From the IMG/VR virus record IMGVR_UViG_3300037420_000668, positions 1 through 39,824 of that record: a DNA stretch of 39,824 nucleotides. One strand, 5' to 3'. The DNA comes from a virus (taxonomy: Duplodnaviria; Caudoviricetes). Positions 1-39,824 of this stretch are shown in pieces; within the stretch, counting starts at the first letter, position 1, and each line of letters opens with the position of its first letter. The translations under genes and the position numbers were made by a program. Below the pieces are notes generated by a model. That model made no database searches. It was not told the origin of the DNA and saw nothing but the letters and a program-made list of their open reading frames with translations.

Positions 1-155
1 GCCACGTTCTCCAGCAGCGTGAATCGCGGTCGAACCAGGCGAATGGCACGCACCACCTCCCGCCACAGTCCAGAGCGGGCCCCGGCAAGTCCGGCACCCT
101 TACCGGCGATGCTAATGTCTTGGCATGGAAAGCCTGCGCAGATGACATCCGCATC
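1..155. repeat. Terminal direct repeat (circular assembly overlap), left copy
   Basis: 1-155 matches 39670-39824 except G29 vs A39698; the methyltransferase reading frame continues across the junction. Confidence 0.95.
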
Positions 156-416
156 CGGGAACTCCGTTTTAGTGATATCGCCTAGGTTTGGAGCGCCGAT
201 GCGCTGCTCCAAAACCTTGCTCGCGTAAGGATCGACTTCGGCCACTGCGACCGTTTCAAATCCGCCGGCGCGATGGAGGCCGAGGGAAAATCCCCCTATG
301 CCCGCGAACATGTCGATGACGCGCAAGGGATGCTCACTGATAGGCCGAGACCGTGAAACAGGGCTCGGTTCATGAGCAGCCCGGTCGGCGAAGCCGATGC
401 GCCCAGCATCAGCCAT
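1..416 (-). CDS. DNA cytosine-C5 methyltransferase alpha chain, N-terminal part (joins 39669..39186; 299 aa total)
   Basis: Manual translation from ATG at 416: MADAGRIG...LRVIDMFAGIGGF (motif I)...GDI...AGFPCQDISIAG (motif IV)...RPRFTLLENV (motif VI); missed by ORF track because of the contig break. Confidence 0.92.
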   Translation of the reverse strand, partial: MADAGRIGFADRAAHEPSPVSRSRPISEHPLRVIDMFAGIGGFSLGLHRAGGFETVAVAEVDPYASKVLEQRIGAPNLGDITKTEFPDADVICAGFPCQDISIAGKGAGLAGARSGLWREVVRAIRLVRPRFTLLENV

Positions 417-597
417 TGGTCAGCCCCCGCTTCAGCGCAATCTCTCGCCGTAGCTGCTCGGTCTTTGCATCGCGCAATGCGATCCACGCTTGTTCGCGCT
501 TTCTCGCTCCATGCAACGCCAGCTCACGAGCGCTTGCGATTGTGCGGTTACAGACTCGCTTGTGGCGGATCGTGAAAATGAGGGAGCGGAGGGTCAT
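409..597 (-). CDS. hypothetical protein
   Basis: 62 aa ORF coupled to neighbours by overlapping start/stop codons. Confidence 0.65.
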   Translation of the reverse strand: MTLRSLIFTIRHKRVCNRTIASARELALHGARKREQAWIALRDAKTEQLRREIALKRGLTNG

Positions 598-806
598 TTG
601 GCGATCCCTTCGGGCCGCGCTTGGCAGTCCTGAGGGACCGGCAAATCTCCGTTTGCCTCCCTGTCGGGTGCCATCGCTATCGCGCCGACAACGGTAAGCA
701 GCGCATCGATGTCGTCGCAGGTGTGCAGCGAATAAACGTAACCAGCGCGCCTACGCTGTGCGTTCTTCCGCGCAATCCGTCGAACTGCGGCGCTCCACTT
801 TGTCAT
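594..806 (-). CDS. hypothetical protein
   Basis: 70 aa ORF with ATGA overlaps at both ends. Confidence 0.6.
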   Translation of the reverse strand: MTKWSAAVRRIARKNAQRRRAGYVYSLHTCDDIDALLTVVGAIAMAPDREANGDLPVPQDCQARPEGIAK

Positions 807-1138
807 GCCGCCTGCCTTTCGCGCATCGCTGCGGCGTACTTTGCAGGCTGCTCAGCTAGTCGGCGGCGTTCCGCTTCTTCAGCTTCGAGGTCCGCTTTGG
901 GCAGGAACATGCTGCACTGTTCTGCGCCGAGCCCATCCTTGGTTTCAGGAATGAGCGTGCCGAGCATGGATTTGACCATCTTGCCGGTCTTGCCCTTGCG
1001 GCACTGGTCGTAATTGTAGAGCATGTGGAGCAGCCAGATCGGGCATCCACCGTTCTCTTCATCGCCTATGTGCGCGCAGTTGCAGCAATATTGCTCCTCG
1101 TAGCACATGCCGCTGGTGCCGTTCGGGAAGTAGGCCAT
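803..1138 (-). CDS. Cys-rich (probable zinc-binding) phage protein
   Basis: MAYFPNGTSG...YCCNCAH...GCPIW...CSMF; GGAGG RBS and TGATG overlap give start 1138. Confidence 0.75.
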   Translation of the reverse strand: MAYFPNGTSGMCYEEQYCCNCAHIGDEENGGCPIWLLHMLYNYDQCRKGKTGKMVKSMLGTLIPETKDGLGAEQCSMFLPKADLEAEEAERRRLAEQPAKYAAAMRERQAA

Positions 1139-1509
1139 CACAGCGCCTCCACTGCCGATTGCAATTCTCGCGTGAGACGATTGACCTTCTCGCGCGGCGT
1201 TTCGACCTGGGATGGCGCGCACAGATAGAGCGCTCGAACGGGCTCTATCGCCTCTTCGCCGAATGCGTAGGCAATGTTCAGCAGGGTCACGACATCAAGG
1301 CTGCACGCCTGCTCCTGCGCGTTCTCAATCGTGTCTTTGTGACATCCGATCTGCTCCGCAAGCTCCCAATCTGAGAGCCCTTTCGACGCCTTTAAATCGA
1401 GAATTATGCGTTTGATTGCAGTACGATACGAGTTGCGCGATGGCTTCCCGAATAGAGACCTCGGAAACGTTTCTTCTCCGGAAGGGAATACATTCGGAGC
1501 GCTCGCCAT
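1138..1509 (-). CDS. HTH transcription regulator, CII-like position
   Basis: XRE-like HTH GLSDWELAEQIGCHKDTIENA; lies downstream of cro in the same operon. Confidence 0.7.
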   Translation of the reverse strand: MASAPNVFPSGEETFPRSLFGKPSRNSYRTAIKRIILDLKASKGLSDWELAEQIGCHKDTIENAQEQACSLDVVTLLNIAYAFGEEAIEPVRALYLCAPSQVETPREKVNRLTRELQSAVEAL

Positions 1510-1802
1510 TACAAACTGCCCGTCCCGCTAAGAGGACCGGAAAGAAAAAAAGAATGACTGACGTTTGTACCGGACGGGCCGGCGCTAGCTCGGTGAGCAC
1601 CTTTTCGCTGGCTCGTCCTCAGCTCGGTGTGGATGGCGGGAATGTCGCCGAAGTCCCGAGCATTGGCGAGCTCGCGCGATCGATTCTCCATGACCTTCGC
1701 GGCGAAATCGAGAACGTGCTCGAACATGAGCCAGATACCCAAGAGGGTGAGGCCGGTGAGCAGCAAGCCTGCGATTGCGAGGGTGGCGTACAGGAGCGAC
1801 AT
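1509..1802 (-). CDS. membrane protein
   Basis: N-terminal hydrophobic helix; TAATG overlap with the next gene. Confidence 0.6.
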   Translation of the reverse strand: MSLLYATLAIAGLLLTGLTLLGIWLMFEHVLDFAAKVMENRSRELANARDFGDIPAIHTELRTSQRKGAHRASAGPSGTNVSHSFFLSGPLSGTGSL

Positions 1803-2153
1803 CTAGGCAGCCCTCGTGATATTGATCCGCCGCTCAAAAACGACTTGCGTTGGTGTTTCGAGCAGAATGCGGTCGGGCGTGAAGCGCACTGTGCGGAAGC
1901 CAAGCTTCCTCAGCCGCATCCGCTCGGCAAAGTTGAACCATCGGTGCAGCTGCTGTTTGGTGCGGCAGGCGCAGCCGCCCTGATAGCCATCGCTAAAAAG
2001 GTCTTGGAACTCGTCGACGCTTATGCCAGCCTCATACCAAGGCGGCGGCAAATCGATGCCGTTCGGAGAACGCCAGTGGCGCGAGAAACCGGGGCGAAAT
2101 GGTCCGCGCCCGTCAGCATCTTCGATACGCCAAAGCGTCCCCCCGCCGCTCAT
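1803..2153 (-). CDS. hypothetical phage protein
   Basis: MSGGGTLWRIEDADGRGPFRPG...; GGAG RBS before ATG 2153. Confidence 0.7.
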   Translation of the reverse strand: MSGGGTLWRIEDADGRGPFRPGFSRHWRSPNGIDLPPPWYEAGISVDEFQDLFSDGYQGGCACRTKQQLHRWFNFAERMRLRKLGFRTVRFTPDRILLETPTQVVFERRINITRAA

Positions 2154-2257
2154 CAACGAACTCCGGGTGGACAGAGGCGGCCCAGAGTCGCCAACTGCAT
2201 GGCTGCAACGCGGGGCCATGCGGGAACCAATTTCGAAGAAGCGCGATTCCGTGAGTC

Positions 2258-2482
2258 ATGGCCGACCAGATCAGACCCGGAGTGTACCTGCTCGACGATG
2301 CTCCGGAGTTCGTGCTGCGCGACGGGCTTGTGCGTATCCAGTCGCGATCCGGGGGAGTCGAGTTCGAGATGGTCCAGACCGTCAATCAGTTCTACAAGGC
2401 CTCTCATCGAGCCAAGCGGCTGCGCGAGGAAATTGCCAGCAAGGGCGTTGTTGTGCCCTTCAAGGATGCCGACGAGCACTAA
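2258..2482 (+). CDS. small protein antisense to the cro operon
   Basis: 74 aa, protein-like composition, stop overlaps the cro stop. Confidence 0.55.
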   Translation: MADQIRPGVYLLDDAPEFVLRDGLVRIQSRSGGVEFEMVQTVNQFYKASHRAKRLREEIASKGVVVPFKDADEH

Positions 2483-2679
2483 GCTGCTTTCACCAAGCCA
2501 TCAGCAGTCACGAGACCTTCTGAGGCCTCAATGATCGACCGCATGGTTTCGCGGGTGATGTTCTGCTCGCCGCGGCGGATCCTCGATATCGAAGCCCCAC
2601 TGAGCGGCGGGTTGCATTTCGCGCCGAACTCCGAAGCGGTCAGCGCGCCGGGGAGGTTGAGATATTGATCGAGGGTCAT
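2479..2679 (-). CDS. cro: Cro-like repressor
   Basis: MTLDQYL...SGASISRIRRG...IIEASEGLVTADGL; divergent from cI. Confidence 0.8.
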   Translation of the reverse strand: MTLDQYLNLPGALTASEFGAKCNPPLSGASISRIRRGEQNITRETMRSIIEASEGLVTADGLVKAA

Positions 2680-2684
2680 ACCTC

Positions 2685-2713
2685 TCCTTACATCGGGTGT
2701 AAGGGGCAATCAA
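2685..2713 (-). promoter_or_regulatory. PR-like promoter overlapped by operator CCTTACA-TCGGG-TGTAAGG (2686-2704)
   Basis: Minus strand TTGATT-N17-TAAGGA; 7-bp-arm palindrome that is the reverse complement of the operator at 3153-3170. Confidence 0.8.
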
Positions 2714-2772
2714 GGCCAATTTTACATGGGGAGGCATTATATCGCGAGCGGCCTTGTAGGATACTCTCCTAC

Positions 2773-3096
2773 ATGGAACGCAAAGCTACTTACATCAGAG
2801 CATGGCGAGCTGAGCGCGGCTATTCGCTGGACGATATGGTCGGGAGGTTGGCTGTGCTGGGCGTGGATACCACTGGCGCTAGTCTTAGCAGAATAGAGCG
2901 TGGCATTCAGCCGTATAACCAGGACACGCTAGAGGCAATCGCCGCTGCCTTAGACGTTCCAGCGTCATATCTGATCGAGCGCAATCCGGCGATGCCGCCC
3001 GCGAAGGTCTATGATTTCCTCAGCCATTTGAACAAAGACGAAGCTGACCAAGCTGAGAAAGTGCTGCGCGCGATGTTCGGAGATAGGACCGGATAG
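2773..3096 (+). CDS. CI-like XRE repressor (107 aa, no S24 peptidase domain)
   Basis: IRAWRAERGYSLDDM...GASLSRIERGIQPY...IAAALDV XRE HTH; flanked by operators; probable leaderless start after GATACT. Confidence 0.85.
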   Translation: MERKATYIRAWRAERGYSLDDMVGRLAVLGVDTTGASLSRIERGIQPYNQDTLEAIAAALDVPASYLIERNPAMPPAKVYDFLSHLNKDEADQAEKVLRAMFGDRTG

Positions 3097-3098
3097 TC

Positions 3099-3172
3099 GT
3101 TACGCTGACAGCAACTAAATTACGCCCCGCGTAAAATAAGGGGTTGCAATGGCCTTACACCCGATGTAAGAA
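3099..3172 (+). promoter_or_regulatory. PL-like promoter and three operators (TTAC-N7-GTAA family)
   Basis: TTGCAA(3144)-N17-TAAGAA(3167); operators at 3154-3170 (CTTACACCCGATGTAAG), 3120-3134 (TTACGCCCCGCGTAA), 3099-3115 (degenerate). Confidence 0.8.
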
Positions 3173-3208
3173 CTCCTCATCGGCCAATCACGGCCATGGG
3201 GATGAACA

Positions 3209-3793
3209 GTGGCGAGCGACTACGATGATGAGCGCTATGTTTCGCCAACGTCGATTGCAGACGTTGTTGAACAGGATGACGGCACCCACGAAATCCGCAT
3301 TCGCATTGAGCCGCCCTCCAGCGAGGAAATTGCAGATGCTTTAGCGCGCCGTCTCTTCTCTGATTATTCCAACAGCAACGCCATCCGAGAAACGGCTCTT
3401 GCCGCTTTTGAAAACATGGTCGTTGGCGCGGTCAACGCTGAGGCAAAGGCCGCAATTGCGGAGGCGATGGGAGTTGCTCGTCAGCCCACAGACGCCTTCG
3501 GCAATCCGGTAGGTGTCGCCCGCACGTTCTCACAGATGATTGGTGAACAAGTAAGGGCGTGGCAGGAAGAAACTGTCAACGCGCACGATGGTAAGCCAGC
3601 CAAGCCGGACGCTTACAATAGGGACCGCGTGATTACGCGCAGGGAATACCTAGTGCGGCAAGTCGGCGCTGCTGAGTTCGAGAAACTGGCCAAGGAAGAG
3701 GTTGCTAAGGTTCGCGCCATCGCCAAGGCCAAAGTCGAAGCCACAATCAAGGACACGGTTGCCAAGTCGCTGTCCGCTCTGGTGTCCGCATGA
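3209..3793 (+). CDS. hypothetical protein, first gene of PL operon
   Basis: 194 aa ORF, GTG start, helical composition. Confidence 0.8.
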   Translation: MASDYDDERYVSPTSIADVVEQDDGTHEIRIRIEPPSSEEIADALARRLFSDYSNSNAIRETALAAFENMVVGAVNAEAKAAIAEAMGVARQPTDAFGNPVGVARTFSQMIGEQVRAWQEETVNAHDGKPAKPDAYNRDRVITRREYLVRQVGAAEFEKLAKEEVAKVRAIAKAKVEATIKDTVAKSLSALVSA

Positions 3794-4026
3794 CCCGCCC
3801 AGCACTCACACCATGGGGCGAGGTGATCCCGCTTCACAGAGGCGTTCGCCCAACCACAATCGAACAATCCTATGCTCGTCAGGGCAAAGCGTTTCGCCCA
3901 GATCCAATCGACCTCAGAGTCAACCAGCTCAAGCTACGGGTGCATCCGCCGATACCTGTTTGGCACGTGATCGTGATGCTCGTTGTCGCGGCTGCGATTG
4001 GCGCGATGCTGGCGGTGCAGCTGTGA
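3790..4026 (+). CDS. small membrane protein
   Basis: C-terminal TM helix; ATGA coupling. Confidence 0.7.
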   Translation: MTRPALTPWGEVIPLHRGVRPTTIEQSYARQGKAFRPDPIDLRVNQLKLRVHPPIPVWHVIVMLVVAAAIGAMLAVQL

Positions 4027-4166
4027 GCGCGCCTCAGTTCAAGTGCGGACATGAGCGCGAGCAGGGCAACATCAAGCTCGTCCGCAATGGAACGGGCGAG
4101 GCATGTCTAACCTGTTTCCGCAATCTCGACAAACTTTACCGTCGCGCCAAGCGGAGAGCGGCATGA
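4023..4166 (+). CDS. small zinc-finger-like protein (47 aa)
   Basis: MSAPQFKCGH...ACLTC; GTGA and ATGA overlaps. Confidence 0.6.
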   Translation: MSAPQFKCGHEREQGNIKLVRNGTGEACLTCFRNLDKLYRRAKRRAA

Positions 4167-4429
4167 CCCGCGCCGTTATCGCAGACGCATCGCAAATAAG
4201 CGCCGCCGAATTCGCACGGTCCCTTGGTCTTCGCGTTCGATCTGCTGAGCAAAAGCAAGCCGAATGGGATGCAGAGGTCGAGCGCTACGTCAAGATGATC
4301 CTCAGCGGTCGTGAGTTCTCTGAATACGGCAACAACGCAGTTCGTGAGGCTCTTCGTCTCATTGCTCTGCGTGAGGGTGATGCAGAGCCCACTAGTGATC
4401 CGCTGTTGAAGCGGAGGGCTGCGGCATGA
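4163..4429 (+). CDS. hypothetical protein
   Basis: GGAG RBS, ATGA overlaps. Confidence 0.7.
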   Translation: MTRAVIADASQISAAEFARSLGLRVRSAEQKQAEWDAEVERYVKMILSGREFSEYGNNAVREALRLIALREGDAEPTSDPLLKRRAAA

Positions 4430-4578
4430 CCTGCATCAGGCTCCCCAATGGCGGCATTGCCTGCACGAGAGGTCGGCCAGTCAGCAAGGAAGCGCTCAAG
4501 CGCGACTTGGAAATCATCGAACAATTTGAACGCGATTTGGAGGACGGCAAGTATGACAAGCGTAACCAGAAAAGCTGA
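4426..4578 (+). CDS. hypothetical 50 aa protein
   Basis: MTCIRLPNGGIACTRG...; GGAGG RBS, ATGA overlap; below ORF-track cutoff. Confidence 0.6.
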   Translation: MTCIRLPNGGIACTRGRPVSKEALKRDLEIIEQFERDLEDGKYDKRNQKS

Positions 4579-4825
4579 TTACGTCCGCTCCGAAGCGGCG
4601 CGCAACACTACGTTCGATCACCACTGCCATTGGCCGGGATGCGAGCGCAAAGTGCCGCCAGCCATGTGGGGATGCAAGACACATTGGTTCAAACTGCCGA
4701 TGCGTCTGCGCTCGCGGATATGGGCGACGTACAGGCCGGGGCAGGAAGTCACGAAAGATCCGAGCGCTGACTACCTGACCGTGGCGCGCGAAGTTCAAGC
4801 GTGGATCACGGAGCAATCGGCATGA
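4553..4825 (+). CDS. conserved phage protein with CxxxxC/CxxH zinc motif
   Basis: HHCHWPGC...MWGCKTHW...YRPGQE; GGAGG RBS. Confidence 0.8.
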   Translation: MTSVTRKADYVRSEAARNTTFDHHCHWPGCERKVPPAMWGCKTHWFKLPMRLRSRIWATYRPGQEVTKDPSADYLTVAREVQAWITEQSA

Positions 4826-5010
4826 CCGACCTTGAGCGCATGGAAGGCCTGTTTGTCGGCCAGCTCGACGATTACGAAATGTGGCTGTTCGAGCATGCCG
4901 TCGCTGATGGAATGGCCGAGCGATCATATGAGGGCGGCGCTGGGTTCATGGAGCTGCCGAAAGTCCGCCTGATCCGAACCGTTGCTGTTCCAAAAGCGAG
5001 GGCAGCATGA
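4822..5010 (+). CDS. hypothetical protein
   Basis: GGAG RBS, ATGA overlaps. Confidence 0.65.
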   Translation: MTDLERMEGLFVGQLDDYEMWLFEHAVADGMAERSYEGGAGFMELPKVRLIRTVAVPKARAA

Positions 5011-5240
5011 ATCGCGATTTATCCTCCCGCATCGCCAACGCCTTTGGCGACTATGCTGATCTCATCGTTCGTAAGGCGGGTGAGAAACAGAGGAATGATG
5101 GGTTGGCGAATGCTGCTTCGCAGCACCGTTGCTCTCATCCTTCGGATCGAGCCCCTACGGGTAACGATCCGGGCCGCAATCAAGAACACAGGGGCGGCGG
5201 GACGGCCAATAACCTCCCGCCGAGCAATTCAAATGACTGA
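5007..5240 (+). CDS. hypothetical protein
   Basis: 77 aa, ATGA coupling. Confidence 0.5.
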   Translation: MNRDLSSRIANAFGDYADLIVRKAGEKQRNDGLANAASQHRCSHPSDRAPTGNDPGRNQEHRGGGTANNLPPSNSND

Positions 5241-5601
5241 CGTGGAAGCGCCGATCCGGCAAACGCTCAAACTAGGCGACCGCCGCTACACCGTTCAGAC
5301 GATCGCCAGCGGTCAGCCGCGCGCTTACGCAGACACCATAAATCACGTCCGCGTGACGTTCGAATGGGTACCGTACAAGAAGCGCGAGGACGGCGAGGAG
5401 TTAGCATTCGAGCCGTGCGCCAATTGGACTCCGGAGGCAGCGCAACACGCGCTTAAGGGCCTCTGCTGCGGCTTTACAGACTTCGACTACAAAACTGCCG
5501 AGCCGACGATGGACAACCACTTCAGAACGCGCCTCGACTGGCTGCGCGAAGTGGCTCCCGGCGTCTGGGAATTTCACACAACCTCACCGTTCACGGATTG
5601 A
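5233..5601 (+). CDS. hypothetical protein
   Basis: 122 aa from ATG 5233, globular composition. Confidence 0.7.
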   Translation: MTDVEAPIRQTLKLGDRRYTVQTIASGQPRAYADTINHVRVTFEWVPYKKREDGEELAFEPCANWTPEAAQHALKGLCCGFTDFDYKTAEPTMDNHFRTRLDWLREVAPGVWEFHTTSPFTD

Positions 5602-5615
5602 AAGGGGCCGCAATA

Positions 5616-6356
5616 ATGGCAACCGCACTTAAGACCGTCGAGCAAGTGCTGAACGAGCTTCCTAAGCCGAACATCGCGCAGCGCATCGCCGCCGTCATGG
5701 GCGAGGTCGATTACGTCCAGAAGGAAAAGAAGCAGGGTATGAACTACTCCATCGTGTCGCATGACGCGGTGACGGCCAAGGTTCGCCCACTGCTCCACAA
5801 GCACGGCGTCATCTACTATCCCCGAGCCCTCACGGTGAGCCAGAACGGCAACCGCACTGAAGCCGTGTTCACTGTGCGCTTTGAGAACATCGACGACCGC
5901 GCCGACTTCATCGACGTGGAGACGTTCGGTTACGGCGTTGATCCCCAGGACAAGGGGCCGGGCAAGGCCATGAGTTATGGCGTCAAATATGCGCTGCTGA
6001 AGGTGCTCGGGCTGGAGACTGGTGACGACCCTGACGTAGTTCAGGACGATCGGGCCAACCATCAGACAGACGGAAGTGATGCGTCGGCCCCTCGCGGCGA
6101 TGGCGATATGTCGGACAGCGCATTGCGCGGATGCGTCAAGACACTGGTCCACAATATCAACGGCTGCGCGACCATGCGCGACTTGGACGAACTGCTGGAG
6201 ATGGACGACTGCAAGACCATCATTGAGCAGACGCAGAGACGCTTCCCTAACTGGTGGGAGACAGGCGCCGGCCTGCCGCGCGAGTTCGTGCCCCTCAAGA
6301 AGCTTATCGAACAAACGCGTCAGGGATTGGCGCATCTGGAAAGGGAAGAGGCATGA
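5616..6356 (+). CDS. ERF-family single-strand annealing recombinase
   Basis: DKGPGKAMSYGVKYALLKVLGLETGDDPD ERF signature. Confidence 0.85.
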   Translation: MATALKTVEQVLNELPKPNIAQRIAAVMGEVDYVQKEKKQGMNYSIVSHDAVTAKVRPLLHKHGVIYYPRALTVSQNGNRTEAVFTVRFENIDDRADFIDVETFGYGVDPQDKGPGKAMSYGVKYALLKVLGLETGDDPDVVQDDRANHQTDGSDASAPRGDGDMSDSALRGCVKTLVHNINGCATMRDLDELLEMDDCKTIIEQTQRRFPNWWETGAGLPREFVPLKKLIEQTRQGLAHLEREEA

Positions 6357-6604
6357 GCAACCGTAAGGACATTTGCGTCCCTCGCAAGAAGAAGGACGGC
6401 GGCACTTATTGGGTGAAGATCGGCACGGCGTGGGAGAACGACAAAGGCGTCCAGCTTGTGTTCGATGCGCTCCCGATCGCGGATAGCGAAGGCCGGTGCG
6501 TGGCAAACTTGTTTGAGCCGCGAGAGAATAACAACGCCCGCGCCTCATCGGGACGTGGCGAAGTTCGCCAGCCTGCCGAGCTAGACGACGAGGTTCCGTT
6601 CTAG
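6353..6604 (+). CDS. putative ssDNA-binding protein
   Basis: WVKIGTAW...FDALP core, SSB-type acidic tail LDDEVPF; next to ERF. Confidence 0.7.
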   Translation: MSNRKDICVPRKKKDGGTYWVKIGTAWENDKGVQLVFDALPIADSEGRCVANLFEPRENNNARASSGRGEVRQPAELDDEVPF

Positions 6605-6607
6605 GCC

Positions 6608-6943
6608 ATGCGCGTCGATGTCAGCCCCCGCCGCAAGAATGCCCCGCGCCCCGCGTGGAAGGTCGAAGTGGCCTATCGCCAATGGCTCAGAGGCCGCCCG
6701 TGCGCTGTGAAGCACCTTGGCGGCTGCTGGGGACGCATGGAATCCGCGCACACCCCTGATCCGCAGTCGAAAGGCGCGGGCACCAAGGCAGCTGACCACA
6801 ACGCAATCCCTCTCTGCCAAGGCCATCATAAACTTCATACGGATAAGGGCTGGTCGGCGATCGATCTGAACCGCGAAAGAGCGCAGCGCATGGCTGCAGC
6901 TTACTGGTCACTGTGGAAAGGCGACAAGGGGGAACTGGCGTGA
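6608..6943 (+). CDS. DUF968-like putative HNH nuclease
   Basis: WLRGRPCAV...AH...GAGTKAADHNAIPLCQGHH. Confidence 0.75.
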   Translation: MRVDVSPRRKNAPRPAWKVEVAYRQWLRGRPCAVKHLGGCWGRMESAHTPDPQSKGAGTKAADHNAIPLCQGHHKLHTDKGWSAIDLNRERAQRMAAAYWSLWKGDKGELA

Positions 6944-7077
6944 CAGAGTTTCAGTGGCTTGAAAAGATCCTACGCGACGAAGGGTTTATCGTCGGTCCTC
7001 TTAGCCGTGGTGACGAGCGCGCCATTGATACTTTGCTCGACGAGGCAATCCGAGAAAGGTTCAGCAATGGCCGATGA
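6940..7077 (+). CDS. hypothetical 45 aa protein
   Basis: GTGA overlap; MTEFQWLEKILRDEG... Confidence 0.55.
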   Translation: MTEFQWLEKILRDEGFIVGPLSRGDERAIDTLLDEAIRERFSNGR

Positions 7078-7492
7078 AGTTCCTCTCATCTTCGAGCGAC
7101 GGCTCGGCGGTCTTTTCCCCGCCAACCCTGCTGCCGAGCAAGCCCTAGCTGCCGTCACAGGAAAGGTGCGCGTCAAGCTCACCCGCACACAGGGCAACAA
7201 CAAGCGCATCGCCTTGTACTGGATCGTGCTTGGCCTCGCCGCCCCAATGCTAGACGAGCAAGCGCCAGGTCTGACGGACTCGCTCCTGCATAAGGTGCTG
7301 AAGGACCGCTACGGACTGGTCAAGGTCGTGAAGCTGCCAAGCGGTCAGCAGATCAAGGATTATGACAGCATCTCGTTCCATCAGATGACCGAGAACGAGC
7401 GGGCGGCTTACATTGATTGGTCGTTCTCCACGCTGAGCAAATGGCTGGGCGTTTCGGTCGAGGAATTGACGAAGGAGGCGAGGGCGGCATGA
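7067..7492 (+). CDS. DUF1367/NinB-like protein
   Basis: GGLFPAN...LPSG...DSISFHQMTENERAAY. Confidence 0.7.
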   Translation: MADEVPLIFERRLGGLFPANPAAEQALAAVTGKVRVKLTRTQGNNKRIALYWIVLGLAAPMLDEQAPGLTDSLLHKVLKDRYGLVKVVKLPSGQQIKDYDSISFHQMTENERAAYIDWSFSTLSKWLGVSVEELTKEARAA

Positions 7493-7740
7493 GGATCGGC
7501 GAATATGAGCTAGAGCAAACATGCTCCGCGTGTCCCGAACAGTACGATGTGAAGCGAAAGGGCGTGCAAGTTGGCTATTTGCGACTGCGACACGGCTACT
7601 TCTACGCAGACGTTCCGGAGTGTGGCGGTGAGTGTGTTTACGAGGCAGAGCCAGAGGGAGACGGCATATTCGCCGACCATGAGCGCGAGCGCTATCTGGC
7701 CGAAGCCATCGAAGCGATCGACAAGTGGTGGAAGTCATGA
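7489..7740 (+). CDS. conserved phage hypothetical protein
   Basis: QTCSACPEQYD...VGYLRLRHG...GDGIF...ER. Confidence 0.75.
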   Translation: MRIGEYELEQTCSACPEQYDVKRKGVQVGYLRLRHGYFYADVPECGGECVYEAEPEGDGIFADHERERYLAEAIEAIDKWWKS

Positions 7741-7934
7741 CCAAACCCTACGCACTCCACCAAACACCTGAACGCGACCCCATAGCCACCCGCGTCTGCA
7801 ATATCGTCTCATGGCGTAACGATGAGCACGAGGCACTTTGTGTGCGCGTTATTCGCTCAAGGTCGCACCCGAAATGGTCACGCAGCTGGAGCGATTTCAG
7901 GGTCGTGCATCCTAAGCTTAGGCGGGTGCGGTAG
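7737..7934 (+). CDS. hypothetical protein
   Basis: ATGA overlap. Confidence 0.5.
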   Translation: MTKPYALHQTPERDPIATRVCNIVSWRNDEHEALCVRVIRSRSHPKWSRSWSDFRVVHPKLRRVR

Positions 7935-7935
7935 G

Positions 7936-8319
7936 GTGAGCGCTGTGAGCCTCATTCTCGAGCACGGAAAGCCGCCGGCTGAGTGGTGCGAGGTATTCGC
8001 AGCCAAGGGCATTCCCATGTCTGAGCGCACCCTTCGCTCCAAGGCTCGCGAACTTGGCGCTTGCCATGTGCTCGGCAAGGCTATGATTATCACACCTGAC
8101 CAAATCGACCGAATCCTGGAGGAAGCATGCTCACCGCATATCGCAGAGGGTCAACATGGTGGGCGAAAGGGCGCGTCGAATACAACGGGCGGCCCATCAG
8201 CAGCTACATCCGCGAAAGCACTGGAGCATCTGATGAGATTGGAGCGCGGGACTGGATCGCAGAGAGGGAGGAGCGGGAGCGTCGTCGCTATCTCATCGGC
8301 GAAGAGGAGCAGCCGCTAA
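7936..8319 (+). CDS. xis: putative excisionase
   Basis: SERTLRSKARELGACHVLGKAMIITPDQIDRIL winged-helix-like; immediately upstream of and overlapping int. Confidence 0.6.
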   Translation: MSAVSLILEHGKPPAEWCEVFAAKGIPMSERTLRSKARELGACHVLGKAMIITPDQIDRILEEACSPHIAEGQHGGRKGASNTTGGPSAATSAKALEHLMRLERGTGSQRGRSGSVVAISSAKRSSR

Positions 8320-9218
8320 CGTTCGCGGCGGCCGTCATGATGTACCAACCCACTCCGATGATGGCCCGCTACTTAAAGCCGCTGTTGCGCGAACTAGGAC
8401 CAATCCGCTGCGACCGCATCACTCCGGGCATGATCCGGGACCTCGGGCCTAAGCTCTATCCCACTGCCTGCACGGACACTTGGAGGCGATGGGTCGTCAC
8501 TCCTGCCCGCGCCGTCATCAACAACGCGAACGACAAAGGGAAATGCCCGCCCATCAAAATCAAGGGCTACTCCGAGCAAGAGCGAGTGGCACAGGACAAG
8601 AAGCGCAAGAAGGCAAGTCGCCTTGAGCGCAGACCTGGTGATTGGGCTTGGCTGCTGAGCTTCCGCACTACAGCTCCGCAAAGACACGGCGCACTGGCGT
8701 TATTCATGTTCGCTACTGGAGCCAGAGTGGGGCAGGCAGTGCAGATGGCGCCGTGCCATCTCAAGCTGGATCAAAACAAGGTTATCATTCCCGGAGCGAA
8801 GGGTCACGGCGACAGGGAAATCCAGATCCCGCCTGAACTGGTGTCAGAGCTCGCGAACTTGACGCCGATGGTGCCACGAGGATGGAAGCGCACAGCGGAG
8901 AACAAGCGCGTGTTCGGCTTTGCTTCATCCTGTGGACCGCTGAAGGCATGGAAGCGGGCATGCAGGGACGCAGGCATTCCGTACCTGTCACCCCATGCAG
9001 CTGGTCGTCACGGCTTCGGACAGGAGCACGTCATCAGGCAAGGTGTGGACAGCAAGTCTGTCGGCAAGTTCGGCGGATGGTCAGACACCGTCTTGCTCAA
9101 CCGCACCTATACCCATGCGGAGGGTTTCGAGGACAAGATTTTGGCCGGTTTTCGTACAGGGCTCGTACAAGCCGAAACGGAGACGGGCATCAAGCTGCTG
9201 AAAACAGGGTCTAATTAG
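8127..9218 (+). CDS. int: tyrosine integrase
   Basis: ATGAR (R), AKG (K), HAAGRH, GGW, TYTH (Y); adjacent to tRNA-type att. Confidence 0.92.
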   Translation: MLTAYRRGSTWWAKGRVEYNGRPISSYIRESTGASDEIGARDWIAEREERERRRYLIGEEEQPLTFAAAVMMYQPTPMMARYLKPLLRELGPIRCDRITPGMIRDLGPKLYPTACTDTWRRWVVTPARAVINNANDKGKCPPIKIKGYSEQERVAQDKKRKKASRLERRPGDWAWLLSFRTTAPQRHGALALFMFATGARVGQAVQMAPCHLKLDQNKVIIPGAKGHGDREIQIPPELVSELANLTPMVPRGWKRTAENKRVFGFASSCGPLKAWKRACRDAGIPYLSPHAAGRHGFGQEHVIRQGVDSKSVGKFGGWSDTVLLNRTYTHAEGFEDKILAGFRTGLVQAETETGIKLLKTGSN

Positions 9219-9349
9219 GTGTTCAGACCAATTCCCTCCGAAGGCAGAGGCCACAGGTTCGAATCCTGTCGGGTGCGCCATAGACGCTTGCTGTTCCATG
9301 CAGGAACGCGCGCCGAACAAACCGCGAAACCGCGTACAAATCCCGTACA
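9153..9349 (+). mobile_element. attP region with arm-type sites
   Basis: CGTACA pairs at 11-bp period on both sides of the core: 9153/9164 and 9333/9344. Confidence 0.75.
9234..9280 (+). mobile_element. attP core = 3' half of tRNA-Arg(CCG)
   Basis: CCCTCCGAAGGCAG anticodon loop (CCG 9238-9240), T-arm ACAGGTTCGAATCCTGT, GGGTGCG-CCA end; no 5' half or D-arm, so not a functional tRNA. Confidence 0.9.
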
Positions 9350-9363
9350 ACTCCACCGGGGGA

Positions 9364-9663
9364 ATGATGATGACTGATTCTGGGCGCGTGCCTAGCGCGG
9401 ACTTTGTTGAGCATGTCGCGGGAGCAATCAGTCTTGCGGTTGGCGACGAGGCCGCCGCATTGGCCGCGATAGCCGAAATTGAGCACCGGCTAGTTCGGTA
9501 TCTGCGATTCTGTGCCGAAAGCGCAGTCGGAAGCGGAAGCTCCTTCAACCAGGGTGTGGTGCGCGGTCTAGAGATCGCCACCGCCCAAATCGAATATGGA
9601 CATTACCAGAACGCGACTGCGGCAGCGCTGCAATCCACCCAGAAAGGGTCCGACAATGCCTAA
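9364..9663 (+). CDS. hypothetical protein
   Basis: GGGGGA RBS; first gene after attP. Confidence 0.6.
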   Translation: MMMTDSGRVPSADFVEHVAGAISLAVGDEAAALAAIAEIEHRLVRYLRFCAESAVGSGSSFNQGVVRGLEIATAQIEYGHYQNATAAALQSTQKGSDNA

Positions 9664-9856
9664 CCGACAGTTAAAGCCGTGTCCGTTTTGCGGCGAGAGC
9701 CTGAATATGCGTGCCGTCCAAATAACCGGTGGATTCGATACTGTCGGACTTCATCCTCGCAACCGCTGCATTCTCGCGGGTAAGGGCTTCACGGAGGATG
9801 AGTTCGGGGCGTGGAACGCAAGAGCCCTCTTAGTCGAGATTGGGAGTGGCCAGTGA
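9656..9856 (+). CDS. Lar-like restriction alleviation protein
   Basis: LKPCPFCG...WNAR Lar family motif. Confidence 0.65.
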   Translation: MPNRQLKPCPFCGESLNMRAVQITGGFDTVGLHPRNRCILAGKGFTEDEFGAWNARALLVEIGSGQ

Positions 9857-9975
9857 GATTGCTCTCTGCCCTTCTCGCGGCTGTCGCCGCCCTGCCGTTC
9901 ATCATGCTTCTCCTGTGCATCGGAGCACTCATCGACTTCTTCTGGTCCGCCAATGATTGGACATATTCGGCATGA
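9853..9975 (+). CDS. small membrane protein (40 aa)
   Basis: GGGAG RBS, GTGA/ATGA coupling, hydrophobic. Confidence 0.55.
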   Translation: MRLLSALLAAVAALPFIMLLLCIGALIDFFWSANDWTYSA

Positions 9976-10181
9976 AGCGAGGACGCACACTCACGCTCTA
10001 TCGTGACGATAGCACCGCACAGGTTCGTTACGAACGGGTCAAGAGCTACTTCTTCACAGCGAACAACACTGTGCTGACTATCAGCCGGTATGACGCCGAT
10101 GAAGGTGACGGGCATCATTACATTCACTGGCCGCGCGAGCGCTTCTGCTGGTTTCGCGACAACCCCGGAGACGCAGCATGA
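9972..10181 (+). CDS. hypothetical protein
   Basis: ATGA coupling. Confidence 0.65.
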   Translation: MKRGRTLTLYRDDSTAQVRYERVKSYFFTANNTVLTISRYDADEGDGHHYIHWPRERFCWFRDNPGDAA

Positions 10182-10339
10182 CACCTAACCCACATCGAGA
10201 AGCAGGGGATGCGCCGCGCAGAATGTTTGGCATGAGCGAAATATGGCGTGACGACAGCACAGGAACGATGACGTTATATCTGCTTTTCGTGCCGATTTGG
10301 TCGCGTCATTTCACGCACTCAACTGGAGTGTTCGACTAA
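10178..10339 (+). CDS. hypothetical 53 aa protein
   Basis: GGAG RBS, ATGA and TAATG overlaps. Confidence 0.5.
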   Translation: MTPNPHREAGDAPRRMFGMSEIWRDDSTGTMTLYLLFVPIWSRHFTHSTGVFD

Positions 10340-10500
10340 TGGCGACAAACCAAGAAGCAGGGGCAGCGCTGCCTATCGTGAAGCGGCTGTTTTGTAACAT
10401 CTTTCACAAACGCTGGCATCGGCGCTCACCGGGAGGAATCCACTGCTATGACTGCGAATGCTTTAGGTGCGGTCGTCGCTGGACGCTCTTCATTGACTGA
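10339..10500 (+). CDS. small zinc-ribbon protein
   Basis: LFCNIFH...CECFRCG; GGAG RBS. Confidence 0.6.
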   Translation: MATNQEAGAALPIVKRLFCNIFHKRWHRRSPGGIHCYDCECFRCGRRWTLFID

Positions 10501-10530
10501 CGCCCTCCTCGCCAAGCTCGGAGAGGCAGC

Positions 10531-10719
10531 ATGAGCAAACTTCCGCCTGATTTTGACCGCTCGCTCTGGCTCGACCCGCTACGGTTCGAAGGGTTAATCG
10601 GCGCGGCGATTGCGGCGGGACTCTATACTGAGCTTTTTCGCCCGGATGGTTTCGCCAAGCCAATCGCAGAATTGAGACGTGATAGACGGGTCGCCAGACT
10701 GATGGACACCTTACAATGA
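10531..10719 (+). CDS. hypothetical protein
   Basis: GGAGAGG RBS. Confidence 0.6.
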   Translation: MSKLPPDFDRSLWLDPLRFEGLIGAAIAAGLYTELFRPDGFAKPIAELRRDRRVARLMDTLQ

Positions 10720-10904
10720 CCCACGCCCTCCTCATCATCGGCAGCATCATTGGCTTTATCGCTGCATCAGCGGGTGTGGGCATGTTCGGTGCCGATGCGA
10801 TGGGCGGTCCCTACGATGGTAGAACCGGCAATGCTGGCTGTGCGGTCTTCATGATTGGTGCGGTTCTATTCGGCGCGTGTTTCTCAGCATTGGGAGGAAA
10901 TTAA
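10716..10904 (+). CDS. two-TM membrane protein
   Basis: two hydrophobic segments; ATGA overlap. Confidence 0.65.
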   Translation: MTHALLIIGSIIGFIAASAGVGMFGADAMGGPYDGRTGNAGCAVFMIGAVLFGACFSALGGN

Positions 10905-10905
10905 C

Positions 10906-11175
10906 ATGCACCCATGGCACCATCAGGACAAGCACCGTTACAACTTGGATCGGAGCCCATCAGGGCAGCTCGGGCCGATGCGCGAGAAAGACGAAGCGCC
11001 TAAGCCAGAGGGCAAAGTCATGACAACAGGTGAAGATGGAGAAGTGCCGAAAGGCTGGCGTTTCGATCCGTTCGCCGACGCGCGAATGGGTAAGTCGCTG
11101 TTCCAGATGCGGCCCGAAGACTGGCTTATTCGAGACGAAAAATCTCCAAAGCCCAAGGACTCAACCCGTGACTGA
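10906..11175 (+). CDS. hypothetical protein
   Basis: GGAGG RBS. Confidence 0.55.
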   Translation: MHPWHHQDKHRYNLDRSPSGQLGPMREKDEAPKPEGKVMTTGEDGEVPKGWRFDPFADARMGKSLFQMRPEDWLIRDEKSPKPKDSTRD

Positions 11176-11584
11176 GATGCGGGAGGTATGCCCAACGTGC
11201 GGCGCGAAGAAGCCCGAGGAGAACGAGTATTGCTCAGACGGCTTCCACGCACCCGGAGAAACCTTTTGGCCTGTGACTGACACGATGCGGGATAAGATCG
11301 CGCGGATCGAGCGCTACATCGCTGAGTATGAGGACGCATCGAATTGGGGCGGCCCGACAATGTACCCAGCGCCGCCGAAGATTTCAGACCTTCGTTCGCT
11401 TCTCGCACTCATCGCCCCGGTGATGGAGGAGAACGAGCGGTATCGTGCCGCCCTTGAGCGTCTGAGCAGCAGCTTCACTGGAGGATGGGCTGGCATGTAT
11501 CGCGAGCGTGCTGACGTAATTGGCGAGGTCGAACAAATCGCCCGCGCCGCCCTTTCCCCGAAAAGCGAGAAGCAGGATGGATAA
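11168..11584 (+). CDS. hypothetical protein (Ea-like, CxxC)
   Basis: VCPTCG; ENERYRAALERL...IARAALS tail typical of early accessory proteins. Confidence 0.6.
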   Translation: MTEMREVCPTCGAKKPEENEYCSDGFHAPGETFWPVTDTMRDKIARIERYIAEYEDASNWGGPTMYPAPPKISDLRSLLALIAPVMEENERYRAALERLSSSFTGGWAGMYRERADVIGEVEQIARAALSPKSEKQDG

Positions 11585-11807
11585 GTTGGAGCTTGCTGAG
11601 CGCGTTGAGAAAATGGCGCGGCGCATGAGCTTCATCAACGAGGCCGTGACCATCCGCGAACTCGGAGGATGGCCCAACGATCCGGTGCACAATGCTGCCA
11701 TCATCTACTGGCTGCATGGCTGGACCTTCGACAACAAAGACGCTGGGATGATCCGGGCAGAAGCCGCCGCCCTAAGAGCACGAGAAGGAGCCAGTCGTAA
11801 TGGGTGA
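11577..11807 (+). CDS. hypothetical protein
   Basis: MDKLELAERVE...AAALRAR. Confidence 0.65.
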   Translation: MDKLELAERVEKMARRMSFINEAVTIRELGGWPNDPVHNAAIIYWLHGWTFDNKDAGMIRAEAAALRAREGASRNG

Positions 11808-12120
11808 GGTTGAGCTGAAGCCTGACTATGAGAAGCTGATTGAGCGGTTGCAGTCGGTTGCTGACTGGTATGTCAAGGATCGTGACGCAACCGTGCAAGG
11901 TATCTGTACCGAAGCAGCAGAAGCAATCTCTACCCTGCTTAAGGAGAGGGATGCGGCATTAGCTGGGCAATGTGTACATGAGTGGGAGTGGGTCAAAACA
12001 GCGGTCGATATGAGCAACACCAACTTTGTGACCATGCGATGCTCAAAATGCGGCACCACGCGATATGAGGAACATTTGGGCGGTGTCGGAAGTGGCGGCG
12101 GCAGCCTCCCCCGCGCCTAA
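11800..12120 (+). CDS. hypothetical protein with C-terminal zinc ribbon
   Basis: LIERL...EAAEAI; CVHEW...CSKCG; AAGGAG RBS. Confidence 0.7.
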   Translation: MGEVELKPDYEKLIERLQSVADWYVKDRDATVQGICTEAAEAISTLLKERDAALAGQCVHEWEWVKTAVDMSNTNFVTMRCSKCGTTRYEEHLGGVGSGGGSLPRA

Positions 12121-13694
12121 GGCACTGGCACCAACACATGCGTTGGAAAGTCCGTATTAGGATAATGATCCCCCTGCTTGATCTCGGTGCCGTCTCCTAG
12201 ATCTCCACCGGCACAGGTTAGGTGCTGGTTGATACAGGTCCGGTGCCAAGTAGCTTTGACGGTGGGGCTCCATGCTTCCCAATAATCCATGTGCCATGTC
12301 GACCCAGGAATGACCGCGTGGCCCAGAGTCGCAGCCATCTGTCGATCGCTGTCGAGCAGCCATTTGCCAGCCGTGAAATTGGCATCGGTGGTGTAGGCCA
12401 CCTGAACCTCAAGGCTGGGAATGAGGTAGGGATGATCCGATGGGCAAGCACGGAAGAACTGGCCCACGTACATCGTGCCATCTGCGTCATGCATGTGCGA
12501 TCGGTGGTCAGCTGAGTCCACGCCGGTTCCGTCCCAGCAGATGGGGGCTGCGGCAATAATCATCAGCCGAGCTCCAACCGGGCATCCAGCGGCGCGAGTT
12601 TCCTCGATCGAATGATAGTAACCCGTTGCCGGAGAAATGACAGTCCCGTCGAAGCTATCCCAACACTGGAACGTGATCGCTGCGGAGTCCTGACTGGAGA
12701 GGTCAGACGGCCCTCCTGCCATCGTCTTCATGTTGTAGCCGAATACGAACCTGATCCCGTTGGGTAGGTCGATGCACTGGCCGATATGTGAGGTACTGGA
12801 GAGCGAGCAATACGGGTCTGAAGCGGGGTTCCGCTTATAGTACAGGTTCATGTAATCGGGCTTGACCGCGTTACCGACACCATCCAGCATCCAGGGCATC
12901 CAGTAGGCCGAGCGATTGAGCGGATGCGTAGCGTCGTCGCGGTTGCCGCAAGTGGTTGCGCCGGTCGTCCTCAGGCTCGAATAGTTGGATGCGTAGTTCG
13001 TTCCGGTGTTACCGAAGAACTGGTGGCCGTGAGCCGAACCATTCGGAACGCCGGGATACACCAGCGGGTCGTCATGGCTCATTGGGCCGGGCTTGCAGAA
13101 CATGCGGAAGGCACCGACTGGATCGGCACTGATCGGTGGCGTCCCTCCCCGACCATTGGGACCATAAAAGGTCAGCTCGATTCCCTGCGTCGTGTCGAAA
13201 TTGTCGAGGATCGCGGTTTCTCCGGTAAGGCCAGGCGCCGGGGCCGGAGGAGGCGGAGGAGGGGGCGGAATGGCCGCTGCGTCGTCGTCCGTGATTGTCA
13301 CGGTAGCCGCGCTGCGGACGACGACGGCATTGCGCAGTGCCTTGAGCGTCACGCTGAACTGCTCGCTTGATTCATAGACACTATCGTTGATGATCGGCAC
13401 CGTGACTGTTGCCGAGGTCTGGGAAGCGCCCATTGTTATGGACTGGCTGATAGCCGTGTAATCTGAACCGGCTAGAGCTGTGCGGTCGACGGTGGCGACA
13501 CTGACTTGCGAATAGCTTTTCCCGCGTCCCTTGGTGATGGTGAGAACCGCGCTGCCGGCGCTTTCGCTCACGGTAACGTCGGCAATGGAGACGGAAGGCG
13601 GGCTCGAGGTTGGTCTTGCGTGGGCAGGACAAGCAAACAGCGCCACGCCAATTAGGGCGAGAAGCGCCATGACTAAAATATGGTAGCGGTTCAT
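12117..13694 (-). CDS. secreted Calx-beta + DUF1996 domain protein
   Basis: Signal peptide ending AHA; Calx-beta (TALAGSDY...IINDSVYESSEQF...TITDDD); poly-Pro linker; DUF1996 motifs DDPLVYPG, HQFFGN, NRSAYW, PICWDG, CPSDHP, HMDY. Confidence 0.8.
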   Translation of the reverse strand: MNRYHILVMALLALIGVALFACPAHARPTSSPPSVSIADVTVSESAGSAVLTITKGRGKSYSQVSVATVDRTALAGSDYTAISQSITMGASQTSATVTVPIINDSVYESSEQFSVTLKALRNAVVVRSAATVTITDDDAAAIPPPPPPPPAPAPGLTGETAILDNFDTTQGIELTFYGPNGRGGTPPISADPVGAFRMFCKPGPMSHDDPLVYPGVPNGSAHGHQFFGNTGTNYASNYSSLRTTGATTCGNRDDATHPLNRSAYWMPWMLDGVGNAVKPDYMNLYYKRNPASDPYCSLSSTSHIGQCIDLPNGIRFVFGYNMKTMAGGPSDLSSQDSAAITFQCWDSFDGTVISPATGYYHSIEETRAAGCPVGARLMIIAAAPICWDGTGVDSADHRSHMHDADGTMYVGQFFRACPSDHPYLIPSLEVQVAYTTDANFTAGKWLLDSDRQMAATLGHAVIPGSTWHMDYWEAWSPTVKATWHRTCINQHLTCAGGDLGDGTEIKQGDHYPNTDFPTHVLVPVP

Positions 13695-13984
13695 GGCATA
13701 TCCTTGGGGCAACCAAGCGACTTTTTCCCGACCCGCTCGGCCCAGCGGCACAGTCGTCCGCCCGCCGCGCTTACGCGGTCGCCCCACGCTTCTACGCTCG
13801 CCGAATAATCGTCAGCGGCTTTCTGAGATGTGGCGATCTCATCGGTCGGGACGGGCTTCGCTTCAGCAGCGGCCCTCAGGTCATCGGCAGGCGGGAGGAT
13901 TGTGCCCGGCGTTGCGCAAGCGCTGGCAGCTAAGAGCATGGCTAGTGGGAGAGATCGGCTGATCCGGTTGAGCGGCGATGGCAT
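13691..13984 (-). CDS. o-spanin (Rz1-like lipoprotein)
   Basis: Lipobox-like LAASAC, Pro-rich, overlaps the i-spanin 3' end. Confidence 0.75.
   Translation of the reverse strand: MPSPLNRISRSLPLAMLLAASACATPGTILPPADDLRAAAEAKPVPTDEIATSQKAADDYSASVEAWGDRVSAAGGRLCRWAERVGKKSLGCPKDMP
13789..13826 (-). promoter_or_regulatory. late promoter motif TCAGAA-N26-TAGAAG (upstream of DUF1996 gene)
   Basis: One of 8 copies with identical spacing; lies inside the o-spanin gene. Confidence 0.5.
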
Positions 13985-14243
13985 TGTGCATCTCCTGTTC
14001 GTTCTTTGCGTTGGCGATGATGTCCGATGATCGCTCCTGTGCGGCTTTGTCCGTGGCAGGCTTGGCGCGCTGCTCGATCTTCGCTTCGTGAGCATTGATG
14101 ACGCTGCTGTCGTAAGCGCATTTACCGCCCCACAAGGCGAGGAGGATCAGCAGCCCGAGCACGACGAAGGTCAGCGGTTTGGCGAATTTGCCGAACTTCG
14201 GCCCGAGCAAGCCTTCAACGAATATGATGAGGAAGACGGGCAT
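13881..14243 (-). CDS. i-spanin (Rz-like)
   Basis: N-terminal TM, helical periplasmic region, C-terminal Cys. Confidence 0.75.
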   Translation of the reverse strand: MPVFLIIFVEGLLGPKFGKFAKPLTFVVLGLLILLALWGGKCAYDSSVINAHEAKIEQRAKPATDKAAQERSSDIIANAKNEQEMHNAIAAQPDQPISPTSHALSCQRLRNAGHNPPACR

Positions 14244-14482
14244 CAGCTTGCCCTCCGATAGCGACGACCGTTCCAGCCTTCGCGGTTGCAGACGGGGCCG
14301 CCGTCATCCCAAAAGCGAACGCCCTTCGGACCGCATTTCCCTCGCTCCATGCAAGCGAAGTCGGCTGGCGTGTAACGGTCCCACTCGCGGTCCATGAAGT
14401 GGTTGAAACGAGTGCTGTTGCAGCCTTCATAATTGTAGGTCTGCGATGCATGGATCGCGGCGGCGACAAGAAACGCGATCAT
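14243..14482 (-). CDS. small secreted Cys-containing protein
   Basis: Short hydrophobic N-terminus, 4 Cys; ATGA/TGATG coupling. Confidence 0.55.
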   Translation of the reverse strand: MIAFLVAAAIHASQTYNYEGCNSTRFNHFMDREWDRYTPADFACMERGKCGPKGVRFWDDGGPVCNREGWNGRRYRRAS

Positions 14483-14640
14483 GCCAATCCCGCCCGCTGA
14501 ACGATAATCAGCACTCCAATGAGGATGATGGCGACCTTGAGGACCGCTCCAACTGGAGGCGGTGCGGGAACTTGGTCGACCGCCCACACGAGGAGGACAA
14601 CGACAAGGGTGACAATCAGCGCAAAGATGAGAAGGCTCAT
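14479..14640 (-). CDS. small two-TM membrane protein
   Basis: MSLLIFALIV...VPAPPP...IILIGVLII; GGAGG RBS. Confidence 0.7.
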   Translation of the reverse strand: MSLLIFALIVTLVVVLLVWAVDQVPAPPPVGAVLKVAIILIGVLIIVQRAGLA

Positions 14641-14780
14641 GCTCGGTCCTCCGGTCTTGGGGGAAGATTGGTGCTGCTGACGTTGCAGTTGGTCAGCAGC
14701 ACCCATGGAACGACGGGTTTCGGTGGAGGGATGGGCGATCCAAGGAGCGGAGCCGCGAGGACGAGGAGCGCGAGCTTCAC
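14637..14780 (-). CDS. small Pro-rich signal-peptide protein (47 aa)
   Basis: MKLALLVLAAPLLGSPIPPPKP...; GTGA and ATGA overlaps. Confidence 0.5.
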   Translation of the reverse strand: MKLALLVLAAPLLGSPIPPPKPVVPWVLLTNCNVSSTNLPPRPEDRA

Positions 14781-15199
14781 GACGCTTCCTTGATAACGTC
14801 GGCAGTGGCTTGGGCACTGTCGGCCACCTTCTGAGCAGCCACAGGAGCATCGCGGCTCATATTGGCTTCCACGATGTCTTTGACCTTGAGGTCGAGCTTG
14901 CCGCCGGCGATCACAATGACGATTAAAGTCAGCAGACAGAGCGCAATGACCCCGCCGAAGATGTAACTGTTCGTCGCCAGGCTATTAAGTTGGATTGTCA
15001 GCAGCCCAACGCACGATTGAGCCGCGTCTATCTTGCTGTTTGCGTCCGCCTTGTCGGCTCCGATCGCCGTACGACACCAGTCAGCGCCAGAGAGCGTTTT
15101 CAACAGCCGGAACGACATGACCATGACGAACACGCTGGTCACGGCGACACAAACGACCGCGAAGGCCCTAATCGGGTTACGGACTACCGGCATGCTCAC
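14777..15199 (-). CDS. two-TM membrane protein, possible holin
   Basis: Two TM helices; directly downstream of endolysin (GTGA overlap). Confidence 0.6.
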   Translation of the reverse strand: MSMPVVRNPIRAFAVVCVAVTSVFVMVMSFRLLKTLSGADWCRTAIGADKADANSKIDAAQSCVGLLTIQLNSLATNSYIFGGVIALCLLTLIVIVIAGGKLDLKVKDIVEANMSRDAPVAAQKVADSAQATADVIKEAS

Positions 15200-15714
15200 G
15201 CCGCCATCTCCTTGGCCTTGGCGCGAACGTCTTGGACTCGCATCGTCCATCCGTGCCCGAACCTGTCGAAAATCGGCAGCTGCTTGAGAAAAGAAAGGCG
15301 CGCATCGCAGATATTGTCGATCACGTCAGGGATGGGCCTGCCATTGACGGCTGCGAGCGTGACTGGCCCTATTTCTCCATCCTGAAACACGCCTGCCGCG
15401 CGCTGAAGGTATCGTGCGGCACGGGCCGAACCGCTATTGACGGCGAAATCGAAGCAACAATAATCGACGCCTATGGGGAGCGCATCGCCGCGAACCTTGT
15501 CCCAATAAAGCGATCGGTAAATCTTCGCGATTTCATCATCATCGATGAGCTTTACGCTGCGCTTGTCCCGTCCCTCGCCAATGAGCCAATCGTCATAGAC
15601 GCCCTGAGTGACGCCCTTGCACGTCGCGCCGCCTGGGTCTTGAGCATCGCAAACAAAGCCGCCCTCGTGAATAAGCACGAGCTTGAGCGAAGGGGAGAAA
15701 TTGGCAGCGCTCAT
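15196..15714 (-). CDS. endolysin, glycoside hydrolase family 108
   Basis: HEGG...DPGGATCKGV...FDFAVNSG...LQR...DGEIGP...FGHGW. Confidence 0.92.
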   Translation of the reverse strand: MSAANFSPSLKLVLIHEGGFVCDAQDPGGATCKGVTQGVYDDWLIGEGRDKRSVKLIDDDEIAKIYRSLYWDKVRGDALPIGVDYCCFDFAVNSGSARAARYLQRAAGVFQDGEIGPVTLAAVNGRPIPDVIDNICDARLSFLKQLPIFDRFGHGWTMRVQDVRAKAKEMAA

Positions 15715-15905
15715 TTTAGCCTGCTCAGCATGTGAACCATGTCCGAGGGCGTGACCGACGACTTGCGGAACGAGCGCTTGAGCGCCACGGTGATGGGATT
15801 GTCGTTGGCGACGGAATCGGCCAACGCCCCTTGTCGCGCACAGGCCCTCGTGAGCACGTCCGCTGCTTCACCTTCGGCACGGATGGCGTCCAGAAGGTCA
15901 GACAT
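15711..15905 (-). CDS. hypothetical protein in lysis cassette
   Basis: 64 aa coupled between holin-like gene and endolysin. Confidence 0.6.
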   Translation of the reverse strand: MSDLLDAIRAEGEAADVLTRACARQGALADSVANDNPITVALKRSFRKSSVTPSDMVHMLSRLK

Positions 15906-16119
15906 GGGGCCTGCCCTGGATCACCATTGACAGCGCCGTGAGCGAGCTCGCCAGCTTCTCTCTGCTGGCAATGTCTGCTTCCTCGACCTTGGCTCTGGCC
16001 TCGGCCTGTTCTTTTCGCTCCTTCCGATCACAGCTCTCGCGCCAAATGAGATAGACGACGAGCACCCCGAGGGGTCCGCCTTGGGCGATGATGGAAAGGG
16101 CAAGCTGGTCAATGCTCAC
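15898..16119 (-). CDS. holin-like single-TM protein
   Basis: QGGPLGVLVVYLIW TM followed by charged coil; first gene of lysis cassette. Confidence 0.65.
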   Translation of the reverse strand: MSIDQLALSIIAQGGPLGVLVVYLIWRESCDRKERKEQAEARAKVEEADIASREKLASSLTALSMVIQGRPHV

Positions 16120-16151
16120 CTCGATCCAACTCCGATGCTCGTACTGGGAGG

Positions 16152-16328
16152 CTATTCATTGGGATTCTTCAGACGCTGGGCGTAAGTGTAAGAGCGATGG
16201 ACCAAGGGGGTTGCGCCAGCTTCGGTCCCCGGCTCCAGAATTGCGTAAGCCACCAGCTTTGATGTCGCGATCGTGCCGTTATCGGCGATCTGGACGTATC
16301 CAACGAGTTTTGAGGTCTCGACGGTCAT
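16152..16328 (-). CDS. 58 aa tail-associated protein with internal repeat
   Basis: MTVETSKLVGYVQI...ATSKLVAYAILEPG...; ATGA overlap; below ORF-track cutoff. Confidence 0.7.
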   Translation of the reverse strand: MTVETSKLVGYVQIADNGTIATSKLVAYAILEPGTEAGATPLVHRSYTYAQRLKNPNE

Positions 16329-17308
16329 GTGATGGACTTCTGGCCATATTCGAGCGTCGGAACTTCGCTTGAAAGGAAGTCAGCAGAGGTCGCGGGGTTG
16401 GTCTCCCATATCCCCATGTATCCGGAGTATCCGAAATCGAGACCGAGCGTGGAAGTGAAGTAGGTGGTTCCGGCAGAGCGCAGCGCCTGCTGGATCTGCG
16501 TCGGAGCGCCGCCGGATTTCTTCGTTCTTGACGCTACGCAGATGCCTTTGAGCACATAGCCGGTGAACGTCGGAACTGGCGTACCAAGATAGGTCTCAAC
16601 CTGTGTAGCGGTGCCCGAGGTGATGCTGTCAGCATCGCTATAGGGAAACTCGTCAATATTGGTGTAGTCGTTGGTCCATGCCGTGTTCGCGCCGTTGCCG
16701 GTCATGACGATGGTGCCGAGCCTGGCTCCTACGGTCGAGGTCGTGCGGACGATGCATTGGCTGACATAGGTCCATTGGCCGGTCCCGCCGACCTGAACAC
16801 CGTAAAAGCGGAAGTTCTTGAGCGAGGTTATCCCGCTTAGGTTTATCGTCCCTGACGAAAGGCGGTGAGTTCCCGAGATATAGGCGTCGATCGATCCTGA
16901 GACAGAATTGACGACGCAATGAAGGTCGAGCGTCTGGAGGACATCGAGCGCGACATTGATGTCAGTGCCCACCACGACCCATGCCGATCCGCTCCAGTAT
17001 TCGCAGCGAAGAAGGACGTCGATGGCATCGTAGCTGAGCCGGATGGACGCAGTGCCGGAACCGTCGTACCAGATAAAAATGACCTGGTAGGCGCTGGTCG
17101 AAAGCCCTGCGCTCCAAAGGTCGCAATGAAGCCAGATGTCGGCGCGAGCGTTAAGAGGCTGCCCCTCAGCGTAACTGGACGACGTGAATATCCTGACCGC
17201 CCCCCGGCAGAATGCGGGGTCGTATTTCCCACTGTCAGCTGCGTCTGTTGCGTTTGCATCTGACGGAATGAACGGCGCGATCTCGCCGCCGGCAAATTCC
17301 GTGCTCAC
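16325..17308 (-). CDS. putative receptor-binding/tail appendage protein (beta-rich)
   Basis: Gly/Ser/Thr/aromatic-rich; follows the head-binding-domain gene. Confidence 0.7.
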   Translation of the reverse strand: MSTEFAGGEIAPFIPSDANATDAADSGKYDPAFCRGAVRIFTSSSYAEGQPLNARADIWLHCDLWSAGLSTSAYQVIFIWYDGSGTASIRLSYDAIDVLLRCEYWSGSAWVVVGTDINVALDVLQTLDLHCVVNSVSGSIDAYISGTHRLSSGTINLSGITSLKNFRFYGVQVGGTGQWTYVSQCIVRTTSTVGARLGTIVMTGNGANTAWTNDYTNIDEFPYSDADSITSGTATQVETYLGTPVPTFTGYVLKGICVASRTKKSGGAPTQIQQALRSAGTTYFTSTLGLDFGYSGYMGIWETNPATSADFLSSEVPTLEYGQKSIT

Positions 17309-17949
17309 GCCGTAAGCCCGATGATGACGCCGGCCATGTCAGCCAGAGAAGTTGATGAGGATGGGGATACCAGTTCAAACCGATCGCCGATGGCGAAGTC
17401 TGTCGCGCTGCTGACCACCGCGAGATTGCCCGAAGTGTCGATGGTCAGAGTTCCGAAGTTGATGCCGTTCTTGCGCATGGCAAATGCGCAGTTCGATCCG
17501 GGAACTGTGCCAACGTGAAAATATGCGGCGGCGGGAAGGTCAGTATCCAGCGATACAGCCAGTCCGAAAATGTGCTTCATCACCACTTGCGAGACGCCAG
17601 GATGATCGCCGAGAAACTGGCAGTGGATCAGGTACGGTTGGCCGGCGTCGACGCTTTCGAGACTTCCCGCCGAAGCGAGGTAGAACACCTGATTTCCAAA
17701 CGCGTCCCGAACACGGATGGAATATTTGCCGTTGGTGAAAATCTGCGCCGGTGAACCAGACCGGTCCGGATAGCCGGCAAGAGTGCGGATGGGCTGGGTT
17801 GCGGGGATCGTCCCGGCCTCATCCCAGTAGACTGTTTGCGGGTTGGTTTGCGGGTCCTGATTCTCGAGCCCAATGTAGATATAGCCGAGCTCAAGCGCGA
17901 GCCCGTCGAGGCCGAGGAAGATCGGATAGGGATTTTTGACTTCCTGCAC
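17305..17949 (-). CDS. tailspike/fibre with P22-type head-binding domain
   Basis: PYPIF...GYIYIG...DP...VYWD...QPIRTLAGYP...YSIRVRD. Confidence 0.8.
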   Translation of the reverse strand: MQEVKNPYPIFLGLDGLALELGYIYIGLENQDPQTNPQTVYWDEAGTIPATQPIRTLAGYPDRSGSPAQIFTNGKYSIRVRDAFGNQVFYLASAGSLESVDAGQPYLIHCQFLGDHPGVSQVVMKHIFGLAVSLDTDLPAAAYFHVGTVPGSNCAFAMRKNGINFGTLTIDTSGNLAVVSSATDFAIGDRFELVSPSSSTSLADMAGVIIGLTA

Positions 17950-17970
17950 TCGCGCCTCCGGTTGAGGGCG

Positions 17971-18008
17971 AGCCTAAGCGGAAGCGTTCAATTGTTCTTA
18001 GTTTCTGA
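17971..18008 (-). promoter_or_regulatory. late promoter motif TCAGAA-N26-TAGGCT
   Basis: Intergenic copy upstream of tailspike gene. Confidence 0.75.
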
Positions 18009-18020
18009 TAAGGCGGAGGA

Positions 18021-18140
18021 GTGCGCTGGTCCGTTCTCGTGTCGCTCGTCTTGCTGGTCGTTTACCTGGCGCCGACGCGATTGATCCGCTTGTCAGGGCT
18101 GGGCCTGCTGCTGCTGATCTTCGCTGTCGGCATCGGGTGA
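18021..18140 (+). CDS. antisense 39 aa membrane peptide, candidate superinfection exclusion
   Basis: MRWSVLVSLVLLVVYLAPTRLIRLSGLGLLLLIFAVGIG; sits in the P22 sieA-equivalent position. Confidence 0.45.
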   Translation: MRWSVLVSLVLLVVYLAPTRLIRLSGLGLLLLIFAVGIG

Positions 18141-20105
18141 TGCAACCGCAGAGCTGACGACATTATCGTTGGCGTGAGCAAGAATGGACTTCTGGAACGC
18201 CATTAGTTCGCCAGCGATGATCGGATTCTTCCTAGCTAGCGCACCGACCCATGGACGTGACCAATAGGAAGTCGCTCCCTTTGCGCTCAGCGGTGTCCCC
18301 GCGATCTTTCGGGCGATGGTTGGCGACGACAGCAGTTTTCCGCCGCCATATTGAAGCGCCATGTCGATCGCACCCAGGACCGGGTTGGCCATAAGAGCCG
18401 GGATCGTGTGGGTTGAGGCAATCACTCCAATCCCGGTCTTCGATGAGTTGGCGAACTTGTTTGATGCTTTCATTCCGGAAAGCACCTTCACAATATCGTT
18501 GATCGCCTCCCGATGCTCTCCGGTGAACAGAATGTTCTTCGCCCGGTCGCTGATCTTGTTCCAGTTGGTGACGAACTCTGCGGGGCTGAAAACAGACCCG
18601 GTGTGATCCTGTTTTCCAGCTGATGCCGTGCCCAGATCGTCAAGCATCGTCGCACGGACGCTCCCGGCCTCTTCCTCAGGCATGGAACGAAGCGCTCTTG
18701 CGAGTTTGATCGGATCCCCGCCCTTGTCGGCTGCGAGCCGCTGCATTGCCTCGAACGCGCTCTGTGCTCCCTTATCCCCGTCTTTGCCGAGGATCATCGA
18801 GACGACATTCTCTATACGGTCCGAGCGAGCGCGGGCATAGTTATTCCACCGGGACCAAGCTCCTTCCGCTTTGGGGCCGTACCCAGCCGCAGTCTGGCGA
18901 ATGTCGTCGCTCAGCGCTCCGTATAGGGAACGAAGCTGACTGATCTGCGCTCCGTCGCTCGCCAGTCCGGGTTGGCCGATAATCTCACCCACACGCGATC
19001 GGAAAGACCGCAGATCGTCCCACGATAGGCCGCCGCCCTGAGGACGGGTGATTGGCTTGCCCGATGCGTCGAGGATGCCAGTAGGCTCTGCTTGCGGAGT
19101 TAGAGCGTCGAGAAACTTGGACACCCTAGGGTCACGGAACGCCTCGGCCAGCTTGGGATTGCTGGCGAACGAATCCGAAAGGTTCGTCAGGGCTGATCTG
19201 GTATTCGAGACGACGGCGGGAGCATCGGCGGGAATTGGTATCTTGCTCTCAAGGTTGTTCAGCGTCTCTGCCGTACTATCCACGAACTGTTTTGCGCCGC
19301 TCTGGGCAGCAAGCCCTGCTCCGGTCTTGTCGGCGACTGATCCTATCGCAGAAGCCGCACGATCAACTGCGGAGGCGGCAGAGGCAGCATTTTTGGCACC
19401 CTGCTCAGCCAAGGGGATGCCGCCAAAGCTCAGACCACTTATAGCCGTCAGGAACTTGGATTTAGTCGCTTTGGGGAGGTCGGCGGGCATGTAATCAATG
19501 CCCTGCCGATCAGCAGCGGCAGCGAAATCCTGATTGAGCGTCTGAGCGGTAGCTTTTGCGGCAACGGGGATCTTGGGAGCCTCGCCCACGATCTTGGCAA
19601 CCACAGCATCGGTCGCTGCAGCCGGGACAGTAGCAGCCCCTCCAACCAACTGACCGAGGAAGCGGTTGACCTTTCCTGAAACCGTGTCTGGTGTCGGTGC
19701 AACGCTTTCAACCGCATCCCCGATTTGCACGGGATTGGCGAGATGGTGCGTGATATTGTTCTGTATCCAGTCTGCGGCTTCGTTGTGCCCCGCAGCGCTA
19801 AGGGCTTGGCTGATCGCATTGGGAATAGCGCTCATCACCTTTCCCACGCCTTCCGCCGCCATATCCGGAAGCGCGGCGGCGCCTTGGGCAATCCCAGCGA
19901 GGTCGTTCTTCGTATTGTCAACGAGCTGCTGAACCACTCCGGGATCTTGGGGAGGAGGAGCTGCTGTCTTGGTCGTGACCGGGTAATTGACAGCGTAATG
20001 CGCGGCCTCGCGCGTCATCGCATCCAGTTGTTCCGGAGTGGCATCGTCCGGAGCCTCGAACTCGTAAACATGGCCGTTCGGTGCCTGGACCTGGAACCGG
20101 CCCAT
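18093..20105 (-). CDS. DNA ejection (internal virion) protein
   Basis: 670 aa Ala-rich helical; third gene of the ejection trio. Confidence 0.75.
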   Translation of the reverse strand: MGRFQVQAPNGHVYEFEAPDDATPEQLDAMTREAAHYAVNYPVTTKTAAPPPQDPGVVQQLVDNTKNDLAGIAQGAAALPDMAAEGVGKVMSAIPNAISQALSAAGHNEAADWIQNNITHHLANPVQIGDAVESVAPTPDTVSGKVNRFLGQLVGGAATVPAAATDAVVAKIVGEAPKIPVAAKATAQTLNQDFAAAADRQGIDYMPADLPKATKSKFLTAISGLSFGGIPLAEQGAKNAASAASAVDRAASAIGSVADKTGAGLAAQSGAKQFVDSTAETLNNLESKIPIPADAPAVVSNTRSALTNLSDSFASNPKLAEAFRDPRVSKFLDALTPQAEPTGILDASGKPITRPQGGGLSWDDLRSFRSRVGEIIGQPGLASDGAQISQLRSLYGALSDDIRQTAAGYGPKAEGAWSRWNNYARARSDRIENVVSMILGKDGDKGAQSAFEAMQRLAADKGGDPIKLARALRSMPEEEAGSVRATMLDDLGTASAGKQDHTGSVFSPAEFVTNWNKISDRAKNILFTGEHREAINDIVKVLSGMKASNKFANSSKTGIGVIASTHTIPALMANPVLGAIDMALQYGGGKLLSSPTIARKIAGTPLSAKGATSYWSRPWVGALARKNPIIAGELMAFQKSILAHANDNVVSSAVASPDADSEDQQQQAQP

Positions 20106-22210
20106 TACTGGACCCTGCGGACCTTCAGCCCGCTAGGAAGCGTCACCCATCCCCCGGTTGCGTCGGATGGATTGTTGGTATCCGCGCCGGCATTGGTAAG
20201 GCTCAAGTCGACGCCGCCAATCTTCTTGTAGATCTGCTGTGCCTTGGGCGAGACCCACGGGATATTCGGACGCGCGGAGCCATTGGTGAACGCACTGTTG
20301 TACTGGTCCTTGAGCGGGTCGACGGAGCCGGAAATGATGCCGACCGCCGCCCGAATTGCAGCCTGGCGCGTCGGCAGCGATTGCTTGCGGCTGAGGTTCG
20401 AGATGATCTCATTGACGCCCTGCACCGTGCCGGGGCTGTTCCGCGCGATCTTTTCGAGTTCGCCAGCGATGAACTGAACCTCGGTGTCGTACGCCTTTGC
20501 ATCTGCGGGCTGAAACGCCTGCCCCGTCGTCGCCAGCGCTGTGTTGAGAGGTCCGAAGCCAGTATCCGGACCGACAAGGCGATTGGACTCCTTCCACAGC
20601 AGCTCGAGATGGTTCGCGACACGATTTACTGAGCCGATTGTCTGCGCGGCCTTTCCGTTGCCGGTGAACGCGGTGATCGCGGCCTTGCGCGCCGGAGCAC
20701 TCGCCGCGTCGAATGTCGGATCATATTGCGAGGTCAGCTGGAGCATGTTCTGCCAGTAGGGCTTGGCGAGGGCAAAGCTCGACGGCATCGGCAGTCTGCC
20801 TTCGGCAAGGGCCTTGACCTGAGAAGCGATGTTCGCGGGCAGCTTGGCGAGCACGGTCGGTCCCGTCTCGTTGGGCTGAATGCCGTATTGCGTTAGGGCG
20901 TTGTCCGAACTGGTGTCTTGCGGCCCTCCAGGGATTGGGCGAATGCGTCCAGGATGCGCCGGGTCGGGTTCGTACCCAGACGGGATTTTGTCCTTGGCCT
21001 CGCCGGGGATCAGGACGTGATACCCAGCGGGAGCCGATGCATCGGGAGTCGCTCCCATAGGAGTTGCACCCGATGCGATCGCGGTGTTTCCGGCATCTCG
21101 GTTCGCCCATGCTTTGGCGTATTTCGCGGCGGCGGGATTGGTCTTGGCGAGCTTGGTGAAATATCCATCCGCCAATTGCATGAACTGCTGCGGGTCTTCG
21201 TTCGACTGCGCGAGGAATCGCTTCGCAGCACCGGGATTGCGGATATACACATCGAAGTACGGTGCTTGGAGATTGGCTGGCAAATTCTCGGCACCGCTCT
21301 GCGGCCAGTATTTGGACGCATAGACCTGGATGGCCTGATCCTTGGTCATGTTTTTGAAGTTGGCCGGCGTAATGCCCATTTTCTGGAGCACCGCCGCATT
21401 GGCCTTGTAATTGATGCCGAAGTTCGTCGGCGAGCCATTCATGTCCTTGGGGTTATAGCCTCCCTCATTACCGAGGACGTGACTGATCGAGGCTTGCATG
21501 CCGCCGCTGGCAGCTGCCGACGAAGGCGTTGCATCGGTCGGAAGGGTGCCGTTCTTTTCGTAGATGGCGCCGTTTTCGCCCTTCAGGAATGGCGAAGTGG
21601 CAACCACGTTTCCTTCACGATCCAGGCGAGCCTCGCCCGGCCCAAGCGTGTACTGACCGCCGTTGAGGCTATCCAGTGTCGGACCGATCTTGTCCGGACC
21701 AACGGCATTGGCGAGGACGAACCCGGCGATACCCTGAGCCTGCTTGATCTTGGCCGGGTCGCCAGATTCGATCATGTCGATGATGCTGTCAGTAACCTTG
21801 TCGTCGCCGCCACTGTTCTTCATCGCGGTTTGGCGGTCCTTCAGCAGCGACAGGGCCAAATCCGAGCGTCCGTTTTGCAGCGCGGAATAAACCTGCGAGG
21901 CCGCCGATACATCGCGGGTCTTTTCCTGCTCGCTGGCCGTGCTCCATGCATCCTTGAGACCCTCGTGCATCTCAGGATATTTGAGCATCAGCGCCCGGTA
22001 GCCTTCGGGTGAAGGGTTCTGGATGACCTCAGCGGCGTCCTGCCGATATTGCTGGGCCTGCTGGATTTTCTGGAAATAGGCGGCCTGCTGGAGCTTGGCC
22101 TGTTGCAGCTCGGCGTTCTGCTGCTGCTGCTGCATATCCAGCGCCTGCTGCCGCTGAAGCGGGGCGATGAACTGCCCGTAATAATCGGGAGGGGTTTGCA
22201 GCTCGAACAC
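20105..22210 (-). CDS. DNA ejection protein with internal GH108-like muramidase domain
   Basis: Gln-rich N-terminus; VLGNEGGY...TNFGI...MTKDQAIQVYASKYW. Confidence 0.8.
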   Translation of the reverse strand: MFELQTPPDYYGQFIAPLQRQQALDMQQQQQNAELQQAKLQQAAYFQKIQQAQQYRQDAAEVIQNPSPEGYRALMLKYPEMHEGLKDAWSTASEQEKTRDVSAASQVYSALQNGRSDLALSLLKDRQTAMKNSGGDDKVTDSIIDMIESGDPAKIKQAQGIAGFVLANAVGPDKIGPTLDSLNGGQYTLGPGEARLDREGNVVATSPFLKGENGAIYEKNGTLPTDATPSSAAASGGMQASISHVLGNEGGYNPKDMNGSPTNFGINYKANAAVLQKMGITPANFKNMTKDQAIQVYASKYWPQSGAENLPANLQAPYFDVYIRNPGAAKRFLAQSNEDPQQFMQLADGYFTKLAKTNPAAAKYAKAWANRDAGNTAIASGATPMGATPDASAPAGYHVLIPGEAKDKIPSGYEPDPAHPGRIRPIPGGPQDTSSDNALTQYGIQPNETGPTVLAKLPANIASQVKALAEGRLPMPSSFALAKPYWQNMLQLTSQYDPTFDAASAPARKAAITAFTGNGKAAQTIGSVNRVANHLELLWKESNRLVGPDTGFGPLNTALATTGQAFQPADAKAYDTEVQFIAGELEKIARNSPGTVQGVNEIISNLSRKQSLPTRQAAIRAAVGIISGSVDPLKDQYNSAFTNGSARPNIPWVSPKAQQIYKKIGGVDLSLTNAGADTNNPSDATGGWVTLPSGLKVRRVQ

Positions 22211-22936
22211 CTAGAACCCGCCCGGAACGGTCGAGAGCGGCTGAACGCTGGAAACAGGCATCGTATAGCCGGGCATGAACGGCGCTCCCAAGCCAGAACC
22301 CCCGCCTCCACTTCCGAAGAGGCCGGGAGTCTGGAGAAAGCCCGCGATGCTCCCGAGGCCCGAGGTAAGCGCCGACGCATTCCCAAGCAGTCCTCCGGCT
22401 CGTGCCGCACCTTGACTCCCAAGAAGCTGGGAAATCGCGTTCGCGGTATTGGCTCCGAACCCGCCGAGCTGCGCTCCGGTAGCTGCGCCGGCTCCAGAAA
22501 GTGCCCCGAGCCGTGAATATTGCTGGTCGATAAGCTGGGCGAGGAGGTCGGCGCGATTGTTGTAGAGCGAGCTTTGCACATTACCGCCGCGAAGACCCCC
22601 CGTGGCCGAAGCGTTCTGGAGTATCGCCTGTTCTCCCTGCCTGTTGAGGGAAGCGAACATTGGCGAGTTCTGGATCGCATCTATGGCCGACTGTTGAGAC
22701 GTTCCACCATGCAATCCGAGGAGGTCCAGTTCCCCGCCTAGCCCAGACTGGCCGGCCTGTAGCCAAGGCAATAGATCGGAACGGGTCTGGTCGTATTCAC
22801 GCTGCTGTTCGTTAATGCCAGCGCTCGCGGCATCGCTCTGGGCATTGGCGGCCTTGCTCGCCGCATGGCCTCCGATGATGGCCGAGCCGAGACCCGCCGC
22901 CGCCGTAATTCCTGCCGCAACGACTACTGGAGGCAT
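22211..22936 (-). CDS. DNA ejection protein, P22 gp7-like
   Basis: GSAIIGGHAASKAANAQ...LQNASATGGLRGGN; start ATG 22936 after GGAAG. Confidence 0.8.
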   Translation of the reverse strand: MPPVVVAAGITAAAGLGSAIIGGHAASKAANAQSDAASAGINEQQREYDQTRSDLLPWLQAGQSGLGGELDLLGLHGGTSQQSAIDAIQNSPMFASLNRQGEQAILQNASATGGLRGGNVQSSLYNNRADLLAQLIDQQYSRLGALSGAGAATGAQLGGFGANTANAISQLLGSQGAARAGGLLGNASALTSGLGSIAGFLQTPGLFGSGGGGSGLGAPFMPGYTMPVSSVQPLSTVPGGF

Positions 22937-23382
22937 GGCTTCTTCCATTGATAGAGGTCGTAGGGAACCGGGCCTTGGCCGATGTCGAGGACATGCTGCC
23001 CGCAACGGGTGAAACCGGCTGTTCGGGTGTAATGGCGGAGTCCGTGAGCGTCCTTGGCCACGCGAGCCCACAAGCGCTCCATCCCGCGTTCGAGCATGTA
23101 GGAAATGCCGAGCGTGGCCATCCGGTAGGCTGCGCGTCCCCGACCTTCGGGAAGCACCATGATATGGACTTCGTAGGTCTGAGGAGCTGACCACCCGAAC
23201 AGGAAGGCTCCTTTGTCCCATGCAACCGCTAGGTTGTGGCGATCATTGACGAATGGGCCTAGGTCGATGAACGACTTTCCATCACCGCCACAAGTCGGGC
23301 GAATCTCCGGATGATTGGCGAGCACGTTCAGCCGCTCAACGTCGAATGTCCGAAACAGTGACGGGGCCGCGTCGAAAGGCAT
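22924..23382 (-). CDS. GNAT-fold protein (P22 gp14-like position)
   Basis: YEVHIMVLPEGRGR...AGF. Confidence 0.7.
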   Translation of the reverse strand: MPFDAAPSLFRTFDVERLNVLANHPEIRPTCGGDGKSFIDLGPFVNDRHNLAVAWDKGAFLFGWSAPQTYEVHIMVLPEGRGRAAYRMATLGISYMLERGMERLWARVAKDAHGLRHYTRTAGFTRCGQHVLDIGQGPVPYDLYQWKKPCLQ

Positions 23383-23388
23383 TGCCCA

Positions 23389-23426
23389 TGGCTAACAGCC
23401 GCGCGCGGGATCAGTGTAAATTCTGA
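23389..23426 (-). promoter_or_regulatory. late promoter motif TCAGAA-N26-TAGCCA, leaderless
   Basis: ATG 6 nt after the -10-like box. Confidence 0.7.
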
Positions 23427-23521
23427 AGCATCACCTTGGTAGCCGCGTTCATCAGATCGACGGTCTGGATGACGGCGCACGTTCCGACAGTGAGACTGAG
23501 CAACAGTAGGACGTGCTTCAT
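23411..23521 (-). CDS. 36 aa hydrophobic peptide
   Basis: MKHVLLLLSLTVGTCAVIQTVDLMNAATKVMLQNLH. Confidence 0.35.
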   Translation of the reverse strand: MKHVLLLLSLTVGTCAVIQTVDLMNAATKVMLQNLH

Positions 23522-23600
23522 GGCCTACCCACTAAGTCTGAATGCTTGGCTGCGCATTTAATTTGCGTTAAGTTGAGTCGATTGCGCGACAGGAGGGGTT

Positions 23601-23705
23601 ATGCGCCTCAGGTGGGCTTATCCGGTGATCGGGTTGCTGATCGTTTTTGGGGTCATCGAATTGGCGAGAAGCTGGCCGCCTCCGTGGCTGGGGCTAGTCT
23701 ACTAA
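23601..23705 (+). CDS. 34 aa antisense membrane peptide
   Basis: Strong AGGAGG RBS; MRLRWAYPVIGLLIVFGVIELARSWPPPWLGLVY. Confidence 0.55.
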   Translation: MRLRWAYPVIGLLIVFGVIELARSWPPPWLGLVY

Positions 23706-24244
23706 GCGACCTCGATTAGCGTTACAAAACAGTGCTGGGGGTCGGTACTATAGCCACTGGCGATAGTGGTTGACCCATCGGCGCCGGACTTGAAGCCGAT
23801 CGAGGTTCCCGCGAGTGAATTGTGACTCGCGAAGTTGGATCCTGTCCCCATGTCAGCACCGATGATGAGGTCATGCGTGCCATCGTAGGCGATCGAGAAG
23901 GGATCGCTGGTAATGCTGGCAGGGGCCGTGATGCTAAATCCGGCACTCCCGCCGTTCCAGAATACCTGGACCGGAGCACTCGAATAATCCCAGGTTCCCG
24001 ATCCTCTGGTGTTGCAATAGCAGTGGTTGAACACGAGGACTGCCCCAGCGCCGTTAAAGACCGTAAAGGTAATCCGCATCTGTGTTGCGGACATGTCGGT
24101 CAGCAGGGAGGCGGCAATCGCATTGCGCATGGTGAACCCGGCCCAACCTCCCTCATGGTCGTTGGGAGTCATTGAAAAGACGGTCGTCCATGCTGTGGCA
24201 CCAGAATGGTTTAGCCCTAGGCGGCGGGTCAGAGCGCCGGCCAT
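23702..24244 (-). CDS. putative adhesin domain (paralog of 27380..27946)
   Basis: TGATG-coupled to upstream fibre gene; shared motifs with paralog. Confidence 0.7.
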   Translation of the reverse strand: MAGALTRRLGLNHSGATAWTTVFSMTPNDHEGGWAGFTMRNAIAASLLTDMSATQMRITFTVFNGAGAVLVFNHCYCNTRGSGTWDYSSAPVQVFWNGGSAGFSITAPASITSDPFSIAYDGTHDLIIGADMGTGSNFASHNSLAGTSIGFKSGADGSTTIASGYSTDPQHCFVTLIEVA

Positions 24245-25224
24245 CAGGTAATCCCGTCCCCGGTGAGCCGCCATGTCGTGGATGCGACCTTAATGGCAGA
24301 CGCGGTTCCATTGGCCGCGAGGGTTCGTGATCCTGTCCCGGATCCCCAACGCAGCGTGTCAGACGTAATGGCGAGGGTGACGTTCCCTCCGCCGTTTTCA
24401 TTGATAAAGGTGAGGATGGTCCCGATCGGATAAGCAACATTCGCGTTGCTATCGATCGTCCATGTGTGGGCCGATCCTGACGTGTGGTAGAGCGTCTTGC
24501 CCGCGTCCGACATGACGGTCGTATAAGCGCCGTTCTGCGTATTGATCGGCGAGCCTAAATAGCCGACTGCCGTTGTGGTGGGCGTCGTTTCCGGCGTGAC
24601 ATCGGCTCCGCCTGAAAGAGTTTGCTTGGCGCTAAAGGTATTTGCCGCGCCGGTGGCGGCAGCGCCGATCGTGTTATAGCTGATTGTCTTTGCAGCCGAG
24701 CCGTCGAACGTCGATCCGGAAGCCGCACCGGATCCTCCGTTATTCATCGTCAGCGCATTCGCAGTGGTGGCCCCGGTAACGCTGATCGCCACATTGGAGG
24801 CCGACGTGAGCCTACCCTGTGCATCAACGGTGAACGAGGCGATATGGCTAGCATCGCCATAGGAACCCGCCGTGACAGACGTGTTCTTGAGATCCGCCGT
24901 AATCAGGCCGGTTGCGTCGACATAAGTGAAATCAATTGTCGCGGTGTCGGTGAGAGACGCGCCGATAACGTCCTGGATGCGCTCGGTTTCAGCCGTGATA
25001 TTGATGCCGAGCGTCCGGTCGGCGGAGAGATCTCCTCCACCGGTCAGCGTTCCGTCCGTGAGAACTTGCCTGCTCTCGTCTACCTTGGCGAACAGAAGGC
25101 TCGGCAATTGCTCGCGAACCATTCGAATGAAGGCTTCAATATCCCTTACAGTGCGCGGATCCTTGACGAACGAAGCGATCTGCTCACGGGTGATATTGAA
25201 GGTCGGTGTGGCTGTCTCAGCCAT
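24244..25224 (-). CDS. tail fibre/needle-like protein
   Basis: Follows gp10-like gene; fibre motifs LTGGGDLSADRT, TVDAQGRLT, FDGSAAKTISY; C-terminal beta domain. Confidence 0.75.
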   Translation of the reverse strand: MAETATPTFNITREQIASFVKDPRTVRDIEAFIRMVREQLPSLLFAKVDESRQVLTDGTLTGGGDLSADRTLGINITAETERIQDVIGASLTDTATIDFTYVDATGLITADLKNTSVTAGSYGDASHIASFTVDAQGRLTSASNVAISVTGATTANALTMNNGGSGAASGSTFDGSAAKTISYNTIGAAATGAANTFSAKQTLSGGADVTPETTPTTTAVGYLGSPINTQNGAYTTVMSDAGKTLYHTSGSAHTWTIDSNANVAYPIGTILTFINENGGGNVTLAITSDTLRWGSGTGSRTLAANGTASAIKVASTTWRLTGDGIT

Positions 25225-26620
25225 TCAGAGGCTCTAGTTGGGCCTCAAGCCTGGAGAAGCTGACACACGTCCCGCTGATCCCCCTGAACCGGAACGCCCT
25301 CCACTGCCTCAGGAAGCCATTGCGGCGCCACGCAACCCTCAGACCTCTTTGCCCGGTAAAACCAGTCCTTGCTGAGCGTTCCTGGCTAAATTCAACGCCG
25401 TCATCGGTCCAGCGCATGAATACGCGCGGTTCAACACCGGGATCGGCACGGCCATAAAAACCCACCAATTCAAGATTGTGGCAAATCGCCCCGTGCCCTT
25501 GCGAATAGACAAGCTGAGCATCGAACTGCCACGCCGACTGATCCCCGAACTGGTTGTCATGGAGGTCAGTTAGAACACCCAAAGAGGAGGAAGTGAGGTC
25601 GCCGCAGTGCCATCCCCCATAGGCGAGGGTGAAGTTCCTCGCCCGGTACGGAGAAAGGCCGTCAGTCCCCGAGGCCAACCGATACCATGCCGGGACCTCA
25701 AGCGCTTGCGAGGCGAGCTGAGAATATACCAACGTCTGATCGGGCAAATGAAGGTAGAGGTCTTTGGCTCCTGCCCCTTCTCTCGCTTCCAAGATAACGC
25801 CGGCCAGATCCTCATCGGATAACGCCGCGAGTAGCCGGTCGATTTCGCGGGTTGAGATGGTAGTGGCCTGACCCTCGCCTAGCAGATACACTTGCGGCTG
25901 TTCGTTCCTTCCCGAGCCAACCATCGCGTAGGTCTCGAGAAAGCGGCACTTGGCATGCGTTCCGACGACGCCCTTGTCGATCTGGGCTCCTCTGTTCCTC
26001 TCGAACGGGAATCCCGTTGTTCCGGCATTGAAGAAGAACTCGGTGGTGGTGCGGTTGAAGGCGATAAGCTCGCCTCTTCGCGTTCCCAGCCCAAGAATTG
26101 GGTCGGGATCGGCTTCCGAGGAGCCGTATTTCAGCGGGTCGACGGAAGTTGGGTCGTTGAGCTCGGTAATGACGATTGAAGTCCCGTCAGTGGTGATGAA
26201 ATAGCCATCCTGCCACACCAAATCGATGACATCGCCAAGATCAGGGTCGGTCACCTGAACGAAGCCATTTGTTGAATCGTAAAGGTAGAGATCGAGGTTC
26301 CTGGCCACTGCCAAGCGGTCGAATGAGAAGGTCATTGTGCCCTGCCCCGTCCCGCCGAGCGTCCCTATCTGGTTTACCGCTCCATCATCGCCGACGCTGA
26401 TGAGCTTGGTTCCGGAAATCCGGTACATGAGCCCGTTCCAGACGATCCCGCCACCGTCTTTCCCTTTGCCCGTCGTAAATGTGTCAATTCCAGGTGCGGA
26501 GCGGAGGTAGCCTTGCGAAATGCCGGTTTCTTCGGCGTTCGGAGCTAGGTTCAAGGGGTAGCTCTGCTCGAAATCCGGCCCGCGCTGGCTGTAGACCCCG
26601 CTTAAAATCCCTATCTGCAT
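25217..26620 (-). CDS. packaged-DNA stabilization / tail hub protein (P22 gp10-like)
   Basis: YPLNL...SQGYLRSAPG...DGYF...DPLKYGSSEADPD. Confidence 0.88.
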   Translation of the reverse strand: MQIGILSGVYSQRGPDFEQSYPLNLAPNAEETGISQGYLRSAPGIDTFTTGKGKDGGGIVWNGLMYRISGTKLISVGDDGAVNQIGTLGGTGQGTMTFSFDRLAVARNLDLYLYDSTNGFVQVTDPDLGDVIDLVWQDGYFITTDGTSIVITELNDPTSVDPLKYGSSEADPDPILGLGTRRGELIAFNRTTTEFFFNAGTTGFPFERNRGAQIDKGVVGTHAKCRFLETYAMVGSGRNEQPQVYLLGEGQATTISTREIDRLLAALSDEDLAGVILEAREGAGAKDLYLHLPDQTLVYSQLASQALEVPAWYRLASGTDGLSPYRARNFTLAYGGWHCGDLTSSSLGVLTDLHDNQFGDQSAWQFDAQLVYSQGHGAICHNLELVGFYGRADPGVEPRVFMRWTDDGVEFSQERSARTGFTGQRGLRVAWRRNGFLRQWRAFRFRGISGTCVSFSRLEAQLEPLNG

Positions 26621-27330
26621 GACGGGAAGAAACGGAAGCCGAGGAAGCGGTCGTTTCCGGCTCCGGTCGGCAGTCTGTTCGGCAATTGATACTCAAAACG
26701 CCGAGCGTATTTGCAGAAGAACTCGGAGCGAGTTTCCGCAGCCTGTTTCACAAGCCCAGGAGCAGGCGGTTTGCCGTAATCCGGTGCCAAAGCGAGCGCC
26801 AGATTGGAGATGAACGTGTCAACGTCCTCTTCCCTGATCCCGGCCGCGTCAGAAGGAAGCGAAGTCCCGTTTGTCGTGGGCTGAATATAGCCGAACGGCT
26901 CCAGTTTCCCCTGCCAACGCGCAGCAAGGCTATCCAATTGTCGGAGGGCTGAATTATCCTCTTCGGCTTCGGTGTCGAACACGTAATTGGCAATGCCCAA
27001 TTTGCCCAGGGCGCGAATGACAAGAGTGCCTTTGGTGATTGAAGAGGCGGGATCGAGCGCGTCGGCTTCAGCGACGATCCTGAGATTGATCGTGCGGGTG
27101 ATATTCTGGCCGAGAGTTGTGACAACCGTGAGGCTGAGCATTGCGGCTTCATTCGCTACGCCGCCGGAGACGATGACATATGCTGTACGGGGGTCAGGGG
27201 GAACCACCTCCAGCGTCACCGTTCCCGACGTGCGGGTGAATACTGCCGTTTCGATCTTGTCGGGGTAGATTTCCGACAGGTCGTAGGAATAGAGCCGTGC
27301 GTCCTCGGGAGATTTGGGCGTCCAGTCCAT
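26611..27330 (-). CDS. head-tail connector (P22 gp4-like) with N-terminal extra domain
   Basis: TKGTLVIRALGKLG...ALRQLDSL...NLALALAPDYG...LPTGAGN from about residue 98. Confidence 0.82.
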   Translation of the reverse strand: MDWTPKSPEDARLYSYDLSEIYPDKIETAVFTRTSGTVTLEVVPPDPRTAYVIVSGGVANEAAMLSLTVVTTLGQNITRTINLRIVAEADALDPASSITKGTLVIRALGKLGIANYVFDTEAEEDNSALRQLDSLAARWQGKLEPFGYIQPTTNGTSLPSDAAGIREEDVDTFISNLALALAPDYGKPPAPGLVKQAAETRSEFFCKYARRFEYQLPNRLPTGAGNDRFLGFRFFPSCR

Positions 27331-27336
27331 CGGACA

Positions 27337-27374
27337 ACGCTACAGTCTTATGCGGGATCGACTGGCTTTTCTGA
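27337..27374 (-). promoter_or_regulatory. late promoter motif TCAGAA-N26-TAGCGT, leaderless
   Basis: ATG 6 nt downstream; no SD. Confidence 0.78.
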
Positions 27375-27379
27375 AGGCT

Positions 27380-27946
27380 TCAAACGAGCAGCTCGATCAG
27401 GGAAACCGGGCTTGATGTCGTTCCTGTGTAACCGGTGAGAGCGCCCGTCGTTGAGGATTCGTTCGTCCCGCTCTTGTACTCTCCGGTGACGTTGCCGCCG
27501 GCATTGGAACATTTGAAGGAATCGCTGGCGGCGCCGCCGTTAACCCACATGGCAAGAACCAGCGAATCCGAGGCGCCGTTAACGGACAGCAAGGCCGCAT
27601 CTGATACCTTTGTCGAGTTCAGCGCTATTGTCGTGCTGCCGCTGCCGCTCCACTTCACTTGAGCCGCGCTGGCGAACTGGAAGCTTCCTCCAGATTCTAT
27701 CCCGACCCATGCCTCACTGATCGTCACGCCTTCGGTGCTCGAGGAGCCGATGGTGAGCCGAACCTGCCGACCGCTAATGTCTGACAGAGCGGCAGCGTCA
27801 AAGCGGACACGCAAATTGAAGCCGTTCCATGCGCCGCTGTCGTTGGCGAGTGTGGCAGTATACGCAGAGGTCCACGTTCCCGATGATCCCCCGGCGGAGT
27901 TGCGGCACATATGCCCCGGCCCACGTCCGCCTAGGTGAATGCTCAT
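27380..27946 (-). CDS. putative head-spike adhesin (paralog of 23702..24244)
   Basis: TAATG-coupled to 101 aa decoration gene; beta-rich. Confidence 0.7.
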   Translation of the reverse strand: MSIHLGGRGPGHMCRNSAGGSSGTWTSAYTATLANDSGAWNGFNLRVRFDAAALSDISGRQVRLTIGSSSTEGVTISEAWVGIESGGSFQFASAAQVKWSGSGSTTIALNSTKVSDAALLSVNGASDSLVLAMWVNGGAASDSFKCSNAGGNVTGEYKSGTNESSTTGALTGYTGTTSSPVSLIELLV

Positions 27947-28251
27947 TAGAGGCCCGCGCCGGGCGTGAAGTAAATCTTCCCGGTGGAACCCGCAGCGATC
28001 ACCGCCACAGTGTCAGCATTGGCAGGCGTCGTGAACACTTCGGCGGCGCCAGGACCGATCGGAATGCCCGCCGCCGTCGTCGCCGTTACCGTCCCAGAGC
28101 TGTTGCCGAACTTGATCCACGCCGTGGCGGTGCCGTTGTTCATCACGCGCACCTGATCGACGGGGTCAGTCCCGAACGCCACCGATTGGCTGGAGCTCGA
28201 AACGTCGATGTTGACGGTCGCACCGCCTGGCTCAAAGGCTTTGTTGTCCAT
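27946..28251 (-). CDS. capsid decoration / spike-base-like protein
   Basis: 101 aa beta-sandwich-like VRVMNNG...PIGPG...VAVI...IYFTPG; head module. Confidence 0.65.
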   Translation of the reverse strand: MDNKAFEPGGATVNIDVSSSSQSVAFGTDPVDQVRVMNNGTATAWIKFGNSSGTVTATTAAGIPIGPGAAEVFTTPANADTVAVIAAGSTGKIYFTPGAGL

Positions 28252-28258
28252 GCCGCCG

Positions 28259-28296
28259 ACGGTACGCGATTAGCGCTTCTTGGCTGCCTTTTCTGA
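28259..28296 (-). promoter_or_regulatory. late promoter motif TCAGAA-N26-TACCGT, leaderless
   Basis: ATG 7 nt downstream; no SD. Confidence 0.75.
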
Positions 28297-28524
28297 ACGC
28301 TTCTTGGCCTTCGGCTTCGCGGGTGCCTTTGGCTCCGGCTTTTCCGCCTTTGGTGTCGGTTCGACAGATGCTACTGGCTCGGCAACAGGCTCCTCAAGCG
28401 GGAACCAGTGCTGCATCAGCCGCACCTGTTCCTCGTTCTCATTGTTGACGACGACGCGCTCATAATGACGTCCGTTGATGATCTCGGGACCACCGAGCCG
28501 GAACAGTGATTTGGGATACGTCAT
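28270..28524 (-). CDS. small head-module protein with Lys/Pro tail
   Basis: MTYPKSLFR...VVNNENEE...W; AAGGAGG RBS. Confidence 0.75.
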   Translation of the reverse strand: MTYPKSLFRLGGPEIINGRHYERVVVNNENEEQVRLMQHWFPLEEPVAEPVASVEPTPKAEKPEPKAPAKPKAKKRSEKAAKKR

Positions 28525-29228
28525 GCTGCCTCCTTCTCCCTGATCTTGTCGCTAAGGCTCACCAGGAACTTATGAAGATTCCCCGGATAGGAGCTGACCT
28601 TGGAATGATGGGTAATGTCCAGATCCGGAATGACCCAAATCTCGCCGCCCATCTCGTGCCAACGCCTAGAGAAAGCATAATCCTCGCCCCACCAGATGCC
28701 CTCGTGCGCGCCGTGGTTGAACAGGTCGATCGAAGGAGCGTAGCGCGGCCCGAAGCACAGCTCGGGATAGGCGCCCATGAAGCCGTCAATTGCCGTGGCA
28801 GTGACCTTGAGGAAGCCAGCCGGGATCCATTCGGCCTTCACACACCCGTCTTCCCTGACAATCGGCCTTCCCGCCTCATTTTCAGCGAGGCGGCCCATGT
28901 ACTTCTCTTCGTCCATCTTGAAGCGATAGGCGCCGGAAACGACCTCTCCTTGGGTCTGGATCAGCTTGACCAACGCTTCGGGCGGGAACGATAGATCGTA
29001 ATCGAGAAAAATGATGATGTCGGCCTTGGCGTCCAGTGCCTTGCGGAGCATCGTCGCCCGAGCCGAGGAAATGTATGGACAACCGACCTCGAACACCATT
29101 TTATGGTCGTATCCGGCAGCATCCAATGCAGGAACGGACGCCTCGATCGCTTTGACCAAGGCGTCCGTTGGCTTTTCAAGACAAGGGCAGCAAAAGACCA
29201 CCCTCGCCTTAGGCTTTTCAGCCGTCAC
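28521..29228 (-). CDS. GT-A fold glycosyltransferase-like protein
   Basis: IFLDYD (DxD), PAGFLKV, GEDYAFSRRWHEMGGEIW...ITH; start uncertain (GTG 29228 or 29267). Confidence 0.78.
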   Translation of the reverse strand: MTAEKPKARVVFCCPCLEKPTDALVKAIEASVPALDAAGYDHKMVFEVGCPYISSARATMLRKALDAKADIIIFLDYDLSFPPEALVKLIQTQGEVVSGAYRFKMDEEKYMGRLAENEAGRPIVREDGCVKAEWIPAGFLKVTATAIDGFMGAYPELCFGPRYAPSIDLFNHGAHEGIWWGEDYAFSRRWHEMGGEIWVIPDLDITHHSKVSSYPGNLHKFLVSLSDKIREKEAA

Positions 29229-29235
29229 GGAAGGG

Positions 29236-29472
29236 CTAGCTTCCGTTCCATAGGCCGAGCGCTGCAAGAGTATTCATGACCTCCAGCAGAGCCGCCTTGG
29301 TGTTCGTGTCGAGCGCGGTGGACGAGGCAGTGCCGACGTTCGAGGTGGCCTGCGCGGCGCCACTGCGCCGAACGATCGGCGTCGTGAGTCCGTAAAAGCC
29401 GATCTTGTCCGTCGACGCACGACCCAAAACAAGGCCGTCGTCGTTGCCGGTGCCGAGATATTCGTTTGCCAT
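29236..29472 (-). CDS. small capsid-associated protein
   Basis: DGLVLG...DKIGFYG...TLAALGL; AAAGGA RBS, directly after coat gene. Confidence 0.7.
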   Translation of the reverse strand: MANEYLGTGNDDGLVLGRASTDKIGFYGLTTPIVRRSGAAQATSNVGTASSTALDTNTKAALLEVMNTLAALGLWNGS

Positions 29473-29492
29473 TTCTTAGTTCCTTTCTCGGC

Positions 29493-30671
29493 CTAGTTGT
29501 TGTGGAGGCGGCAAGCGAGCTGATTGCGCAGCGTCTTGTAGCCATAGAGGACATCGAGACGACACGGGAAGTTGTCGTTGTTGATGTCGTAGTCGCGCAC
29601 AACGCGGATGCTGATCCCGTCGACCATATCGCGCGCCGAGAAGTCGACGCCCTGCGGCATTTCGAGGTCGGCAGTGGCGAAGCCGAACGCACCCTCCTGG
29701 TACAGCATGGAGGTAGACACCGCCGTAGAGGCAGTACCCAGCACCGTTACCGTCTTGGACGCGCCGGCTGAAGCAATCGTGATGTTCTGCTTCGGACCGG
29801 AAGTGATCGGCGTCGGATAGGCCACAATCGCGGTCGTGCCATCGGCGCTCGCCACGAACTGCTGCAAGATGCCGGTGTCGACCTTCGATTCCGGGTGAAC
29901 CTTGGTCACGCCCGCAATCGTGAACACGTCGCCTTGCTTGATCGTGCCCGAACCACCGGAGAGAGTGATGGTGGCGGTGCCCGAGGTGATGCCGGTCGAG
30001 GTGTTGCAGACGTAGGAAGCCGCATCACCACGGTTATGCGCGGCCCACAGCGTATTCTCCACGAAATCGAACCCGGCGACACGACCCATATAGCCTTCGC
30101 GGTACTGCGTCGAAAGCTGTCCCGAATCCTGGAACAGGGTCTTGAGTGCGTCGACCAGATCGACGCCTTCCTGCGTTTGCAGGCTGGCGGTGCGAGCATC
30201 GAGCGGGCAGAGCGCGTCCTGAAGGACCTTGCGGCCGGCAAGAACCTTGGCCAGCGTGAGAGCTGACGCGCCGTTCCAGACCGACTGGTAGATGTCCTTG
30301 TACATGCTCATCGCGTCGGCTTCGATATTGGCCGCAAGGACCGTCGCAGCCGGATCGATGTAGCGCTTCGAGAAGTCGTCAATCGACAGAGTCAGCTCCG
30401 ACGAGGAGAAGATCATGTCGACGCCCTTCTGGGTCGCCACGGTGAGCGTGACGCTCGACTCGGACACGTCCTGAACGTCAATCGTCTTGCCGGTACGAAC
30501 CGAAAACTGGTTCGGCAGTCGGATCTTCAGGTCGGCGCCGATTTTCGCGCCTTCGCGGGCATAGCTCGAATCGTAGCTCCGGGTGATGGAGCCGACGAAA
30601 TTGAGCTTTTGATGGAGAACGCGAAGAAATTCCCGCGTTACCATCGTCGGGGTGAGGAGACTGTTGGCCAT
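29493..30671 (-). CDS. major capsid protein (P22 coat family)
   Basis: MANSLLTPTMVTRE...GAKIG...LSIDDFSKRYI...RLDVLYG. Confidence 0.93.
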   Translation of the reverse strand: MANSLLTPTMVTREFLRVLHQKLNFVGSITRSYDSSYAREGAKIGADLKIRLPNQFSVRTGKTIDVQDVSESSVTLTVATQKGVDMIFSSSELTLSIDDFSKRYIDPAATVLAANIEADAMSMYKDIYQSVWNGASALTLAKVLAGRKVLQDALCPLDARTASLQTQEGVDLVDALKTLFQDSGQLSTQYREGYMGRVAGFDFVENTLWAAHNRGDAASYVCNTSTGITSGTATITLSGGSGTIKQGDVFTIAGVTKVHPESKVDTGILQQFVASADGTTAIVAYPTPITSGPKQNITIASAGASKTVTVLGTASTAVSTSMLYQEGAFGFATADLEMPQGVDFSARDMVDGISIRVVRDYDINNDNFPCRLDVLYGYKTLRNQLACRLHNN

Positions 30672-30697
30672 TGGTCGCTACTTTCGCAAGAGGGGTT

Positions 30698-31501
30698 TCA
30701 GCGCTTGCGAATTTGCTCGTTGCGACGGCGGACCCACTCTTCGGCTGACAGTTTGTCGGACAGCTTCCCATCGTGGGTTAGCGGTCCCGAGCCAGAAACT
30801 CGGCTTTCCGGTGAGGTGGCCGGTTTCCTGCGCTCCATCTTCGTCTGCCCTTCAAGTTTGGCTGCCGCGAAAGCAAATTCGATCAGGTTGTCTTTGAGTG
30901 AGGCGAGCTGCCGGAGCTTTTCGGGGTGCTTGCCGAGGGCGTAGACAAACTTTGCCTTGTCCTCGATTCCCTCGATGAGGATTGCCTGCTGCGCCGGGGT
31001 TAGAACCCCCCACACTTCGGCTTCGGCTTCGGAGAAGTCCTTGACGCCCAGCGTTTGCTTCTGTTCGCTGTAGACCTCGACCTTGGCCAAATACCTCTTC
31101 TGGGATTCCTCTGCTGATTTCTCAGCTTCGGACTTCGCTTTCTCCGCTGCCGTCTTGCGATCGAGGTAGGAATTATATTCCTGCTCGAACCGCTCCTCGT
31201 CGTAATCGCAGCTTTCGAGCGTCGGCTTTTGGCCTACTTCTGGAATGTTGGCTGGCTTGGCCTTTTTCGCCTCTGCCAGTTCGCGCTCCAGCTCTCGGTT
31301 GCGCTTGCGAAGATCGCGCACCCATTCCGGTGCTTCCTCTGAGGCTGGCGCTGCCTCTTCGCCGAACGAAACGATGACTTCTTCGTCATCTCCTTCCGCC
31401 TCGGTTTCGGTCTTTTCGCCTTCTTCGGGGGCTTGCACCTCCTCGGTTAGCTCTAGTACCTCTTCCTCGCCTTCCGGCTGTTCGTTAAGCTCATCTGCCA
31501 T
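30698..31501 (-). CDS. scaffolding protein
   Basis: Acidic N-terminus, coiled coil, KPTLE..DYDEE; between portal and coat. Confidence 0.85.
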   Translation of the reverse strand: MADELNEQPEGEEEVLELTEEVQAPEEGEKTETEAEGDDEEVIVSFGEEAAPASEEAPEWVRDLRKRNRELERELAEAKKAKPANIPEVGQKPTLESCDYDEERFEQEYNSYLDRKTAAEKAKSEAEKSAEESQKRYLAKVEVYSEQKQTLGVKDFSEAEAEVWGVLTPAQQAILIEGIEDKAKFVYALGKHPEKLRQLASLKDNLIEFAFAAAKLEGQTKMERRKPATSPESRVSGSGPLTHDGKLSDKLSAEEWVRRRNEQIRKR

Positions 31502-31547
31502 TCAAAGACCCTCTCACCGTCGCGGCTGGTGGCTGCCGATGCGGGGG

Positions 31548-31585
31548 AGAATATTTGAACTTTCAGATTGCTATTGATTTTCTGA
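31548..31585 (-). promoter_or_regulatory. late promoter motif TCAGAA-N26-TATTCT
   Basis: Upstream of scaffold-coat cluster. Confidence 0.78.
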
Positions 31586-33688
31586 GAATGGCTTGTGGGC
31601 CTTGAGGCGATTGGTCTGCGCGTTGGTCGCCTCGATCGCCAGTTTGGCGGGCATGTGCGCCGTGGCCGTCTCAAGATTATCCGCCTCGGCGGCTGTTTTT
31701 CTGATCTGCACGGCCTCGTGAACCGCCTTGAGTCCGGTTGGGACTTCCGGTGCCTTGTCCGGACCTCCTATTGCTGTCGCCTGAGCAACCTTGAGGATCG
31801 TATCGGCCTTTCTCTGGCCAGCGGAGGCAGCCAAGTCTTCGGCTTTGGCGGCGGCGAGCTGCTGTGTCGGATCGGGCTGCTGGCTTCCCTGCTCCTGGGC
31901 CAGTTCCTGCTTTTCTTCGTCGGTGGGCTGGAGAATACCCATCCGAACACCGCGCATCCTGACCCATTTCTTGAGGTCGTTGATCCCCTCGCCGTCCATC
32001 TCGGCCAGAGCGGCTGTGATACATGCAGCCCCTAGCTCCTGATCCTGAGCCGTAGCCGCGACTTCGGCCATCCCGACGAGCGAACGGACCGTGGCGTCCC
32101 TCCGGGTACGTGATGAAGGCCCAACGTCGACAACGCAGCGGTAATTGCCGTCAAATGCGTTGCGCGTGATCTGGCTTCCATCCTTGGCCAGAGTGGGTTC
32201 GTTCAGTTTGATGTATTTATCCCCGCCCTTCTCATCGATGGCGCGCATCTTGCGGTCTTCCTCGACGTAGAGCTCAGCGGCCATGCCCTTCCACACCGTC
32301 CCGCAGCGGCGAACCGCAGTCGCGAAATTGTCGGTGTAGATGAAGGTCTTTGAATCCACCCGCTGGTGGACAAGTTCGATCGCTTGCGCCGATGTGTTCG
32401 AGGGAACGTCGTCGGCCTGTTCCGAGCTTCCAGTGATGTCGGCAATGTCCTGCCCAGATAGCTGGATGAGTGCAGCGAGTGCAGCGGGAACCTGTGTCGG
32501 CTCGACTTTGCCAACAGCGCCGGCCTGCGCAATCGAGCCGTCTTCATTCCTGAGTGCCCGAGCCAGCGCATAAGGATGGCGCTTGATGTTGCCATTAGCC
32601 CAATCCGCCTCAAGACCGGCAACCTGTTCGGGATCGAAGATGGGTCGTTCCAGCGGAGATATAGCGGCGATCTCGGCCAGCTGGGACACCTGGGCATTGT
32701 ACACCCGCTGGGGATCCTTGGCCTTCCGAACATGGCCGGCGCAGCGTTCGATGTTCTCGACCACCCAACGTTTTGCATAATAGGTGATGACGGGGATATT
32801 GGGACCCGCGATCTTCTCTTCCTCGAGAACCTCGGCCCCTGACATGGTGTATTTGGTGACAGCGGGCTTCTTCACCGTGCGTGTACGGCTGACCGTCCAG
32901 CCTTGACTTCTCAGGTCGCTCAATTCCTCCGGCTCGGGATCGTACAGAGTCTTCTCGTCAGGAACGACCGGATGCTCTAGAGTGACCTTCTCGGTCTTTA
33001 CCTCATCGATCTCGTAATATTCGCCGAGGTAGACGATTTCGCCCTGATACCAGTTGAAGTTCGACTGCGGCCAGCGGGTGAAATCGCTATCGGCCTTGCC
33101 GTCATATTGCTCCTCGAACGCATCCTTGGTGATTGGGGTGAGGACAAGGCACCATTTGGCGTCGGCTTTATCGACTCGCTTGGCTTCCGGATCCCAGAAC
33201 ACCCTTTGGTCGGCGTCGGTGATCGGCTCGAACGCGATGCGCTGATAATCGTTGTCGGGATCGCTCTCGTCTTCGTAGCACGACCTTAGCCGCCACGCTC
33301 CCATGCCCCCGCTAACGCCTTCCTCGAAGGCATTGTCTTGCGCTTCCTGACCACCATCCTCGAAGTCGGCTCGGTACAAGCCTTCCAGCGCATCGGCGGT
33401 GTCATCGTCACCGTTCTCATCGTCGGGACGGAAGTCGACCGAGATTCGGTTGTTGCGGTACTCGGAGAAGATGCGGACGATTTCCTTGTGGGTCTTGTCG
33501 ACCTCCATCCGAGGAGCGTTCTGGAACTGCGAGGTCCACTCGTCATTCCACTGAGCTCCCCGGATCGTGCAGAACCGCCTGTCGTCAAGGCATTCTCTGC
33601 GCTCAGGCTCCTGGACGGTCCAGATCGCGTCCATGCGCTTCATCGCGCGCTCGTGAACAGCCTCTAGGTGTTTGGATTGCTCAGCCAC
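31571..33688 (-). CDS. portal protein (P22-like)
   Basis: DDRRF...GAQW...YRNNRI...GGMGAWRL...KDPQRVYN...VDVGPS. Confidence 0.92.
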   Translation of the reverse strand: MAEQSKHLEAVHERAMKRMDAIWTVQEPERRECLDDRRFCTIRGAQWNDEWTSQFQNAPRMEVDKTHKEIVRIFSEYRNNRISVDFRPDDENGDDDTADALEGLYRADFEDGGQEAQDNAFEEGVSGGMGAWRLRSCYEDESDPDNDYQRIAFEPITDADQRVFWDPEAKRVDKADAKWCLVLTPITKDAFEEQYDGKADSDFTRWPQSNFNWYQGEIVYLGEYYEIDEVKTEKVTLEHPVVPDEKTLYDPEPEELSDLRSQGWTVSRTRTVKKPAVTKYTMSGAEVLEEEKIAGPNIPVITYYAKRWVVENIERCAGHVRKAKDPQRVYNAQVSQLAEIAAISPLERPIFDPEQVAGLEADWANGNIKRHPYALARALRNEDGSIAQAGAVGKVEPTQVPAALAALIQLSGQDIADITGSSEQADDVPSNTSAQAIELVHQRVDSKTFIYTDNFATAVRRCGTVWKGMAAELYVEEDRKMRAIDEKGGDKYIKLNEPTLAKDGSQITRNAFDGNYRCVVDVGPSSRTRRDATVRSLVGMAEVAATAQDQELGAACITAALAEMDGEGINDLKKWVRMRGVRMGILQPTDEEKQELAQEQGSQQPDPTQQLAAAKAEDLAASAGQRKADTILKVAQATAIGGPDKAPEVPTGLKAVHEAVQIRKTAAEADNLETATAHMPAKLAIEATNAQTNRLKAHKPFSENQ

Positions 33689-34088
33689 AGCGCGGCTTCC
33701 GTCGCGTCACACGGTTCGTTTTCCACGCCTTTTGCAGACCTTCCTGAACAATCTGCTGGACGAGATAGGCTTCGGCCTCATGGCCCAAATCGCCAAGCCG
33801 CTCGCGCATATCCTGAACGACATGCGTGGCTTCATGCGCGACTAGGGCGGCGTATTGCTCCTTTGATCGCTTCTTGCTCGGCGGCTCGATGCAAACGATC
33901 GTTGTGCGGTCGCCGTTGCTTCCGGTCAGATAGTGCGTCGTCGCGTTGGCGTTTGGATTGATGTAGCCACCTGGCTCGCGGACCTTGAGCCGTTTCATCT
34001 CACGCTGAAAAGCGTCATCGCTCGTGGTGAAGCCCACATAACCGGGCCACGGGCCAAGGTTTAGATAATGGATGCGCTCGCGGCTCAC
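33681..34088 (-). CDS. HExxH metallopeptidase-like protein
   Basis: LVAHEATHV...EAEAY. Confidence 0.7.
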   Translation of the reverse strand: MSRERIHYLNLGPWPGYVGFTTSDDAFQREMKRLKVREPGGYINPNANATTHYLTGSNGDRTTIVCIEPPSKKRSKEQYAALVAHEATHVVQDMRERLGDLGHEAEAYLVQQIVQEGLQKAWKTNRVTRRKPRCG

Positions 34089-34094
34089 ACGCTT

Positions 34095-34132
34095 GGGATA
34101 ACCGCGCTTCTATTGGTGCGCGGACTTTCTGA
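34095..34132 (-). promoter_or_regulatory. late promoter motif TCAGAA-N26-TATCCC, leaderless
   Basis: GTG 6 nt downstream. Confidence 0.72.
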
Positions 34133-34148
34133 ATGTGGGAACCTCACG

Positions 34149-34305
34149 CTTTTTCAATCGGTTTTTGCTGAGCCCGGTTATGAGACGGGCCTGTCGCGGC
34201 GCGGATTGAAAGAGAAGCGCCGCAAAGCTCTTTAAGCCCCGGCGAAGTAGCGCATCCTGTTAGCTCACCCCCCCCGCTCAGGATCAGCGATGAAAAGCCG
34301 GGGCT
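34149..34305. other. structured intergenic region, candidate ncRNA or attenuator
   Basis: Three hairpins plus a long-range pairing into one loop. Confidence 0.4.
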
Positions 34306-35551
34306 ACTTCCTGAAGCCCGTAGCCAATGACGGAATAGGCTTCACGATAACCTTCCGGTCATTCTTCAGTGCCCGCCTTGCGCCCTCGACTGCATACCTG
34401 AGCGCGTCGATCATGTGATTGTCCTTGTCCTCCAGTACGGAGGTAACCTGTCCGGTGAGGCTGTCCACCTTGTATGAGTAGAGCGTCAGTTCGGAGATCA
34501 GCTGCTCGCACCTCGGATGCACAACGATGTCGTAGCTCTTGAGGAACTCAACGCCCTCTTCCAATGAGCGCGGACCCTTCAACGCCGGAGCAATGCGCGG
34601 AAAGCCGTTGTTCCGCAGATGGCTGATCGTCTCCGGCCGCGACGAGTCCGCCGTCATCCAGTACTTTTCCGCGTCGGGAATGGTCATGAACAGCGACGGA
34701 AGGTCGACAATCTCGATATGCAGACCCCATGCCTCGTAATCCACGAACAGCTGTGTCCCATCGATCCAGCAGCGGACAGAGCATGAGGGATCTATCGAGA
34801 AGCCGAAGTCGGCACCAAGCCGGTATTCGACATTGGCAGGGCTCTCGAACGCCTCGACGCGCCAGTTCTTGAGCACCCTCGCTTCGGAATTGCGGCGATA
34901 CTGCCCAAGCCAGATGTGGTTGTACTTGTCGATGTCGCGGGCGCGGTCCCACTCCATCTTCTCTCTGAGGTCCTCGGGAAACCACGGGTTGCGGTCATAA
35001 TTGACGTTGAGCACGACCGAGCGCGGCGGCGGGCCTGGCCACTTCTCGGTATCGTTGCCCCGGAACATTGCGTCGACAGGATCGGTCTCAAGGTCCGGGT
35101 TCCAGCTCCAGATGAGCCGTGAACCGGGAGAGCGAAGCGTCGGCTCCAGCGTGTCGATGCTGCCTTGGCTAACAGCCTGAGCTTCTTCCACCCAACAGTC
35201 GGTCAGACCCTCAAGCGAGCGAATGCCGTTCGCATTGCCTCTGAGCCCGGAGAAGATGAACAGGCTGTCGTTCGGCCCCCTGATCTCGCGCTCGGTCGAG
35301 TTGAACACCTTACTCAGTCCCATGCGCCTGATCTCGTCGTCCAAGAGACGCTTCACCGAATCCCTGATGCTGTTCTGAAACTCACGGCCACAGAGGACAC
35401 GGTGATGCTCCTCCGCTGCCTGGAGGATCAGCGCAGTACCGACCGACCGTGACTTGGCCGCGCCTCTCCCGCCCCATAATGCGATGTGACGAGCATCCTT
35501 GCGCCACAGGCATTGTGACCAGTCAGGAAGCTCTATTTCAGTCTGCTGCAT
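34304..35551 (-). CDS. terL: terminase large subunit (PBSX/Terminase_3 type)
   Basis: GGRGAAKS Walker A, WVEEAQ Walker B, GADFGF, DKDNHMIDALRYA. Confidence 0.95.
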   Translation of the reverse strand: MQQTEIELPDWSQCLWRKDARHIALWGGRGAAKSRSVGTALILQAAEEHHRVLCGREFQNSIRDSVKRLLDDEIRRMGLSKVFNSTEREIRGPNDSLFIFSGLRGNANGIRSLEGLTDCWVEEAQAVSQGSIDTLEPTLRSPGSRLIWSWNPDLETDPVDAMFRGNDTEKWPGPPPRSVVLNVNYDRNPWFPEDLREKMEWDRARDIDKYNHIWLGQYRRNSEARVLKNWRVEAFESPANVEYRLGADFGFSIDPSCSVRCWIDGTQLFVDYEAWGLHIEIVDLPSLFMTIPDAEKYWMTADSSRPETISHLRNNGFPRIAPALKGPRSLEEGVEFLKSYDIVVHPRCEQLISELTLYSYKVDSLTGQVTSVLEDKDNHMIDALRYAVEGARRALKNDRKVIVKPIPSLATGFRK

Positions 35552-35717
35552 TCGACGGCGCTAGTTCCGGATGCTCCTTAATGACCTTATTCTCTGCCTC
35601 AAGTTGGCGTTGATTAAACGGCTTGAACGCATCGGGATCAACTTCGCGCGCCAATTCCATCCTGCGGAAATAGCGGTTCAGGCCTTCAGTCGCTTTCTCT
35701 GCATTATATGGCGGCAT
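35538..35717 (-). CDS. 59 aa protein between terS and terL
   Basis: GAGGA RBS, TGATG overlap; MPPYNAEKATEGL... Confidence 0.55.
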   Translation of the reverse strand: MPPYNAEKATEGLNRYFRRMELAREVDPDAFKPFNQRQLEAENKVIKEHPELAPSNAAD

Positions 35718-36163
35718 CACTCTGTCCTCACATCGGTGTTGCGGAAGCTGACCGTCACGCCGGCAGGAAGCGGGTTTTCGGGATCGGAGCCGAGCAACTG
35801 GCGGTCTCCGTATCGCTTGGGATCCCACTTCGCGAGGAGCTTGAGGCGGGTTTCGACGCGCAACCGAGAGCGCGTGATCCATTCCGTGTTCGGGCGCTCA
35901 CTGCCACTCTCGGGATCGCGGATCGTGTCGCTGTGCGTGGCATCGGCAATGTTCAGCGCATCAATCGCAATCTGATCGAACCCGGCTTCCCGCGCACGCG
36001 CGATGTTCGCGGAAAATTGCTCGTTATTTGCCTGCCAATCATACACTGTACGATAAGCTGGCATTCTGTCGTCACGGCATATCGCGGCTAATGGCTCACC
36101 TGTACTCAGGCGCTCGCAAATCTCGTTTGCGATCTCTTGTGTGAATGTCGACGGGCGGCCCAA
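35717..36163 (-). CDS. terS: terminase small subunit
   Basis: GRPSTF...ICERL..GE.L..IC...P...TVYDW...PKRYGD; probable TTG start at 36163. Confidence 0.88.
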   Translation of the reverse strand: MGRPSTFTQEIANEICERLSTGEPLAAICRDDRMPAYRTVYDWQANNEQFSANIARAREAGFDQIAIDALNIADATHSDTIRDPESGSERPNTEWITRSRLRVETRLKLLAKWDPKRYGDRQLLGSDPENPLPAGVTVSFRNTDVRTE

Positions 36164-36164
36164 G

Positions 36165-36509
36165 CTACGCAGCCTTTCCAGTATCAACCACGAACCCTGC
36201 TGCTCTCAGTGCGTTCAATAGCCGAGCGGAGCCTTCGCACGCGTCTTTCTGACGTTTGGCGTCACATAGCGCAGCGGGCTCATCTCTGTCCTGTGGTTCG
36301 CGTTCGCGGTAATAGCGATCCTTCACGCTGTCCCTTGAACGGTACGGGATCAGCGCGTGAGTTTGGTCCAGGTCGTAGCCCATTGCGATGGCGCTGCGGA
36401 CGACCTGGATTTCCTGCGGAGTCCATCTCGCGACGGCTCTTGCCCGCATCGGCGAGATGAAGTGAGCGCTCGCCGTGCCTTGCGTTTTTGTAACCCTCCC
36501 CATGTGCAT
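36165..36509 (-). CDS. Myb/SANT-like HTH protein, candidate late activator
   Basis: RWTPQEIQVV...IPYRSRDSVKDRYYR; Q-like position before terS. Confidence 0.6.
   Translation of the reverse strand: MHMGRVTKTQGTASAHFISPMRARAVARWTPQEIQVVRSAIAMGYDLDQTHALIPYRSRDSVKDRYYREREPQDRDEPAALCDAKRQKDACEGSARLLNALRAAGFVVDTGKAA
36215..36252 (-). promoter_or_regulatory. late promoter motif TCAGAA-N26-TATTGA upstream of terS
   Basis: First copy, at the start of the late region. Confidence 0.68.
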
Positions 36510-36512
36510 TAC

Positions 36513-36641
36513 TCAGCCTCCCCGAACCAGACCGGCAGCGACGAGTGCAACCGCGACGTAAATTCCTCCGGCAGTCACGCCGACTGTGAAGTTGATAAGG
36601 CCCCAAGCGTAGTTGACGCCAAGTGATCGAAGCCATGCCAT
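36513..36641 (-). CDS. 42 aa membrane peptide
   Basis: GGAGG RBS, TAATG overlap, hydrophobic. Confidence 0.55.
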   Translation of the reverse strand: MAWLRSLGVNYAWGLINFTVGVTAGGIYVAVALVAAGLVRGG

Positions 36642-37102
36642 TACCTTCCTCCGGTGGGTGAGATGGTGAGCGGATTGCGCTTCAGACCAAGCTCGCGGAG
36701 GATCTGCGCAGCTTCTTCCGGTGTGCAGTAATCCGGCCTGGGCAATTGCAGCGGTGGCGCGGAATCGTGATCCACGCCTTGCCGCCAACTCATTCTCTCT
36801 TTCGTCTCGGAAATGATCGTCGGCACGATTTTCGAAGGATGATCGCAGGATTGCCGAGCCTTTCTCGCGCCTTCCGCCAAGATGTCGGGTGGCAGATGCT
36901 TGAGCGTATCCCATGCCATCGCCAACCACTCTCCACGGCTTTCCTCGGTCATCCCCGCCGGTGCAGTGAGAGCTAGGCAGGCAGTCAGTTCGTTGCGAAA
37001 CACGGTTCTAGCTTGGTCCGAACACTCGGAGAGCTGCCCGTGTCGTTGGGCTGAGACCATCGGCGGGTTGATGTCTTCCCAGGGTGTTAGGTCGTCTGTC
37101 AT
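36641..37102 (-). CDS. replication protein (P-like position)
   Basis: LTAPAGMT...EWL..AWDTL..LP...CDHPSKIVP; follows initiator. Confidence 0.6.
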   Translation of the reverse strand: MTDDLTPWEDINPPMVSAQRHGQLSECSDQARTVFRNELTACLALTAPAGMTEESRGEWLAMAWDTLKHLPPDILAEGARKARQSCDHPSKIVPTIISETKERMSWRQGVDHDSAPPLQLPRPDYCTPEEAAQILRELGLKRNPLTISPTGGR

Positions 37103-37625
37103 CTTCGCCTCTCGGATCGTAAATCGCGCCCCAGCCTTTTGCCGTGCAAAGCTCGATCAGCTTGGGCGGTGGGATTCCAGTCTGTGCTGACATCTCGGCG
37201 AGGTCGGTCTGGAATTTCTTCCAGGCTGTGGGAGTGTTCGGCAGCCGTTTCTTGCGCCGATTGGTCATCAAATCTGTCCAAACCTGAAGGCTCACCCCAA
37301 GCGGCAGAGCCCACGGGCGCGGTTGATGTGAGGAAGCTTTAGCTTCCGGAACATCAACGGGGGGTGAGGAAGGGGTTTGATTGTTTTCTTTAGGGGAAAC
37401 CTTGGGGGGGTCGCCATTCTCGTTCGTTTCGTACGATGTCGTACGATTCTTACGATTGATGCGACGATACTCTCGGTCATAGGCCCGCTTGTTCTCTGCT
37501 GCCTTGTCGATGGCTGGGCGCGCTTCGGCAGCGACAGTTGCAGCAAGCTCCATGACAAGAGCCAACTGCCCGGCATCTAGCCCTGAGGCAGCAAGAGCAG
37601 CCATGACTTCTTGGGCCGGCCTCAC
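37008..37625 (-). CDS. replication initiator (O-like)
   Basis: Low-complexity central linker containing iterons; C-terminal W..L...RRKK...KGWGAI; GTGA overlap start. Confidence 0.7.
   Translation of the reverse strand: MRPAQEVMAALAASGLDAGQLALVMELAATVAAEARPAIDKAAENKRAYDREYRRINRKNRTTSYETNENGDPPKVSPKENNQTPSSPPVDVPEAKASSHQPRPWALPLGVSLQVWTDLMTNRRKKRLPNTPTAWKKFQTDLAEMSAQTGIPPPKLIELCTAKGWGAIYDPRGEDDRRPNTLGRHQPADGLSPTTRAALRVFGPS
37370..37470. other. putative replication origin
   Basis: TCGTACGA at 37429 and 37439, TTACGA 37450, GACGA 37463, next to A/T-rich tract. Confidence 0.6.
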
Positions 37626-38149
37626 GCTGTGAGCCTCCCTTCCCACTCGTCAAGAAGCCGATCGCATTTGCTAGAGTTGCATGGGAGGCAGCACGCAACG
37701 AGATTATCTTCGTCGTTAGTGCCTCCACGACTAAGCGGCACAACGTGATCTGCACACATTCGTTCTGCTTGGTCTCCGCAATACCTACATGTATGACCGT
37801 CACGTTCGAGGATGAAGTTGCGAAGCGGCCACCACTCACGATCAGGAAGACGTGGAGTTATAGGCCCATCGTAACCCCAGCGCTCTTTCGACCCATAAGC
37901 TTGAGAACGCGCGTTATTGTTTGCTGGCCGCGAAACTCTTTCGCTTTCCCTGATAAGAGCTTCGGCATAAATTATCAGCACGCCAGCACGATCTTCCGCA
38001 CTTCGATCTTGTGATTCGAGTACATCAACGATGTCGAAAATGCGGCGCGCGTCATCACCACGCTGCATGGCCTTTGCCACAAGAATGGCGTCTTCTATTT
38101 TCTTCCCGCCATCAGCGAGCAATTGAAGAATGTGGCTGGTAACACTCAT
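37622..38149 (-). CDS. HNH endonuclease
   Basis: RDGHTCRYCG...DHVVPLSRGG...NLVACCLPCNSSK. Confidence 0.88.
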   Translation of the reverse strand: MSVTSHILQLLADGGKKIEDAILVAKAMQRGDDARRIFDIVDVLESQDRSAEDRAGVLIIYAEALIRESERVSRPANNNARSQAYGSKERWGYDGPITPRLPDREWWPLRNFILERDGHTCRYCGDQAERMCADHVVPLSRGGTNDEDNLVACCLPCNSSKCDRLLDEWEGRLTA

Positions 38150-38409
38150 GCTGCCGCCTTCCGCAGCGCATCGCGCAGCTTGGCAGATCCCTCGCGAGCA
38201 TCATCGTGGCGCTCTTTCTGGGACATATCCCGGTGAGGCTCGGTCTCGCTCCATTCGGCGCATGTCCGGTGCGGGAAGGGAAACTTGCCAGTGGTGGCCC
38301 TTGGCGGGTTCAGCTTGGCGCGTAGCTTCATTCCCTGAAGCCTAGCTGTAGCCAGCGCAGAATCGAGCATGGCTCGATGCAGCCTGATTTGCGCTGGTGT
38401 CTTAGGCAT
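38146..38409 (-). CDS. hypothetical protein
   Basis: 87 aa from ATG 38409; coupled to neighbours. Confidence 0.6.
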   Translation of the reverse strand: MPKTPAQIRLHRAMLDSALATARLQGMKLRAKLNPPRATTGKFPFPHRTCAEWSETEPHRDMSQKERHDDAREGSAKLRDALRKAAA

Positions 38410-38722
38410 TGGTCTGCCCCACCAGTTCCAGGGTGAGACGGCGTATAGAGTTGTGCAGCTTGGGATTCTTCGCGCGGCGCTTCTCGACCGCTTGGCAAGC
38501 GTACAGGATCGTTGAATGGTCACGGCCACCGAACAGTTGTCCGATGCGCACGTAACTGTGGTTGGTCAGTCGTACAGCCAGTGTAATCGCCACTTGGCGC
38601 GGCCATGCGTGTTTGCGCTGGCGTCCCCCCTTGGTTCCCGGCGCCGTCATGCTTCCGAGCGGGACACGGTAACGCTTGGCTACGGTCTTCTGGATCTCAG
38701 CTATGCGGGGGAGTTGGCTCAT
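38402..38722 (-). CDS. stand-alone DnaA C-terminal HTH domain protein
   Basis: PRQVAITL...SYVRIGQLFGGRDHSTILYA. Confidence 0.85.
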   Translation of the reverse strand: MSQLPRIAEIQKTVAKRYRVPLGSMTAPGTKGGRQRKHAWPRQVAITLAVRLTNHSYVRIGQLFGGRDHSTILYACQAVEKRRAKNPKLHNSIRRLTLELVGQTNA

Positions 38723-39189
38723 AGCTCGCTCGCCGTCAGCTCGAGCCGTGGCCGTGACGAATAGAACTTCTCTACCGTTAGTTCGACGACTTGGTTATCA
38801 TCAGGCCAGACAATGCCGTTTAGCGCATCGATGACCTTGGCGAAGTTGTCGACATCGGGCTTGGTGAGTGGGCGGATTACGCCGGCCTCCGCACTCTGAG
38901 ACTTGAATTTGCTCTTCGCCATTGCCTGGGGCATTTGCATGTAGGCGCGGATGCGAACGCTCGTTGGTCCTTGAAGCTGAGCGCGTGCTTCCATCACATG
39001 CCCAGCCTCAAGACGGATAAGATCTTCGTAGCGGCGCGTTTTGGTGGGCGTGAAAGCCCGCGCTTGGCCGTTGATGGTTGAGAGCCTCGGGCGACCTTTC
39101 GGGACTGGAGCGCCGGGAACGACTATGCGCACACTTGCGAGCTCGATCAGCACCGACCCCTTTGGAGGTGTTTGGGTTTGTGGGGTCAT
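38719..39189 (-). CDS. rusA: RusA-family Holliday junction resolvase
   Basis: PVPKGRPR...KPDVDN..K..DALNGIVWPDDNQVV. Confidence 0.9.
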   Translation of the reverse strand: MTPQTQTPPKGSVLIELASVRIVVPGAPVPKGRPRLSTINGQARAFTPTKTRRYEDLIRLEAGHVMEARAQLQGPTSVRIRAYMQMPQAMAKSKFKSQSAEAGVIRPLTKPDVDNFAKVIDALNGIVWPDDNQVVELTVEKFYSSRPRLELTASEL

Positions 39190-39669
39190 GCGGCAGCCTT
39201 TGGGCGATTGCCTTCGGCACCGCCGCTCTCATGCTTCGCACGAAGCCCCTGCTGGTCTTCGCCCTTCGGGTTTCGATCGGCTATCGCGGCGAGGATTGCG
39301 CGACCGTGAAGTTCAGCCAATTGTGGAAGGATCGCATTCCCTAGTCGCCCAACGCGGTCCACCCAATTGGGTATCCCATGAACCACTCGCCTAATTCCGG
39401 CGTAGGAACTATCCCGTTGCAAGCCATCGTCTGGGCCCAGTTCATCAAGCCCTCGACTCCACTTTTGGAGACTTTTCTGGAACGTGCCACTTGCTGCGGT
39501 GGCTCCGAGGTTAAGATCGCCGTCGCCGTGAGGGTAGGCCACAGCAAACCATCTGTCGCGTCTGTGAGGCGCCCCAATGTCGCACGCTTGAAAGCAATCC
39601 CATTCCGCGTCATGCCCGATCTCGGCCAGGTCCCCGAGAACCGCGCCCAACCCTCGATCAAGCAGCGCT
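39186..39669 (-). CDS. C5 methyltransferase alpha chain, C-terminal part
   Basis: GAPHRRDRWF (motif VIII) and RLGNAILPQLA (motif X); no motif IX in this frame. Confidence 0.9.
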
Positions 39670-39823
39670 GCCACGTTCTCCAGCAGCGTGAATCGCGATC
39701 GAACCAGGCGAATGGCACGCACCACCTCCCGCCACAGTCCAGAGCGGGCCCCGGCAAGTCCGGCACCCTTACCGGCGATGCTAATGTCTTGGCATGGAAA
39801 GCCTGCGCAGATGACATCCGCAT
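39341..39823 (-). CDS. C5 methyltransferase beta chain in overlapping +1 frame
   Basis: WPRSGMTRNG...LWPT...PTPELGEWFMGYPIGWT (motif IX-like); GGAG 7 nt before the ATG (seen at 162-165 in the left copy). Confidence 0.8.
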   Translation of the reverse strand: MRMSSAQAFHAKTLASPVRVPDLPGPALDCGGRWCVPFAWFDRDSRCWRTWQRCLIEGWARFSGTWPRSGMTRNGIAFKRATLGRLTDATDGLLWPTLTATAILTSEPPQQVARSRKVSKSGVEGLMNWAQTMACNGIVPTPELGEWFMGYPIGWTALGD

Positions 39824-39824
39824 C
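39670..39824. repeat. Terminal direct repeat, right copy
   Basis: Matches 1-155 with one mismatch. Confidence 0.95.

Follow-up and report, generated by a model that had tools for sequence, protein, structure and literature searches.

Candidate activator-dependent late promoters sharing a TCAGAA-N26-TA motif in a P22-like temperate phage

A recurrent motif in the late region

The window, meaning the whole stretch of 39,824 nucleotides that was analysed, carries a P22-type virion gene set comprising portal, coat, scaffold, gp4, gp10, ejection proteins and a head-binding tailspike (Pfam and PHROGs). TCAGAA occurs 12 times on its minus strand and twice on its plus strand. With TA required 26 nt further on (TCAGAA-N26-TA) there are eight matches, all on the late strand; shuffles gave 0.56 matches on average and three at most, and none of 100 reached at least eight. 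A sequence-only reading of the same DNA had proposed that eight such copies head late modules. Its eight positions and their hexamers, 26 nt away in each case, were all re-found, and a recount likewise gave the extended form TCAGAAA (TTTCTGA on the plus strand) in seven of the eight copies. Its three TTCTGA sites lacking the TA are joined by a fourth, at 31699, which it had not listed. The module labels agree with Pfam and PHROGs for terS, portal, scaffold, coat, gp4, GNAT (weakly), head-binding tailspike and DUF1996, while 'HExxH' and 'spike' correspond to no named family. Sites were scored with a matrix built from 35 sites in relatives; shuffled genomes gave 1.3 matches at a score of at least 10. 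Judged by their sequence, seven of the eight copies are convincing, and the copy at 13821 is doubtful.

All sites lie on the minus strand. Site 1 (36215..36252; score 17.9), assigned to terS and terL, has its box at 36252-36247 and its hexamer, TATTGA, at 36220-36215, both within the Myb-like gene, and its predicted +1 falls near 36208. The terS start is probably the TTG at 36163, which is preceded by GGAAAGG. Site 2 (34088..34132; TATCCC; score 26.4) precedes the open reading frame at 33681-34088 and the portal gene, and relatives hold a site at the same position. Site 3 (31540..31585; TATTCT; score 21.9) precedes scaffold and coat; here an A at 7 nt opens a conserved leader of about 40 nt, in which covariation was looked for and none was seen. 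Site 4 (28251..28296; TACCGT; score 18.9) precedes the open reading frame at 27946-28251, Site 5 (27330..27374; TAGCGT; score 23.7) the gp4 adaptor and gp10, and Site 6 (23382..23426; TAGCCA; score 20.2) a GNAT-like gene and the ejection proteins. The earlier observation that four copies have a start codon 6-7 nt past the hexamer was borne out: GTG at 34088 (6 nt, Site 2), and ATG at 28251 (7 nt, Site 4), 27330 (6 nt, Site 5) and 23382 (6 nt, Site 6), all four predicted to be leaderless. Site 7 (17949..18008; TAGGCT; score 13.1) is separated from the tailspike gene by a short leader with GGAGG and probably also serves the lysis block via read-through; the tailspike is preceded by a site in the related genomes G002, G003, G004 and G005 too. 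Site 8 (13789..13826) scores 9.9, in the chance range, and lies inside spanin-like reading frames (so labelled by position), about 90 nt before the probable ATG (13694) of the DUF1996 gene. No counterpart was found in G002, which also has DUF1996.

Two further genes on this strand had been put forward as possible activators. The last early gene before terS (36165..36509) encodes a 114-residue helix-turn-helix (HTH) protein resembling Myb domains and the GcrA DNA-binding domain, proposed here as the late activator. The other (38402..38722) encodes a DnaA C-terminal HTH (Pfam Bac_DnaA_C, E 5.9e-20).

Initiation geometry and distribution among relatives

The motif layout is common to a clade of P22-like temperate phages whose hosts are probable sphingomonads, the host assignment of the present phage being an inferred one. 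The spacer was analysed in 17 TCAGAA-type records and five records of a sub-clade that substitutes TCGGAA for TCAGAA. In the former, TA stands at exactly 26 nt from 56 of 108 late-strand boxes and from one of 26 on the opposite strand, so that the motif is not equally frequent on the two strands, equal frequency being what the sequence-only reading had named as counting against it. TCGGAA with TA at 26 nt was found in 0 of 76 cases in these records; in the TCGGAA-type records the same spacing follows TCGGAA in 22 of 47 cases and TCAGAA in 0 of 21. The two boxes are thus mutually exclusive. Box and TA are set 32 nt apart, and box and start codon 44-45 nt. Among non-redundant sites outside the helix encoded by the Myb-like gene, 29 of 45 have a start codon 6-7 nt after the hexamer, against 60 of 2583 (2.3%) in the null, and many of the promoters are accordingly predicted from their geometry to give leaderless messages.

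A -35 consensus is absent: no fixed TTG was seen in 50 sites, nor does one show in the sequence logo. T is found at -7 in 23 of 50 sites, which fits alphaproteobacterial promoters as described in PMC8407463. The box had been described as six bases, non-palindromic and near -41. Its position and fixed orientation hold, while the conserved site is longer: it covers about -45 to -32 and carries another TC 8 bp downstream. TTCAGAA reads symmetrically around its middle A. In the TCGGAA-type sites TC-N-G is repeated at 8 bp in six of seven. As the conserved site overlaps the -35 position, it might be an operator from which the Myb-like protein or another factor represses; with no -35 and a weak -10, however, there would be little activity to repress. 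Nor does a role of the motif in translation or packaging fit well, since the 32-nt and 44-45-nt distances are those of initiation, and packaging signals would not recur ahead of every module. We consider these readings, taken together, the least probable of those weighed here.

The 8-bp repeat also recalls Q21, whose binding site is made up of two directly repeated 8-bp subsites (10.1101/651190). The box could accordingly be the loading site of a Q21-like antiterminator, with the TA hexamer as a sigma-dependent pause element and the Myb-like protein acting on elongation. The Myb-like gene occupies the position of Q, and Site 1 overlaps its 3' end much as the phage 21 element overlaps gene 23 (10.1101/2020.10.05.325894). 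However, a pause element requires a real promoter just upstream, and a fixed TTG or second TA was looked for there in the 50 sites and not seen. Start codons stand at initiation distance from the hexamer, no Q family match was obtained among the 76 open reading frames (Pfam and PHROGs), and the Q21 fold is described as resembling sigma region 4 (10.1101/651190). No terminator-like site was seen on the late strand at module boundaries, and neither a consensus promoter nor a terminator-like site was seen on that strand before terS. Control by such an antiterminator is very unlikely.

All motif-bearing phages form a single portal clade. At the terS site, TGAGAA stands in place of TCAGAA in L097 and L144, and L025, which falls outside the clade, has two matches. 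A scan with a longer TCAGAA-type pattern returned 122 stretches. Of its 118 new loci, the GC-rich, multi-copy ones are known clade members except L362; the AT-rich loci look like chance matches. The TCGGAA-type scan returned 96 stretches with TA at 26 nt in 44 of 112 matches, and all of these except L278 repeat site sequences of the sub-clade. A two-copy pattern scan found nothing, and a portal scan of genome contigs found two distant loci only, hence no named lysogen.

A host transcription factor or alternative sigma factor could also read the box, and alphaproteobacterial phages reportedly employ host regulators such as CtrA. A spacer of 26 nt, however, exceeds that between the -35 and -10 of a sigma factor, and two mutually exclusive boxes inside one phage clade would be odd for a host reader. 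The 28 genomes of at least 2.7 Mb sampled from the class also show no excess of the motif (186 versus 176 for the control, summed), although the true host genus may lie outside this sample. We regard a host reader as very unlikely.

The Myb-like gene and its link to the boxes

The 114-residue protein is modelled with helices at 31-42, 47-53, 59-70 and 79-103, that is, a three-helix HTH followed by a C-terminal helix. Its match to Pfam Myb_DNA-bind_7 (E 1.3e-4) is below the curated cut-off. The best structural row is the GcrA DNA-binding domain (Z 5.5, rmsd 2.3, 49 aligned residues), which ties with Myb domains; Foldseek gave no match at E 0.001 or better, and an Atlas score of 0.83 for GcrA likeness is a lead only. 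Pfam GcrA does not match the protein, and the Mu C/Mor, Lpa, Ogr and RinA families match neither it nor its 22-member alignment. No relatives were found among 50,697 annotated phages. In samples lacking a positive control, its profile had no match in 401 genomes of the class and two weak matches in 251 genomes of the phylum; a wide profile search retrieved about a dozen full-length family members and then multi-repeat Myb proteins. Complex prediction from its alignment with residues 125-652 of Caulobacter sigma-70 scored 0.00, the partner fold being uncertain, and weighs on neither side. A literature search of main texts, leaning towards open access, found no description of the motif or the protein.

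Several observations tie this gene to the boxes. It is present in 10 of 10 motif-bearing related records, whose early regions are otherwise mosaic; it adjoins terS, and its own codons contain the first promoter. Each of the 16 record clusters bearing the gene has a site, and 14 of them carry at least two (3.0 per 10 kb); among clusters that cover the region and lack the gene, 0 of 26 have two sites (0.13 per 10 kb). In 16 of 16 Myb-like genes the codons that make up the promoter do not vary at their synonymous positions, with AAA (27% usage) and CTA/TTA (8%), and the preceding codon ends in T across five amino acids, whereas CTG/CTT is used in two paralogous helices that lack the promoter. At the level of codon choice, this shows selection on the DNA letters of the promoter copy within the gene. 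The switch to TCGGAA goes together with the longest internal branch of the Myb tree (1.32 versus 0.41 for portal) and with a His at both position 64 and position 68, aligned to the base-contacting G38 and R42 of GcrA; positions 59, 60, 64 and 68 of the recognition helix differ between TCAGAA-type proteins as well. Given the single portal clade, the co-occurrence represents one lineage and the switch one event. On this comparative evidence, the Myb-like protein is likely the reader and activator of the boxes.

The promoters could be real and read by another phage protein, either an HTH protein encoded in the CII position (1138-1509) or the DnaA-C protein. The three complete genomes all have the former gene, whose HTH matches are weak, but its similarity opposes the motif: the window's copy is 28% similar to that of G002, where the box is the same, and 55% similar to that of G003, where the box differs, while similarity of the Myb-like gene follows the motif (72% and 37%, respectively). 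The DnaA-C gene occurs in 4 of 10 related records and was not found in the complete G002, which has a continuous early region and eight sites. Another phage protein as the reader seems unlikely, and of the two activators originally suggested the Myb-like gene is strongly favoured and DnaA-C disfavoured.

Proposed late control and its relation to known systems

Taken together, the seven strong copies are probably late promoters for the host sigma-70 polymerase and probably switched on by the Myb-like protein, which would bind around -45 to -32; we assign this reading a probability of roughly 0.7. Four features support the distributed, activator-dependent late regulon without Q that the sequence-only reading proposed: the spacing is fixed, one strand is preferred, start codons fall at the predicted +1, and a -35 consensus is missing; the activity itself we infer. 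Under this model TAnnnn would be a weak -10 element, and the promoters would be silent before the activator is produced at the end of the early operon, as they offer no usable -35. One or two copies of the Myb-like protein would then bind the 8-bp-spaced half-sites and recruit polymerase, with transcripts starting on the start codon or one base earlier at about two thirds of sites. Since no terminators were seen between modules, transcription from successive promoters would accumulate along the late region, which would not be divided into closed units.

A more far-reaching version is tentative and, in our judgement, doubtful: that a 114-residue GcrA/Myb-type protein with a short mobile helix takes over the -35 reading of sigma-70 and alone turns the single late operon of the P22 type into seven transcripts, most of them leaderless, and that the lineages with TCAGAA and with TCGGAA form a natural orthogonal activator-promoter pair whose switch is written in the activator's codons. 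If the proposed control is correct, the textbook P22/lambda late switch of one promoter plus Q would be exchangeable for an activator-dependent promoter set serving the same virion genes, and the Q position would be occupied by a small family of regulators not described before. The TCAGAA/TCGGAA pair suits a specificity test by protein swap, and the promoters could serve as compact inducible parts for sphingomonads and as a test set for how abundant virion proteins are translated from leaderless messages.

With the Q cassettes of P22, lambda and phage 21 the present phage shares P22-like virion genes and a regulator gene that ends the early operon, and with Q21 also the overlap of the first site with that gene and the 8-bp repeat spacing. 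P22, however, is described as having one late promoter (10.1101/2020.10.05.325894); the present phage has seven sites, and neither a Q match nor a terminator that would have to be read through was seen in it. In Gram-positive phages with RinA or Alt (LtrC-type), the activator gene lies directly before terS and is co-expressed with replication genes, according to PMC3152322. The Myb-like gene directly precedes terS as well, but those systems use a single promoter ahead of terS, RinA depends on sequence lying more than 155 bp upstream, and the protein is unrelated.

Caulobacter GcrA, an alphaproteobacterial sigma-70 activator, provides the top structural row for the N-terminal domain. It reads methylated YGAKTCK at about -20/-30 or downstream, with no reach upstream of -35, and contacts sigma domain 2 via a CCCH zinc finger, a motif absent from the Myb-like protein alignments; the box contains no GANTC. 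Caulobacter GafYZ likewise represents alphaproteobacterial control over phage-derived late genes; as described in PMC11150451, the GafY element at -123 to -113 needs IHF, and GafZ, which acts by antitermination, recognises a palindromic site between -35 and -10.

Mu C, P1 Lpa and P2 Ogr resemble the present system in having several late promoters that share a box at a fixed distance from the -10 and have no consensus -35, and in pairing host polymerase with one small phage activator bound at a fixed position, for which the Myb-like protein is here the candidate by co-occurrence and position. Mu C binds at -30 to -55, Lpa at -22 and Ogr at about -55, according to PMC3152322. In contrast to these, the sites described here have another sequence, with an oriented box and a second half-site at 8-bp spacing in place of an inverted repeat, the candidate activator has a Myb/GcrA-like fold, most sites are predicted to be leaderless, and the virion is P22-like.

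Layout, orientation and conservation of the sites

The sequence-only reading proposed an eight-copy family in which a TCAGAA box is followed, after a 26-nt spacer, by a hexamer beginning with TA. This family is a real feature: TCAGAA-N26-TA occurs eight times in the window, always on the minus strand and between 13793 and 36252, against a mean of 0.56 and a maximum of 3 in shuffled versions. TA lies at 26 nt for 8 of the 12 minus-strand TCAGAA boxes and for neither of the two on the plus strand. With a scoring matrix built from 35 sites of related phages, the eight copies take the top eight scores of the genome (26.4, 23.7, 21.9, 20.2, 18.9, 17.9, 13.1 and 9.9); six shuffled genomes gave 1.3 matches of at least 10, 0.33 of at least 12 and none of at least 14. 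The matrix scan of the window found no further sites, and none belonging to the lysis genes. The claim that all eight copies head late modules holds for most of them but is doubtful for the copy at 13821: its score (9.9) is in the chance range, it lies within a coding region, and G002, a complete relative, lacks it. For the tailspike copy (13.1), counterparts exist in G002 and in three further relatives, G003, G004 and G005.

Relatives collected with the coat, portal and Myb-like proteins as queries comprised 201 loci in 133 sequence clusters, and the motif is restricted to one portal clade (at least 58% identity). In an unbiased hexamer-spacer-TA search, the TCAGAA box at 26-nt spacing was the top match in the clade's longer loci, and a variant, TCGGAA at identical spacing, turned up in one sub-clade. 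Across 17 TCAGAA-type records, TA stands at 26 nt for 56 of 108 late-strand boxes (9 at the next best distance) versus 1 of 26 on the opposite strand; TCGGAA in these records gives 0/76. The corresponding counts in five TCGGAA-type records are 22/47 for TCGGAA and 0/21 for TCAGAA. The complete relatives G002 (TCAGAA-type) and G003 (TCGGAA-type) carry eight and six sites, all on the late strand. Matches beyond the portal clade (L025 at 11550 and 17585, L362 at 964 and 2860, L278 at 3004) are probably due to chance; the L025 sequence does not cover the Myb region.

Promoter anatomy

With TA set as -12/-11, the consensus is T-TCAGAA-A-R-T-C-C from -45 to -34 in the TCAGAA type (43 non-redundant sites) and CGC-TCGGAA-A-S-TCGGC from -47 to -32 in the TCGGAA type (seven sites), and the remaining spacer holds little information. 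T occupies -7 in 23 of 50 sites; according to the abstract of PMC8407463, it is absent from most alphaproteobacterial sigma-70 promoters. For 29 of the 45 sites lying outside the Myb-gene helix, a frame of at least 50 codons starts with ATG or GTG 6 or 7 nt past the hexamer, compared with 60 of 2583 arbitrary TA positions; the scaffold site usually has an A in this position, beginning a conserved leader. Such spacing matches transcription-start geometry and is the chief ground for taking TA to be a -10 element. Predicted leaderless status differs among genes: in the window, tailspike is preceded by a short leader with a Shine-Dalgarno sequence, but in G002 and G005 its start codon lies 6-7 nt past the hexamer. 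The scaffold leader (31502-31541, minus strand) is almost invariant in 9/9 aligned phages, with no covariation. It may be protein-binding or autoregulatory, for which P22 offers a parallel.

The sites are very likely late promoters. The main mechanistic rival to activator-dependent promoters is a Q21-like arrangement, in which the box is an antiterminator loading site and the TA hexamer a pause element. The position of the Myb-like gene would suit this arrangement, as would an 8-bp repeat in the box (a second TC follows 8 bp downstream in 21/43 TCAGAA-type and 6/7 TCGGAA-type sites), but it requires an upstream promoter and a terminator, and neither is present; a terminator scan gave no late-strand site at module boundaries.

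The Myb-like gene and the terS site within it

Of two activator candidates put forward from the sequence, the Myb-like HTH gene (36165-36509, minus strand) is favored, being present in 10/10 motif-bearing records compared with the window, whereas the DnaA-C HTH gene (38402-38722, minus strand) is found in 4/10 and is absent from G002. The Myb-like gene is the final early gene, directly ahead of terS, and the only non-virion gene common to all ten records. Early regions of the relatives are very different from one another; in our reading, G003 has a primase-helicase-like gene in place of the window's O-like initiator. The HTH gene in the CII position (1138-1509) is present in all three complete genomes, and its similarity runs counter to motif type. 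Each of the 16 clusters with the Myb-like gene has at least one site, and 14 have two or more, while among 26 clusters without the gene whose region is covered, 21 have no site and five have one. As the 16, one of them almost identical to the window's phage, all belong to one clade, this co-occurrence is not independent evidence.

The structure model of the protein has a high-confidence three-helix domain and a separate C-terminal helix. Structurally, it best matches the DNA-binding domain of GcrA and Myb/GARP domains (Z 5.0-5.5), and its sequence matches are SANT/Myb proteins. By an ungapped structural offset, the base-contacting GcrA residues R33, N34, I37, G38, H41 and R42, as listed in part of PMC5887438, correspond to R59, D60, K63, D64, Y67 and R68. 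His at both 64 and 68 occurs in 4/4 TCGGAA-type and 0/12 TCAGAA-type proteins; positions 59, 60, 64 and 68 also vary among the latter, and the branch on which the TCGGAA group splits off, with lengths of 1.32 and 0.41 in the Myb and portal trees respectively, is a single event. The protein's D-A-x-x-G-S-A-x-L helix also closes several other early phage proteins, in many cases after an HTH (window 38146-38409, minus strand; L141 905-1513; P0095, P0069 and P0141), and looks like a mobile interaction module.

The terS site overlies the R-Q-K-D and L-L codons of the C-terminal helix. In 16/16 homologous genes the codon preceding the R-Q-K-D site has T as its last base, whichever of five amino acids it encodes; Lys is always encoded by AAA (27% usage in the genes of the window) and the first Leu by CTA or TTA (8%). 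Adjacent codons for Ala, Gly and Ser show free variation, and two paralogous helices elsewhere have Leu as CTG or CTT. These patterns show that selection acts on the DNA letters of the in-gene site as such. With a TCGGAA box, the encoded protein reads A-R-K-D. In one sub-clade, helix 1 of the gene contains a further box, again followed by TA after 26 nt (L101 7640, L145 82, L097 1973, L144 7800); in L097 and L144 the box reads TGAGAA at both sites within the gene.

Genome context, proposed mechanism and known systems

The window is the whole virus record. Though classed as linear, it looks circular, and a 155-nt repeat with one mismatch lies at its ends (1-155 and 39670-39824) within a C5 methyltransferase gene. 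Its virion genes are of P22 type (terminase, portal, scaffold, coat, gp4, gp10, ejection and tailspike), and integrase and XRE repressor genes are also present. Since named integrase relatives come from a Sphingomicrobium MAG (69%) and Methylocystis (67%), the host is predicted to be alphaproteobacterial, probably a sphingomonad. An ejection-type protein (20105-22210, minus strand) has a GH108 muramidase domain, the family also of the endolysin. The DUF1996 and Calx-beta gene (12117-13694, minus strand) follows the lysis block, with an apparent signal peptide and a 51% relative in G002. A weak glycosyltransferase-2-like gene (28521-29267, minus strand) lies among the virion genes after coat; it has 88-89% identity in G002 and L091 and is missing from G003.

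What the sequences show directly is the arrangement, orientation and conservation of the sites, their TCGGAA variant and their co-occurrence with the Myb-like gene. The account we favor, with a probability of about 0.68, is that the sites are late promoters activated by the Myb-like protein via the box. The protein would be made late in the early operon, bind from -45 to -32 and bring sigma-70 polymerase to promoters in which the -10 is weak and a -35 is lacking. The first of these promoters sits beyond most of the activator gene and would therefore provide no positive feedback on it.

The system is distinct from GcrA (PMC4647560, PMC5887438) and from GafYZ (PMC11150451) as those papers describe them, and the papers found in a literature search did not describe the motif or the protein. 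In mode of working the promoters would be like those served by C of Mu, Lpa of P1 and Ogr of P2, as outlined in sections of PMC3152322, but the Myb-like protein matches none of those protein families. P22 has a single late promoter, according to a part of 10.1101/2020.10.05.325894; in the window, the set of sites would take its place.
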